Positions 1 to 64,000 of a DNA stretch of 64,000 nt are shown here, one piece after another. The translations under genes were made by a program, and so were the position numbers. The stretch covers positions 17,174,001 through 17,238,000 of the forward strand of contig NC_043022.1 in the NCBI RefSeq assembly GCF_006345805.1, in the 5' to 3' direction. Each line of letters begins with the position of its first letter. Within the stretch, counting starts at the first letter, position 1. The notes under the pieces are model-generated. The model was not told where the DNA came from. It did not search any database and was given only the letters and a program-made list of their open reading frames with translations. Source of the DNA: Octopus sinensis. Taxonomy: Eukaryota.

Positions 1-142
1 CAGACTCAACGTGAAAAAGAAGCCACGAAATTTAAAGAACGGCTGATCTCTGCTGCCGGCGCCAGTGCCATGGGTACCAGTGACATAATGGTGGACACCA
101 GAAAATGTTTGGTTGACAATTGCGGTGGTTGTTCTGGATCAG
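1..142 (+). CDS. Candidate coding exon (5' end outside window) of the gene continuing at 1108
   Basis: Frame 1 is open from base 1 (QTQREKEATKFKERLISAAG...DNCGGCSGS) and ends at a CAG|GTAGAC donor in phase 1, compatible with the phase-1 exon at 1108. The other two + frames have stops. Confidence 0.4.
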
Positions 143-264
143 GTAGACTTTCATTTGGTGTCCGAATTATTTTCACTTCTCAATCAAAGTAGCTCCTGGC
201 ATCATTTTGTATTGCTCTGAAATTTCTTGTTCACTTAATATTTTATGACTTTTCTCAGGCATTG

Positions 265-490
265 CATCATCATCATCATCATCATCATCCTTTAATGTCC
301 CTTTTCCATGCTGGCATGGGTTGGAAGGCTTGATAGAAAGAGGCAAGTCATAAGACCACAACAAGCTTTGCTGTTTGCTTCGACAGGATTTCTGCAACTG
401 GAGTCTGGTGCAGCCTTCTGGTTTGCCAGCCCTCATTGAAACTGTCCAACCCATGCCAGCATGGAAAGTGGACGTTGAACGATGATGATA
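265..490. mobile_element. Two (GAT)n-tailed SINE 3' ends in inverted orientation
   Basis: tttccatgctggcatgggttgga (303-325) is the exact reverse complement of 445-467. (CAT)n and (GAT)n tails lie on the outer sides. The same tail recurs at ~10.7, 11.8, 15.1, 35.8 and 46.5 kb. Confidence 0.75.
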
Positions 491-1107
491 AATGTATTTA
501 CTGTGAAAATCTTTAAATATAGCCTGCACAAAGAGTTATTCGTCGAGGAGCGGTGCCTGCCATGCGTTGATAATAGGCAAATACCTTGAAACCTAGGTCC
601 GTATGTGGCATCCGCTTCTTCGGGGAATGATCTCCCTTTGCAGGCTAGAGGACACCGTGATGGTGTCAGCCCTCCTGGTGACATTGATGATCGCCTGGGG
701 CTAAATGCATCAGTAACACCCCCACCACCCTGCCCTGTCCCTAGCCACATTCAGATGGCTGATGTCCCTTATGTTATATATATATATATATATATATATA
801 CATACATACATACACACACATACATACATACATATATATATATATATGTATGATGTATGTATGTATATATATATGTGTATGTATATATATATATATCATT
901 TGCCATGTTGGACTGCTGAACTGTACAAGTTTTTCCATTCTCTCTCTGTTTATTTTCTCTTATTCCTTTCTGTTGAAAACTTTTCCATTTTATCCCCAAG
1001 CGCCAAACCAATACACCTGCCTGTTGTCCACACACCTGTCTTTGTCTTTTGTTTTCCTATAAATTCCAAACACACATATATATCTAGATATATACTTTCC
1101 TTTACAG

Positions 1108-1305
1108 GGACAGTGTGGTTGCGAAAGAGCCAAGCTTGCAGTCAGCTCCTGCGGACGTTCGTGAAGAAGGCCAGCATGCCTTTCCCCAACTTGCACAACA
1201 CCGTTGCATTCTTCAGCAGCACCAATGCCAACAGCTTGGTCCACCATTTGGCCTGTGAACAAGGCAGCATCTGTATTGAGACAATCCCCCTCTATGCGGT
1301 CATCG
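1108..1305 (+). CDS. Internal coding exon, SF2/DEAD-box-like helicase region (motif III-like FFSST)
   Basis: Acceptor ctttcctttacag|, donor ATCG|GTAAAT, 198 bp, phase 1-1, open reading TVWLRKSQ...NTVAFFSSTNANSLVHHLACEQGSICIETIPLYAVI. Helicase identity is inferred from TVAFFSST resembling QTLLFSAT. Confidence 0.65.
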
Positions 1306-1327
1306 GTAAATATCAGCATCTCACAGG

Positions 1328-1650
1328 AGAGAGGGGGGAAGGGAGAGAGGGAGGGAGGCAGAGGGAGAGTGAAAGATGGAAACAGAGAGGGGGGAGAGAC
1401 ATAGAAGAGAGAGGAGGAGGGAGGGAGAGAGAAAGATGGGAATAGAGAGGGAGAGAGAGACATAGAAGAGAGAGGAGGGAGGGGGGGAGGGAGGGAGAGA
1501 GAAATATGGGAATAGAGAGAGAGAGACATAGAAGAGAGAGAGGGGGAGGGAGGGAGAGAGAAAGATGGGAATAGAGAGGGAGAGAGAGATATAGAAGAGG
1601 GGGAGGGGAGAGAGAAAGATGGGAATAGAGAAAGAGAGAGAGTGTGAGAG
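1328..1650. repeat. GA-rich polypurine minisatellite, ~60-bp unit
   Basis: Recurrent gagagaaagatgggaatagagag...gacatagaagagag, about 5 copies. Confidence 0.8.
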
Positions 1651-1891
1651 GACACTTTGTGAATGTAACTGGGAAGGAGAAGGATGATGAAGAAGAGGAG
1701 GAAAAAGGTAGGAATGGTAGGGGAGGGGGAGGAGGAGGATGAGCGGAAGCTGTAAGTGAGGCATCTATAAGCGGTTGGGTGTTAGTGGGAGGAAACTGGT
1801 AGAAAAATTGGTTTCCTTCAAATAAATTGGTTTTCCACTTTCTTTATCTCTAACGTTCCATCACACTTTCTCTCTGTCTTTCTCTTTCAAA

Positions 1892-1924
<33 letters not shown>

Positions 1925-2233
1925 CCATGGTGGTTGTCTATTCCTTGTGCAAAGTCCTGACCACCTCTTCTACCTACACCTAAGATCCACCATGGCATCT
2001 GATGTGGCTTTTTAAACCAGACAATGTTTTGAAAAGACACCCACTGAGATTGCATATCCAATTTGGGACCACCCAGAACTGCAGTTAGGTTCTTTTGAGA
2101 CTTCCATTAGATTTGCAGACCTTATGGCAACACAGCCATAGACTCACATATACATACATACATGCATACATACATACATATACACACAGCCACATACATT
2201 CACTAATACATGCATAGATACATACAAACTTGA

Positions 2234-2270
<37 letters not shown>

Positions 2271-2313
2271 CATACACACATGAGTGTCCGTGTATATATT
2301 TATATATAGGTTG

Positions 2314-2498
2314 AAAATATGTGGAAAATATATATAAAAAGTGGAAGAGAAATGCCTTCGTTTCACATAGTTTAATATCTTTTTATAAAGAATTTTTTTT
2401 TAATATATATATTAAAAAATTTCTTTATAAGAAGATACTGAACTATGTGAAATGAAGGCATTTCTCTTCCACTTTTATATATATTTTCCACATATTTT
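2314..2498. repeat. Near-perfect ~185-bp AT-rich palindrome (fold-back)
   Basis: aaaatatgtggaaaatatatataaaaagtggaagagaaatgccttc... is mirrored by ...gaaggcatttctcttccacttttatatatattttccacatatttt around a central TA run. Confidence 0.85.
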
Positions 2499-2574
2499 AA
2501 ACTCATAATTTTGTCACATATATATATATATGCATGTATGTATGTAATTATCTCGCTCTCTCCTCTCTCTCTCT

Positions 2575-2688
2575 CTGTCTATCTATCTATCTATCTATCT
2601 ATCTATTATTATCTACCTATCTATTATCTATCTATCTGCTATCTATTATCTATCTATCTATCTCTCTATCTGTCTCTATTTATACTAC

Positions 2689-2742
<54 letters not shown>

Positions 2743-2787
2743 CTCTATCCTCTCTCTCCTCTATCTATCTATACTATCTCTTATCTG

Positions 2788-2829
<42 letters not shown>

Positions 2830-2900
2830 ATATCTATCTATCTCTATCTATCTCTCTATCTCTCTATCTATCTGTCTGTCTATATCTTTGTCTATCTATC

Positions 2901-2931
<31 letters not shown>

Positions 2932-3000
2932 CTACTCTCCTCTCTTCTCTCTCTCTCTCTGTTCTATCTATCTATCTATCTATCTATCTATCATTATCTA

Positions 3001-3050
<50 letters not shown>

Positions 3051-3131
3051 CTCTATCTGTCTCTATTTATCTACCTATCTATATCTATTCTATCTATCTA
3101 TCTATCTATATCTATCTATCTATCTCTCTAT

Positions 3132-3163
<32 letters not shown>

Positions 3164-3172
3164 CTCTATCTG

Positions 3173-3235
<63 letters not shown>

Positions 3236-3282
3236 CTCTATCTCTCTATCTATCTGTCTGTCTATATCTTTGTCTATCTATC

Positions 3283-3313
<31 letters not shown>

Positions 3314-3316
3314 CTA

Positions 3317-3353
<37 letters not shown>

Positions 3354-3657
3354 ATCTATCTATATATCTATCTATCTATTTATCTATCTATCTCTATCTA
3401 TCTATCTCTCTCTCTCTCTATCTATCTATATATCTATCTATCTATCTATAGATAGATAGACAGACAGACAGACAGATAGACAGACAGACAGACAGATAGA
3501 CAGACAGACAGACAGATAGACAGACAGACAGACAGATGGACAGACAGACAGACAGAGACAGACAGACAGACAGATAGATAGACAGACAGACAGACAGATA
3601 GACAAACAGACAGACAGACAGATGGACAGATGGATGGTTGGACAGACAGACAGACAG
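2575..3657. repeat. Compound microsatellite (CTAT)n/(CT)n followed by (GACA)n
   Basis: Directly visible. It generates the spurious LSIY/IYLS ORFs. Confidence 0.95.
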
Positions 3658-3705
3658 GTCAATGTAGTTGTAGAAGAATGAACTGCAGTGGTTTTGTTCT
3701 TTCAG

Positions 3706-3896
3706 AGCCTCTTCTCGACTCCAAGTACAATGTTGAAGAGAGTGAAACGGTTGAGGAGCTGCTCTTTGGTGGAGATGACAATCCTTCCCCTCTTTTGGAA
3801 ATCTTGGAGCAAGAACTTGCAATGAGGGCCTCGGGTAAAGTCATCGTGTTTCTGGAGACGGATAAAGATGTGGATGTCCTTCGAAATGTCCTCAAG
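3706..3896 (+). CDS. Internal coding exon, SF2/DEAD-box-like helicase C-terminal domain start (motif IV-like)
   Basis: Acceptor ttttgttctttcag|, donor AAG|GTAAAT. Phase 1 matches the upstream exon (G+AG=Glu). Encodes ...ASGKVIVFLETDKDVDVLRNVLK, similar to motif IV (KxLVFVETKxxAD). Confidence 0.7.
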
Positions 3897-3939
3897 GTAA
3901 ATGGTTACCTCTGTTTTTGTTCAACTCTTCATTGTCATC

Positions 3940-4752
3940 ATCATCGTCATCACCATCATTGCCACCACCACCATCACCATCACCACCACCATCACCACCA
4001 CCACCACCAGCATCACCAGCATCACCACCACACCACACCACCACCACCACCACCACCACCACCACCACTACCACCACCATCACCACCACCACCACCACCA
4101 CCACCACCACTACCACCACCATCACCACCACACACCACCACCACCACTATCACCACCACCATCCACCACCACCACCACCACCACACCACCATCACCACCA
4201 CCACCACCACCACCACCACTACCACCACCATCACCACCACCACCACCACCACCACCACCACCACCACCATCACCACCACCACACCACCATCACCACCACC
4301 CCACCACCACCACCACCACCACCATCACCACCCCCCCCACCACCACCACCACCACACTACCCCACCACCACCACCACCACCACCACCACACTACCACCAC
4401 CATCACCACACACCACCACCACCACACCACCACTACCACCACCACCACCACCACCACCACCACCACTACCACCACCATCACCACCACCACCACCACCACC
4501 ACTATCACCACCACCATCACCACCACCCCATCACTACCACCACCACACCACCACACACCCCACCACTACCACCACCACACCCACACCACCACTACCACAC
4601 CATCACACCACCACCACCACCACCACCACCACCACACCACTACCACCACCACCACCACCACCACCACCACCACTACACCACCATCACCACACCACCCACC
4701 ACCACCACTATCACCACCACCATCACCACCACCACCATCACTACCACCACCA
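3940..4752. repeat. (CCA/CAC)n trinucleotide microsatellite, ~800 bp, intronic
   Basis: Directly visible. Source of the poly-His/Pro/Thr ORFs. Confidence 0.95.
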
Positions 4753-5009
4753 CCTCTGCTCGTTTTTAATTCAGTGTTTTGGAGGAATGTGAAATGAAGT
4801 CTTGCCCAAGAACACAACGGACTGCCTGCTTCAGGAATTGAACTCTTGACCTCTTGAGATATATGTATATATATATATATACAAGCAGGAGGACCCAGTT
4901 TCACTCAGGTTATAAACTCATAGCCCTTAATACACTACTCTTTTCTTACTCCTTTGCATTTGCTGGAGTCAGGTGGAATTTTTCAAGTGCAGTCTTGAAG
5001 CTTCTAATT

Positions 5010-5400
5010 AGGTTTGTTGTTGTTGTTGTGCATCCTCTTTGGCAGAGATACTGCAATGGTCAACCTGATGCCAGAAATGTTCTTGCACCTCACTTTTGCC
5101 CTTCTTGTTAGCAAGCACCCATAAAATATATATGAAGAAATTTTGGTGACCAATTTGAAAGAGGAAGCAGAGAGCCAATCCGATGATAAACCTGACCTTG
5201 GACCTTGGAAGTTTACAGGGATCCTGGTCCAATTAAATCTCCTGTGGCTCCAAATGATGTCATCTGCAGTGCAGCAGCGTTGTATTGTCGAATTTTGTTT
5301 TGGAAGTGCTTGGAATCTTGGTCACTTGATGACAACAGTTTCTTCAAAGGCTCAGATACGTGTGCAGTGCAAAGCTGAATATAAAGTGAACAGTGAAGTA
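5010..5400 (-). mobile_element. Helitron RepHel fragment (degenerate)
   Basis: Minus-strand frames give SEPLKKLLSSSDQDSKHFQNKIRQYNAAALQMTSFGA and KVQGQVYHRIGSLLP...PKFLHIYFMG, typical N-terminal Helitron RepHel motifs, split by a frameshift. Confidence 0.75.
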
Positions 5401-5593
5401 AGGGTTGGGTGCTGGTGCCTCGGGCTTCTTTCAGTTTCCATCTATCAAACCCACTCACAAGACTTTGGTCAGTTTGAGGCTATAGTAGAAAGCACTTGCC
5501 CAAGGTGCCACACAGTGGGACTGAACCCTGAACCATGTGGTCCGTTTAAATGCTAACGGGTTAATTACAGAAAAATCTCATCTTGTTTTGCAG

Positions 5594-5868
5594 ATTCTTA
5601 TGATTTACAACAACAAAATAGACAACGTTGTAAATTCTATATCAGCAAGAATGTGACTGAAACCAAGATTTCTGCATCTCTGAGAAGGAAGCTGGATGTA
5701 TGGAGCAGCAGCACTTGCCCTCGCTTTAGCCGGGTTGCTGTAACCCCTTTCTCGATATCAAAAATCCCAACAGAGAAGTTACGTCGCAGTGCAGAAAAAA
5801 GCAAAGCAAGGAATGAGCGAAAAATTGCAGCACAAAATTGGGAGATCGATTGGTTGGAGAGTCTGTGA
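5594..5868 (+). CDS. Candidate terminal exon of the helicase-like gene
   Basis: Acceptor tcttgttttgcag|. The phase-1 frame is open for ~90 codons (SYDLQQQNRQRCKF...DWLESL*). A direct phase-0 join from 3896 would stop at 5654-5656, so the frame or a connecting exon is unresolved. Confidence 0.4.
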
Positions 5869-6804
5869 TCTTTGATGTTAAACCTGATTAGGAAGTTGTT
5901 ATAAAGATTATAAGATCATACGAAACAGTTTTTAATTCATTAAGTATAATAAATATATATAAGGTTATAAGGAAAGCACCAGACTTGCAGAATCCAGTCA
6001 CCTGGGATTTCTAAGTCAAAATTTTACTTAACTCTTTAACATTCAAGCCGGCCATATCCAGCCTAAATATTCTCCCTGTTTTGTATTTAAAGTGACCAGA
6101 TCTGGCCTTTCATACCTACCCTGAAATGTCATTCTAAAAGTAAACAATCACATCGTTTGAAATCTAAAAGCTATGAGATAATGCAGGATTAATTCAAAAC
6201 AATTTGAAAGATTAAGGATTCCATTTGACTGAGTAATTTGAACAATAAAGGCTTAAAGCAGCTGGCAAAAGCTTTTGTTCTTATAAGCTGGATAAATGGT
6301 GAAATAAAATTTCAAACAGGTTACCCTGGGTAGCTGTACTTTGCAGGACTTGTGATTTTCATTATAACATTATCTTTACTCCCTTAGCTGCTTGAGTGTC
6401 ACTCTGCTTGTTGAAGCCTTACCACACACACACACACACACACACACACATGGAGAAAGAAAGTGTATTTCCACACAGAAATAATACAGGATTGTTGGTT
6501 TCGGGGGTTGAAAATGCCCCTGAGTCTCAAAGCATGTCGTTGCTTTTAAATTTTGTTGCAAAACAAAAAAATTGTGGAAACCGGTTTGATATTTTAATAA
6601 GAAGCTTTCGAAAACGATCTCCTAGACATGAGTTCAAAACTTATTAAAACACACGGACCTTCAACTTGTAACTAGTTTGATAAATGCCAACACACGAAAC
6701 TCTCAGACCTTGAGTCACTCTGTTACTTCTGCTAAATATCAATAAAAATATCCATTTAACTCATATCTTTTGAGTTCTATTATTCCTGGTTGCATCAACA
6801 TACC

Positions 6805-6844
<40 letters not shown>

Positions 6845-7049
6845 ATATATATTATATATATATATATATATTATATATATATATATATATATCAAAAGGA
6901 ATGAAGAAAAAATGCTGACAAAATAATTTAAGAAGGGAAGGGAGAGTGTATTTAATTAGGTGAAAGTTCTTTTTACCGGTTGTGCATTTGTTGTGCTTAT
7001 CAAAAGATATTTTTAAGAGAGATAGAGATAGATATATATATATATATAT

Positions 7050-7261
7050 AATTATAACTTAGGGTATCTATGAGATACCACTATGCTGAAAATAGCAGCC
7101 ATGATCTGACTCTAAAACCACCTTAAGTGTTCGTATAGCAACACGGAGCGAAGACAAAAAGACAAGATAAAAATAGTAGTCTTTGCTCCGTGTTGCTATA
7201 TGAACACTTGAGGTAGTTTTAGAGTCAGATCATGGCTGCTAAGATACCCTAAGTTATAATT
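7050..7261. repeat. Long fold-back hairpin (~83-bp stem, ~23-nt loop, one 23-nt bulge)
   Basis: aattataacttagggtatct + tagcagccatgatctgactctaaaacc...ggagcgaagac pairs with gtctttgctcc...catggctgctaagataccctaagttataatt. Confidence 0.85.
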
Positions 7262-7399
7262 TTAATAATTATTACCTTTGAAGGTTATTTTTTCCATGCT
7301 GGCCTCTTGATAAGATCGTTATTTTATTTTAAATTAACGATATTATCCTTATTTATATATATATACATAAATAGAGTGAAAAAACTACAGAGGACATGT

Positions 7400-8420
7400 G
7401 TTATTTGGCTAAATAATATATTTAAATCGTCATATTAGAAAAGTGTTATCAAATTTTGTGAGTAGTGACATTGTTTTTTGGAGAAATAACTGGTTTCGTG
7501 TTTTCTTTTCAAATGTCTCAAATTTCTTTACCGATATTGTGTCATTTCTTCACTATGGTTTGAAGTAGGAGAGTTTCAGACGGAAGGGGGGGGGGATCAG
7601 AGATGCCTTCGGTATAAAGGAGATAATAAAAAATGTTGGGAATGGTTAGGTTTTATTGATTTAACATGATTTCGTTTAGGAAGGATAGAAAGTTAGAAGT
7701 GGTTAAGTTTTGCTTTATATTTTTTCCAATCAGGTAAAAGATTCCTTATTTAAAAATGTTAGAAATGGTTAAGTTTTTGGCTTATATTTTTCAACAAAGT
7801 AGGTTTCCTTATTTAAACTAACTTGTGTTTGTGTTCCAATGGCACATTGATAGAATGGAAAGATTGCAAGTTGTGGTAGCAGTTGCTTTGTGCGTCTCTC
7901 AATGTGTTCCCTAAAGGGTATCATTCTGTATTCTAGGAATGCAATCTGCGTCTGAGCGATAATTTTGCCTTTGTGAGGATCTTTTTTAGTGATTTCGGTT
8001 CATTGGGACTTTTAATAATCGTACGTGTATGCAAACTTTATTTTAATTTGGAGGGTCCTTATGTAGCATTGGTAAATTTTGGGTGATGATAATGAAAGCT
8101 TCTTTGTTTCTGGGGTTGTAGGTGGATATGTACGGCAGTATTTTCGGGGAAGTTGTGTTTAACTTTTCTTAAGGTTTCTCTGTCGATTTGTGTTCCACGT
8201 CTGATTCCATCCTTTAGAAATTGAACTGGGCAGTGTCTGTCAATCAGGGTGTTTTTGGGTTCCTGCAGTCGAAAGTCTCTGGTATTTTGTGCATATCCTT
8301 CTTGCAAGGTTGAAGGGGATGTTTGTTTTGGTGTGTCTTGGGTGACATGAATTAAATAGATATTGTCTGGCGTCTGTGATTTTGTGATTCTGTGCGAGAT
8401 TTATTATTTAAAAAAACAAA
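7400..8420 (-). mobile_element. Penelope-like element 3' fragment (RT C-terminus, GIY-YIG region), degenerate
   Basis: Minus-strand IIKSPNEPKSLKKILTKAK linker and HIE...IFPFYQC...LNKETYFVEKYKPK C-terminus resemble mollusc Penelope elements. Confidence 0.6.
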
Positions 8421-8589
8421 AAAACTCAACTGAATTTTGTAGCTTAAGAAGGAGGAGGAAGCAGGGTTACTTCCCTTTGACTGTTTATTTTTAGGATTAC
8501 AAAGATAAATGGATATTTTGATGGGATTTGGGTATTATTTGGAATATTGACAGCGGTAGGAGCAAGATAAGTACTCTTGTTTGTTATTG

Positions 8590-9765
8590 TATCTGAGCAT
8601 TGGATTCGTCGGTTTCCAGTCAGTCTGATGTTTGTGCTGAAAGTGACTTTGGAGTCCGAGTCGGTGGTGAAAGAGTCGTAGGCAGAACTCACACGGGATG
8701 GTCGGAGCAGGTCGACGACGTTGAAGATGCTCCCTTCTTCTCCTGCGTTTTGTCTCCTCATTCTGTTGTCTGTTCTGCTCGAAGGAGCTGGCTCCATTCG
8801 GGATAGCAGTCCTCCAGGCTGTCCTATCCGTGGCAATCTGTTCCCTTTGAGGATGGCTGGATGTTAGCTTGAGCCAAGGTCCGATTGAGCTGGTCTTTAA
8901 AACGGAATTTCGGACCTCCTCTGAGCCTTGTTCTAATTGCAAGTTCTCTGCAGAGACGAGAGGGCTGAACGCTCCAGCAGAGACGATGGCAAAGAATTGT
9001 GGCTTCGACGCTTGGTAGAGAGGCACGGCGAAGAACCTCGTTGTTGGCAATGTGATCTTCCCATTGTATGTTGTGGATCCGTCGTAGCTTCGATTGTTGG
9101 GAAGCATTCAAGGCGCCTGAAGTCATGGCGGTACAACGACCAAGTCTCACAAGCGTAGAGTAGTGTTGAGAGGACATTGGCACGGAAGACCATGATCTTT
9201 GTCCGGGTGGTCAGTGCGTGATTGAAGAATACACGTTGGCTGAGTCTATCGAAGGCAGAGTGAGCCGCCCCAATCCGGTTCTCCACGTCCTTTTCACACG
9301 TGGGGTTCTTCGAAAGGATACTTCTAAGGTATGTAAAGTGTTCAACTTCTTCTCGGGCTGGACCGTTGATGCTAACGTTTGTGAGTGACTGTTCTCACCT
9401 GGTGCAGGCTGGATCAGTGTCTTGGTCTTTAAGGTGTTTACCTGCATCCCAAAGGGTTTGTAAAGATCGACCATCCTTTGTACGCCATCTGCGGTCTGGC
9501 TTGGAGCGGCATTGTCGTCGGCGTACTGCATCTCAAAGACTGAGATGGTGGAGCTCCTCGTCTTTGCATGGAGACATGCGAGATTGAAGGGTCCATCATC
9601 CAAGAGAACGCATGTTGATGGAAGGCGGGTCTAGTTGTTCTTTGTCGGGTAAGGGGACAAAATAGGGATGACGAGTTCGTGCTTGGCGCAAAGGCCCAGG
9701 AGGAGCTGGCTATTGGCATTTCCCAATGCCATTCCACAGACAATGGTCACTGTTGACTCTGCCGT

Positions 9766-9770
<5 letters not shown>
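8590..9770 (-). mobile_element. RTE-clade LINE, internally deleted (APE tail joined to RT C-half and terminal C2H2 finger)
   Basis: FEMQYADD, LGSIL, TKIMVFRANVLSTLLYACETW, RGGPKFRFKDQL and CEFCLRLFHHRLGLQSH. An endonuclease piece (GNANSQLLLGLCAKHELVI) sits directly upstream of the RT piece. Confidence 0.85.
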
Positions 9771-9805
<35 letters not shown>

Positions 9806-10258
9806 TGTGTGTGTGTGTGTGTTTTTGTATGCATGTTGCATATATGCCCGTATGTATGTGTGTGTGCATATGCATAAATGCGTCATATTTTCTAGGGCTT
9901 CCTCTTTCTGCAAAACTGTCCATTTGATGAGTGTTATTGTCTATATCCCGCCTGATAAGATTCATGCATTGCTGGCCATAATTCTTCCTGTCCGATGTAT
10001 TTTGAATGCATCCATCGAAACCTACGTCGATGATATGAAGATATAAATGATTTAATAACATCCTGAGCGTTTGTCTCCATTAAAAATTTTTCCCATTTTC
10101 TCCTAAATACATCTCCCTTCTCCCCGGGATCAAATCCCACAAAAGTGTGACCATTGTTTCCTGAGACACTTAAGCAACATTTAGCTTCCTTGTAATTATT
10201 CCCCTGGATCTTTCCTACAAATTGCACACTCATACATATGTGTGTCTGTGTGCATGTG

Positions 10259-10300
<42 letters not shown>

Positions 10301-10407
10301 CGTATGCTTATATATGTGTTTATATATGTATATTTGCATATGTATTTTTATATATATATGCTCATATACATATATATGTTTATATATATGTATATATACA
10401 TACATAC

Positions 10408-10439
<32 letters not shown>

Positions 10440-10543
10440 ATACGTATGCTTATATATATGTTTATATATATATGTATATTTGCATATGTATGCTTATATA
10501 TCTATATGCTCATATACATATATATGCTTATATATATGTATAT

Positions 10544-10617
<74 letters not shown>

Positions 10618-10619
10618 AC

Positions 10620-10786
10620 TACACACTCGGAGTGGTTGGCGTAAGGAATGGCATCCAGTTGTAGAAACTTTGCCAGATCAGATTGAGCCTGGTGCAGCCA
10701 TCTGGTTCACCAGTCCTCAGTCAAACCGTCCAACCCATGCCAGCATGGAAAGCAGACGTTAAATGATGTTGATGATGATGATGATG
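10620..10786 (+). mobile_element. (GAT)n-tailed SINE 3' portion
   Basis: ggttggcgtaaggaatggcatccag...ccaacccatgccagcatggaaagcagacgttaaatgatg; same family as 265-490. Confidence 0.75.
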
Positions 10787-11307
10787 ATTTATGTTTATAT
10801 ATATATATATATATATAGATGAGTGGGGGTGATAAATAGTAGAGTGCATGTGTCATAGGTTAAGTAATTAGGATTATGGACTCTATATTCAAAAGGTTTC
10901 ATTCAAGGGCAGTAGGTGGCTAGATGTATACACACACACACACATTCACATATATGTATGTATGCATGTATGTGTGTATATATATGTATGTACGTGTGCG
11001 TGTATGTGTAGAAGAGGAACAAAGCAGTCCCTGTACCAAGCTGACACGCACTTAGACACAGACAGGTACAGCAGAGCAAACACAGCCTCCTCCTGACAAA
11101 AGTATTTAGCTGGGTAGACACACACCTAAATTGCCCTTAGACTAGTTCATGTGTGAGTGTGTGTGTGCGGGGTGGGGCGGGAGGGTATCTTCTAATTCTA
11201 TGTTTGTATAGAGGAAAAACAACCTTTTTAATATGTTTCATGTACTTAATGAAACATATATATATGTAGATATGTATATACTTATGCATATATATGTATG
11301 TGTACAA

Positions 11308-11359
<52 letters not shown>

Positions 11360-11396
11360 AAATATATAATTATATACATCTCTCTCTATATATATA

Positions 11397-11453
<57 letters not shown>

Positions 11454-11840
11454 ATTATAACAAGGGTAAAAATCATAATTTTACCAGGTGGTCAGTGTGG
11501 AAAGAAAAACATCATAGGTAAATTTTACAAAATATTTTATAATTATATGCATAATTATAACAAGGGATCAGCTATACACCTCACCACACACTGTAGAAAT
11601 AGACGCCAAAGGCCCTATTACCACCTTAAAATCTCTGAGAATAACACACTATATCATAGGCGAGCAAAAGAAAAATAATGAATCAACAACTTTCGGTTAA
11701 CCGCGTACAAGAATCCTGTTTCAAGCTTAAAGTAAAAAATATTACCTATTCATATATATATATATACATATATACGTCCAACCCATGCTAGCATGGAAAA
11801 CGGACGCTAAACGACGATGATGATGAGGATGATATACATA

Positions 11841-11980
<140 letters not shown>

Positions 11981-12099
11981 CATATATGTGTGTGTGTGTG
12001 TATATATATATTTATACATACTACACTTGCAGTCACACACACACTCATATACATTTTTTTATGTATATATATATGCATACATGCATATGTATATATGTC

Positions 12100-12136
<37 letters not shown>

Positions 12137-12599
12137 TAGAAGGTTTGGAGGTGATGTACAGGTATTTTATATTAGAAGAAATGAGGTACTCAGAAATTCG
12201 GATGGTTTTATATTTACAGATATTTATTTGTATGTTACATGTTTTTATAAATCATATATCATATATTATCACTTTCGTTCATTTGTCTATATCTAAGGTT
12301 AGTAAGCCCCAATCTCCAACACTAAAGGGTATTCGATTTCTCAGGATGAACGACAAAAGCTGCCAAGGCAAAGGCAATGGTAGGGGACCCATTTTCTATT
12401 TTGCATTCAACCTCAGTCAGCAAGACGCAAGTGAACTTGAAGAGCAGACTAGTCTACCCAGAGGAGACAGTAGCAACATTTCTCTGACCAGACATGTTCC
12501 TGCTCTCCAGGAATACAAAAGCAACCAATATGGTCAGGCTCACAGTGCCTTGCGAGGACAGACTCAACACTTCCCACCAGTTAAAAGAAAATTGAAACA

Positions 12600-13160
12600 T
12601 CAGCAAGACTTTTGTTAGCCGCTCTCCAGCCATCTATTTAAAACTGTATACAGCTATGGTACGACCACACTTGGAATTCGCATCATCAGTTTGGAACCCC
12701 TATCTTGCTCAGAACATCGACCTCCTGGAATCTGTCCGGAGACGTGCAACCAAACGCATACCCTCCATCAGACATCTATCATATTCTGAGCGCCTTGTTT
12801 CCCTGGGCATGGATTCACTGAAGCTCCGGCGTCTGGCGACAGACCTGGTAAACACCCACAAAGTTATCAACCACCTCACCAACAACAACACTGAACACCT
12901 TTTTGATCCCCATGTGTCTAACACACGTGGACATGCCTACAAAGTCAGAAAACAACACAGCTCCCATGACTTTCAGAAACATTTCTTCACACTCAGAGTT
13001 GCTGAAGCATGGAACAAACTGCCTGCGTCAGTTGTTGACTGCCGTGACACTGCATCCTTTAAGGCCCTCATGCTTTCCGAAATCCGCCAAAACTACACCT
13101 GATTATATATACACTTTAGATGAGTTGTAGTGCACCTGAGCACTGTACACAATTATTATT
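12600..13160 (+). mobile_element. CR1/Jockey-group LINE 3' end, 5'-truncated
   Basis: RPHLEFASSVWNP...TRGHAYKVRK...FFTLRVAEAWNKLP RT C-terminus with an (ATT)n tail. Further copies at 20.3, 28.3, 52.1 and 59.3 kb. Confidence 0.9.
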
Positions 13161-13809
13161 ATTATTATTATTATTTAATCAACAAGGAATGGCATGTGGC
13201 CTCATTCCCCTATTGGTTGCTGTGGCTTTCTGTCAACTCTTTCCTGCAGAAGATAGGTCTGGAGTGCAGAATAAGGGGCAAAACAGTTGTATCCCTGAAA
13301 AACCTGCTGATGATATGGAAGGGTTTCCACCATTGCAATCGATCTAGAAGAGCTTGCAAATCCTCTGAGTAGCCCTTGCAATTTCTGCACTGTGCTGAGG
13401 AAACCCCTGACAGACCTTTTCACCCTTACAAGGCAATGGTGAACTGAAGTCTAAGTAAGATGTTTGCCCACAGCACCACTCAAAGAGATCAGATCCAGAC
13501 CCTTGGTTTTTTTTCTTCTTTCTTCACTTCAGCATTAATTAAATTTACAACATTGAAGAGTGGTGAGGTAGGGGTGGGGGTTGTGTTGTTTTCTTTTCTT
13601 TATTTACCTGCAAGGTGTGTTTTCCAAATTAACAAGATTCGTTATTTTCATTGTTTAATCATTAACCTCACAAACAATGAGCCAACCACATGTATTCCAC
13701 TTGCCACCTGCAGCTCACTTTAACAAGCCTTAAGAGGATTAAGGGATTATTTACTAATTACTTTATCTATCTACCTATCTGCCCGTCTGTCTCTGTCAAT
13801 CTATCTATT

Positions 13810-13816
13810 GGTTAGC

Positions 13817-13850
<34 letters not shown>

Positions 13851-13875
13851 GTCTATCTATCTATCTATCTATCTG

Positions 13876-13970
<95 letters not shown>

Positions 13971-13995
13971 GTCTATCTATCTGTCTGTCTGTCTA
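13810..13995. repeat. (CTAT)n microsatellite
   Basis: Directly visible. Confidence 0.95.
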
Positions 13996-14560
13996 TCTAC
14001 ATATCTATCTATCAATCTCTCTCTCTCTCTCTCTGTATGTACATATGTATGTATCTGTCTGTCTGTCTGTCTTTCTGACTATTTATTTAAAATACTATTG
14101 TTTTTCTTTATAATCTTAATCTTCACTTTCACATCATCATCATCATTTTGTTTCCTCCTTCTCTCTCTCTCTTTCACTTGCTTCTCCTCTCTCTCTCTTT
14201 CTCTCTCATTCTGTCTCCTTTAATTTCACTACTTTCTATCCTACTTTTGTACCCCCACTCCCACCATTCACTCATCTCTCCCTCTTTTATATCCCATTGT
14301 CCCTATAACCATAATCAGATCAGACCCCAAACTCTCCTTTTTTTCCCTGAACATGGTAATTCAATCATGAATTTTTCATTTATCGTAGTTATCTCCCTTC
14401 CTCAGTTACAAATAATTCCCACTGGGTTTTTGTTTCCTTTCTCTATCTGTGATGAAACTTTAAGAAATTAATGATATGCTATAGATGGCTTTCTGTGCCT
14501 CCATTGTGCCACTGGCTACATGGAGTTATTTTCTCTTTGTGCCTTTAAAAGTGTGTATGC

Positions 14561-14597
<37 letters not shown>

Positions 14598-14624
14598 CAC
14601 ACACACACACAATTTACATATACT

Positions 14625-15020
14625 CTTTTACACATTTCAGTCACTTGACTGTGGCCATGCTGGAGCACTACCTTTAGTCAAAGAAATCGACCCCAGGACT
14701 TATTCTTTGTAACCCTAGTACTTGTTCTATCGGTCTCTTTTGCCAAACTGCTAAGTTTTGGCGACATAAACACACCAACATTGGTTGTCAAGCAATGGTG
14801 GGGAGACAGACACAAACACATAAACATATACACACATAAATATATATATACATATATACGACAGGCTTCTTTCATTTTCCGTCTACCAACTCTACTCACA
14901 AGGCTTTGGTCAGCCTGGGGCTATAGTAGAAGACATATGCCCAAGGTGCTACACAGTGGGACTGAACCCAGAACCATGTGGCTGGTAAGCAAGCTGCTTA
15001 CCACAAAGCCATGCCTGTGC
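14625..15020 (-). mobile_element. tRNA-derived SINE, near full length
   Basis: Reverse complement of the 20716-21140 element, including the A/B-box head and the central caccttgggca core. Confidence 0.85.
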
Positions 15021-15049
15021 CTATTTATACATACGATGATGACGATCGT

Positions 15050-15230
15050 CATCATCATCATTTAATGTCTGTTTTCCATGCTGGCATGGCTTACACAATT
15101 TGATAGGAGGTGGCAAGGCTGGAGAGCTGACCAGGCTCCAGGCATGTGTTTTGGTACAGTTTCTACAAAGGGTGCTTTTTATGTGACACCAGCACAAGTG
15201 TGCCTTTCTACATGGCACTGGTTTTAGTAC
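15050..15230 (-). mobile_element. (GAT)n-tailed SINE 3' portion
   Basis: catcatcatttaatgtctgttttccatgctggcatgg... Confidence 0.7.
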
Positions 15231-15435
15231 ATCTCACTATGTGTGTGTGTGTATGTATATATATATATAATATATATATGTATGTACATATATATGTATA
15301 TATATATAGAGAAAGAGAGACAGACAGACAGACAGAGAGTCAGAGCGAGAGAGAGAATATAAAGGGTTTAGTTCTAAATGAATAGGTGCTATAGTTGGAT
15401 CCAGGGGTCAGTGTTAGGCTTCTGTTTTAGTATGT

Positions 15436-15655
15436 ATATATTATATTTGAGGAAAAATCAAATCTAAGGCAGAACAAGTATCTCAAGTCATTCAGAATAA
15501 TTGGATTTGGGTAAGGTGAATTTGAAGTCCTACAGCTGTTTCTGGGATAACCCAAATAGTTGGTCAGCAGAAACGGCTGTAAGACTTCAAATCCTAAATG
15601 ACTTGAGATACTTGTTCTGCCTTGATTTTGATTTTTCCTCTAATATAATATAATA
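15436..15655. repeat. Fold-back element with outer (~55 bp) and inner (~25 bp) stems
   Basis: gaggaaaaatcaaatctaaggcagaacaagtatctcaagtcatt pairs with aatgacttgagatacttgttctgccttgattttgatttttcctc. Inner atttgaagtcctacagctgtttctg pairs with cagaaacggctgtaagacttcaaat. Confidence 0.85.
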
Positions 15656-15867
15656 TATATATATATATAGAACAAGTAGAAGGATATATTTTTCAGGGTG
15701 TAAATCCTGATAGAACAGCATATATAGGATAAAATTCTTTTCGAACAGAAAAATTTGTGGGCAACCAGCCACAAGGATTGAACTCACACCCCTCAAGTAT
15801 CTGGTCAGAGTGCTCTACCTCTGACCGGACATTAGAGGGGTGTGATTGATATATATATATATATATA

Positions 15868-15998
15868 CACAAAGTGATTCAAAAGTCACCATACATAGGA
15901 AAAATTTATTTTTTTTATAAGAAACAGTTAAATAAAAAAATTGTTTCTTATAAAAAAATAAATTGTTCTTATGTATAGTGACTTTTGAATCACCCTGT
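15868..15998. mobile_element. Small Tc1/mariner-type MITE (almost fully palindromic)
   Basis: gtgattcaaaagtcac pairs with gtgacttttgaatcaccctg. The right end reads CAGGGTG as a TIR and is embedded in TA repeats. Confidence 0.65.
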
Positions 15999-16003
15999 GT
16001 ATA

Positions 16004-16058
<55 letters not shown>

Positions 16059-16459
16059 TCTGAAGTTAGGGACTGGAGTAGATAAAATCCCAGCTACAGA
16101 AGCTGAGAAGTAGTAATTACTGAAACGGTGAAGGGGGGGGGGATACTGCTCTAATTGCTCATCAGGCCAAAGGTCAAATAGAGTCAAATAAAGATTCCAT
16201 TGCTGTCAAGGGATCCCATGTTAACTTGCAGGGGATTTGATTGAAAATATGTGGAAAGCAGAGAGTGAGAGAAGTCATACATGGAACTGGGTGAAGAAGA
16301 AGAAGAAGAAGAAGAAGAAGAAAAGGAGATGGGGAAGTGCAGGGTGGGAAGGGGGAATTTGCTATTATTAAAGATGGGTAGGGGAATGTCTCTGTGAATT
16401 TCGGTTAAGGTCATTTATTCTGTCTTCTGTAGAATAAATAAATGAATGAATTCATGAAA

Positions 16460-16508
<49 letters not shown>

Positions 16509-16876
16509 TTTCATCTTTTGGGGGTTAATGAGATAAATACCAGCCAAGTAATTACCGGGGGTCAATATAATTCAAGAGTTCCCTTCCCCAAAATTTCAGA
16601 CTTCGCGCCTATTGTAGAAAGGATTATTATTGTCGATGTTGTTGTTGTTGTTGTGATGTTAATCCATTCAAGCATCTGTCCGTGTGTCCCTCTCTCTCTG
16701 CCATCACTACAGTTTACTGTAGACTAATGTTGTCAGTCAAAGTGACGAGAATGACTCAAGAGCTTAACTGCCAGTGTCTCTGGTAGAGGGCGACACTTAG
16801 CAGGATCCACCATCTTGCACAAGCAACAATAAACGAATCAAACTGAAATCATTGATGTCTTCGGTAAGTGTTTCTT

Positions 16877-16928
<52 letters not shown>

Positions 16929-17229
16929 CCTCTCTCTCTCTCTTTCTCTATCTGTCTGTCTGTCTTTTGCTTACCTATCTATCTGTCTCTCTGTGTAACT
17001 TGAGCTATCTATCTTTCTATCTCTGCATAATGAACTTATCCGTATTCAGTGCCCACAACAACTCACCTGAAAAAGGAACCAAAACTGCCCCAACAGAACA
17101 GGGGTCCATTCGTCTGTCCGTCTGCCTGTTTATCTGTCGTCTGTTTATTATGTATCGACTTCTCTTTCTCTCTTTCTATCTCATTCCATATACCTGTCTA
17201 CCTGTATTTTGTTTGCTTGTCTATATGTA

Positions 17230-17233
17230 ACTA

Positions 17234-17264
<31 letters not shown>

Positions 17265-17319
17265 GTCTCTCTCTCTCTCTCTGTCTATCTATCTATCTAT
17301 TTATCTATCTATCTATCTT

Positions 17320-17353
<34 letters not shown>

Positions 17354-17387
17354 CATCTATCTCTCTATCTATCCATCTATCTATCTT

Positions 17388-17418
<31 letters not shown>

Positions 17419-17448
17419 GTCTATCTATCATCTATCTATCTATCTATC

Positions 17449-17485
<37 letters not shown>

Positions 17486-17535
17486 ATCTATCTATCTATT
17501 TCTCTATATATCTGTCTGTCTGTCTGTCTATCTCT
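17230..17535. repeat. (CTAT)n/(CT)n microsatellite
   Basis: Directly visible. Confidence 0.95.
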
Positions 17536-17696
17536 CTATCTCTCTCTCTGACTCTCTCTTTTCCTCTTCTTTTTCCTTTTACCAATTTTTTAAGAAAGTT
17601 TCTTCCAGTTTTTTTTCTTCTTTTTCTCTATTTATGTTTTTTCAATCAATCTTCTTCCTCTCTTTCTTACTTGTATTCAGCTTATGTCTCTTTTCC

Positions 17697-17739
<43 letters not shown>

Positions 17740-19696
17740 CTATATATATTTTTTCTTCTTCTTTTCTATAATTCTTCCTTCTCTTTCATTCTCAGTCTCT
17801 TTCCTTTTCTCCTTCCTTTATCTCACATTTTGCTTCTTTCGTTATCCTTAATATTTTTCCCTCATTCGTTCTTTCTCCATCATTTTGTCTTCTTTTTTCC
17901 TCTCTCCTTTCTATTTTTCTCTCCAAACCTACCCTGATCAAGCAGACCTAATATATAAGGGTTTCCACTTGTGACCATCCCTACTATTTTCAGGTATGAT
18001 CTACCCAGCATGTCCTTCCCTTTTTTCAAAACACTAGTATGATATGCAGGCGATTTTGGCTGTTGTTTCTAGGAGGTTAGCTGTTTCAGATGAACTCTGC
18101 TCAAGCAGATGTTTGATCAAAATCGTTCCTTTCATGACCATCTCATCTATGAGTCAGACAATGTATCTATCAAACTACATTATCTAACAGAGTACATTTC
18201 TTTAAGATGTTACAGTGTGGTTTGAGGGAAATTTAACATCTATTTCATGCATGTAGACTGACCACATAAAGCTTGTCTTACATCTCTTATTCTTAATGGT
18301 AACCTTTAACCATTTTCTTACCAAATTTCTGGTGTAATCCATGGCCTTTGTTTTGATTAACTTTGAACCTTTTGAGGAATTTGTCGTTAATTGGATGGTT
18401 TTGGAATAAAAATTAACTTGGAATTTTGATGAAAGATTTTAATTTAGATCACTTTAAAATGTGGAATTTGTATCATTAAATGACCATTGTCCATGCTGGC
18501 AAGGGCTGGATGGTTTGACCAGGGTTGGTAAGCTGAGGGGCTGCACCAGACTCCAGTGTGATTTGGCAGGGTTTCTATGGAAGGGTGCCCTTCTTAATGC
18601 CAAAAACCTTAAACAAAAAAATAAGAAAAACACTAAGAATCACTCAAATGATTGAAAAGTTTGTATTTTTTGCAAAAGGTAACTTCTTGTGGCTGACCTT
18701 TCATTGTTGAGGCAGTTTTTAAAACATCCTACGATGGCACCACAAGCATTTTGATTGATCTGGCATAACTTCATCTTGACTTGTTTCCTCATAACTTTTT
18801 ACTTATTTCAGTCATGTGACTGTGGCCATGATGGGGCACCACATTGAAGAATTTTTTAGTCAAATTAGTTGGCCCCAGGCCTTTTTTTTTTTTAAGGGTG
18901 GTACTTATTCTATTGATCTTTCTTACCAAACTCCTAAGTTACAGGGATGTAAACACACCAACACCAGTTCTCAAGTGGTGGTAGAGGACAAATGCAGATA
19001 CAGAGACACACGTGCATACATATATGTATTTTTAGAAAGGAATCCAAAATCCACTCATGCCCAACACACACAAAAGCAAGCTGCTATCTCAGTCTATAAG
19101 CAACTCTCCACCCAAGACAATGTCTACGAATATTAGTCAATTTTTGCCCTGAAGAGGCTTTTACCTTTCAAATGCATAAAGTAATCTTAATTGCAAAATA
19201 TTAATGAAGGTAAGAAATTGAAACGTGCGTAGGTAATATGAAATTGACTATTATTTAGTCATGCAGTGGGACTGAACCTGGAACCATGTGGTTGGGAAGC
19301 CATCTTAAAAGTATTTGTAGAAAATTTCATTGAAAATATTTATTTTTTAAGTTATGAGGAAACAAAGTTGGATGGGGTGGGGATGCACACCTGTGTAGGT
19401 ATGTTTTTATTTCTTATCAGTTTCTTTCATTAGACTGTGGCCATGCTGGGGCACTACCTTGAAAGGTTTTATTTGAATGAGTCACTCGCAGGACCTGTTT
19501 TCATTAAAGCCTAGTACTTATTCTAGCAGTCTCTTATGTCAAACCACTAAGTTATGGGGATGCAAACAAACTAACACTGGTTATCAAGCAGTCATGGGGG
19601 ATAAAGAAACACAAGGACACAGTCCCATTTCCCAGTACCTTCCACCCTTCATACACACAGACACACACACACATCAATGTTTCTACCTGTCTTAAG

Positions 19697-19895
19697 ATGG
19701 CAGGCTGGTAGAATCATTAGCCTGCCTGGTAACTTTACATTCTGAGTTCAAATGCCACCAGGGTCAACTTTGCCTTTCATCCTTTGGGGGTCAACAGAAA
19801 GAGTACTAGTGGAACACTGGGACCAATGTAATCAACTTACCTCCCACCCCACAACGAAATTGCTGGCCTTGTGCCAAGATTTGAAACTAATATTT
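19697..19895 (+). mobile_element. Second tRNA-derived SINE family, diverged
   Basis: A-box-like ggcaggctggtagaatc, B-box-like gagttcaaatgcc, followed by gtcaactttgcctttcatcctttggggg. A related remnant lies at ~16540-16630. Confidence 0.55.
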
Positions 19896-20341
19896 CTATT
19901 GGGCTTCCCTACAGTTTCCCCATTCTTTAATTCTTCACTTTACTTCTTTAATGAGTTTCACAAATGCCAAAACATTACCCCCCCCCCAAAGAATAGGTGC
20001 TGCTTCAGCCCCTCTTCTCTTTCTTTAAGTATGACTCCCTTCATCCCTATTTTGCAGAAGGGAGCAGTAATCTGGAGACGGACATCCAATTGCAAAGCAG
20101 AAACTGGTTCATCAATGACTCCGAGAAGTTGGTTGTTTTAATGACTGCAATTAGAATAATTAGAAGGAGATGAAAGTTAATCAAGTGATAGAAGACAATT
20201 AATTAACGACAACCAAAGTAAGAAGAAAAACATAATCATTCTATTAATATTCTAGATTTTGTTTTATCTTTTACGATTTATTTTTTATTTGCTTTAGTCA
20301 TTTAGACTGTGGCCATGCTGGGGCACACAAAAAGAATCTTA

Positions 20342-20495
20342 AACTGCCTGCGTCAGTTGTTGACTGCCATGACACTGCATCCTTTAAGGCCCTCATGCTT
20401 TCTGAAATCCGCCGAAACTACACCTGATTATATATACACTTTAGATGAGTTGTAGTGCACCTGAGCACTGTACACAATGTTTATTATTATTATTA
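20342..20495 (+). mobile_element. CR1 LINE extreme 3' end
   Basis: Matches the last ~150 bp of the 12.6 kb copy plus an (ATT)n tail. Confidence 0.85.
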
Positions 20496-20715
20496 TTATT
20501 TTAAATACATCAATTCCAGTAGTTATATTTTCTTTAAGCCTGGTACTTATTCTATCGATCATTTTTGCCAAACTGCTAAGTCACAGTAATATAAATGCAC
20601 CAACAGCAATTGTCAAACTCTGGTGGCGGACAAAAAAAGACACAAGCACACACATATATATGTGTATATATGTATATATATATATGTTGTGTATATATAT
20701 ATATATATATATATA

Positions 20716-20877
20716 GGCGCAGGAGTGGCTGTGTGGTAAGTAGCTTGCTAAACAACCACATGGTTCCAGGTTCTGTCCCACTGCCTGGCATCTTGGTCAA
20801 GTGTCTTCTGCTATAGCCCCGGGCCGACCAATGCCTTGTGAGTGGATTTGGTAGACGGAAACTGAAAGAAGCCTGTC

Positions 20878-20920
<43 letters not shown>

Positions 20921-21140
20921 GTATGTGTGTGTATATGTTTGTGTGTCTGTGTTTGTCCCCCTAGCATTGCTTGACAACCGATGCTGGTGTGTTTACGTCC
21001 CTGTCACTTAGCGGTTCGGCAAAAGAGACTGATAGAATAAGTACTGGGCTTACAAAGAATAAGTCCCAGGGTCGATTTGCTCGACTAAAGGCGGTGCTCC
21101 AGCATGGCCGCAGTCAAATGACTGAAACAAGTAAAAGAGT
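20716..21140 (+). mobile_element. tRNA-derived SINE, full length, with internal (TA)n
   Basis: ggcgcaggagtggctgtgtggt (A box), ggttctgtccc (B box), catcttggtcaagtgtctt core, 3' gcggtgctccagcatggccgcagtcaaatgactgaaac. Copies at 14.6 and 45.2 kb; fragments at 5.4, 33.4 and 63.1 kb. Confidence 0.85.
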
Positions 21141-21619
21141 AAGAAAAGAGTATATATATATATATATATGCACATATATGTGTATGTATATATGTGTATG
21201 TATATATGTGTATGTATATATATATGCATATTTATGTGTGTGTGTGTGTGTATCACGTATGGTTTCGCGACCATTGGGAAGTATTGCAATTTGTTTCCAA
21301 TGAATTCCCCTGTTCGTCTGCCTTGCACTTGACTACTCTCCATCGGTGTCTCAGGGTCCCTACCAACCAACTTGGTCCCATGCACACACACACACACACA
21401 CACGCACACATGCATTCCTGCATACACACACGTGTGTGTGTGTGTGTGTGACAAACCCTTCCCTTTTCATTCCTCCTGTTCTCTCATTGTTGCTGTTATA
21501 CTTGTTGTGTGTCCTTAATACCATTAAAGTGGATTTACAACAGACTTAATCCCAGATTAGCAGCCACTACTCAATCAATAGTTGTGCTGTCCTCATTACA
21601 CAGAGTCCTCCCTGCTCCC

Positions 21620-21627
21620 ACACACAC

Positions 21628-21665
<38 letters not shown>

Positions 21666-21679
21666 CACACACACACACA

Positions 21680-21732
<53 letters not shown>

Positions 21733-21840
21733 TCACACACACACTCACACTCTCACACATACACTCACACACACACACACTCACACACACACACTCACAC
21801 ACACACACACACACACACTCACACACACACACACACAAAT
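21620..21840. repeat. (CA)n microsatellite
   Basis: Directly visible. Confidence 0.95.
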
Positions 21841-21884
21841 ACGCACTCACTGAGTGTATTTAATTTCTACAAAGTAAAATGTAT

Positions 21885-23445
21885 CTTATATATATATATG
21901 TATGTAAGAATGTATGTATATGTGTGTATGTATGTGTGTGTATATATGTATGTATGTATATAACAATGTATGTATGTGTGTGTGTATATATGTATGTATG
22001 TATGTAAGAATGTATGTATGTGTGTGTATATATATATATGTATGTATGTATATAAGAATGTATGTATGTATGTGTGTGTATGTATGTGTGTGTGTATATG
22101 TATGTATGTATATAAGAATGTATGTATGTGTGTATGTATGTGTGTGTGTGTATATGTATATATGTATGTATATAAGAATGTATGTATGTGTGTGTATGTA
22201 TGTGTGTGTGTATATGTATGTATGTATGTATATAAGAATGTATGTATGTGTGTGTGTATATGCATGTATATAAGAATGTATGTGTGTGTGTATATATATG
22301 TATGTATGTATATAAGAATGTGTGTATGTGTGTGTATGTATGTATGTATGTATGTATATAACAATGTATGTGTGTGTGTGTATATATGTATGTATATAAG
22401 AATGTATGTATGTGTGTGTATGTATGTGTGTGTATATTATGTATGTAAGAATGTATGTATATGTGTGTATGTATGTGTGTTGTATATGTATGTATGTATA
22501 TAACAATGTATGTATGTGTGTGTGTATATATGTATGTATGTATGTAAGAATGTATGTATGTGTGTGTATATATATATATGTATGTATGTATATAAGAATG
22601 TATGTATGTATGTGTGTGTATGTATGTGTGTGTGTATATGTATGTATGTATATAAGAATGTATGTATGTGTGTGTATGTATGTGTGTGTGTATATGTATA
22701 TATGTATGTATATAAGAATGTATGTATGTGTGTGTATGTATGTGTGTGTGTATATGTATGTATGTATGTATATAAGAATGTATGTATGTGTGTGTGTATA
22801 TGCATGTATATAAGAATGTATGTGTGTGTGTATATATATGTATGTATGTATATAAGAATGTGTGTATGTGTGTGTATATGTATGTATGTATGTATATAAC
22901 AATGTATGTGTGTGGTGTATATATGTATGTATGTATATAACAATGTATGTATGTGTGTGTGTATATGTATGTATGTATGTAAGAATGTATGTATGTGTGT
23001 GTATATATATATATGTATGTATGTATATAAGAATGTATGTATGTATGTGTGTGTATGTATGTGTGTGTGTATATGTATGTATGTATATAAGAATGTATGT
23101 ATGTGTGTGTATGTATGTGTGTGTGTATATGTATATATGTATGTATATAAGAATGTATGTATGTGTGTGTATGTATGTGTGTGTGTATATGTATGTATGT
23201 ATGTATATAAGAATGTATGTATGTGTGTGTGTATATGCATGTATATAAGAATGTATGTGTGTGTGTATATATATGTATGTATGTATATAAGAATGTGTGT
23301 ATGTGTGTGTATATGTATGTATGTATGTATATAACAATGTATGTGTGTGTGTGTATATATGTATGTATATAAGAATGTATGTATGTGTGTGTATGTATGT
23401 GTGTGTATATATATGTATGTATGTATATACATGTATACACACACA
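21885..23445. repeat. Higher-order minisatellite built of (TATG)/(TG)/(TA) with AAGAATG/AACAATG anchors
   Basis: The anchor series recurs with a 540-bp offset (21961/22501, 22314/22854), then a ~435-bp offset (22546/22981, 22854/23288). Confidence 0.8.
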
Positions 23446-23472
23446 TACGCAAACCCACACATACATATATAT

Positions 23473-23935
23473 ACAGGGTACGGTAAGTAAAATGTCGCCA
23501 TTTTACATTTTCGGTTTTGCACATGTGCATTGTTTGGATTTTGATTTTGTCAACTACACAGCATAGTAGGGTCAGTTGGGCACCGTCTGTGAGAAAAACA
23601 GCAACATGACACAATTCGTTCTGCTAGAAATTTGGAAACAACATGCTGTACTGCTTGGCATTCATGCCAAAAGCTCCAACATGAACATTTCAGAGTGTTT
23701 GGGTGTCAATTTGAGGACAGTGCGGAGGATTCAGGAAGAGTTGGACGAGTCTAATGGTGATTACAAAGGTAGGGCAGCTTGGAAAACTCACTCTGATTCT
23801 TCTAATAAGAAAAGAACTCCTGATTTTGTTGGTGAGATCCAGGCCATGATTGACAATGATCATTCCAAGTCAATCAGGTCCATCACCAAGGACATGGGAG
23901 TGTCTGAGTCTCTTATCAGGCTTCAAGTGAACTAC
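23473..23935 (+). mobile_element. Tc1/mariner-superfamily transposon 5' fragment (TIR and HTH DNA-binding region)
   Basis: TA|CAGGGT start. The ORF NISECLGVNLRTVRRI...KRTPDFVGEIQAMIDND..KSIRSITKDMGVSESLIR has a paired-HTH pattern and is truncated before the DDD domain. Confidence 0.65.
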
Positions 23936-23965
23936 AACACTCTGATATCCATATATATATATATT

Positions 23966-24012
<47 letters not shown>

Positions 24013-24092
24013 ATATATATTGTTATATTTCGAAATGGTCATATTGCCAGTTTAGCCAATATAAAAAATCTTGCACAACAAATATTTAAACG

Positions 24093-24129
<37 letters not shown>

Positions 24130-24260
24130 ATATAGTCACAATGAGGTTACTTAAACTTCTTACAGGGATATTTTATCAAAGATACACTCATTTAATATAT
24201 TTTGATGAAATATTTCTTCAATGAATATATTATATAAAATATCATAAAATATCAAACATT

Positions 24261-24382
24261 ATTGTTGAGTTAGAAAACAGAGAGATCTAATGGATACAAA
24301 TTAATTTATTAATTGGTGAATATGTTGATTAATTAATAAAGTAATTTGTATCCATTAGCTCTCTCAGTTTTCCAACTCGACA

Positions 24383-24384
<2 letters not shown>
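24261..24384. repeat. Fold-back hairpin (~50-bp stem)
   Basis: ttgttgagttagaaaacagagagatctaatggatacaaattaatttattaatt pairs with aattaataaagtaatttgtatccattagctctctcagttttccaactcgacaa. Confidence 0.8.
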
Positions 24385-24459
<75 letters not shown>

Positions 24460-24674
24460 TGTATGTATGTATAAACCATAAAATTAAGGAGATGTGAGTG
24501 GTAAATTTATATTTATTCTTTTATTTGTTTCTGTCATTTGACCATGGCCATGCTGGAGTTTATCACATAACATCTTAAGGATTAACCCATTTTGAAACCT
24601 TCTCCATGAAGTATTAATTTCAATGAATTTCTGAGTCTGTTGTGATTAAGCTGGTTGGTGGTATACTGAGGTTG

Positions 24675-24720
24675 GCGTGATTAGCGTGATTAGCGTGATT
24701 AGCGTGATTAGCGTGATTGA
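24675..24720. repeat. 9-bp tandem repeat (GCGTGATTA)x~5
   Basis: Directly visible, ~70 bp upstream of the 24791 acceptor. Confidence 0.9.
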
Positions 24721-24790
24721 TAACATTTTCAGGTCCCTTATGTACATATTTTTTCCATTTCTTGCTTTTTTTTCTTTTTTTTTTTGGCAG

Positions 24791-25497
24791 GTGGAGGAAC
24801 CAGAATGGATTTGCGGAGATATGTCAGTGCCGATGATCTTTTACATTTGTATGAAAGAGATAAAACTCCAAGACAAAAGCAATCCACTGGACGGAAATAT
24901 CGGACTCTACAACGAACTAACGAACATCTCCCTTCACCTCTTCTTGATTCTCCAAAAATGAACATGGACTTGGCACCGTTGTCTCCATCGAGAACAGCAG
25001 AGAATCATAACTTAAGCTCAGCTGTAAAAAGTGCTTACATCAGTAATGAATACCTGAGAATAAGGGATTTCATAAACCGAACGGATCCAGACATATTGCA
25101 ACAAATTCTTCTCAGAACACTGGAGTACCGTAACTCAAAGGACATTATAGCCCTGGGCATTATTTTCCCCCGTAACCACTTCTCAACATACAACAACTAC
25201 CACTGTGCCCGCTGCCACAAACAATATAACCCGATGGACAGGGAGCATTGTTTGTTGCGCCATTCAGTTCAGTATGTGCGTAAAATTCAACAAGACGACC
25301 GAGGGTCGAATTTTTTCTGTCGGCTCTGTGGTAAAACTTTCTATCTTAAGAATGTCTTCATTTATACAGAGAAAATAACGAATCAAAACACGGGTTATTG
25401 TTTTGTTGGTCTGCACACCAATGATGCTCGTCTCGTTAAATATGGAGGGGAGGCAAAGACCTGTGAGGAATATGGTTGCGTAGAATTTTACGTGTGA
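24791..25497 (+). CDS. Large terminal exon encoding an uncharacterised protein with a C-terminal Cys/His-rich (putative Zn-binding) domain; first in-frame ATG at 24805 (230 aa)
   Basis: Strong acceptor (T)n-ggcag|, long non-repetitive ORF, HCARCHKQY..C..H...FCRLCGKTF...YCFVGLHT.D...Y..KTCEEYGC, and AATAAA at ~25613. Confidence 0.8.
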
Positions 25498-27075
25498 GCC
25501 TTTGACACTAACCTTAGCCAGTGGCACCAATAAGGTAGCCTCTTCAGGGTTGGCTGGCCTGCCTGCTAAACATAGCAGCCATATATCTTCAAGTCACATC
25601 CTACTATCTTGAAAATAAAAGGGAAAGGAAGACATATTTGATAATGTACAATGAGAGAAACAGTCTGAAAAGCTGGAGGGTCAAGGATGGAAGGCTTTTT
25701 TACCATTGATTATTTTGATGCCTAATTCAGCAGCAGCTTAACAGTAACACCAGGGTTATTTTTACAATTGATTCATGTATTGTATTTTAGTGACCCCTAA
25801 GTATAATTCCAAACCCAATAATAGCTTTGACCCCACCAGACTCCAACCCATATTCTAAAAATGAACCCAAATGTTAGCTTTTGAAGTTTTCAATCAGTCG
25901 ATAAAGTCAGGGAACACAAAGTCTTTCTGCAGCATTTCACAACTGGGTAGGAAAGGAGGCTTCCATGAATTGAGGCTCCTGCAAGAAATATTACTATACT
26001 TTAAACCTTAACTGTGACCCTAACCCTCAAATCAAAACAATGTGAGTTATATGAAATAAGAAAAGTCAATAGTAAATATTTTTATGTTGATTTTTTGACA
26101 TTTTGGGCTTAAGATTCCTTCTTCAGGAAATCTCCAGCGATTTGGTGTCATAAGCTGGCTTTTCTATTCTGTAGTGTGTCTGTACAGAGGGGCTGCTTTG
26201 CATGCACGGGACAGCATTTCTGTAATAGCCAGACAGCTGTGTGCTACTAAGTCCTGTTGTTTATACAGGGTTTGGTTTTGTTGATGATGATGGCTTCTTT
26301 TATTCTCAGGTTTCCAACTTTTCATTCCATGATATCAGTTGAAAGCTGGATGACTTGAGTATGGCATTCCAGTAGGTAATAAACATATATAATTACAAGT
26401 TTTATGAATAAGATTTCCTTGATAGATGGAACATATTTCAAGAGATGCCCGAGGTTGGAAAATTCTGACCTTAGAATGATGCAAAATAAATAAGCAAATA
26501 AATAAATAAATAAATAAAACATAATATCTAAATTTAAACCATTAACCAATAGGGAAACTAAATTACTACAACAACATTTGCTGTGAGGAACACAATGACC
26601 AGTACAATTATAAGAACACCTATAACAACAGCAACAACAACATCAAGTGAGCATCGAAGTAACCACTAGACCTGCCAGAAATAACAACTAAATCTTCATT
26701 AAATTGTACCCTACCATCTTATACAAAGAAAGAACACAAAGAAAATCTAGATACCTTTAGAAGACAGGGTGGCTATGCCTGGAATGCATTTTATCATAGA
26801 GTGGCTTAATCATGGTTGACCTGGGGCTAAACAACGTCAGTAGCAACATCCACTTTATGGGTCAATGAAGGGGCCTCTACATGATCATTTGATCTCCTAG
26901 AAATAACAGCTAAATCTCCCATAAATCACATCCTAGAGTTATAGTATAGACCTATGTCACACTCTACTTTAAAAAATCATAAAATTGTGAAACCAGTTAA
27001 AGTTCATGTAAATAAATCTTCTTAAAGACTCCAAGTGCATGTTCAACTTCATTTCTTTTTACTTCTATTCACGTA

Positions 27076-27154
<79 letters not shown>

Positions 27155-27685
27155 TACTAAAGCTCTGTGAATGCTTGTTTGCGTTCTTGTCTGTAATTTA
27201 ATACAACCAAACCAGCACATAATGGGAAAATACTCTGAAAGTAAGGCACCCCTGAAATGTGAATACAAATGGAATAAAACAAGTTTCATGTAATTCATGA
27301 ACCACGAATTCCTGAGATAGACAAGTTTTTTGGGTTTGCTTCCACAAATTTAAACAGTGAAACCTGGAGTTATTTCCCTTTACTGTGAACACCTTTATAA
27401 ATAGCCAAGCCAGCACAGAATAGAAAAATACTCTGAACGCAAGTCCCCATTGAGATGCGAATACAAATGGAATAAAATAAATTTTGCTTAAATTGGACTA
27501 CAGGTTCCCAAGATATGGGTACTTTGTACTTTTGGTGACCCAATGGGTTACAGACAGTCCAGTATATATATGTGTGTGTATATATATATATATATATATA
27601 GTATATATAGTATGTGTGTATATATATATATATACACACATATAGTATGTGTGTGTGTATATATATATATATATAGTATATATAG

Positions 27686-27731
<46 letters not shown>

Positions 27732-27773
27732 CATACTTACACACACATGTATACCAAAATGAGAGATTGGAAA

Positions 27774-27968
27774 ATTTATTCACCATTACATGTGTTTCAT
27801 TTGCTAATAGGAGTTACAAAACCATATATGTTGTGGAAAACATGTAAGATATCTCCCATTAGAAATTCTCTGTCAGAAAGATTTCTAATAAGAGATATAT
27901 ATTTTCTACTTCATGTATGGTTTTGTACCTTCTATTAGCAAATGAAACACATGTAATGGGGAATAAAT
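27774..27968. repeat. Fold-back hairpin (~57-bp outer stem)
   Basis: atttattcaccattacatgtgtttcatttgctaatagg...aaaaccata pairs with tatggttttg...ctattagcaaatgaaacacatgtaatggggaataaat. Confidence 0.85.
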
Positions 27969-28319
27969 ACTACAAAAATATTTTCCAGCTCCTGTTTTGA
28001 TACTGTTACTCTGCAGAAAATATTTTCCAGTGTTTTCAACTCTTTTGTATAATTCACAGAAAAATAACAACCACACACTGGATTGTAATACTGACATAAG
28101 CAGATGGACTTTGAGAGGACACAGCTTGGATTTCAACCCTGTTTACACACACACATTTATACACACAGTTCAAATTTACAGAAAACAAAAGCCAAAGACA
28201 AGTGGAAAAACAAGCAGTTATATTAGATTAATGTTCAGGAAGAATGGAAAAGTCTTTGACATTTCAAGTCTGTGCTCTTTTATATACACACACACATGCA
28301 TATATATACATATAATAAT

Positions 28320-28897
28320 AATAATAATAATAATAATTGTGTACAGTGCTCAGGTGCACTACAACTCATCTAAAGTGTATATATAACCAGGTGTAGTTTC
28401 GGCGGATTTCGGAAAGCATGAGGGCCTTAAAGGATGCAGTGTCATGGCAGTCAACAACTGACGCAGGCAGTTTATTCCATGCTTCAGCAACTCTGAGCGT
28501 GAAGAAATGTTTCCGAAAGTCATGGGAGCTGTGCTGTTTTCTGACTTTGTAGGCATGTCCACGTGTGTTGGACACATGGAGATCAAAAAGGTGTTCAGTG
28601 TTGTTGTTGGTGAGGTGGTTGATAACTTTGTGGGTGTTTACCAAGTCCGTCGCCAGACGCCGGAGCTTCAGTGAATCCATGCCCAGGGAAACAAGGCGCT
28701 CAGAATATGGTAGGTGTCTGATGGAGGGTATGCGTTTGGTTGCATGTCTCTGGACAGATTCCAGGAGGTCAATGTTCTGAGCAAGATATGGGTTCCAAAC
28801 TGATGATGCGAATTCCAAGTGTGGTCGTACCATAGCTGTATACAGCTTTAAATAGATGGCTGGAGAGCGGCTAACAAAAGTCTTGCTGAGTGATGCC
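28320..28897 (-). mobile_element. CR1 LINE 3' end (young copy)
   Basis: Translation differs from the 52.1 kb copy at 2 of ~155 aa. Confidence 0.9.
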
Positions 28898-28929
28898 GCA
28901 TGCTATGGCTGGCCTTGGCCCCCAAAAAG

Positions 28930-30680
28930 TAAAACATTCAACAAAGTTATAATAATTTACTGATGAAGAGTAATAAGACCCTTGAAATGGTAGTGAAAAT
29001 GGTTATCGCAATCGAAAAGATGGATGAATTACTGAAGAAGAAGAGTTTCGCTGAAGCGGCAGAAGTAAAGAAGAAAGAGGTGAAGCTGGCAAATATGAAA
29101 AGAGACGAAAAAATGGCATGCAAAGCGGGTGGTGACGCTAGGCTGTCACCACCCCAGAAGAAAATAGAAGAAATTAATAGAAAGACTGTGATATACAAAG
29201 TCTACTTAGTACAGAACAGAAAAATCGAACACATGGAAGAAGGAATTTTAGAAAAGGCATTATGTTCAGTCTGGCCAGAGGGAATAAGTACGGAACTATC
29301 ATAGTCCCCTACGGAACAGAAGAAAAAGCAGGAGAAAAAGGGGTAAAAACAATAAAGAGATGGAGAAGGTATGGGAAGAAGGACGTTAAAGATAAAGGTG
29401 GAGGGAATTCCACTGGAAATTGATGTGGAGTGGATTGTGGAAGCTGTTCTCCTGGGAAGTGGAGAAGAAGTAGCCGTCCTCCAAGCTACAAAAACGGACG
29501 GCTTGGTTTGGAGAGGCCAAATGTTGGAACTAATAGTACAAGTGGAAGTTGAGACACTTGAAAATGTGGCAGAGACGGTATGGATAGAAGACCTGGGGTT
29601 GAAAGTGTGGGTGGAGGGCAGGACTCCACGTTGTTTTAAATGTGGCCAAAAAGGCCATATTAGAGCACACTGCTCTCAGCAGAAGCAGACGGAAGAAAGG
29701 ATACCGGTAAAGACGCAAGAATTGGAAAAAGAAAGAAAAAAAGGAAGAAAGATAAGACGAAGGGAAGATTGCTGAAGGAAAAAGGAAGAGAAAAAAGAGC
29801 AGTATACTGTGGAACCCCAAACCCTACCCACCCCGCCAAATTCTCTCTGCGACCCACCCCCTCACTTCCCCCTCCTACATTAGCAAAAAAGAAAAAAAGA
29901 AACCCATACGCAACACAGAACCAAGAGTGCGACTCCCCAAAGAAACACGGAACTAATTCAAAAAGTAACAAGCTGGGAAACCGCTAGATTTGTGAACCCT
30001 GAAAAATATCCTGAAACACTAGGGTGGTACATGTGTGTTCTGATCTCAGAAGCACAAAGGGAGGAAATAGAAAAATATATAAAAAAAAAAAAGGTGTGAA
30101 AATGTGGAAAATACACGAGGACATAAAAAAAAAATTCCGGACAATATTGAATGTGTGGTTCTGTTGGGAAAATAGGTACTACTAGCGAACAGTGGTCCCG
30201 GTGCGCGCATCCGCGATAGCTAGTCGTAAGTAGTCGATCCTACAACGCCTTTTTAACCCTAACCCTAAACCTAACCTTAGTTTGTTTATAAAAATAATTT
30301 ATTTACTTAGTTTAAAAAATTATTTACTTTGCGTTTTATTTACTTTGTTGGAAAAATATTCTTTAATTTTCTTTGATTTGTATTCAGCCTTGAAATACAA
30401 ACATAGGTGCGAGTCGTTGTAGGATCGACTAGTTACGACTAGCTAGCGCGGATGCGCGCACCGGGACCACTGTTCGCTAGTAGTACCGGAAAAAAATGGA
30501 ATCGACGTGAATAAAAGACTCCAAAAGAGTAAGCGATGATGCTGCTTGTAGAGGGTCAGGCTGTACATTTCCATTTTCCATTTCATATTATCATTTTATA
30601 ATTTTATTTAAAGTTTTGTGTTATATGTCCCCACATGTCTTTGTGTTGTCCCATCTATATTGGCCCCTTGTGGGCAATAA
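28930..30680 (+). mobile_element. L1/Tx1-like LINE remnant: ORF1 (gag-like, CCHC knuckle) with probable 3' UTR end, interrupted by a MITE
   Basis: LKIKVEGIP...VWVEGRTPRCFKCGQKGHIRAHC zinc knuckle and a 3' cttgtgggcaataaaaaa end at ~30670. No ORF2 is visible. Confidence 0.6.
30175..30487. mobile_element. CpG-rich MITE with 73-bp TIRs and internal TAACCC repeats
   Basis: ggtactactagcgaacagtggtcccggtgcgcgc...gatcctacaacg matches the reverse complement of the right arm with 2 mismatches. No TSD is evident. Same family as 51377-51548. Confidence 0.85.
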
Positions 30681-31124
30681 AAAAGTCACCTCTCTTCACT
30701 TTCTCGCTTACGCTGAGAAACCCTGCAAACTGGCAGCTCCCTGCGGATTTTCCTCCTGCTCGGAATTCACCTGTTATCTCCACAGGTAATGTACCTCACG
30801 CGAGCGGAACAGTAACGGACTACGTGCTGCCATACGGGTGGTTGTGGGGGACAATCCCCGAGAATGAGAGACTGAAATAAACAACCATTGAATTGCAGAA
30901 GCATCTTCTTTCGAGTTCCAGATCCTAAGACTACAGAAATAATTGTAATAGGAGAAGGAGATACTCCGCAGGTACCACGAACCTTCTAGTCCCATTATAG
31001 CCCGTACTTGTAAGGTACCTTCTTGTTATATCTTACGTATTTCGGAAATAACGGCTTAGGTACACCGTCCCAGCAGTGTGTACCCTGTAGAAATATGATT
31101 GTTTTCATCTGATATAAAATGTAT

Positions 31125-31409
31125 TTGTCATGAACAATAATATTCTTTCCGACAATATTTTTTTGTTCTGTACATCGGCTGAGCATGAAATCTATCGAAA
31201 CTAATGTATAGTATTAGTTGTAAATACCCGAAGTAAAGAAATATCAATTACCAAGTGTTTAGTCACACACACACACACATAAGTACATAGAAAAGTGGAG
31301 AGAGAGAGAAAGAGAAAACTAAGAGAGGACGAATCACAAAACCCGGAAATAAGACGCGACGTTCATTTCTCGAGAATTCCTATTCAGGACATTACATTAT
31401 TTGCCAAAA
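31125..31409 (+). promoter_or_regulatory. Proximal upstream block shared by CARD genes 1 and 2 (ETS-like CCGGAAAT, palindrome TTCTCGAGAA, acceptor-like ttcctattcag)
   Basis: Near-identical to 37580-37852. Motif functions are inferred. Confidence 0.5.
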
Positions 31410-32849
31410 ATGAATGTTTACGAGAAATTTCGGCCACAAATTATCCGGAATCTCACTCAAATCGATGATGTTCTGGATTATTTACAGTCTGGTGAACATA
31501 TCACAGAGAGCAATTATGAAAGTATAAGATCAGAAAAGAAAGAAAGCGACAAAATTCGAGAAATGTTGAACATTTTAACAAAAAGAAGTTGTCCTCCTCA
31601 AACGTTCGTGAAGATTCTTTCCGAAACAGGAAACGAATTTTTAGAGAAACTATTCCAAGAACACTTGAACATGAAAATTGAAAGAAAAGTTGTTGAAGAA
31701 AAACCAAAGCCACCAGCAAGAGACAAACGGAGAGTATTTATTATGAAAGGTATGGACGCAGACGACAAATTACATGAATGTTTTTCAAGAAAAAATCCAG
31801 ACTGGGAAGTATCAAATCATTTAGGTTCTATAAACAAATTAAAGGAGGTAATTGGTTCCGTACCAGAGAATAAGTTCAGTTATTTTGATATTATTGTTTC
31901 ATGCGATGAAGATCGTAACCATATTACTAATGAAAGTCTGAAAACAATTTTGGCTCGTATTGAAAAAGAACTCTTACCGGAGTTTCCACCAAGCATCATC
32001 ACTTTTTTGATTATTGTTGATGGGTATGATGATAAGGATTATGTTTTTCATTCCGACACAAAACCCGTGAGTTTTAGGGATGCTAAGATTCGCAAACCAG
32101 TCCTTAGAATATTGACAAGAAAGTTCTTGCATGGATTCCTAGAAGCTTTCTTAAAAGGTGAGGAAACGTTCAATATTTTCATTGCTAAAAAATTCGATTT
32201 GGAAAACAATCTTATGAAAAATAATCCATCGGAAGGAAAAACAGATAAAAGGAAAATATTTATTATGCAAGGTCTGGAACAAAACGAAATATTACGTGAA
32301 TGTTTTTCAGGAAGTAATCCAGACTGGGAAGTATCAACTCTTTGTGGCTCTATAACCAAATTAATAAAGGAAATTGCTTCCATACCAGAGAATAAGTTCA
32401 GTTATTTTGATATTATTGTTTTATGCGATGAAGAGGGTAACCATATTACTAATGAAAGTCTGAAAACAATTTTGCCTTGTATTGAAAACGAACTCTTACC
32501 GAAGTTTCCACCAAGCATCATCACTCTTTTGATTATTGTTAATAATAAAGAGACTGAATCTAAGCCTGTGCAAGAATCCCCATCTGTGAATACGGACGAT
32601 CTTCGAGATTCCAGGCCTGTGCAGGAATCCCAATCTGAGAATATGGACGATCTTCGAGATTCCAGGCCTGTGCAGGAATCCCAATCTGAGAATATGAATG
32701 ACTTACCAGAATCCCAATCAGTGACTGGAGTACTCAAAGCAGACTCTTGCGAAAAATTCTTTAATGCTTTCACCGAAAGTAAAGAAATGTTCAATGTTTT
32801 TATTCGAAAAGCTGATACAAGAAAACAGCTAGGATTACAAGTTTATTGA
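31410..32849 (+). CDS. CARD + 2 caspase-like alpha/beta modules (paralogue 1, 479 aa, single coding exon)
   Basis: Intact ORF. The N-terminal ~85 aa match the CARD pattern (R..II.NL..I.DVLDYL.S...IT...YE.I......DK.R.ML.IL.KR....F..IL.ETG). Module starts at 31725 and 32247, with a 3x17-aa linker repeat at 32559-32711. ATG used rather than the TTG in the ORF track. Confidence 0.9.
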   Translation: MNVYEKFRPQIIRNLTQIDDVLDYLQSGEHITESNYESIRSEKKESDKIREMLNILTKRSCPPQTFVKILSETGNEFLEKLFQEHLNMKIERKVVEEKPKPPARDKRRVFIMKGMDADDKLHECFSRKNPDWEVSNHLGSINKLKEVIGSVPENKFSYFDIIVSCDEDRNHITNESLKTILARIEKELLPEFPPSIITFLIIVDGYDDKDYVFHSDTKPVSFRDAKIRKPVLRILTRKFLHGFLEAFLKGEETFNIFIAKKFDLENNLMKNNPSEGKTDKRKIFIMQGLEQNEILRECFSGSNPDWEVSTLCGSITKLIKEIASIPENKFSYFDIIVLCDEEGNHITNESLKTILPCIENELLPKFPPSIITLLIIVNNKETESKPVQESPSVNTDDLRDSRPVQESQSENMDDLRDSRPVQESQSENMNDLPESQSVTGVLKADSCEKFFNAFTESKEMFNVFIRKADTRKQLGLQVY

Positions 32850-33729
32850 AGGAAAGGACTTTGTTCATCTTGCAGTTTTAACTGAACATTTTTTTTTTAT
32901 TATACTAAAAGCAAATTGACTGATGGTGCAATTAAAAACAGCACAAACTCCCATAAATGTTCAAGAATCACATCCAATAGTAAGGAATCCCCAAACATTT
33001 CAAAGGTAACTATAGAGGTTAACCACTTTAAATCTAATAAGTGCTGGCATTACTAAACAAGTTATACCAGTTATGTGTAACGAAGCACACCTCAACCTGG
33101 ATATTTTTCTTCTCATACCCTTCAGAAAAATGGATATATATTATTGAAATTTTTACTAAATACCTTTTAGGTGCTGAAGATCCTGAATATATAGGAATTT
33201 GAGGAAAAAAACAATTTCCAAGAGTATTTGGAGAGGAGTTTTGGAAAATTCATGCAAGTCAGTTTTATTTTTTCATAACTTGCAAAAATTTGGGTGTATT
33301 TTAGTAAAATTTTCTGCAGATAGCTTTCAGATTGTGACTAACTCAGAGTTTGTTGTGGAAATACTGGGGGAGGAAGGATATTTCACTAACTCAACTGTGT
33401 TTCCTCATACTTGTTAGCTTCTCAACCACATAGGTCTGGGTTCAATCCCACTGCATGTCACTTGAGCAAATGTCTCCTACTGTAGACTGAGGGTGACCAA
33501 AGATTTGTCAGCAGATTAGTAGATGGAAACTGAAAGAAGCCTGTTGCATGTATATATATATATATATACTTTATTTAAAGCAGCAGAAAATTCAAGAAAA
33601 CCTGTTACTCTGAGTTTCCCGTTGCCGTTCGTTGGACAGATTTTGCTGCTTTAAATAAAGCAAATTACTCTACCACTGGTATTTGAGTACTCTTTTTTCC
33701 ACCTTGTTTCACATTTATGTGTTTACTCC

Positions 33730-33762
<33 letters not shown>

Positions 33763-33819
33763 TGATAATATATATGACATGCTTCTTTCAGTTTCCATCA
33801 ATCTCTCTCTCTCTCTCTC

Positions 33820-33850
<31 letters not shown>

Positions 33851-34080
33851 ACATACAAATAAGAAAATGGAGAAACAAATTTAGTTTGTTCATCATCTTA
33901 CGGATATTAATTTGGATTATTTATTCATTTTACAAATGAGGACATCAAAAGCATAGAAAATATTATATAAATCAATAGATAAGATAATAATACAAATACA
34001 GATTTTAAAAGTCATATTATGAATTATTGAAATCCATATAATTGATATCCCATAGTGGGTTACACCCATAACCCCTATCT

Positions 34081-34117
<37 letters not shown>

Positions 34118-35589
34118 AAGTGGTCTACATCTTAGAATGTGCTTCTTATACAGATTTATGTTTTTCTACAAACAATATATATATATATACATACATACAA
34201 ACACACACATGTATATACTATTTAGTGTGTGTATGGGTGGGTGAGTGTACATAGTTTCCTACAAGTAACCATGACATCCTAGTAAACAACCACCGAAGGG
34301 GTACTGTTTCTGCTATTATACATAAGGGGAAGAAACACCGAGTATTTTGTGGGAAATATATGAAAAACCATGAAGGATTGTGTGAAATATCAAAATATGA
34401 GTCAATCTTGTTGATGCCCTTAACTTCTTTCGAACTATAATAATTCCATTGATCTTCAGCTGCTTAATAAATATTTTACTCTTTTTCCGTAGGTTCTTCG
34501 ATACAATTTTTATGTATTTCATTTTATACCAATTTCTAAAATCTGTTTTTTACTACAGTTTAAAGCTTGTTAAATAAAAATTTCTCTTTGTTTTCATTTG
34601 TTGGTGTTTGTGTTTAGTCTGAATAATGAATACTTTTTCCAGCTGTACAAATTGTTGCCTGTAATGAAAGAGGACCAGCAGGAATGATGATATTGTTAAA
34701 TATTTGAACCTGGAAAAGTAGAAATTGGGAAAGGGAAACCTAAAAATATTACAACTGAAGTTAGAACCAAACATTTAAGTTATATTCAAATGTAAAAGAA
34801 TACCTGCCACCACTTCTTTTGATTCTAACTCTCTCCTACAATGAATATTCTATGAGGAACTTCCTCTCTTTCTTCCCTATCAAATAAAATATGAACGGTT
34901 GAAGCATTTCTCCTCTCTTACAAATTTCAAAACCGCTCAGCTACTCTACTCTCATGTTTTCCCAACCATTATTGAGCCGACATTTACACCTAAACAAACG
35001 CGACCCCATTTGAATGTACAAGTGATTGTATTACACTTTAACTTGCCTGCTAACAGTCATATAGCTTGTAGATTCCTGTCAGCTTAGAAATAATGACATG
35101 TAATTGGTGTGGTATACATAGGTAGGTAGTCTTTTTCTTTTCAATATATAGACACTCACGCATGAATGAACATGCCTGACATTTTCCCATATATACATAA
35201 TATGTAATGTGGTTTTTAGGCCACCAGCTCCAACCAATGTTTACTGCTCCACATGTTCCTTTATAAATGCAAACCATGCATCTGTGATGCTAAAATACCT
35301 CAACATGTAGTCTTTTTTTCTCTACAGCAATATTGAAGTCATTCAGTTTTTCTTTTGCCATCAAGACTGAACCAGGGTAGATTTTATCAACCCCAAAATG
35401 CAACTTGAAACAAATTTACATCATTTTTATATCTTACAGTAAATTTCAGGATACAGCAAGGAAAGGGAGATTGCAGCTATGGCCAATGCCAGTGTTGCAT
35501 GACCGGCCCATTTCAAAGTATCTTGGAAGCATCAGGGGATATATGATTGAGAGGACCTGTTGAATCATATAAAATTGAAATCATAGCCG

Positions 35590-35890
35590 TGGCCAGTGCC
35601 ACCTGACTGGCTTCCATGCTGGTGGCACATAAAATACCCCATCTGAACATGGTCAATGCTAGTGCCCCCTGACTGACTCCCATGCCGGTAGCATGTAAAA
35701 GGTACCTTCTGAACATGTTTGAAGCACCCACTACACTCTCAGAGTGGTTGGGGTTAGGAAGGGTATCCAGCTGTAGAAACCTTGCCAGATCAGATTGGAG
35801 CCTGCTGTAGCCCACTGGCTTGCCTGTCCTCAGTAAAACCGTCCAACCCATGCCAGCATGGAAAGCAGACGTTAAAAGATGATGATGACT
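35590..35890 (+). mobile_element. (GAT)n-tailed SINE
   Basis: ...ggggttaggaagggtatccagctgtagaaac...ccaacccatgccagcatggaaagcagacgttaaaagatgatgatg. Confidence 0.75.
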
Positions 35891-36054
35891 ACCCAAGATT
35901 AAGCTATTTGAAATTTCCTAGCTGCCGGAAAAAAGCCAAGGGATGGGGAAACATTTGCATTTCTTATGAATCGAGATGATCTTGCAGTTTAGAAGTTAAA
36001 AAAAATGAAAACGAAATTGCCTGCAAGTAACGACAAGCCCTGTGGGATGGCTTG

Positions 36055-36625
36055 TTGGCAAAGAATTTGTTGGTGATGCACAGTTTATGCTATGTGCAGC
36101 ATTCAAGCAGTCTCTGACCATCGTCATTCATATTGCCAATGCCAAAATGTCTGACACAAATGGGCCACGAGTCATGGTCAGATCCCACGTGAGCGTTAAA
36201 ATCTCCTAGAAGGTAGATGTTTTTGTCGGTTGGTATGTTTGTAATGGCGCAGTTCAGAGCTTTGTAGACCTGGTCCTTGGTCTCTTCTGAGCTGTAGAGA
36301 GTGGGAGCATAGATGCTCAGTAGATGTACTGGGTTTGAAGAGCTTAAGAAGCACACAGAGAGGATACGCTCAGCGCTTCCTGATGCTGGGTCTACTGAGG
36401 AGAGTAATGAGTTTCTCACTGCAAAGCCAACACCATGCTGACGAGGTTCCTCTGGATCTCTTCCCTGCCAGAAGAAGGTGAAGTCCTATTCTTTGAGTTT
36501 GCTGTGTGAGGGGTGTCTTGTCTCTTGCAATCCAGCAATGTCTATGTTGAGCCTCCTTAGTTCATGGTCGATGATGGCTGTCTTTCTTGTGTCTCCAACC
36601 CTGAGTAGGTCATCAGATATGCCAG
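36055..36625 (-). mobile_element. RTE LINE 5' fragment (AP endonuclease)
   Basis: DIAGLQETR, HGVGFAV, SIYAPT, LLGDFNAHVG and GQRLLE motifs. Confidence 0.85.
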
Positions 36626-36659
36626 GGCACACATGAATGAACATGCCAGACATTTTCCG

Positions 36660-37576
36660 TGGTGTTTGTTTTGTATTTATAATAAAATATATACAAATTA
36701 TAAAAATGATTAAAAAATATACATATATATACAGTACTGTTTCTACTTTGTGGATTTTCCCCTATCACAGGGGGTTCCGGTACACAGCACCTACGATAGT
36801 CGAGAGATTAGCATATCCTGAAAACCAAGAACTTTGTCTGTGTGTGTGTGTGTATGTATGTGTGTGTATTCTTGTGTGTGTAAAGACGTCTTAATGGTTA
36901 GGACGTTGCACTCCACATCACTAGATTAATGTTTTAATACCCTGGATGCTTATGAATTCAAGCAAAACACTTTCTTTCACCTGAACCCCAGTCCACTCGG
37001 CTGCAAAGGGGTAAACCTGTAATGGAATGGCATTCTATTTGCCGGGGGTGGGGGGGATATGTTGGCTTCGTCCACCTGGGCAGCAGGGGGGGTAACATTC
37101 AACAGCTACAACTGTGTGTAGAGGTGCATTGTAACCAGTGGTGTATAACAAAAAAATGTCTGATACCCTGATATATATGTGTGTGTGTGTGTATGAAGGA
37201 GAAAAGAAAATGGAGATAAGGAAGTTAAGAATTGTTTATTATCAACAGCAAACTGGTCATGTTAAAATAAATGGATAAGCCCACATAATATAACATCCAA
37301 AGTTATGTTTTTTCCCTATGATGAAATTACACTCCTGACACGTAAATGTAAATTTGTAATTAGATTATTGAGTATTGATTGAAACGGGTTGTAAGAATCG
37401 AAGATGACCAGTTTGCTTTTTGCTGAACTGCTACGTCACAGTGACCTAAATACACTGATACCAGTTGTCAGGTGGTGGCGGAGGGAAACACACACGCATC
37501 AGCCTGTGGTTATATACACTCGTCAGCCTGAGGCTACATACAGAAGTCACTTGCACAGGGTGTTATTAACATCATC
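36660..37576 (+). repeat. Distal upstream block of CARD gene 2, duplicated at 45158-46496
   Basis: Colinear near-identity with 45158-46496 apart from a SINE in the second copy. Confidence 0.9.
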
Positions 37577-37852
37577 GTATTGTCATGAACAATAATATTC
37601 TTTCCGACAATATTTTTTGTTCTGTACATCGGTTGAGCATGAAATCTGTCGAAACTAATGTATAGTATTAGTTGTAAATACCCGAAGTAAAGAAATATCA
37701 ATTACCAAGTGTTTAGTAACACACACACACATAAATACATAGAAAAGTGGAGAGAGAGAAAACTAAGAGAGGACGAACACAAAACCCGGAAATAAGACGC
37801 GACATTCATTTCTCGAGAATTCCTATTCAGGACATTACATTATTTGCCAAAA

Positions 37853-40800
37853 ATGAATGTTTACGTGAAACTTCGGCCACAAATTATCCGGAATCTCACT
37901 CAAATCGATGATGTTCTGGATTATTTACAGTCTGGTGAACATATCACAGAGAGCAATTATGAAAGTATAAGATCAGAAAAGAAAGACAGCGACAAAATTC
38001 GAGAAATGTTGAACATTTTAACAAAAAGAAGTTGTCCTCCTCAAACGTTCGTGAAGATTCTTTCCGAAACAGGAAACGAATCTTTAAAGAAACTATTCCA
38101 AGAACACTTACCGAAAATGGAAAGAGAAGTTGTTGAAGAAAAACCAATGCCACAAGCAAGAGACAAACGGAGAGTATTTATTCTGGAAGGTATGGACACA
38201 GACGAAAAATTACTTGAATGTTTTTCAAGAAAAAATCCAGACTGGGAAGTATCAAATCATTTAGGTTCTATAAACAAATTAAAGGAGGTAATTGGTTCCG
38301 TACCAGAGAATAAGTTCAGTTATTTTGATATTATTGTTTTATGCGATGAAGACTATAATTATATTACTAATGAAAGTCTGAAAACAATTTTGCCTCGTAT
38401 TGAAAAAGAACTCTTACCGGAGTTTCCACCAAGCATCATCACTTTTTTGATTATTGTTGATGGGAATGATGATAGTGGTTATGTTTTTCATTCCGACACA
38501 AAACCCGTGAGTTTTAGGGATGCTAAGATTCGCAAACCAGTCCTTAGAATATTGAAAATAAAGTTCTTGCATGGATTCCTAGAAGCTTTCTTAAAAAGTG
38601 AGGAAACGTTCAATATTTTCATTGATATAAAATTCCTATGGGAAAAAAGTCTTGGAGATAAGAAACCAGTAGAAGAAACAGGAGACAAAAGGAAAGTTTT
38701 TATTCTGGAAGGTTTGGAACAAGATGAAAAATTACACAAACATTTTGCAGAAAGAAATCCCGACTGGGATGTGTCTTTTATTTTAAACCAAAAGTCGTTA
38801 ATGCAACAAATTACTTCCATAGCTCTGAATGAATTTAGTTATTTTGATATTATTGTTTTATGCGATGAAGAGGGTAACCATATTACTAATGAAAGTCTGG
38901 AAACAATTTTGCCTCGTATTGAAAAAGAACTCTTACCAAAGTTTCCACCAAGCATCATCACTTTTTTGATTATTGTTGATGGGAATGATGATAACGGTTA
39001 TGTTTTTCATTCCGACACAAAACCTGTGAGTTTTGGTGATGCTCAGATTCCCAAACCCGTCTTCAGAATAGTGAAAAAGAATATTTTTGAAGACTACATA
39101 GAAGCTTTCTTCAGACACGATGAAATGTTCAATATCTTCATTGCTAAAAAATTCGATTTGGAAAGCAATTTTATGAAAAATAATCCATCGGAAGGAAAAA
39201 CAGATAAAAGGAAAATATTTATTGTGGAAGGTATGGAACAAGACGAAAAATTACACAAACATTTTGCAGAAAGAAATCCAGACTGGGATGTGTCTTTTAT
39301 TTTAGGCTCTCTAACCAAATTAAAGGAGAAAATTGCTTCCATAGCTCCAAATGAATTCAGTTATTTTGATATTATTGTTTTATGCGATGAAGAGGGTAAC
39401 CATATTACTAATGAAAGTCTGAACACAATTTTGGCTCGTCTTGAAAAAGAACTCTTACCAAAGTTTCCACCAAGCATCATCACTTTTTTGATTATTGTTG
39501 ATGGGAATGATGATAACGGTTATGTTTTTCATTCCGACACAAAACCTGTGAGTTTTGGTGATGTTCAGATTCCCAAACCCGTCTTCAGAATAGTGAAAGA
39601 GAATATTTTTGAAGACTACATAGAAGCTTTCTTCAGACATGATGAAATGTTCAATATCTTCATTGCTAAAAAATTCGATTTGGAAAACAATTTTCTGAAA
39701 AATAATCCATCGGAAGGAAAAACAGATAAAAGGAAAATATTTATTGTGGAAGGTCTAGAACAAGACGAAAAATTACACAAACATTTTGCAGAAAGAAATC
39801 CAGACTGGGATGTGTCTTTTATTTTAGGCTCTCTAACCAAATTAAAGGAGAAAATTGCTTCCATAGCTCCAAATGAATTCAGTTATTTTGATATTATTGT
39901 TTTATGCGATGAAGAGGGTAACCATATTACTAATGAAAGTCTGAAAACAATTTTGGCTCGTCTTGAAAAAGAACTCTTACCAAAGTTTCCACCAAGCATC
40001 ATCACTTTTTTGATTATTGTTGATGGGAATGATGATAACGGTTATGTTTTTCATTCCGACACAAAACCTGTGAGTTTTGGTGATGTTCAGATTCCCAAAC
40101 CCGTCTTCAGAATAGTGAAAAAGAATATTTTTGAAGACTACATAGAAGCTTTCTTCAGACATGATGAAATGTTCAATATCTTCATTGCTAAAAAATTCGA
40201 TTTGGAAAACAATTTTATGAAAAATAATCCATTGGAAGGAAAAACAGATAAAAGGAAAATATTTATTGTGGAAGGTCTGGAACAAGACGAAAAATTACAC
40301 AAACATTTTGCAGAAAGAAATCCAGACTGGGATGTGTCTTTTATTTTAGGCTCTCTAACCAAATTAAAGGAGAAAATTGCTTCCATAGCTCCAAATGAAT
40401 TCAGTTATTTTGATATTATTGTTTTATGCGATGAAGAGGGTAACCATATTACTAATGAAAGTCTGAACACAATTTTGGCTCGTCTTGAAAAAGAACTCTT
40501 ACCAAAGTTTCCACCAAGCATCATCACTTTTTTGATTATTGTTGATGGGAATGATGATAACGGTTATGTTTTTCATTCCGACACAAAACCTGTGAGTTTT
40601 GGTGATGTTCAGATTCCCAAACCCGTCTTCAGAATAGTGAAAGAGAATATTTTTGAAGACTACATAGAAGCTTTCTTCAGACATGATGAAATGTTCAATA
40701 TCTTCATTGCTAAAAAATTCGATTTGGAAAGCAATTTTCTGAAAAATAATCCATCGGAAGGAAAAACAGATAAAAGGAAAATATATATTGTGGAAGGTCT

Positions 40801-43800
40801 AGAACAAGACGAAAAATTACACAAACATTTTGCAGAAAGAAATCCAGACTGGGATGTGTCTTTTATTTTAGGCTCTCTAACCAAATTAAAGGAGAAAATT
40901 GCTTCCATAGCTCCAAATGAATTCAGTTATTTTGATATTATTGTTTTATGCGATGAAGAGGGTAACCATATTACTAATGAAAGTCTGAAAACAATTTTGG
41001 CTCGTATTGAAAAAGAACTCTTACCAAAGTTTCCACCAAGCATCATCACTTTTTTGATTATTGTTGATGGGAATGATGATAACGGTTATGTTTTTCATTC
41101 CAACACAAAACCTGTGAGTTTTGGTGATGCTCAGATTCCCAAACCCGTCTTCAGAATAGTGAAAAAGAATATTTTTGAAGACTACACAGAAGCTTTCTTC
41201 AGACACGATGAAATGTTCAATATCTTCATTGCTAAAAAATTCGATTTGGAAGCAATTTTATGAAAAATAATCCATCGGAAGGAAAAACAGATAAAAGGAA
41301 AATATTTATTGTGGAAGGTCTGGAACAAGACGAAAAATTACACAAACATTTTGCAGAAAGAAATCCAGACTGGGATGTGTCTTTTATTTTAGGCTCTCTA
41401 ACCAAATTAAAGGAGAAAATTGCTTCCATAGCTCCAAATGAATTCAGTTATTTTGATATTATTGTTTTATGCGATGAAGAGGGTAACCATATTACTAATG
41501 AAAGTCTGAAAACAATTTTGGCTCGTATTGAAAAAGAACTCTTACCAAAGTTTCCACCAAGCATCATCACTTTTTTGATTATTGTTGATGGGAATGATGA
41601 TAACGGTTATGTTTTTCATTCCGACACAAAACCTGTGAGTTTTGGTGATGCTCAGATTCCCAAACCCGTCTTCAGAATAGTGAAAAAGAATATTTTTGAA
41701 GACTACATAGAAGCTTTCTTCAGACATGATGAAATGTTCAATATCTTCATTGCTAAAAAATTCGATTTGGAAAACAATTTTATGAAAAATAATCCATCGG
41801 AAGGAAAAACAGATAAAAGGAAAATATTTATTGTGGAAGGTTTGGAACAAGACGAAAAATTACACAAACATTTTGCAGAAAGAAATCCAGACTGGGATGT
41901 GTCTTTTATTTTAGGCTCTCTAACCAAATTAAAGGAGAAAATTGCTTCCATAGCTCCAAATGAATTCAGTTATTTTGATATTATTGTTTTATGCGATGAA
42001 GAGGGTAACCATATTACTAATGAAAGTCTGAAAACAATTTTGGCTCGTCTTGAAAAAGAACTCTTACCAAAGTTTCCACCAAGCATCATCACTTTTTTGA
42101 TTATTGTTGATGGGAATGATGATAGTGGTTATGTTTTTCATTCCGACACAAAACCTGTGAGTTTTGGTGATGTTCAGATTCCCAAACCCGTCTTCAGAAT
42201 AGTGAAAAAGAATATTTTTGATGACTACATAGAAGCTTTCTTCAGACATGATGAAATGTTCAATATCTTCATTGCTAAAAAATTCGATTTGGAAAGCAAT
42301 TTTATGAAAAATAATCCATCGGAAGGAAAAACAGATAAAAGGAAAATATTTATTGTGGAAGGTCTGGAACAAGACGAAAAATTACACAAACATTTTGCAG
42401 AAAGAAATCCAGACTGGGATGTGTCTTTTATTTTAGGCTCTCTAACCAAATTAAAGGAGAAAATTGCTTCCATAGCTCCAAATGAATTCAGTTATTTTGA
42501 TATTATTGTTTTATGCGATGAAGAGGGTAACCATATTACTAATGAAAGTCTGAAAACAATTTTGGCTCGTATTGAAAAAGAACTCTTACCAAAGTTTCCA
42601 CCAAGCATCATCACTTTTTTGATTATTGTTGATGGGAATGATGATAACGGTTATGTTTTTCATTCCGACACAAAACCTGTGAGTTTTGGTGATGCTCAGA
42701 TTCCCAAACCCGTCTTCAGAATAGTGAAAAAGAATATTTTTGAAGACTACACAGAAGCTTTCTTCAGACACGATGAAATGTTCAATATCTTCATTGCTAA
42801 AAAATTCGATTTGGAAAGCAATTTTATGAAAAATAATCCATCGGAAGGAAAAACAGATAAAAGGAAAATATTTATTGTGGAAGGTCTGGAACAAGACGAA
42901 AAATTACACAAACATTTTGCAGAAAGAAATCCAGACTGGCATGTGTCTTTTATTTTAGGCTCTCTAACCAAATTAAAGGAGAAAATTGCTTCCATAGCTC
43001 TAAATGAATTCAGTTATTTTGATATTATTGTTTTATGCGATGATGAGGGTAACCATATTACTAATGAAAGTCTGAAAACAATTTTGGCTCGTCTTGAAAA
43101 AGAACTCTTACCAAAGTTTCCACCAAGCATCATCACTTTTTTGATTATTGTTGATGGGAATGATGATAACGGTTATGCTTTTCATTCCGACACAAAACCT
43201 GTGAGTTTTGGTGATGCTCAGATTCCCAAACCCGTCTTCAGAATAGTGAAAAAGAATATTTTTGAAGACTACATAGAAGCTTTCTTCAGACACGATGAAA
43301 TGTTCAATATCTTCATTGCTAAAAAATTCGATTTGGAAAACAATTTTCTGAAAAATAATCCATCGGAAGGAAAAACAGATAAAAGGAAAATATTTATTGT
43401 GGAAGGTCTGGAACAAGACGAAAAATTACACAAACATTTTGCAGAAAGAAATCCAGACTGGGATGTGTCTTTTATTTTAGGCTCTCTAACCAAATTAAAG
43501 GAGAAAATTGCTTCCATAGCTCCAAATGAATTCAGTTATTTTGATATTATTGTTTTATGCGATGAAGAGGGTAACCATATTACTAATGAAAGTCTGAAAA
43601 CAATTTTGGCTCGTATTGAAAAAGAACTCTTACCAAAGTTTCCACCAAGCATCATCACTTTTTTGATTATTATTGATGGGAATGATGATAACGGTTATGT
43701 TTTTCATTCTGACACAAAACCTGTGAGTTTTGGTGATGCTCAGATTCCCAAACCCGTCTTCAGAATAGTGAAAAAGAATATTTTTGAAGACTACACAGAA

Positions 43801-44376
43801 ACTTTCTTCAGACATGATGAAATGTTCAATATCTTCATTGCTAAAAAATTCGATTTGGAAAGTAATTTTCTGAAAAATAATCCATCGGAAGGAAAAACAG
43901 ATAAAAGGAAAATATTTATTGTGGAAGGTCTGGAACAAAACGAAATATTGCACGAACATTTTTCAAGAGATATTCCAGACTGGGATGTATCATTTATCTT
44001 AAACCAAAAGTCGTTAATGGAACAAATTGCTTCCATACCTATTAATGAATTTAGTTTTTTTGATATTATTGTTGTATGTGATGAAGACTCTAATGAGATT
44101 ACTAATGAAAGTCTGAGAACAATGCTATCCAATTATCCAACAAGCATCATCACATTTTTGATAACTGTTAATGAGATGGATGATAACAAAACTGAATCTC
44201 AGCCTGAGATTAACAATGATACTGAGGCTGTGATTGCATTATTGAAAAGGGAGTTTTTCCCTGAATTCTGGGATTCTTTCATTAAAAGTCTGGAAATGTT
44301 CAATGTTTTCATTCGAAAAGCTGATACAAGAAAACACCTCAGATTACAAGTTCATGGAAGAGAAAAGCTTTCGTGA
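37853..44376 (+). CDS. CARD + 12 caspase-like modules (paralogue 2); ~2174 aa if the 1-bp deletion at ~41250 is repaired, otherwise 1136 aa + 1038 aa split ORFs
   Basis: Module starts at 38165, 38687, 39206, 39728, 40250, 40772, 41293, 41815, 42337, 42859, 43381 and 43903. The period is 522 bp, except 519 bp (38687-39206) and 521 bp across the frameshift (ttggaagc versus ttggaaagc/ttggaaaac in other units). Confidence 0.85.
39206..43902 (+). repeat. Coding tandem array: nine near-identical 522-bp units
   Basis: Directly visible. Units differ at only a few recurrent sites. Confidence 0.97.
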
Positions 44377-45157
44377 ATCTTGGATTTTTAACTGATAAAT
44401 TAACATTTTATTATATACTAAAAGCTAATTAACACGGGCTAAAATTAAAAATGGCGCAAATTGTTTTAAATATTCTGGAATCAGAGACAATAATATATTG
44501 TTGTTTTATGGAAAGTAAGGAGACATAAGGTTTATATGAGATTGAATCTGACTAAAATATATCTTAGTAGCATAAATATTTTTCATTATTACCTTTCTGA
44601 AGTTCTTTTGCCTAACTTTTTCTGTGATGGACATATCTGCATTAATTCCTTTTATTCTGACTTTCTCACTGGCAGCCACACGGATGTAGCAAACAATTAT
44701 ACAGAATGGACATTTACAAACAAATTTTGCACTCACAACTAAAGAATCTTGAGTATTTCTTAAATATTGTAATGATTAACACTTTTATATTCTTAATAAA
44801 TGGCCATCTCAGTAATTAATTAATATTGTTCTTCATTCATTCCTTCAAAGCATTCCATTGCATCTTGCTAAGTGTATATGATAGATCGTTAGCCACTACA
44901 CACATTTTTTTCTCTCCTTGTTTCTCTCCTGAAAATTCCCTGGCTTTGGGTAAAAGAAAATATAGAAGGACCAGTTAATTATGATTTTATTGAACATATT
45001 CCCCTTTCAGATTCACACACTTATTGCAGCGGCCCTTCCATTTTTCTAAGCCCTGTAAAAGACCTCGGACGGTTGGGCCTCCAACCAGATCCTTCGTGAT
45101 ACACTAATCCCTCGCCGTGTCGCGGTTTATTCTTTAAGCTTACATCGATTCCTCCAT

Positions 45158-45735
45158 GGTGTTTGTTTTGTATTTATAATAAAATATATACAAATTATAA
45201 AAATGATTAAAAAATATACATAGGAGTGGCTGTGTGGTAAGTAGCTTGCTAACCAACCACATGGTTCCGGGTTCAGTCCCACTGCATGGCATCTTGGGCA
45301 AGTGTCTTCTGCTATAGCCCCAGGCCGACCAATGGATTTGGTAGACGGAAACTGAAAGAAGCCTGTCGTATATATGTATATATATATATATATATGTATG
45401 TGTGTTTGTGTGTCTGTGTTTGTCTCCCTAGCATTGCTTGACATCCGATGCTGGTGCGTTTATGTCCCCGTTACTTAGCGGTTCGGCAAAAAGAGACCGA
45501 TAGAATAAGTACTGGGCTTACAAAAGAATAAGTCCCGGTGTCGAGTTGCTCGATTGAAGGCGGTGCTCCAGCATGGCCGCAGTCAAATGACTGAAACAAG
45601 TAAAAGAGAGTAAAAAAGAGTATATATACAGTACTGTTTCTACTTTGTGGATTTTCCCCTATCACAGGGGGTTCCGGAACACAGCACCTACGATAGTCGA
45701 GGGATTAGCATATCCTGAAAACCAGGAACTTCCTC

Positions 45736-45769
<34 letters not shown>

Positions 45770-46496
45770 TGTGTGTGTATGTGTGTGTATTTTTGTGTGT
45801 GTAAAGACGTCTTAATGGTTAGGACGTTGCACTCCACATCACTAGATTAATGTTTTAATACCCTGGATGCTTATGAATTCAAGCAAAACACTTTCTTTCA
45901 CCTGAACCCCAGTCCACTCGGCTGCAAAGGGGTAAACCTGTAATGGAATGGCATTCTATTTGCCGGGAGTGGGGGGGATATGTTGGCTTCGTCCACCTGG
46001 GCAGCAGGGGGGTAACATTCAACAGCTACAACTGTGTGTAGAGGTGCATTGTAACCAGTGGTGTATAACAACAAAATGTCTGATACCCTGATATATATGT
46101 GTGTGTGTGTGTGTGTATGTATAAAGGAGAAAAGAAAATGGAGATAAGGAAGTTAAGAATTGTTTATTATCAACAGCAAACTGGTCATGTCAAAATAAAT
46201 GGATAAGCCCACATAATATAACATCCAAAGTTATGTTTTTTTCCTCTGATGAAATTACACTCCTGACACGTAAATGTAAATTTGTAATTAGATTATTGAG
46301 TATTGATTGAAACGGGTTGTAAGAATCGAAGATGACCAGTTTGCTTTTTGCTGAACTGCTACATCACAGTGACCTAAATACACTGATACCAGTTGTCAGG
46401 TGGTGGCGGAGGGAAACACACACGCATCAGCCTGTGGTTATATACACTGGTCAGCCCGAGGCTACATACAGAAGTCACTTGCACAGGGTGTTATTA
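45158..46496 (+). repeat. Orphan duplicate of the gene-2 distal upstream block with a SINE inserted at 45221-45620
   Basis: Matches 36660-37576 at an offset of ~8.5 kb. It ends where a (CAT)n SINE tail meets the catcatcg site and is not followed by the proximal block or a CARD ORF. Confidence 0.85.
45221..45620 (+). mobile_element. tRNA-derived SINE inserted after the segmental duplication
   Basis: Absent from the orthologous aaaaaatatacatatatatacagtac site at ~36715-36735. Confidence 0.85.
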
Positions 46497-46860
46497 TCAT
46501 CATCATCATCATCATCGTTTAACGTCCGCTTTCCATGCTAGCATGGGTTGGATGATTTGACTGAGGACTGGCGAACCAGATGGATGCACCAGGCTCCAAT
46601 CTTGAACTGGCAGAATTTCTACAGCTGGAAGCCCTTCCTAACGCCAACCACTCTGAGAGTGTAGTGGGTGCTTTTACGTGTCACTGGCAATGACAGCGCT
46701 CGAATCTTTTACAGATGCCACCAGCACAGGTGCCAGTAAGGCGACACAGGTAACAATCACGCTCGGATGGTGTCTTTTACATGCCACTGGCTCAGAGGCC
46801 AGTTAGCCGCTTTGGCAACGATCATGCTCGGATGGTGCTCTTAACACCCTACTAGCACGG
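46495..46860 (-). mobile_element. (GAT)n-tailed SINE
   Basis: catcatcgtttaacgtccgctttccatgctagcatgggttgg... Confidence 0.8.
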
Positions 46861-46879
46861 GGCTTGAGAGCCTTGTGAG

Positions 46880-47400
46880 GAATGGAATGTTTGAGCATAA
46901 GTACTGATAAGGTTAACAGGCCCATCAGAAGTGTGCAATTGAAATGGGAATATCCACTATGAACCGTCACTGTTGAGTTCTACCAACTTTAGCAGAGTTC
47001 TTCATGGCAAAGCCAACATCATGCTCCCTTGCCAGATAAAGCTATAGTCTCTTTCACGAAGGGTTCCCAAATCTGGAACCCACATTTCCTGGAGTGCTGC
47101 AATGTCCACTCGGAGTCATAAGCAGTCTGTTGTTGATCATTGCTGTCTTGCATGTGTCACTGATCTTTTGAAAGTCCTTACCTTCCAACATCCAGGCCAG
47201 ACTGAATGCTGGCTTTTTGTGTTGCTTGCTTGCCTGTTTCTTTGTTTTTCTTGGTGCAATGTTTGCAGCTCACAAATCGGGATCGTAGTTTCCCTAAGGT
47301 CCACGCACCCGATGGAGCTGGTGGGCTGTGATGGGAGAATACCTAAACTGGCTGTGAGCTGCCCAGCTTGAGGCAAGTGGTAGCTGTCCAGTGAGGCACA
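46880..47400 (-). mobile_element. RTE LINE 5' fragment, degenerate
   Basis: Minus-strand DYSFIWQG..HDVGFAMKN...LISTYAQT endonuclease-like motifs with stops. Confidence 0.55.
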
Positions 47401-49242
47401 ATGGCCTCTCCCTCCATCAAAAGTAGCCCCCCCATGCCTTGCTCTTACACCAATTATGTGCAGGCTTAAACCCGTAGAATAATATGGTTAGACAGCGCTG
47501 GAGTGTTCTCTCCAGAGTGCAGGCCTGGGCAGTTTTTCGTGGGAGATCAGCAGTTGCCCCAACCTCTTCTCTGCCACCAGTGTTATCCAAGCGAAGGGCA
47601 GGGGCCAATACAACTTGGCATCAGCGAGGCCACAGGAATGGCCAGAGGGAGGTCTACAGCATTGAACTGCCTTAGAAATTCCGGCTCCTGATTTATCCTC
47701 AGGGTTTACTCCTGAAGCCTTTCCCTTAAGTGGGTATTGCCTCAAGGCAGTGGGGCTGTTATTTATCGCTGCTGTTTTAAGAGGGTAAGGGTTCAATAAG
47801 CAGCATAACTAATTACAAGAGTGGCTTATTTGGGTGGCTGAGTTCACCTGCACTTTCACAGGTCTTGTATTTAACCCTTCAGGGTGACCAAATAGCCAGA
47901 AAAGCACCCTCTTCACAAAGCAAATTCTGTGGGGTTCCCAGCTTAGTCACTGATGTCCCAACATCTGGCATCTGTGGAGAAAGAAAAGAAAGAAGGTAGT
48001 AGAGGAAAGAGGAATCAGAAACAAGAATACAGATACCTGTAAAAAGAAAACAAGAATACACAGTGGTAGTTCTAAGCAGACTACAGTTTGGCCTGTTACT
48101 ATGGAAACAGGCACCAATGTGTCTATGGCTTTTGATTGGCTAAATTTTGCACCTTATAAAAGCTATTAACTTATTAGTCATTAATTTATGGCAAAAATGA
48201 ATTTTATGTTCCAAATTAGCATACAAAACTACACCAATTTTGAAAACAATTGGAACAAAATTTTAAAACAAAAAGAGAAATAGCAACGTTACATGACGTA
48301 GTTGGTGGGTATTGTTTTTTTTAAAATCGTAATTAGAGCACCTGTGCATCGTAATAAGGTGATAAATATGTTTACTGTATGTATACCATAGATACATTGG
48401 ACATTCTGTTTATGAATGCATATAATAAACATATTTGGTATCACTGACAATTTCAGCCCATTTTACGATGCATTAGTGCTCTAATTATAAATGAAAAACA
48501 TCAATAACTCCAACAACACCATTTAATGTCCTTTCCTTCCTGAGATTATGGAATAGTTTAAAGAGGATTTGGCTGCTATTTCTAGCAGATTGAGAGACCA
48601 CATAATAGGTTTCATCTCGTCTTTGCTAGTTTCCATGAGAACCGACAGTTCTCATCGATGTCTTAAATTGTTTGGGAGATAAATAAGTCGACTTATTGTT
48701 AAACAACGGAGTCCTTGGTTGTAGCCACCAAAAAGGGAACGAAAGTCTTTTTTCTTTTATTATTATTTTTGGTCCAGAATTCCTCGATATGAATTCGTGT
48801 AAATATGACAAGAATTAATGGTACTTTTTGGTTATATCACCCCCATTAAAAAATTGGCATATGTCCCTACTAAAAATCAAGTTAATGTAGTGATAGATTG
48901 GATCAAAAGAGACCTTTTTGACTCAATACATCAACACGTTTTTGACGTTTGGCATCCTCAATAGGCATTCGAGGATTTCTTGTAAAAAATATTATCAGAC
49001 TCAGTAAGATGTTTAATTTTTTTTGGTTTCCATATTTATTTATTTTTTCTGTTTTCATGTTTATTACTGTTTTTTTTTCAGTTTTGTATGATTTGTTATA
49101 AAAATATCAGATTCAAAACGATGTTTCATCGTTTCACTTTTTACGTTTATTAATTTTTTTCACTTTTTTTTTTGTTCTATTGAGGGTTAAGCAATATTTT
49201 TAGTTGAAGGAGACAACCACAAAAAGTACCGATATTTCTTTT

Positions 49243-49674
49243 GGCGATCTTTCGTCTCTAGTAGACCTTTCCGTCGATTTCCGTAAAAAAAATTTTTTTT
49301 TACATATGGGCTTGCGGGAACTTTTGAAGTAATATACATACATATACACATACACCGAGTAAAAAATTTCAGTTATCTCTTCCTTTCACACATTACTCTG
49401 TCTCTTCACACACACTAACAGAAGCACTTCACTTACACAACATACTGTCTGTCTCCCACACCCCATCAAACACACACACACACGCACGCACACACACATG
49501 TCCATCAATGCTCCCATGCACGGTAACTTCAAAAGAACTTCCCTCGTCATACAATCGCTTTCTCTTAGTTTCTTTCGCTCTCATTACTTCAAAAGTTCCC
49601 GCAAGCCCATATGTAAAAAATAAAAAAATTTTACGGAAATCGACGGAAAGGTCTACTAGAGACGAAAGATTGCC
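49243..49674. mobile_element. MITE-like element with ~90-bp inverted arms
   Basis: ggcgatctttcgtctctagtagacctttccgtcgatttccgtaaaa...gggcttgcgggaacttttgaagtaat pairs with attacttcaaaagttcccgcaagccc...gtctactagagacgaaagattgcc. Confidence 0.8.
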
Positions 49675-50499
49675 TAATTTGACATTCCAAATTGACTCTG
49701 TAATTTTCTTTCCACCCGCATTCACATATTCGCATTTTGCGCAGGGACGTCCTTATTCGCGGTTTCTACAAAGTTCTCCTGATGCACAATCACTTCGTGA
49801 GTGTACATGCTGTTATTTAGTTGTTAATCCCCCTTCAATTTTTATTTACTTGTTTAAACATCCGAAACTGAAAGATTACCGGATAAAATTACGTAACTTT
49901 AAATTGTAATTTCTTTATTATTAACTGAGATTAGGCCTCGAAACCGGTTTTATATTATGATCAGTAAAACCGAAACCGATTTGCCAAAATCGATTTTAAG
50001 GCTTGCTATTTCGGATATTTTCAATAAAAGATGTTTTATGTAACACATTCTACCAGTATACGAAGTTTAAAAGTGTTTAGTTACAAATAACTATTTTTTA
50101 AATATGCCGGTCAAAGTGAAAAGATCCGCTGCTTCTTTTTTTTTTTTTTTTTTTCGCAAAACATTTCTCCATTTTTTCTTTTCAATAAATATCCTTGAAA
50201 CTGAACTAACTGAACTGTTGTCGGTCGCCTTTAGTTGAGAGTGCTGTCTGTTTCATTGAAACATATCGCAACATATCAATTCTCACCATCTTTCCCCTTG
50301 AACCTTAGATCAGCACCTTGTCATCTCCTTCGCTAACCCCTGGCTGACTCTTTGAATTTGCTGGTAACTGAGTTTATTAATAGCAAGTCAAGGGATGCTG
50401 TTAGTCTTCAGTCGGGTGATCATTCCCGTTGAGCATATGTAATAACCAGTTCCAGAGTCATTTCAAGGAAGTAACACTAAATTTTTTGATCGCTATAAC

Positions 50500-51300
50500 A
50501 GACGATAGTGATCGCCATAACAGACGATAGTGATGATGAAGCTGATATAAGCCAACAAGACATACTTTGTCAAACAGATTTGGCTCACGAAAATGCTTGT
50601 TTACCCCAGCTAAAACCTGAATTTAACAGAGTTTTAAATAAGGTAAGAAAAATTTCAAAACTTTACCGTAAATCTACAAAAAATGAAATTTTGCAAGATT
50701 TTGTACGAGCGAACTTTGATAACAGAGAATATAAACTTATACTGGATTGCAGAACTCGGTGGAATGGCACATTCCATATGATTGAGAGATATTTGAAATT
50801 GAAAAGCTGCATTCCAAAAGATCTACGTGCAGAACTTTCCAAGATGCCGTCGCTGACGAAGAATGGAAATCTCTCAATTTACTATATGAAATTCTGCATT
50901 CAGTAGAAATTATTTTGAAGGCTATTTGCGCTGACGATACGGGTTTACTGAAAGCAGAATATTCTATAGAATTTTTATTGAATAAACTTAATATCATCGG
51001 CAACCCTTTGGCTCTAAATCTTCGTGAAAGACTTATGCATAGATATAATAAGAGAAGAAATGTCGAAACCTTGATTTTCTTGAGGTATTTAGATAACCCA
51101 AGGAAATTTAAAGGTGAGTCAATTTCTGGACATTTTCTATTTTTTAACGAAACAACATTTAAGGGAGTATGCTGAACAAACATATAGGAGATTATTTCCT
51201 GAACATGATGCTGAGAACACAACAGAATTATACAAAGAAAATGAAATAAGGGAACCTAGAAACAAATGTTACTGTTGTCCCATCTTCTTATGAAGGTAAT
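50500..51300 (+). pseudogene. hAT (Ac/Hermes-like) transposase remnant
   Basis: KVRKISKLYRKS...LILDCRTRWNGTFHMIERYL motif, broken by frameshifts. Confidence 0.8.
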
Positions 51301-51376
51301 GGACTCATTCGTGAATACACAAGCACAATGAAGAGCCCGAGATGGTAACAGATGGATTTGAAATTTCTAAAGAATT

Positions 51377-51548
51377 CGGGTACTATTTAAGAAGAGTGAT
51401 CCCGGTGCGCGCACTCGCGCTAGCTAGTCGTGACTAGTCGATCCTACAACGACTACCTAGCAAAGTAAATAAAACACAAAGGATCGACTAGTCACGACTA
51501 GCTAGCGCGAGTGCGCGCACCGGGGCCACTCTTCTTAAGTAGTACCCG
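51377..51548. mobile_element. CpG-rich MITE, short member of the 30175 family in opposite orientation
   Basis: ~68-bp TIRs (gggtacta...gatcct) with 3 mismatches. The internal caaagtaaataaaac is the reverse complement of gttttatttactttg in the 30.2 kb copy. Confidence 0.85.
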
Positions 51549-51929
51549 CGAAAACCGGTTTTGAGAATTACTTATTCTTGAACTCGGTTTTGGGAATTAT
51601 CGGTCTCAAAGCAACGAAAATATTTTGACAAATTAAATTTAAATGTTGAGGCTTATAAACACCTTCCACGCTGCAATTGTTTTCGTTCCAGCACACGATC
51701 TCAGATCAGGTCACTTGATATGCAAGTACATCTCCGTAAATCTTTATTATTAATTTCTACAAAAAAAAAAAAAAAAAAATGATGCGATTTTCGCCATCAG
51801 CAAAACTACATTAGAACCATATTCTTTGAAAATGACCTGGTACAATTTGAAAAACTTGAAGTCATTGGAAGAAATTTTACGCGATTCTGAGGTAGGTACT
51901 CGGAAATCATAGGAGAGGGTAAGATAAAA

Positions 51930-52070
51930 TTGATCTCCAATTACCCGGGGCTGGGCATGGATGGGCGGGCGGGGGGTAATTGGAAATCAATTTCGATTCC
52001 CCACCCCTTCACCCCTGAGAAATGTTAAGCGAGGTCACCTGAATGGAAATCTCCCTCGCTATCCTCCGGG
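51930..52070. promoter_or_regulatory. GC-rich island upstream of gene 3: 17-bp inverted repeat around a G-quadruplex-type tract with GC boxes, and a kappaB-like site
   Basis: ttgatctccaattaccc pairs with gggtaattggaaatcaa around GGGG-ct-GGG-catggat-GGG-c-GGG-c-GGGGGG. GGAAATCTCCC at 52045-52055. Function is inferred. Confidence 0.35.
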
Positions 52071-52127
52071 GTAATGCCTTTCCCATTTTCTCTGTTGGTG
52101 CCAAGAGAAATGTTAAAATATGATAGA

Positions 52128-52658
52128 AAGCTGTATACAGCTATGGTACGACCACACTTGGAATTCGCATCATCAGTTTGGAACCCCTATCTTGCTCAGA
52201 ACATTGACCTCCTGGAATCTGTCCAGAGACGTGCAACCAAACGCATACCCTCCATCAGACACCTACCATATTCTGAGCGCCTTGTTTCCCTGGGCATGGA
52301 TTCACTGAAGCTCCGGCGTCTGGCGACGGACTTGGTAAACACCCACAAAGTTATCAACCACCTCACCAACAACAACACTGAACACCTTTTTGATCTCCAT
52401 GTGTCTAACACACGTGGACATGCCTACAAAGTCAGAAAACAATACAGCTCCCATGACTTTCGGAAACATTTTTTCACGCTCAGAGTTGCTGAAGCATGGA
52501 ATAAACTGCCTGCGTCAGTTGTTGACTGCCATGACACTGCATCCTTTAAGGCCCTCATGCTTTCCGAAATCCGCCGAAACTACACCTGGTTATATATACA
52601 CTTTAGATGAGTTGTAGTGCACCTGAGCACTGTACACAATTATTATTATTATTATTAT
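52128..52658 (+). mobile_element. CR1 LINE 3' end (young copy), ~260 bp upstream of the gene 3 ATG
   Basis: Near-identical to the 28.3 kb copy, with an (ATT)n tail. Confidence 0.9.
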
Positions 52659-52919
52659 AAAGTGGCCTTTATGCGAAGGTAAAGAATACGAACACCCGGT
52701 GTTAAGTGTTAGGGTTTTTGTTACGCCGAAAACGGTTGGCCTGCGTATTCTTTACCTCCACCATGCTTTACTTAAACTATTTGTTATTCTATATTCACAT
52801 TATATTGCCATTTTTGTTGTCGCTGCACCAGTCTTTGAGAAATTATCTGAATTGCAAATCCGGAAGTAATGGACTAATTTTTCGTGCTCTACTTCGTGCT
52901 TTTTACACCGTTTTTCAAA

Positions 52920-54746
52920 ATGGAGGTTTACGTGAGACTTCGGCCACAAATTATCCAGAATCTCACTCAAATCGATGATGTTCTGGATTATTTACAGTCT
53001 GATGGTCATATCACAACTAGAAATTACGAAACTATAAAATCACAAAATACAGAAAGCAACAGCATTCGGAAAATGTTGGAGATTTTACAAAAAAGAAATT
53101 GTTTACCTGAAACGTTCATCAAGATTCTTTCCGAAACAGGAAACGAATCTTTAAAGAAACAATTCCAAGAATACTTTACGAAAATGGGAAGAGAAGTTGA
53201 CCAAGAAAAACCAAAGCCACAAGCAAGAGACAAAAGGAAAATATTTATTCTGGAAGGTATGGACACAGACGAAAAATTACGTGAATGTTTTTCAAGAAGT
53301 AATCCAAACTGGGAAGTGTCTTTTATTTTTGGTTCTATAACCAAATTAAAGGAGGAAATTGCTTCCTTACCAGAGAATAAGTTCAGTTATTTTGATATAA
53401 TTGTTGTATGTGATGAAGACTATAAATATATTACTAATAAAAGTCTGAAAACAATTTTGCCTCGTATTGAAAAAGAACTCTTACCAAAGTTTCCACCGAG
53501 CATCAGCACTTTTTTGATTATTGTTGATGTGAATGATGATAATGGTTATGTTTTTCATTCCGACACAAAACCTGTGAGTTTTGGTGATGCTCAGATTCGC
53601 AAACCAGTCTTTAGAATATTGAAAACAAAGTTCTTGCATGGATTCCTAGAAGCTTTCTTTAAAAGTGAGGAAACGTTCAATATTTTCATTGATAAAAAAT
53701 TCCTATCGGAAAAAAGTCTTGTAGATAATAAACCAGTAGAAGAAACAACAGACAAAAGGAAAATATTTATTGTGGAAGGTCTGGAACAAGACGAAAAATT
53801 ACACAAACATTTTGCAGAAAGAAATCCAGACTGGGATGTGTCTTTTCTTTTAAACCAAAAGTCGTTAATGCAACAAATTACTTCCATAGCTCTGAATGAA
53901 TTTAGTTATTTTGATATTATTGTTCTATGTGATGAAGAGGGTAACCATATTACTAATGAAAGTCTGAAAACAATTTTGGCTCGTATTGAAAAAGAACTCT
54001 TACCAAAGTTTCCACCAAGCATCATCGCATTTTTGATAATTGTTGATGGGAATGATGATAACGGTTATGTTATTCATTCCGACACAAAACCTGTGAGTTT
54101 TGGTGATGCTCAGATCCCCAAACCCGTCTTCAGAATAGTGAAAAAGAATATTTTTGAAGACTACATAGAAACTTTCTTCAGACACGAGGAAATGTTCAAT
54201 ATCTTCATTGCTAAAAAATTCGATTTGGAAAACAATTTTATGAAAAATAATCCATCGGAAGGAAAAACAGATAAAAGGAAAATATTTATTGTGGAAGGTA
54301 TGGAACAAAACGAAAAATTGCACGAACATTTTTCAAGAGATATTCCAGACTGGGATGTGTCTTTTATTTTTAGCCATGAGTCGTTAATGGAACAAATTGC
54401 TTCCATACCTCTGAATGAATTTAGTTTTTTTGATATTATTGTTGTATGTGATGAAGACTCTAATGAGATTACTAATGAAAGTCTGAGAACAATGCTATCC
54501 AAATATCCAACAAGCATCATCACATTTTTGATAACTGTTAATGAGATGGATGATAACAAAACTGAATCTCAGCCTGAGATTAACAATGATACTGAGGGTG
54601 TGATTGCATTATTGAAAAGGGAGTTTTTCCCTGAATTCTGGGATTCTTTCATTAAAAGTAAGGAAATGTTCAATGTTTTCATTCGAAAAGCTGATACAAG
54701 AAAACACCTAAGAATACAAGTTCATGGAAGAGAAAAACTTTTGTGA
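52920..54746 (+). CDS. CARD + 3 caspase-like modules (paralogue 3, 608 aa, single coding exon)
   Basis: Intact ORF from MEVYVRLRPQ. Module starts at 53232, 53754 and 54273 (522 and 519 bp spacing, as in the first units of gene 2). The 3' flank is homologous to that of gene 2. Confidence 0.9.
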   Translation: MEVYVRLRPQIIQNLTQIDDVLDYLQSDGHITTRNYETIKSQNTESNSIRKMLEILQKRNCLPETFIKILSETGNESLKKQFQEYFTKMGREVDQEKPKPQARDKRKIFILEGMDTDEKLRECFSRSNPNWEVSFIFGSITKLKEEIASLPENKFSYFDIIVVCDEDYKYITNKSLKTILPRIEKELLPKFPPSISTFLIIVDVNDDNGYVFHSDTKPVSFGDAQIRKPVFRILKTKFLHGFLEAFFKSEETFNIFIDKKFLSEKSLVDNKPVEETTDKRKIFIVEGLEQDEKLHKHFAERNPDWDVSFLLNQKSLMQQITSIALNEFSYFDIIVLCDEEGNHITNESLKTILARIEKELLPKFPPSIIAFLIIVDGNDDNGYVIHSDTKPVSFGDAQIPKPVFRIVKKNIFEDYIETFFRHEEMFNIFIAKKFDLENNFMKNNPSEGKTDKRKIFIVEGMEQNEKLHEHFSRDIPDWDVSFIFSHESLMEQIASIPLNEFSFFDIIVVCDEDSNEITNESLRTMLSKYPTSIITFLITVNEMDDNKTESQPEINNDTEGVIALLKREFFPEFWDSFIKSKEMFNVFIRKADTRKHLRIQVHGREKLL

Positions 54747-55031
54747 ATCTTGGATTTTTAACTGATAAATTAACATTTTATTATATACTAAAAGCTAATT
54801 AACACGGGCTAAAATTAAGAATGGCACAAATTCCCTTTAATATTGCAGAATCACAGACAATAATAAATTGTTGTTTTATGGCATTTGGAAACTAAACAAA
54901 TATAAGGTTTATATTAGATTTAATCCGACTAAAATATATTTCAGTGGCGTAAATATTTTTTGTTCTTATCTTTCATATGTTTGGGTTTTTTTTCTTTTCT
55001 AATTGAGTGTACCTACACACACACACATACA

Positions 55032-55879
55032 TACACCCAGAACCATGCTAATAGTTTAGGAGTGAAATTTAAGATTTCTTGGTTTTCTGTGAATCAGTTT
55101 TGATGGAACTTTTCCCAGCAGGTTGCACAATATGGCAACACCATTCTTATACTTTCGTTATTCTCTGTAATGTCCTTTTTTTATTTCATAAATATTGATG
55201 ACGTTCTTCTCCAAAACAGATCAAACCGTTTGCCCCACTGTCAGGGGTCTGGTTCCATCAGTGAACACAACTCATGTCTAACATCATGTACTTTTGGGCC
55301 TCAAACTCCTGTGACGGGGCATTAAAGGAGGCAGCATCAGGGGTTCTCTCACTGAAGCCTTGCTCCAGAGGATGTGATTTCTGATGGTTTTCGGTACATG
55401 AGGAAGTTTGGAGACGGTGAAAATGGCTTTGCTTGTTTGTCCAGGTTTCCCACATAACTTGTGGCCAATATTCCTTAATTACCTGACTGTCACAGTCTTG
55501 GAGGTCCCACAATCGGATTGTTTCTTCCTTGGCAAAGGGTTCTTCAGGAATCATCTAACCATGTCCACATGACAGCCTTACTTTGCAATGACATGAAGAG
55601 AGGTGCCTTTAGCACTTTCCTTGATGACGACAGACTTTTCTTCATCATTAACGCCTTTTCTATGTCCCTTAGAGAGGAGGGACACTATTTGCATGGTTCA
55701 CCCAAAAACTGAAGAATCTAAAATAAAAAAGAAAGGACATTACAGAGAATAACGAAAGCATAAGAATGGTGTTGCCATAGTGTACAGACCAGCTGGGAAA
55801 AGTTCTATCAAAACTGATTCACAGAAAACCAAGAAATCTTAAATTTCACTGCTAAGCTATTAGCATGGTTCTGGGTGTA
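55032..55879. mobile_element. Non-autonomous Tc1/mariner-type element with ~160-bp TIRs
   Basis: TA|cacccagaaccatgctaatag...gtaatgtcc pairs with ggacattacag...ctattagcatggttctgggtg|TA, consistent with a TA TSD. Confidence 0.8.
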
Positions 55880-56059
55880 CATATGTTATACATAGGAAAT
55901 CCTTCTTTTCTCTGTTGAGGGCTTCTATGTCCCTTTATTAGACTATTTTCCTCAGTCATTGCATGGTGATCGCCATAAGCTTCAAGCTTATATAAATACC
56001 ATTATTATTATTTACAGGACTAAAATACGCCGCCATATATCAAAACCATTCTCATGGTC

Positions 56060-56520
56060 ATGTGGTGAGAATGGATAAGGATAGCTGTGTGAAAAAGTTC
56101 CACACCCTAGCGGTTGAGGGAACCTGTGGAAGAGGTAGACCTAGGAAGACCTGGGATGAAGTGGTGAAGCATGACCTTTGAACATTAGGCCTCACCGAGG
56201 CAATGACTAGTGACCGAGACTTTTGGAAATATGGTGTGCTTGAGAAGACTCACCAAGTACAAGTGAGACCATAACCTTGTGGCCTATGCCAGGGGTGTAA
56301 GCAGCCCACTTATGTGTGCCTTTCCTTCATTGGACACTAAACTCTGCTTGCGAAGACCTGTTGAGGCAAGTAAGATTGAAATCGAATTCAATGACTGGCA
56401 TCCATGCTAGTGGAGTGCTAAGAGCACCATCCAGGTGTGATCGTTGTCAGAGCGGCTAACTGGCTTCTGTGCCGGTGGCATGTAAAAAACACCATTCGAG
56501 CGTGATCGTTACCAGCATTC
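56060..56520 (+). mobile_element. RTE-type LINE 3' end
   Basis: GHVVRMDKDSCVKK...VEGTCGRGRPRKTWDEVVKHDL, a typical RTE C-terminus, followed by 3' UTR-like repeat sequence. Confidence 0.7.
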
Positions 56521-56965
56521 CTGGAACTCCTGTTTTGGAATAGCAAATGATTCCCTTCTCACATTCTTTTTTTTTACTTTTTTTTTTTTTTTTACTTTTT
56601 TTTTTTTTTCTCTTGGATTTCCACAACATCTTGAAATCTTGTTTGAGTTTTCCATTACAAAGACTGAGCCTTAATTTCAGGGTCATAGATTCACTATTTG
56701 TCATCTTATGGCCATATCTGAAAAGTTTCTTTCTTCCTCAACACAATCAAAGAGATCCTGCACAGCTGAAACTTGATCTTTCTGAGACAACCACATTCTA
56801 CACACTGGACTTCCAAGCACCGCTATGAACAATGGAAGTGAATGAGAACGTTGTAACTTAGTGTGAATTTGCAACAAAGTTTAAGGTCAATCTGTGCCAA
56901 GCAGCTTCACTCTGCGTATTTTAGCTGTTACCAAACAGAGCCTAATACTTTTTGATCAGACCTTA

Positions 56966-56997
<32 letters not shown>

Positions 56998-57349
56998 CAC
57001 ACCCACACACGTGCATAAGTGTGTGTAAAAGGGTAATGGTAAAGGCCCACTTCATTTATGAATGACCGTAGAATTGCACCTGGAAAATTCCACAAGTTCA
57101 GGCAATGTTGTTTACAGAAGACCAGCAATCACCTATGCATACCAATCTCCCCTCCCCGTGCCACCGATGTCATCCAAGGGGAAGGCAAAGGGGCCGAGAC
57201 AGCTGGGCACTAGTGATGTTGCAACTCATTTCTACACTTAAGTGAATTGGAAGAACATGAAATAAAGTGTCTTGCTCAAGAACACAACACACAGCCCAAG
57301 CTGGGAATCAAACTCACAACCTCATGACTGTAAGCTCGACACTCTAACC

Positions 57350-60093
57350 CATGGGTCACCAAACTACGGCCTACAGGCCAGGTCCAGCCCGCTGCCTTAT
57401 AATGAAAAAAATAAACATGCTTTTATACTGCTTCTTACACTTCTTTGATTACACGTGTCATATGTATACTGAGTCAGTCAGTTCATGTGCTGTGTATTTC
57501 ACCTGCCACATTAATTACATGTGCCTCGGACGAGTCAGTTATTAGTGATTGCAATTAAAACAAGAATATCTGACGCCGAGGCCTAAGACTGCTTTTGTTT
57601 TTTCTTCACCCTTCATTATGGCTACTAAGAAGAGAAAGGTTGATGATGAATGTTGCATTCTAAATAATAAAGAATGGGGAGAAATGTACTTCTTTGTGGA
57701 AACTATCGACCAGAAAGCTAGTTGCCTGATATGTTATGAAAGAGTACAATATTTGTCATCACTACAAAGCAAAACATCTCTCAACACATTCTAAATATTT
57801 TGGAAAGTTGCGGTCCGAGAAATTTGAATCTATGAAATGTAGTTTGGAATCTCAAAGTAATTTCTTTATGAAAAATTTTGCTGAAAATGAATCTATCACT
57901 CATGTAAGTTACAAAATAGTGAATAAGTTGGCAGAGTGAGGAAAACCATTTACTGACAGAAACTTTCTAAAAGAGTGCATGATGGAAGCAGCAAATGACT
58001 TGTGTCCTGAAAAAGCTAACATGTTTGGCTGTATCAGACTTTCAGCAAGTTCAGTTGTGCGGAGAATAGAAGAACTTGGAGAGAATATACAGTTACGGAT
58101 ACGTGAGAAAGCTAAGAAATTTTTGTGGTATTCTCCTGCAAGGGATGAGTCTGCTGGTCTCTCTAGAACATCACAACTTCTTGTGTCCATTTGTGGTTTT
58201 AATTGCAACTTTGAGATTATAGAAGAAATGGCATCCATTTGCAGTATACGTGGAACAACAACTGGCGAAGGTATTTTCATGGAGGTGCAGAAAACTTTGC
58301 AAAACGATAACCTTTAGTGGAATCAGCTTCGGTGTGTTACAGTCGATGGAGGAAAAAGCATGGCAGGAATGAGGAAGGGTTTGGTAGGGCGGATCCAGAC
58401 CAAATTGCAGGAGCTTCAACTTCTGAAAGCTCTGTTTATACACTGCATTATACATCAGCAAGCACTCTGTGGAAAATACTTAGATATTTCTTGTGTACTA
58501 AAACCGGTTACAACTGTGGTGAACTTTTTTCGGAATCATGGGCTTAATCAGCGACAGTTCCAGGCTTTCCTTGAAGAAATGGATTCTAATTTCTGTGACT
58601 TGCCTTACTACACAGAAGTGAGATGGCTCAGTTGCAGTAAAGTCCTGTTTCGTTTTTATAAGCTCCGAAGAGAAACAGATCCTTTTCTCACCGAAAAGAA
58701 TCGAGCTGATCCACAGCTGTCAGATCCTTCGTGGTTATCAAAGTTGTCGTTTTTAGTTGACGTCACTTCTCATACGAATGAATTGAATTTAAAACTGCAA
58801 AGAAAGAATAACCTTGTCTGTGATCTCTATAGAATTATTGCAGCATTTTGGAGAAGGCCATTATTGTTTGAAGCATGGCTTGAAGGAGAAAACTTCTCTC
58901 ATTTTCAGTGTTTTCAAGAGTTTTGCACAGAAAATGTGGAACATGTTAACCTTGAGTTTCAGAAAGAAATTATTCGGGTCTTAAATACGCATTTTTCTCA
59001 AAGATTTTAAAATCTTGGACAGAATTGAGAATGAAATCCTTTTGTTAGAGAATCCCTTTGATCTGTTCTCTTCATAACATGCCAACTGAACTACAACTGG
59101 AGCAAATTTTTTCAAAACTGAAATGTGTGAAGTCAATACATCAGACAAGGTTCACTGATAAATATTTGAAAGCAATTCTTATGGTTGGCTGCAGCAATAA
59201 TAAAGCAAACGTTGATGATATTTTATGCAATTCAGCTACATACCCACTTTTTCTAAAAATTCTTGTTTACTGCTTTTATTATTTTGCGCATTTTATAATA
59301 ATAAATAATAATGAAATTATTGTATACAGTGCTCAGGTGCACCACAACTTGTCAGAAAGTGCATATAAAGTACATGCAGTAGTGTAGAAATGTCTGGAAA
59401 GTGAACATGCTTGTGTGTGTATGGAGGGGAGAAAATCAAGTGTAGTGTTGGCGAATCTCAGGAAGCATGGAAGTCTTGAAGGAAACAGTGCTCCGACAAC
59501 TAACAATCGATGTCGGCAGTTTGTTCCATGCTTCAGCAACTCTCAGCGTGAAAAAATGTTTCCTGAAGTCATGGGAGCTGTGCTGTTTTCTTACTTTGTA
59601 AATATGTCCACGGGTGTTAGATGGGTGGAGTTTGAAGAGGTGCTCAGAGTTATTGTTTGTGCGATGGTTGATAATTTTATGGGTGTCTGCCAAGTCAGCT
59701 GCCAGACGTCGGAGTTTCAATGTGTCCATGCCCAGGGAAGTAAGGCGTTCAGGATATGGCAAATGCCTGATGGAGGGTATTCTTTTGGTTGGGCAAGATA
59801 GGGGTTCCAGACCGGTGATGCAAATTCCAGGTGAGGTCCTACCATAGCTATATAAAGCCGCAGATAGATAGCCGGAGAGCGGCTCACAAAGGATTTGGTG
59901 AGTGATGCCAAGACACCCTCAGCCTTCTTGACAATTTTATGTATTGCTAAATAAATAGGTTGACTGTCTTTATCGTTTGTGTACATTCAGTGTATTCTAT
60001 GTTGTACTTAATTGAACAAAATATTTATCCGGCCCACCCTTGGCATTCTTTTAGCTATATCTGGCCCACTATGATAAAAGTTTGGTGACCCAT
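57350..60093 (+). mobile_element. hAT Charlie/SPIN-like (GTF2IRD2-type) transposon with both TIRs; pseudogenised and internally deleted
   Basis: TIR ATGGGTCACCAAACT at 57351 and its reverse complement at 60079-60093. Fragmented transposase: KKRKVDDEC, CLICYE, DESAGLSRTSQL, HCIIHQQALC, EVRWLS. CR1 nested at 59.3-59.95 kb. No TSD is evident. Confidence 0.85.
59320..59950 (-). mobile_element. CR1 LINE 3' end, diverged subfamily, nested in the hAT element
   Basis: GPHLEFASPVWNP...TRGHIYKVRK...FFTLRVAEAWNKLP. Confidence 0.85.
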
Positions 60094-60879
60094 AGCTTCC
60101 CAAAGTGGGAGTTTTCAACTTGCAGGTGGGTGATGGGCAAATTTCTAGAAAATGGTGGGCGATGTGAACATTTCGTGGGTGACAATGAATTTTTAGAAAT
60201 CAAGTCTGCATTTACTGATATCTAAGCAAGCCTAGAATAAGGATGCACTTTTATCGATTTGACTACTTGTATTAAAAAAGTGGACTTATTTATCGATGAA
60301 ATATTTTTGTTGCACAGTCATTGAGGTGGTCGTCATATGAGCTAAAAATAGCAGCCAAATAGGCCTAGGCCTTAAATCACGTTTTTTTTTTGGTTTTTTT
60401 TTTGCATAATGGTAGTCCCTCAAAAAATTTCCGAAAACTCCGAAAAATAAAAAAGTTATGAGGAGTTACATGTTGTGTCTAATTCTGTGGTTTCATATCA
60501 AATCACAAGTGCTATTTTCAGGATGTTGACAAAATTTGCAATCCCGCACAAAATGACAGCTTTGAAATCGTATTTCTTGACTGGGTGAAAATGATCAAAC
60601 TTTAAACCTCTATAACTTTTTTAAAATGTTTTTTCTGGAAAAAGTTGAAGAACCCCAGCAATTTAGCTTGGAAAGCTACATTAATATGCCAAATTTTAAC
60701 ATTTTCAATAAACTTTAATTTTTGAAATGCTGGCAGCCAAACGAACTAGATCCGTATTTGCTCCAGTAAAGACGTGTCATCTGACTCTGCTCTATTGACT
60801 TCTCTTTGGGAATACCATACTACCTCTCTGACGCCGTCCACAGAAATTCGTTTTCACATTTTCACTTTACTGATGTTTC

Positions 60880-61460
60880 CAGTCAAGAGAATTTGTCGAC
60901 AGTACAGTAGTGTTTGTTTCAATATATTCCTTCTCCTCAGAACTGTCGGTTACCAATCTTCCTTCTTTGCCATCAAACATTGACCAACGAAGCAATTAAA
61001 CCTTCACGCTTGAAGTATCACTTTGTTGCAAAGCATTCTCACAAGAAGGACAAGCCGTTATCACACTTTTTGCAACTGAGCTCCTCTTTCAAAGAGCAAA
61101 CACAAACATTCAACACGCTGCTCCAGGAAACTAGTAAACGGGACAATGACGGGTTGATTGCATTGCTTGTTGCAAAGTCTGGGAAGTCTCACACAATTGG
61201 AGAAACATTACTTTGCCTGGTTATCAAAGAGGTTTTGTCAACCGTTATGCACGAATAACCCAATAACATTATGAAGAAGATCCCATTTAGTATTAACATG
61301 GTTTCTCAACACATTGATGAAATGGCTAACGGTGTCAAACATCAGCTCATTAATATCCTCCAGCATTCTGAATTTTCTATACAAGTGGATGAGTCAATTG
61401 TTGTGGACAATCAGTATTTGATGATGGTATATGTTCGATATTTCAGTGAAGACCTTCAGC
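60880..61460 (+). pseudogene. hAT Buster/ZBED5-type transposase fragment
   Basis: EAIKPSRLKYHF..KH, AKSGKSHTIGETL, IPFS.N.V..HIDEMA, EFSIQVDES...LMMVYVRYF. Confidence 0.85.
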
Positions 61461-61469
61461 CATTAACCA

Positions 61470-62365
61470 GCTTGGAAGAAGACCGTCGCAGAGAGGGAAG
61501 ACCTTCAAAATTGGATGAAGATATTTTGAAGGCAAAAACCGAAGAAAACTCAAATATCACGACTGAAGAACTTGCAGAAGAGTTGAAAGTTTCTAAAAGT
61601 ACTACTCATGAGCACTTAGTGAAGCTAGGATACATTTCTTGCTATAATGTATGGGTCCCTCACAAACTCTCAGAAAAGAATTGCTTGGACCGGTATTCCG
61701 TTTGCGGTGTGCTTTTGAAACAGAATGAAAGCATGCCTGTTTTGAAACAACTTGTGACTGAAGATGAAAAATGGACTGTGTACGAATGCATGGTGTGGAA
61801 AAGGGTCTCCCAAAACAATAACCAAAGATGACCATCCATGCCAAAAAAAGCTATGCTTTTTGTTTGGTGAGATCATAAAGGCCTCTCTTACAAAACCAGA
61901 CCGTTAATTCTGATGTGTACTGTCGTCAGCTGGCTAATTTGAGCCAAAACATCAAAGAATTGAGGCCAGAGATTGCCAACAGGAAAGGAGTAGTGTCCCA
62001 ACATGACTATGCCTGACCACATGTGTCTTGGGCTATTCGAACAAAGTTACATGAACCTGGCTGGCATCTCTTACCCCATCCACCACATTCTCCTGATATA
62101 GCGCCATCCAATTACCATTTGTTTTCGTCTTTACAGATCTCATTGCAAGGAAAAACATTCAACAATTTAGATGGAGTCAAAATGCATCTAGATAACTTTT
62201 TTCTTCAAAACCAAATTTTGTGCTGATGGAATATTTAAATTGCCTGAAAGAGGGTCAAAAGTCATTAATAATAATGGAAATTATTTCAATGAATAAAATT
62301 TATTGAAAGGGCAAATATTTATATCCCTTTTTTCATATTCAGAACTTTCCAGACAACCTGATAGA
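61470..62365 (+). pseudogene. Mariner (Mos1/Hsmar1-like) transposase remnant with right TIR
   Basis: GRPSKLDED..., WVPHKL, VTEDEKW, HPPHSPDIAPSNYHLF. Ends actttccagacaacctgata. Confidence 0.85.
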
Positions 62366-63199
62366 AACAGACATGTGAATGTGTCTGTGTATATTTACAA
62401 ATATGTGTAAAACGTGTGAGTGTGAGCGTATCTGCTGAATTCTCTCCTAATGTGCAGTCATCTGTAACTGATGATGGAATCTGCTACACAGCAGGGTGTG
62501 TGATAACAGATGTCTGCCACTAATAGGACATTAAATGACACTCACTCACCAACACACGTGTGTGTGTGTGTGTGCTTATGTCTATATATGTGTTCATGTC
62601 TACGAGTGGATAGCCATCCTTCTTAATTTTAACTTTCTTTGACAGTTTTCTTTTCCCTATCCTTTATGATTTTAATTTATGTTATATATTGAATGTCAAC
62701 TATAACCAATCTCATTTGCGAGTTACAATCATTCTACCCTCTGTGAGTGTACCCACATACAACGAGCGAGAACAATGTGTCAGTCTATCTGGTGGGACAG
62801 CTATTTCTACACAAAGCACCTGAAGTGACTCGGCCTGCACCGATCGATGCAACGCAACTAGATGCACAATATCCTACCCCTAAGGGACAGCTGCAGGATG
62901 GGTCGAAATGATTGCCGCATTAAATAAAGATTCATACTAAATCCATTTTCTCAACAAACTCTGCAGGTTTCTTGATATAAATCCAATGAAAATTACATTG
63001 TAACTGTGGACGACATCAGCTAGCCCAAACGGTGAATGTGCTTTAAACATACTATTAGGCATATACCCAAAGTCAAATAATTACTTTTATATATATGTAT
63101 ATATGTGCATAGGAGTGGCTGTGTGGTAAGAAGCTTGCTTCTGGTATAGCGTTTGTCAGTTGGATTGTGGATTCTGAGTGCAACACATGTTTTTTGGTT

Positions 63200-64000
63200 G
63201 TGTTGGCAGTGCAACGTTTTTCCTCTTGTTTAATGGAGGGGCGTTGGGTGAGGAGCTGTGAAGGCTTGAATTGTGCAGACTTTGTGTTGTCTGAGGAAGA
63301 GATAGTGGAGTGTTTGAAAAGAATTGATGAGAAAATGGGAGCAAAAAATGATGCTGCAGTGGCAAAAAAAGAAAAATTGAAGATGTGAGTTTGGAAGAAT
63401 TAAGTAAATTTTCAAAAATGCTTAAAAGTGAAGGTTTTCTCTCCCAAAGAAGTTCTAAAGGAGAAACAAGAAAGAACAATTATTTACAGGACATGTAGCA
63501 GCAAAAAGAATTGAAGTCCTGTTGATGGTGCAAGTTGAAAAGGAACTTAGATCAATGTGGCAAGGGATTTCCTACTTTGCCAGAGGAAAAAAGTTTGGAA
63601 CGGTGGAGGTAGTGAGTGCCAGACTGCACTCAGCAACACCGCTGAGAACTGATGAAGTGGTACTTCTACCCATATACCTAGGGAGGCGTGCTTCCAGTAT
63701 TAGGGTAGACTGGTAGCTGCCATACTGCTAGGCATGGAGGAGAAGGTGGTGGTGGTTCTGCCGGCCACCAGGACACCCCACAGGAACTGGCAAGTTGCAG
63801 CGGAAGAGATTGAAAATATGGTTGAGACCATCACGGTCGGACAGGCAATACTCAGAGTTAGAGTGGAAGGAAGGATCCTGCGGTGCTATAAATGTGGCCT
63901 GAAAAGTCACATTAGAGCAGATTTCCTTTAACACTCTTGAAGGATAAAGAAAAACAAGAGAATGAAAGGGAAACTGAGACTTCACCACCCATGGGAACCA
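63200..64000 (+). mobile_element. L1/Tx1-like ORF1 remnant related to the 29 kb element
   Basis: RVRVEGRILRCYKCGLKSHIRAD degenerate knuckle preceded by a K/E-rich segment. Confidence 0.55.

What the first reader, a model, noticed from the sequence alone, without database searches (positions are those of the whole stretch)
31410..54746. Tandem family of intronless CARD proteins carrying 2, 12 and 3 copies of a 174-aa module
All three paralogues share one architecture: CARD, first unit, variable internal units, and a shortened terminal unit ending DTRK(Q/H)L. Module number varies six-fold within 23 kb. CARDs nucleate death-fold signalling filaments, so a CARD fused to a variable-length array of folded domains would set the valency of the cargo. 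I do not recognise this architecture from described caspase, NLR, RLR or CARD-CC families. Tandem clustering, intronless CDS and rapid remodelling resemble innate-immune gene families. This is the best candidate for an undescribed cephalopod cell-death or immune system.
Basis: partly seen in the sequence, partly recalled or inferred. Interest (0 to 1): 0.92.

Follow-up and report, generated by a model that had tools for sequence, protein, structure and literature searches.

The report
Octopus CARD genes with repeated caspase-like modules
Three neighbouring single-exon octopus genes each encode a CARD death-fold domain followed by 2, 12 or 3 copies of a domain with no known sequence relatives. 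That domain is found only in octopods and folds most like a catalytically dead caspase, so this is probably an undescribed, fast-evolving family of cell-death or immune regulators.

Summary
The window is Octopus sinensis chromosome CM016884.1. Three + strand single-ORF genes (31410-32849, 37853-44376, 52920-54746) encode a Pfam-significant CARD followed by 2, 12 and 3 copies of a ~174-aa unit.

Caveats:
- The 12-unit gene is split into 6+6 units by a 1-nt deletion in an A-run at ~41250 in this assembly. Its O. vulgaris counterpart is an intact 1821-aa ORF with an inferred 10 units.
- Gene 1's terminal unit is longer (201 aa), not shorter.

The module has no Pfam, PDB-sequence or profile-profile relative. 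Homologues were found only in Octopoda (O. vulgaris, O. bimaculoides, Argonauta hians).

An AlphaFold model (pLDDT 71.5) gives β1-α1-β2-α2-β3-α3-β4-loop-β5-α4-α5. Caspases give the best full-length structural matches in three Foldseek searches, but all are weak (E ≥ 4e-3, TM ≤ 0.56). The catalytic His/Cys and strand β6 are absent. In Argonauta a CARD-caspase gene lies 10 kb downstream.

Best reading: CARD-tethered arrays of non-catalytic caspase-like domains, acting as regulators or scaffolds of CARD assemblies, with copy number changed by unequal crossing-over. dN/dS is ~0.6-1.6. Function and transcription are untested. New variant of a known kind; moderate-to-high interest.

The parts
31410..32849 (+). 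Gene 1 CDS (479 aa): CARD plus unit 1 (174 aa) plus terminal unit (201 aa).
   Evidence: ORF. CARD at E 1.4e-9. Units. The RefSeq model for the same DNA is 462 aa.
31416..31655 (+). CARD of gene 1.
   Evidence: Pfam PF00619, 38.3 bits, residues 6-85 of ORF 31401-32849.
31722..32243 (+). Gene 1 module 1 (174 aa).
32244..32849 (+). Gene 1 terminal module (201 aa plus stop), ending DTRKQLGLQVY.
32564..32696 (+). 51-nt (17-aa) x2.6 acidic minisatellite inside the β4-β5 loop of gene 1's terminal module.
   Evidence: TRF, 95% matches. The O. vulgaris P0002 has about one copy fewer by eye. The RefSeq model is 17 aa shorter.
37853..44376 (+). Gene 2: CARD plus 12 modules. It is read as two ORFs (37844-41263 and 41260-44376) because of a 1-nt deletion.
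37868..38095 (+). CARD of gene 2.
   Evidence: Pfam PF00619, 40 bits, E 3.9e-10.
38162..39202 (+). Gene 2 units 1 and 2. Both are distinct subtypes; unit 2 is the 173-aa 'NQKSLMQQ' type.
39203..43899 (+). Gene 2 units 3-11: nine near-identical 522-nt units, mostly 98-99% identical at DNA level. Unit 6 scores 94-96% in the ungapped comparison because of the 1-nt deletion near its 3' end.
41248..41263 (+). Frameshift site. GGAAGC replaces GGAAAGC/GGAAAAC (one A missing at ~41250-41251) and the resulting stop codon is at 41261-41263.
   Evidence: The O. vulgaris orthologue is an intact 1821-aa ORF.
43900..44376 (+). Gene 2 terminal module (158 aa plus stop), ending DTRKHLRLQVHGREKLS.
52920..54746 (+). 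Gene 3 CDS (608 aa): CARD plus 3 modules. Unit 1 is 53229-53750, unit 2 is 53751-54269, and the terminal unit is 54270-54746.
   Evidence: RefSeq isoform X1 (P0004, 435 aa) lacks exactly one unit.
52935..53165 (+). CARD of gene 3.
   Evidence: Pfam PF00619, 37.4 bits, E 2.7e-9.
31121..31409 (+). Proximal upstream region of gene 1, duplicated upstream of gene 2 (37577-37852). It includes a CCGGAAATAA motif about 55 nt before the ATG.
   Evidence: Self-BLAST, 91% identity. Alignment.
36724..37852 (+). Upstream region of gene 2. The segment 36724-37576 recurs at 45621-46504 and upstream of every O. vulgaris copy.
45621..46504 (+). Copy of the ~880-bp upstream element. It is separated from the gene 3 CDS by ~6.4 kb that contains transposon fragments.

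Best explanation
This is a real, Octopoda-restricted tandem cluster of single-exon genes. Each protein has an N-terminal CARD followed by 1-12 copies of a ~158-aa α/β domain plus a ~16-aa disordered linker. The domain has no detectable sequence relatives.

The domain most likely has the caspase (caspase-haemoglobinase) fold but is not a protease. At the positions that I align by eye with the caspase catalytic His and Cys, it carries an invariant Cys and a variable Asp/Glu/Asn. It also lacks the β6 dimer-interface strand.

Inferred mechanism:
- The CARD docks the protein by CARD-CARD contacts into a death-fold assembly (apoptosome-, PIDDosome- or inflammasome-like).
- The tethered pseudo-caspase modules then act as non-enzymatic regulators, scaffolds or decoys of CARD-caspase activation. 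This is analogous to cFLIP and to the CARD-only decoys clustered next to caspase-1.
- Array length changes by unequal crossing-over between near-identical 522-nt units. That would alter how many modules each recruited CARD brings.

What is shown: gene structure, CARD identity, repeat anatomy, taxonomic restriction and copy-number lability.
What is inferred: caspase-fold ancestry (about 0.55-0.6), non-catalytic status, and the regulatory role (about 0.3).
For: - **CARD.** Pfam scores are above the gathering threshold in all three genes. The profile hits many solved CARDs. Six helices are predicted.
- **Real coding genes.** Uninterrupted ORFs of 479, 608 and 1136+1038 codons sit in ~33-37% GC DNA. 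Each has an upstream in-frame stop, an AAAATG start context and a poly(A) signal. The same architecture is kept in O. vulgaris, including an intact 1821-aa ORF. It is also kept in O. bimaculoides and in Argonauta hians as a contiguous 420-aa ORF with 45-48% identical CARD and 22-26% identical modules.
- **Fold.** AF2 with a 10-sequence alignment gives pLDDT 71.5 and pTM 0.71. The topology is β1-α1-β2-α2-β3-α3-β4-(helix-less loop)-β5-α4-α5. From my knowledge of caspase structures, that is the caspase element order minus β6.
- **Foldseek against PDB.** The highest query-normalised TM scores are caspases: 7xn5_C caspase-3 0.55/0.56, 4jqz procaspase-3 0.54, 4ps0 caspase-8 0.53, 3e4c procaspase-1 0.52, with probabilities 0.96-0.98. 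Flavodoxins reach 0.39-0.45, CheY-like domains 0.35 and TIR 0.30-0.38.
- **Foldseek against viral structures.** The top hit is entomopoxvirus AMV063, and a protein named 'caspase-like protein' is at rank 6.
- **Second, independent model.** A low-confidence model of a different unit again puts drICE (probability 1.00), caspase-3 (0.99), MALT1 and caspases-1, -4, -6, -7 and -8 among the top hits.
- **Synteny.** In Argonauta a 322-aa Peptidase_C14 gene lies 10 kb downstream on the same strand. Its first exon scores as a CARD.
- **Unequal crossing-over.** There are 12 units in O. sinensis against an inferred 10 in O. vulgaris, with the unit subtypes in a different order. O. vulgaris has 4 genes against 3 here. 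RefSeq isoforms differ from the genome by exactly one unit or one 17-aa repeat. Variants are shared among units in a mosaic pattern.
Against: - **No sequence-level link to caspases.** Pfam finds nothing even at E ≤ 10. The PDB profile search finds nothing relevant. hhalign against a validated caspase profile gives probability 2.2% and P 0.021, and the local match is in a structurally inconsistent register.
- **Weak structural matches.** Every Foldseek hit has E ≥ 4e-3 and TM ≤ 0.56. Generic flavodoxin-like and CheY-like folds appear at similar E-values.
- **Thin model basis.** The AF2 model rests on only 10 sequences from 4 species, and the β4-β5 region has pLDDT below 50.
- **Missing caspase features.** The catalytic dyad and β6 are absent.
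- **No caspase nearby in Octopus.** None lies within the 64-kb window or the O. vulgaris loci.
- **Weak purifying selection.** dN/dS is 0.6-1.6 between species or paralogues, and 20 non-synonymous against 4 synonymous variants occur within the array.
- **Gene 2 is frameshifted here.**
- **Nothing functional was tested.** There is no expression, interaction or functional evidence.
Confidence: 0.45

Rival explanations
1. The module is a generic flavodoxin-like, TIR-like or CheY-like α/β domain unrelated to caspases. CARD-driven oligomerisation brings many copies together as an effector (for example a nucleotide- or NAD-processing or ligand-binding domain) or as a binding platform.
For: Flavodoxins, WrbA, CpaE/CheY-like receivers and TIR-STING/SPARTA TIR domains appear among the Foldseek hits at E-values similar to the caspases. 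There is no sequence homology to caspases. Acidic residues cluster at the C-terminal ends of β1, β3 and β4 in Octopus units, which from general knowledge is where flavodoxin-like folds place their active sites.
Against: These hits cover less of the model: TMq 0.30-0.45, or only ~100 aligned columns, against 0.52-0.55 over 174-216 columns for caspases. The model lacks the helix between β4 and β5 that (βα)5 folds have. hhalign P values are 0.38-0.53 for TIR, CheY and flavodoxin. No polar residue other than R3, D56, C61 and T94 is invariant across the ten aligned units, and the acidic positions vary in the Argonauta and terminal units. That argues against a conserved active site.
Confidence: 0.25
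2. The cluster is a young, largely neutrally evolving or decaying set of lineage-specific duplicates, possibly retrogene-derived and lying among transposons. It has little or no current function, and the long array is a coding-sequence satellite that simply has not yet accumulated stop codons.
For: dN/dS is ~0.6-1.6. Within the array there are 20 non-synonymous and 4 synonymous variants, close to the neutral expectation. Gene 2 carries a frameshift. The neighbourhood is rich in transposons and microsatellites. RefSeq models are inconsistent. No literature or expression evidence was found.
Against: The CARD-plus-module architecture and open frames are kept in four species, including Argonauta at only 22-26% module identity. 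That level of divergence needs long-term selection for coding capacity. By my estimate a 420-codon open frame in AT-rich DNA has a chance probability of about 1e-12. O. vulgaris keeps an intact 1821-codon ORF. The hydrophobic core and R3, D56, C61 and T94 are invariant. High dN/dS is also typical of immune genes under positive selection.
Confidence: 0.15
3. Polyprotein model, like filaggrin or polyubiquitin. The array is a precursor cut at the linkers or loops into single modules, so copy number sets the dose of a monomeric product rather than the valency.
For: The units are head-to-tail and near-identical, separated by a disordered ~16-aa linker (pLDDT below 50). Every unit, including those of Argonauta, starts with a basic [KR]-R-[KR] motif (R3 invariant, K4 nearly invariant). 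Conserved Asp residues (D104, D112) followed by small residues lie in the flexible β4-β5 loop.
Against: There is no signal peptide, so the protein would not reach secretory-pathway convertases. No cleavage evidence exists. One- and two-module paralogues exist. The first and last units are specialised subtypes rather than equal copies.
Confidence: 0.05
4. The exact count of 12 units and the frameshift are assembly artefacts of a 6.3-kb array of 98-99% identical repeats. The true gene is one intact ORF with a different unit number.
For: The deletion lies in a short A-run, which from general knowledge is a typical long-read or polishing error. An independent O. vulgaris assembly has an intact ORF with an inferred 10 units. 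RefSeq isoforms differ from this assembly by whole units.
Against: Nothing in the sequence itself shows an error. Unit variants form a consistent mosaic rather than a collapsed consensus. The frameshift could be a real allele.
Confidence: 0.4

Closest known systems
CARD-containing initiator caspases (caspase-2/-9, CED-3, Dronc; Pfam CARD + Peptidase_C14)
   Same: An N-terminal CARD is followed directly by an α/β domain whose predicted element order and best structural matches are caspase-like. A bona fide CARD-caspase is the neighbour of the Argonauta family member.
   Different: There is no Peptidase_C14 sequence signal. The catalytic His/Cys are absent, as is β6. The module is ~160 aa rather than ~250, and it is repeated 1-12 times in tandem.
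cFLIP and other pseudo-caspases (death-fold domain plus catalytically dead caspase-like domain)
   Same: A death-fold recruitment domain is tethered to a probable non-catalytic caspase-like domain, and a regulatory or decoy role is plausible by analogy.
   Different: cFLIP uses DEDs, has one pseudo-caspase domain, keeps clear sequence homology to caspase-8 and retains the dimer interface. Here homology is undetectable, β6 is missing and the domain is arrayed.
CARD-only decoy proteins (ICEBERG/CARD18, COP/CARD16, INCA/CARD17)
   Same: They are lineage-specific, tandemly clustered, rapidly evolving small CARD genes thought to modulate CARD-caspase recruitment. The ICEBERG CARD is among the weak hits of the family's CARD profile.
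   Different: Those proteins are CARD only. The octopus proteins carry 1-12 additional folded modules.
Lineage-specific death-fold gene expansions with novel architectures in invertebrates (amphioxus, sea urchin, cnidarians, bivalves)
   Same: A taxon-restricted, tandemly duplicated, fast-evolving CARD family with a non-canonical partner domain (recalled from general knowledge, not tested here).
   Different: No described member that I could find pairs a CARD with this module or with a long array of near-identical domains.
Single-exon coding macro-repeats with copy-number variation (filaggrin 324-aa units, polyubiquitin, LPA kringle IV-2)
   Same: Large, near-identical in-frame units whose number differs between close species or alleles through unequal crossing-over.
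   Different: The domains are unrelated, and there is no evidence here for proteolytic processing into monomers.

Membership tests
CARD (death-fold superfamily, Pfam PF00619) | Scores above the curated Pfam gathering threshold. | tested here: met
   38.3, 40.0 and 37.4 bits against a cut-off of 23.9, E 4e-10 to 3e-9. A profile of five family CARDs hits MDA5, NLRP1, Apaf-1, ASC, RIPK2, cIAP1 and NOD1 CARDs in the PDB.
CARD (death-fold superfamily, Pfam PF00619) | Six-helix bundle. | tested here: met
   The single-sequence AF2 model predicts six helices in residues 9-88. pLDDT there is only ~45-60, so this is supportive rather than strong.
CARD (death-fold superfamily, Pfam PF00619) | Homotypic CARD-CARD binding or filament nucleation. 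| not testable with these tools
   Needs biochemistry.
Caspases (Peptidase C14) | Sequence match to the Peptidase_C14 or caspase profile. | tested here: not met
   No Pfam hit even at E ≤ 10. hhalign against a caspase profile gives probability 2.2%. That profile recovers caspase-3, -6 and -7 at 1e-111.
Caspases (Peptidase C14) | Catalytic His (SHG) after β3 and Cys (QACxG) after β4. | tested here: not met
   By my alignment of strand ends, the module has an invariant Cys61 after β3 and Asp/Glu/Asn100 after β4. No His is conserved across the ten aligned units.
Caspases (Peptidase C14) | Caspase-haemoglobinase fold (β1-α1-β2-α2-β3-α3-β4-linker-β5-α4-α5-β6). | tested here: inconclusive
   The element order matches up to α5. 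Caspases are the best full-length Foldseek matches in three searches, but with E ≥ 4e-3 and TM ≤ 0.56, and flavodoxin-like folds score similarly by E-value.
Caspases (Peptidase C14) | β6 strand forming the dimer interface. | tested here: not met
   The model ends with α5 (residues 150-166) followed by a disordered linker.
Pseudo-caspases (cFLIP-like) | Death-fold domain plus a caspase-fold domain lacking catalytic residues. | tested here: inconclusive
   The death-fold criterion is met and the catalytic residues are absent. The caspase fold is only weakly supported.
Pseudo-caspases (cFLIP-like) | Recognisable sequence homology to an active caspase paralogue. | tested here: not met
   Only synteny with a CARD-caspase in Argonauta was found.
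TIR domain proteins | TIR profile match and a (βα)5 fold with a helix between the fourth and fifth strands. | tested here: not met
   No Pfam TIR hit. hhalign P 0.5. TIR structures reach only TMq 0.30-0.38. There is no helix between β4 and β5.
NLR, RLR, CARD-CC or Apaf-1 type CARD proteins | NACHT/NB-ARC, DExD/H helicase or coiled-coil region after the CARD. | tested here: not met
   Pfam finds only the CARD in the full-length proteins.
CARD-only decoy proteins | The CARD is the sole folded domain. | tested here: not met
   Every member found carries at least one module.

The most novel reading that the evidence does not exclude
Octopods have evolved a CARD-based counterpart of cFLIP that is built as an array. 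The ancestor would be a CARD-caspase that lost catalysis and the β6 dimer strand and then amplified its dead protease domain up to 12-fold within one exon.

Once recruited by its CARD into an apoptosome- or inflammasome-like filament, each molecule would present many pseudo-caspase modules. Their flexible β4-β5 loops keep conserved Asp residues at the place where caspases are themselves cleaved. The modules could therefore act as polyvalent decoy substrates or spacers that set the activation threshold of the initiator caspase. The rapidly changing copy number would then be a heritable tuning knob under host-pathogen selection.
Probability: 0.2. Interest if true: 0.8.

Novelty: new variant of a known kind. 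Interest (0 to 1): 0.6.

Why it matters
Cephalopod innate immunity and cell-death signalling are poorly charted. CARD proteins are the hubs of apoptosome, inflammasome and antiviral assemblies.

A taxon-restricted CARD family is a concrete, testable entry point into lineage-specific death-fold signalling. Its partner domain has no sequence relatives, is probably a dead caspase, and varies from 1 to 12 copies between paralogues and sister species.

If the pseudo-caspase reading holds, this would be the first arrayed pseudo-protease regulator. It would also be a natural experiment on how valency or dose controls filament-based signalling.

If the reading fails, the module is a new α/β domain family attached to a CARD, which is also worth a structure.

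The locus is also a practical warning for annotation. RefSeq models here delete whole repeat units, and the reference carries a frameshift.

Tried and rejected
1. Pfam on a single module and on all ten aligned units, down to E ≤ 10, gave nothing relevant.
2. An hmmsearch of the module profile against PDB sequences gave only a spurious 0.099 hit to a TATA-binding-protein-associated phosphoprotein (4wzs_B).
3. Word-indexed homologue searches with a single module and with the profile returned only two octopus proteins.
4. Exhaustive phmmer over 1.84 billion representatives found only 4 proteins, all from Octopoda. No squid, cuttlefish, nautilus or other mollusc relative appeared at this sensitivity.
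5. Profile-profile comparison with caspases gave probability 2.2%. TIR, CheY and flavodoxin controls gave P 0.38-0.53. No sequence-level assignment is possible.
7. Exact-product look-ups of gene 1, gene 3 and the O. bimaculoides protein found nothing on record, so no transcript-derived contigs could be recovered.
8. Literature searches for octopus or cephalopod CARD expansions, pseudo-caspases in molluscs, the LOC identifiers and AMV063 found nothing describing this family.
9. The hhalign local match placing module β1 (DKRKIFIVEG) on caspase β4 (GKPKLFIIQACRG) was rejected as a homologous register. The secondary-structure elements that follow do not correspond.
10. The idea that the RefSeq 435-aa isoform reflects a true intron was rejected. 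The junction is CT..AC, not GT..AG, and removes exactly one repeat unit.

Full report
**Where the window comes from.** The window is 100% identical over 36,148 nt to Octopus sinensis assembly GCA_006345805.1, chromosome CM016884.1. Window position equals L002 position plus 27,852. The orthologous O. vulgaris region (OX597839.1) is 98.4% identical over 7.4 kb.

**Checking the observation.** Three + strand ORFs occupy the stated interval.
- Gene 1 runs from ATG 31410 to stop 32849 (479 aa).
- Gene 2 runs from ATG 37853 to stop 44376.
- Gene 3 runs from ATG 52920 to stop 54746 (608 aa).

Module starts (DKR[KR][IV][FY]I) occur 2, 6+6 and 3 times, spaced 522 nt (174 aa) apart. Units 3-11 of gene 2 are mostly 98-99% identical at the DNA level. 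Unit 6 scores 94-96% in the ungapped comparison because of the deletion near its 3' end. First, second and terminal units are distinct subtypes shared between paralogues. Each ATG has an in-frame stop 45-60 nt upstream, an AAAATG context and an AATAAA or ATTAAA signal 68-116 nt after the stop codon. A single-exon CDS is therefore plausible.

Two corrections are needed.
- Gene 2 is not one ORF in this sequence. One A is missing from the GGAAA(G/A)C found at every other unit junction, at ~41250-41251. The frame therefore terminates at 41261-41263, and the remaining six units lie in a second ORF.
- Gene 1's terminal unit is 201 aa, not shortened, because its β4-β5 loop holds a 51-nt x2.6 minisatellite at 32564-32696.

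**The CARD.** Pfam PF00619 matches all three N-termini at 37-40 bits against a gathering score of 23.9. A profile of five family CARDs hits solved CARDs of MDA5, NLRP1, Apaf-1, ASC, RIPK2, cIAP1, NOD1, RAIDD, ICEBERG, CARD8, BCL10 and CED-3. None stands out, so the CARD belongs to no recognisable subfamily. A single-sequence AF2 model predicts six helices, at low confidence.

**The module at sequence level.**
- Pfam finds nothing even at E ≤ 10 for ten diverse units.
- A profile search of PDB sequences finds nothing relevant.
- An exhaustive phmmer scan of 1.84 billion representative proteins finds four proteins. With the word-indexed search the known relatives are:
  - O. vulgaris CAI9741432.1 (602 aa, 3 units);
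  - O. sinensis XP_036369560.1 (435 aa);
  - O. bimaculoides XP_014775104.1 (271 aa, 1 unit);
  - an O. vulgaris 286-aa protein (P0002, 1 unit);
  - Argonauta hians GAB1602176.1.
- In Argonauta the genomic ORF is a contiguous 420 codons: CARD plus two modules, 22-26% identical to the octopus unit. The annotated 490-aa model adds a dubious downstream exon.
- The family is therefore at least as old as the Octopus-Argonauta split. At this sensitivity it is confined to Octopoda.
- Across the ten aligned units the hydrophobic core plus R3, D56, C61 and T94 are invariant.

**The module at structure level.** AF2 on the 10-sequence alignment gives pLDDT 71.5 and pTM 0.71. The topology is β1-α1-β2-α2-β3-α3-β4, a low-confidence loop or hairpin, then β5-α4-α5 and a disordered ~16-residue linker. 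From my knowledge of caspase structures, this is the caspase order (β1-β4 in p20, a helix-less intersubunit crossover, then β5-α4-α5 in p10) without the final β6. Canonical (βα)5 folds such as flavodoxin, CheY and TIR have a helix between β4 and β5.

Foldseek results:
- Against the PDB, nothing scores below E 1e-3.
  - Caspases give the highest query-normalised TM scores and full-length alignments: caspase-3 0.55/0.56, procaspase-3 0.54, caspase-8 0.53 and procaspase-1 0.52, with probabilities 0.96-0.98.
  - Other folds score lower: flavodoxins 0.39-0.45, CheY-like CpaE 0.35 over ~100 columns, and TIR 0.30-0.38.
- Against viral predicted structures, the top hit is entomopoxvirus AMV063 (E 4.8e-3), and an entomopoxvirus 'caspase-like protein' is at rank 6.
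- A second, independent and poorer model (gene 3 CARD plus unit 1, no alignment) again returns drICE (probability 1.00), caspase-3 (0.99), MALT1 and caspases-1, -4, -6, -7 and -8 as roughly 20 of the top 50 hits.

I aligned strand ends by eye.
- FDIIVLC61DEEG lines up with caspase-3 VCVLLSHGEEG. The invariant Cys61 therefore falls on the catalytic His.
- ITFLIIVD100G lines up with KLFIIQACRG. The variable Asp/Glu/Asn100 therefore falls on the catalytic Cys.

The module cannot be a caspase-type protease.

Against homology, profile-profile comparison with a caspase profile gives probability 2.2% (P 0.021), and only for a short match in a register that the secondary structure contradicts. TIR, CheY and flavodoxin controls give P 0.38-0.53. 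I rate a caspase-derived fold at about 0.55-0.6. That rating rests on concordant but individually weak structural evidence plus context.

**Genomic context.**
- In Argonauta a 322-aa gene with a Peptidase_C14 hit starts 10 kb downstream on the same strand. The 69 residues of it that I can see score as a truncated CARD (Pfam E 1.3e-3) and align in register with the family CARD (hhalign P 1.1e-3). The family member there neighbours a CARD-caspase.
- No caspase exon lies in the 64-kb window or in about 42 kb of O. vulgaris sequence.
- The octopus cluster sits among microsatellites and transposon fragments: RT tails, a CCHC gag-like ORF, and hAT/ZBED-like and HTH transposase ORFs.

**Evolutionary dynamics.**
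- O. vulgaris has four genes: 461 aa, 286 aa, an intact contiguous 1821-aa ORF and 602 aa. O. sinensis has three.
- From its length I infer 10 units in the O. vulgaris long gene, against 12 here. The 'NQKSLMQQ' subtype is penultimate there rather than second.
- Internal units are 97-99% identical between species and 98-100% within a species, so the array predates the split and has since been reshuffled.
- Variants are shared among units in a mosaic pattern.
- RefSeq models differ from the genome by exactly one unit. The 435-aa isoform has a CT..AC junction, so it is not a real intron. Another model differs by one 17-aa repeat (462 aa against 479 aa). I infer, but cannot show, that these reflect transcript reads from alleles with other copy numbers. 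All of this points to unequal crossing-over and gene conversion.
- dN/dS (Nei-Gojobori) is 0.62-0.79 for the clearest orthologues. It is 0.84-0.86 between paralogues, and 1.6 and 4.7 for gene 1 against its two O. vulgaris relatives. Within the array there are 20 non-synonymous and 4 synonymous variants.
- That pattern fits either relaxed constraint or diversifying selection. Long-term retention of the ORF and architecture out to Argonauta argues against simple decay.

**Mechanism.** What is shown: a bona fide CARD fused to a variable array of a folded, non-catalytic α/β domain, restricted to one lineage and evolving fast. What I infer:
- the CARD recruits the protein into CARD-CARD assemblies;
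- the modules, probably dead caspase domains lacking the dimer strand, act as regulators, scaffolds or decoys of CARD-caspase activation, in the manner of cFLIP or the CARD-only proteins;
- array length sets how many modules arrive per CARD.

Conserved Asp residues followed by small residues (D104, D112; in Octopus also D100 and D120) lie in the flexible β4-β5 loop, where caspases have their own processing sites. This suggests, speculatively, decoy-substrate behaviour. Rivals are a non-caspase α/β effector or binding domain, a largely neutral young family, a filaggrin-like polyprotein, and assembly error for the exact count and the frameshift.

**Comparison and novelty.** The proteins are members of the CARD superfamily (tested and met). 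They are not members of the caspases: profile, dyad and β6 criteria are not met, and the fold criterion is inconclusive. They are also not NLR, RLR, CARD-CC, TIR or CARD-only families.
- The closest functional analogue is cFLIP or a pseudo-caspase.
- The closest structural layout is the CARD-caspase.
- The closest evolutionary behaviour is that of the clustered CARD-only decoys and of single-exon macro-repeat genes such as filaggrin.

The genes are present in databases only as 'uncharacterized protein', with inaccurate models. I found no paper on them. I rate this a new variant of a known kind, with interest 0.6.

Noticed in passing
window 41248-41263: A single-base deletion in an A-run breaks the 12-unit gene into two ORFs. 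The O. vulgaris orthologue is intact (1821 aa). This is either an assembly or polishing error or a real null or truncating allele.
   Followed up: partly
window 32564-32696: A 51-nt (17-aa, acidic) minisatellite lies inside the terminal module of gene 1. By eye the O. vulgaris 286-aa protein has about one repeat copy fewer, and the RefSeq model of gene 1 is exactly 17 aa shorter than the ORF.
   Followed up: partly
window 37853-54746 (RefSeq LOC118768009) and 31410-32849: The database gene models disagree with the ORFs. One 'gene' spans both gene 2 and gene 3, and its 435-aa product removes exactly one 522-nt unit with a non-canonical CT..AC junction. This is likely repeat-induced mis-modelling or a copy-number difference between the genome and the RNA donors.
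   Followed up: partly
window ~31350-31362, ~37793-37805, ~52860-52872: A CCGGAA(A/G)TAA motif, which resembles an ETS-site core, lies about 55 nt upstream of the ATG of all three genes. It is conserved even though gene 3's upstream region is otherwise diverged. It may be a core-promoter element.
   Followed up: no
window 36724-37576 and 45621-46504; L001 533-1410, 8839-9715, 16058-16926: An ~880-bp element lies directly upstream of gene 2 and of three of the four O. vulgaris copies (the fourth was not examined). For gene 3 it sits 6.4 kb from the CDS, with transposon fragments in between. It is missing upstream of gene 1, where transposon sequences lie instead.
   Followed up: partly
window 12600-13175 (+), 28314-28889 (-), 52127-52658 (+), 59436-59762 (-): Three copies, 97-99% identical, of the 3' end of a retroelement ORF (…MVRPHLEFASSVWNPY…), plus a more diverged fourth copy. 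There is no Pfam hit. This looks like a recently active non-LTR element family.
   Followed up: partly
window 24784-25497 (+): A 237-aa ORF with a Cys/His-rich C-terminal half (…HCARCHKQYNPMDREHC…FFCRLCGKTF…) and no Pfam match. It may be an unannotated zinc-binding gene or a transposon remnant.
   Followed up: partly
window 29371-29775 (+); 57979-59010, 60914-61831 (+): Transposon-derived ORFs: a CCHC zinc-knuckle gag-like ORF upstream of gene 1, and hAT/ZBED-like and HTH (Tc/mariner-like) ORFs downstream of gene 3. The O. vulgaris locus has FAM200/ZBED5-like ORFs in the equivalent place.
   Followed up: partly
window 760-4800, 10200-12300, 17000-17950, 21860-23620: Kilobase-scale microsatellite and low-complexity blocks with strong strand skews (GC skew up to +0.63). 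They generate long spurious ORFs (poly-His/Thr/Pro, 'YIYI', 'LSIYLS').
   Followed up: no
L004 22113-22319 (Argonauta hians BAAFZT010000022.1): A CARD-caspase gene (322 aa, Peptidase_C14) starts 10 kb downstream of the Argonauta family member on the same strand, with a C2H2 zinc-finger ORF (15495-17219, - strand) in between. Only the first 69 residues were visible.
   Followed up: partly
L001 and L003 (O. vulgaris OX597839.1, 30.93-30.98 Mb): The sister species has four genes rather than three. It has an extra one-module gene of 286 aa, an inferred 10 rather than 12 units in the long gene, and the unit subtypes in a different order.
   Followed up: yes

What the first reader, a model, noticed from the sequence alone, without database searches (positions are those of the whole stretch)
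39206..43902. Gene 2 equals gene 3 plus exactly nine 522-bp units: a recent in-frame array expansion
The repaired gene-2 CDS (6525 bp) minus 9x522 gives 1827 bp, the exact length of the gene-3 CDS, and the first unit spacings match (522 then 519 bp). The nine units are almost identical, so the expansion is young and probably copy-number polymorphic. This is a coding VNTR of whole folded domains.
Basis: seen in the sequence. Interest (0 to 1): 0.75.

Follow-up and report, generated by a model that had tools for sequence, protein, structure and literature searches.

The report
Octopus CARD gene with tandem-domain array

Summary
They lie inside an intronless + strand gene (g2, 37853-44376). With the block removed, g2 is 1827 bp and aligns codon for codon with g3 (52920-54746) at 93.3% identity.

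The window is Octopus sinensis. Three paralogous genes (g1, g2, g3) each encode an N-terminal CARD plus 2, 12 or 3 copies of a 174-aa alpha/beta domain. That domain matches no Pfam, NCBIfam or PDB sequence and was found only in Octopoda.

- The nine units are a distinct mosaic subtype: B-type with a roughly 40-bp A-type patch.
- They differ by 0.4-2.3%, as much as O. sinensis differs from O. vulgaris in the flanks (0.6-1.5%).
- O. vulgaris has the same subtype in an intact 1821-aa ORF with seven copies, including one clearly orthologous unit.

So the array predates the species split and turns over by unequal crossing-over and gene conversion. The O. sinensis copy is split by a 1-bp deletion in an A-run (41250-41251), which could be an assembly error or a real null allele. 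Function is inferred only: a CARD-recruited multivalent scaffold, with a weak caspase-like fold resemblance.

The parts
37853..44376 (+). Gene g2 (RefSeq LOC118768007 by inference). It is intronless and encodes a CARD plus 12 units (A, B, R1-R9, T). A 1-bp deletion splits it into ORFs 37844-41263 and 41260-44376.
   Evidence: ORF list and translations; first ATG and length; the intact 1821-aa O. vulgaris orthologue P0011 is a single ORF.
37853..38110 (+). CARD (caspase recruitment domain) of g2.
   Evidence: Pfam PF00619 scores 37-38 bits against a cut-off of 23.9 for the paralogous g3 and g1 proteins. tblastn of the g3 CARD maps to 37853-38152 at 70% identity.
38162..38683 (+). Unit A of g2 (522 bp).
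   Evidence: It is 99.2% identical to O. vulgaris unit A.
38684..39202 (+). Unit B of g2 (519 bp; carries the NQKSLMQQITSIAL segment).
39203..43899 (+). The nine R units. R1 starts at 39203, R2 39725, R3 40247, R4 40769 (521 bp), R5 41290, R6 41812, R7 42334, R8 42856, R9 43378. Each is 522 bp (174 aa), of B type with an A-type patch at unit nt ~103-140.
41250..41251 (+). Frameshift site. The A-run is one base shorter than in all other units, which leads to a premature TGA at 41261-41263.
43900..44376 (+). Terminal unit T of g2 (477 bp, shortened domain, includes the stop codon).
   Evidence: It is 96.0% identical to g3 T and 98.5% to O. vulgaris gene 2 T.
52920..54746 (+). Gene g3 (LOC118768009): CARD plus units A (53229), B (53751, 519 bp) and T (54270). 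1827 bp, 608 aa.
   Evidence: The O. vulgaris orthologue P0002 is 92% identical.
31410..32849 (+). Gene g1 (LOC118768008): CARD plus unit A (31722) and a terminal unit (32244) that contains a 51-bp x2.6 coding minisatellite at 32564-32696.
36701..37576 (+). Upstream copy of a ~900-bp direct repeat that flanks g2. Its partner is at 45601-46504 (93.6% identity).
   Evidence: The same element lies upstream of three gene copies in O. vulgaris.
45601..46504 (+). Downstream copy of the ~900-bp direct repeat that flanks g2.

Best explanation
The feature is a genuine coding macrosatellite. It consists of nine tandem 522-bp units, each encoding one whole 174-aa alpha/beta domain plus linker. It sits inside a single-exon CARD-domain gene that belongs to a small tandem gene cluster restricted to Octopoda.

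How it arose (shown by comparison):
1. After g2 and g3 separated, a B-type unit received a short (~40-bp) gene-conversion patch from an A-type unit. That created the founder 'R' unit.
2. R was amplified by unequal crossing-over before O. sinensis and O. vulgaris split.
3. Since then the array has kept turning over through unit gain and loss, two-unit block duplication, B/R hybrid formation and conversion from g3. It now has nine R units in O. sinensis and seven in O. vulgaris.

The 1-bp deletion in the window is either a residual assembly error or a recent null allele.

How it most likely works (inferred, not shown): the CARD recruits the protein into homotypic death-fold assemblies of innate-immune or cell-death signalling. 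The C-terminal string of like domains then acts as a multivalent platform whose valency is set by copy number. The domain lacks any recognisable catalytic signature, so binding or scaffolding is more likely than enzymatic activity.
For: Array and arithmetic.

Units are distinct real copies:
- There are 25 variable columns. Among those tabulated (first 468 nt of the unit) all are substitutions and 7 of 21 variants are shared by two or more units; the one indel is the R4 deletion.
- The longest exact repeat is 458 bp.

Independent assembly of a sister species: O. vulgaris OX597839.1 carries an intact 5466-bp ORF of 1821 aa, with units A + U2-U8 (R type) + U9 (B type) + T.

Age:
- The R6/U8 pair is 99.0% identical and shares four derived sites.
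- Flank divergence is 0.63-1.49%, against 0.4-2.3% between R units.

Turnover:
- O. vulgaris U3-U7 form a species-specific clade, with U4=U6 and U5=U7 and a 1155-bp exact repeat at offset 1044.
- U2 is a hybrid with a B 5' end and an R 3' end.
- U9 shares a 15-bp deletion with O. vulgaris g3 unit B.

Mosaic origin of R.

One unit is one domain: AF2 gives pLDDT 73 and pTM 0.74, with a b-a-b-a-b-a-b, hairpin, b, a-a layout and low-confidence termini. The same secondary-structure pattern occurs three times in full-length g3.

CARD: Pfam PF00619 scores above its cut-off. The nearest solved CARDs are MDA5 CARD2 and NLRP1.

Rapid evolution typical of immune-type genes:
- pN/pS is 0.79 among R units and 0.6-2.2 between paralogous units.
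- The CARDs of g2 and g3 differ at 24 nonsynonymous against 2 synonymous codons.
- Gene number differs between the species, 3 against 5.
Against: - No reads were available, so the exact copy number in the O. sinensis individual and the reality of the frameshift are unverified.
- As assembled, g2 cannot make a 12-domain protein.
- pN/pS near 0.8 among R units is compatible with relaxed constraint on the array.
- No expression or protein data were found. The RefSeq isoforms of the neighbours look like repeat-induced models.
- The functional part rests only on the CARD and on analogy. The repeated domain has no significant sequence or structure match.
Confidence: 0.7

Rival explanations
1. Assembly artefact. 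The nine units result from over-expansion, or from concatenation of haplotypes, of a much shorter array in the long-read assembly.
For: Tandem arrays with 98-99% unit identity are hard to assemble and polish. The single 1-bp homopolymer deletion shows that at least one base in the array may be wrong. No reads could be examined.
Against: - All nine units have different sequences. They differ by substitutions, several of them shared between units in a tree-like pattern, not by the indel noise expected of errors.
- The longest exact repeat is only 458 bp, so ordinary long reads span and resolve the 4.7-kb block.
- An independent assembly of the sister species has a comparable array of seven R units in an open 1821-aa frame.
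- 1-bp indels between the two assemblies are rare in the flanks: about 7 in 20.7 kb, 2 of them deletions in the window.
Confidence: 0.07
2. The array is a very recent, species-specific expansion of a g3-like gene (g3 plus nine fresh copies).
For: The length equality is exact. R units are more alike (97.7-99.6%) than g2 and g3 units are to each other (92-96%). The closest pairs, R1/R3 at 99.6% and R4/R7 and R5/R7 at 99.4%, are probably recent.
Against: - The R subtype and the array are shared with O. vulgaris, with an orthologous unit pair.
- The deepest R-R divergence (2.3%) exceeds the interspecies flank divergence.
- R is a mosaic not present in g3.
Confidence: 0.08
3. Decaying gene. g2 is a pseudogene in O. 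sinensis, the frameshift is real, and the array is drifting neutrally like a satellite with no function for its copy number.
For: The frameshift truncates the protein after CARD + A + B + R1-R4. pN/pS among R units is 0.79, with 16 nonsynonymous against 5 synonymous variants. RefSeq annotates only the downstream 1038-aa ORF.
Against: - The 3.1 kb downstream of the frameshift has no further stop or indel.
- The O. vulgaris orthologue is fully open over 5466 bp.
- R6 against U8 shows pN/pS of 0.16.
- With only about 25 substitutions, the absence of nonsense changes is weak evidence either way.
Confidence: 0.25
4. The repeated unit is a degenerate caspase (p20-like) domain. The family would then be a CARD-pseudocaspase lineage derived from a CARD-caspase by duplication, acting as decoys or regulators of caspase activation.
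For: - Caspases are the most frequent named class among the top Foldseek hits in two libraries. In the PDB these are procaspase-7 (E 2.5e-3, prob 0.99), caspase-3, -6, -1 and drICE, with TMq up to 0.52.
- In the viral library they are the ascovirus executioner caspase and the giant-virus and entomopoxvirus caspase-like proteins.
- The architecture of a CARD followed by an alpha/beta domain mimics initiator caspases.
- In Argonauta hians the family member lies 10 kb upstream of a gene with a CARD-like first exon and a Peptidase_C14 domain.
Against: - No hit reaches E <= 1e-3. TM-scores are 0.3-0.5, and flavodoxins and TIR domains score similarly.
- Pfam Peptidase_C14 is not detected even at E <= 10.
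- No conserved His/Cys dyad follows strands 3 and 4.
- No caspase was found within the 64-kb window or the 58-kb O. vulgaris region.
Confidence: 0.2

Closest known systems
Human LPA kringle IV type 2 repeat (coding copy-number-variable macrosatellite; from general knowledge)
   Same: It is a tandem array of near-identical units, each encoding one whole folded domain. Units are gained and lost by unequal recombination, and domain number is the variable trait.
   Different: LPA units are about 5.5 kb with introns and are proven polymorphic within a species. Here the units are 522 bp inside one exon, the domain is an orphan alpha/beta fold, and only between-species variation (9 vs 7) has been shown.
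Bacterial 'periscope' surface proteins and Rib/alpha-C, SasG/Aap repeats (DNA-identical tandem domain repeats of variable number; from general knowledge)
   Same: Whole-domain repeats are kept nearly identical at the DNA level inside a single ORF. Number varies between close relatives, and units evolve in concert.
   Different: Those are secreted or wall-anchored stalks in bacteria. This is an animal gene with a cytosolic-type N-terminal CARD and no signal peptide evident from the sequence.
CARD-containing adaptors and sensors (ASC, BCL10, RAIDD, MDA5/RIG-I 2CARD, NLRP1/CARD8)
   Same: The N-terminal CARD passes the Pfam threshold. The nearest solved CARDs are MDA5 CARD2 and NLRP1. Like many invertebrate immune genes, the family evolves rapidly, is lineage-specific and is tandemly duplicated.
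   Different: None of the known partner domains is present (helicase, NACHT, FIIND, PYD, death domain, caspase). The C-terminal domain is unclassified and repeated up to 12 times.
Pseudocaspases / initiator caspases (cFLIP, caspase-2/-9, CED-3, Dronc)
   Same: A death-fold domain is followed by an alpha/beta domain whose best, though weak, structural matches are caspases. In Argonauta the neighbouring gene is a CARD-caspase.
   Different: There is no Peptidase_C14 sequence signal, no His/Cys dyad and no p10-like part that could be recognised. The domain has 174 aa rather than about 250, and it is tandemly iterated.
PRDM9 / KRAB zinc-finger arrays and NBPF Olduvai arrays (coding minisatellites evolving by concerted evolution; from general knowledge)
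   Same: Units form species-specific clades next to a few orthologous units. Higher-order (two-unit) duplications occur, and nonsynonymous variation between units is high.
   Different: The unit size and fold differ, and no DNA-binding or neuronal role is implied.

Membership tests
CARD (Pfam PF00619, death-fold superfamily) | Sequence match to the CARD profile above the curated threshold | tested here: met
   g3 scores 37.4 bits and g1 38.3 bits against a cut-off of 23.9. Homologues P0008, P0009 and P0012 score 33-40 bits.
CARD (Pfam PF00619, death-fold superfamily) | Six-helix bundle structure | tested here: inconclusive
   The full-length AF2 model predicts helices across residues 2-94, but pLDDT is below 50-60 there.
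Caspase / Peptidase_C14 | Sequence match to the Peptidase_C14 profile | tested here: not met
   No Pfam hit for any of 12 units even at E <= 10. The profile search against PDB sequences found no caspase.
Caspase / Peptidase_C14 | Catalytic His after strand 3 and Cys after strand 4 | tested here: not met
   The residues that follow the predicted strands are Cys70-Asp71 and Asp109-Gly110. No His is conserved across unit types, and the invariant residues are R12, D65, I67, C70, L82, L105, V108, D113, F152 and F159.
Caspase / Peptidase_C14 | Caspase-hemoglobinase fold | tested here: inconclusive
   The best Foldseek hits are caspases, but at E >= 2.5e-3 and TMq 0.34-0.52. Flavodoxin and TIR structures score alike.
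TIR domain | Sequence or fold match to TIR | tested here: not met
   There is no Pfam hit. Foldseek hits to TIR-STING and SPARTA have E 1.3e-2 or worse and TMq <= 0.33.
Coding macrosatellite / VNTR of whole domains | Head-to-tail units of constant length divisible by three, in one reading frame | tested here: met
   There are nine units of 522 bp, with R4 at 521 bp because of one deleted A.
Coding macrosatellite / VNTR of whole domains | One unit encodes one autonomous folded domain | tested here: met
   The AF2 model of one unit is a compact alpha/beta domain spanning residues 12-176, with disordered ends.
Coding macrosatellite / VNTR of whole domains | Copy number varies among individuals of a species | not testable with these tools
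   Only one assembly per species was available. Between species the count is nine against seven R units.
Concerted evolution by unequal crossing-over / gene conversion | Species-specific unit clades, hybrid units and higher-order duplications alongside residual orthologous units | tested here: met
   The NJ tree and variant table show the U3-U7 clade, U4=U6 and U5=U7, U2 as a B/R hybrid, U9 sharing the g3 15-bp deletion, and the R6/U8 orthologous pair.

The most novel reading that the evidence does not exclude
The 174-aa unit is a previously undescribed, Octopoda-specific derivative of the caspase fold that has lost the catalytic dyad. The CARD-(unit)n genes would then be a family of tunable-valency pseudocaspase decoys or platforms for octopus death-fold signalling. 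Domain number (1 to 12) and gene number (3 to 5) would be kept variable by recombination under host-pathogen selection.
Probability: 0.15. Interest if true: 0.7.

Novelty: new member of a known kind. Interest (0 to 1): 0.45.

Why it matters
Arrays in which whole folded domains behave as a recombining macrosatellite are rare in animals, and where known (LPA, PRDM9) they have strong phenotypic effects. Here the array sits in a CARD protein of a lineage-restricted, fast-evolving gene cluster, in an animal group whose innate immunity is poorly understood.

If the gene is expressed, domain number would give a natural allelic series for testing how valency affects death-fold signalling. The orphan domain would also be a new building block attached to a CARD.

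There is a practical point too. The locus is mis-modelled in RefSeq, with a truncated 1038-aa product and isoforms that 'splice' between repeat units. It should be re-annotated as single-exon genes.

Tried and rejected
- TRF could not see the array because its period limit is 500. The repeat finder was used instead.
- Sequence searches for the repeated domain gave nothing beyond chance: Pfam at E <= 10, NCBIfam and a PDB sequence profile.
- The exhaustive HMMER scan of 1.84 billion representatives gave five hits. Four were octopod proteins and one was a spurious EF-hand repeat protein of Aureococcus.
- The two word-indexed searches, with the unit profile and with the Argonauta protein, added only P0012 and nothing else.
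- The full-length g3 AF2 model was too poor (pLDDT 54) for fold search.
- A caspase gene was sought near the octopus cluster using the Argonauta neighbour's first exon. None was found in the window or in 58 kb of O. vulgaris. ORFs in the flanks gave only transposon remnants.
- Literature searches for the locus names, and for cephalopod CARD proteins, found no description of this family.
- Homopolymer-indel statistics between the two assemblies were too sparse to decide whether the frameshift is an error.
- The fourth flank alignment (27714-31409) was misaligned (19% differences) and was discarded.
Full report
**What is there**

The window is a piece of an Octopus sinensis chromosome-scale contig of 25.5 Mb. 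The proteins it encodes are listed under that species, and its own ORF is recognised as window-encoded.

Between 31 and 55 kb the + strand carries three intronless paralogous genes:
- g1, 31410-32849, 479 aa
- g2, 37853-44376, 6524 bp
- g3, 52920-54746, 1827 bp, 608 aa

tblastn finds exactly three CARD copies and 17 repeat units (2 + 12 + 3) in the 64 kb. Each protein starts with a CARD; Pfam PF00619 scores 37-38 bits against a cut-off of 23.9. The rest consists of 174-aa units that match no Pfam or NCBIfam family.

**Checking the observation**

A conserved codon motif, together with the unit table, marks unit starts as follows:
- g2: 38162, 38684, 39203, 39725, 40247, 40769, 41290, 41812, 42334, 42856, 43378, 43900
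- g3: 53229, 53751, 54270

g2 then has nine further units (39203-43899) before a shortened terminal unit. Eight of the nine are 522 bp. R4 is 521 bp because an A-run at 41250-41251 is one base shorter than in every other unit, which gives a TGA at 41261-41263.

The arithmetic is correct: 6524 + 1 - 9x522 = 1827. Joining the two flanks of the block gives 1827 bp that align to g3 with no indel, at 93.3% nt and 86.7% aa identity.

**The units are real, distinct copies**

R1-R9 are 97.7-99.6% identical, with 25 variable columns. Of the 21 variants tabulated in the first 468 nt, all are substitutions and seven are shared by two or more units; the array's only indel is the R4 deletion. No two units are identical, and the longest exact repeat is 458 bp. 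This is not the pattern of an assembler duplicating a unit, and a 4.7-kb block is within reach of ordinary long reads.

**What the R unit is**

A sliding comparison shows that R is a B-type unit, 96-100% identical to B over most of its length. The exception is unit nt ~103-140. There B has a 3-bp shorter and quite different segment (NQKSLMQQITSIAL), while R carries an A-type segment (GSLTKLKEKIASIAP) that is closest to g3 unit A at 91%.

So the nine units are not copies of any unit of g3. They descend from a mosaic founder made by a short conversion tract.

**Comparison with the sister species**

The O. vulgaris assembly (GCA_951406725.2, OX597839.1) has the orthologous cluster. Its gene 2 (P0011, CAI9741433.1) is an uninterrupted 5466-bp ORF of 1821 aa. 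Its unit order is A, seven R-type units (U2-U8, each 522 bp), one B-type unit (U9, 504 bp) and T. That makes 10 domains against 12 in the window.

Orthologous single-copy parts are about 99% identical: A 99.2%, T 98.5%, g3 B 99.0%. Non-coding flanks differ by 0.63-1.49% in substitutions. The 0.4-2.3% divergence among R units is therefore as large as the species divergence.

The variant table and tree show four things:
- R6 and U8 share four derived sites and are 99.0% identical, so they are an orthologous pair.
- U3-U7 form an O. vulgaris-specific clade with an alternating pattern (U4=U6, U5=U7). This matches a 1155-bp exact repeat at offset 1044, which indicates a recent two-unit duplication.
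- U2 has the 5' end of B and the 3' end of R, so it is a hybrid.
- U9 carries the same 15-bp deletion as unit B of O. vulgaris gene 3, which points to conversion from g3.

Together these findings show that the array existed before the species split. They also show that it turns over by unequal crossing-over and gene conversion.

The cluster varies at the gene level as well. O. vulgaris has two extra copies of a roughly 7.8-kb segment (P0006 of 461 aa and P0012 of 286 aa) between the orthologues of g1 and g2.

**The frameshift**

Downstream of the deletion the frame stays open for 1038 codons, and the O. vulgaris gene is intact. Single-base indels between the two assemblies are rare in the flanks, about 7 in 20.7 kb. 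The data therefore do not decide between a polishing error in a repeat and a recent null allele. RefSeq appears to annotate only the downstream ORF.

**The domain**

AF2 on an alignment of 12 units, including two from Argonauta, gives a compact alpha/beta domain with pLDDT 73 and pTM 0.74. The elements are strands 12-17, 38-42, 63-70 and 101-108 alternating with helices, then a low-confidence loop, a hairpin, strand 136-141 and two C-terminal helices. The unit ends are disordered. One DNA unit therefore equals one domain plus linker. The full-length g3 model is poor (pLDDT 54) but repeats the same secondary-structure pattern three times.

Foldseek finds no match at E <= 1e-3 in the PDB or in BFVD. 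In both libraries the most frequent named class among the top hits is caspases (procaspase-7 at E 2.5e-3, CASP1 at TMq 0.52, ascovirus caspase), followed by flavodoxins and TIR domains.

Sequence-level tests are negative, and no His/Cys dyad is conserved. I therefore call it a flavodoxin-like or caspase-like alpha/beta domain of unassigned family.

**Distribution**

An exhaustive scan of 1.84 billion representative proteins found only octopod proteins: O. sinensis, O. vulgaris, O. bimaculoides LOC106872585, and an Argonauta hians protein at 27% identity. Further searches added nothing outside Octopoda.

In Argonauta the gene is CARD + two units in one exon. It lies 10 kb upstream of a gene with a CARD-like first exon and a Peptidase_C14 domain. 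This is a lead for a caspase-related origin, not proof.

**Selection**

pN/pS is 0.79 among R units, with 16 nonsynonymous against 5 synonymous variants. It is 0.26-2.2 between paralogous units and 0.16 for R6 against U8. The CARDs of g2 and g3 differ at 24 nonsynonymous against 2 synonymous codons. The family evolves fast, as many immune-related gene clusters do. The counts are too small for formal tests.

**Mechanism**

Shown: the tandem array, the mosaic founder, an age older than the species split, and recombinational turnover.

Inferred: the CARD recruits the protein into death-fold assemblies, and the chain of like domains provides multivalent binding whose valency is set by copy number. 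I give about 0.85 to the evolutionary account and about 0.4 to the functional one.

**Novelty**

No paper in the searchable library mentions these loci. The phenomenon, a coding macrosatellite of whole domains evolving in concert, is known from LPA KIV-2, PRDM9 and bacterial periscope proteins (general knowledge). This is a new member of that kind, attached to an undescribed CARD-plus-orphan-domain family.

Noticed in passing
window 32564-32696: A 51-bp x2.6 coding minisatellite (17-aa PVQESQSENMDDLRDSR-like repeats) sits inside the terminal unit of g1. RefSeq isoform P0005 lacks exactly one 51-bp copy, and the O. vulgaris paralogues carry two or three copies. This is a second, smaller coding VNTR in the same cluster.
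   Followed up: partly
window 31410-54746 vs O. vulgaris L002-L004: Gene-level copy number differs. The window has three CARD genes. O. vulgaris has five, because a roughly 7.8-kb segment (intergenic DNA plus the gene 5' part) is triplicated there, giving P0006 (461 aa) and P0012 (286 aa).
   Followed up: partly
window 36701-37576 and 45601-46504: A ~900-bp direct repeat (93.6% identity) brackets g2. The same element precedes each of three gene copies in O. vulgaris. It may be the substrate or the footprint of the segmental duplications.
   Followed up: no
window 53646-54164, 53691-54209, 38288-53354: RefSeq isoforms of LOC118768009 (P0003, P0004) skip exactly one 519-bp unit, or join g2 to g3 across 15,067 bp. 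The junctions lie at homologous positions of the repeats. These are probably repeat-induced alignment artefacts, or transcripts from alleles with fewer units.
   Followed up: partly
window 37853-38107 vs 52920-53174: The CARDs of g2 and g3 differ at 24 nonsynonymous against only 2 synonymous codons. g1 against g2 gives 5 against 0. This hints at diversifying selection on the CARD surface.
   Followed up: partly
window 52074-52610 (+), 28318-28849 (-), 59434-59909: Three copies of a retroelement fragment are present. The ORF resembles the C-terminal part of a LINE reverse transcriptase by eye, with no Pfam hit. Two copies are 98.9% identical and inverted, one on either side of g1-g2.
   Followed up: no
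window 61271-61831: An ORF with helix-turn-helix matches, including a weak match to the Tc3 transposase HTH. It is a probable Tc1/mariner remnant.
   Followed up: no
window 2566-3449, 3962-4754, 21889-23426: Very long microsatellite blocks: TCTA x226, CCA x269 and TATG x400 with a 120-bp higher-order period.
   Followed up: no
L005:10001-11200 and L005:22113-22319 (Argonauta hians): The only non-Octopus family member (CARD + 2 units, 27% identity) lies 10 kb upstream of a gene annotated with Peptidase_C14. That gene's first exon is CARD-like (Pfam E 1.3e-3 on a 69-aa fragment).
   Followed up: partly
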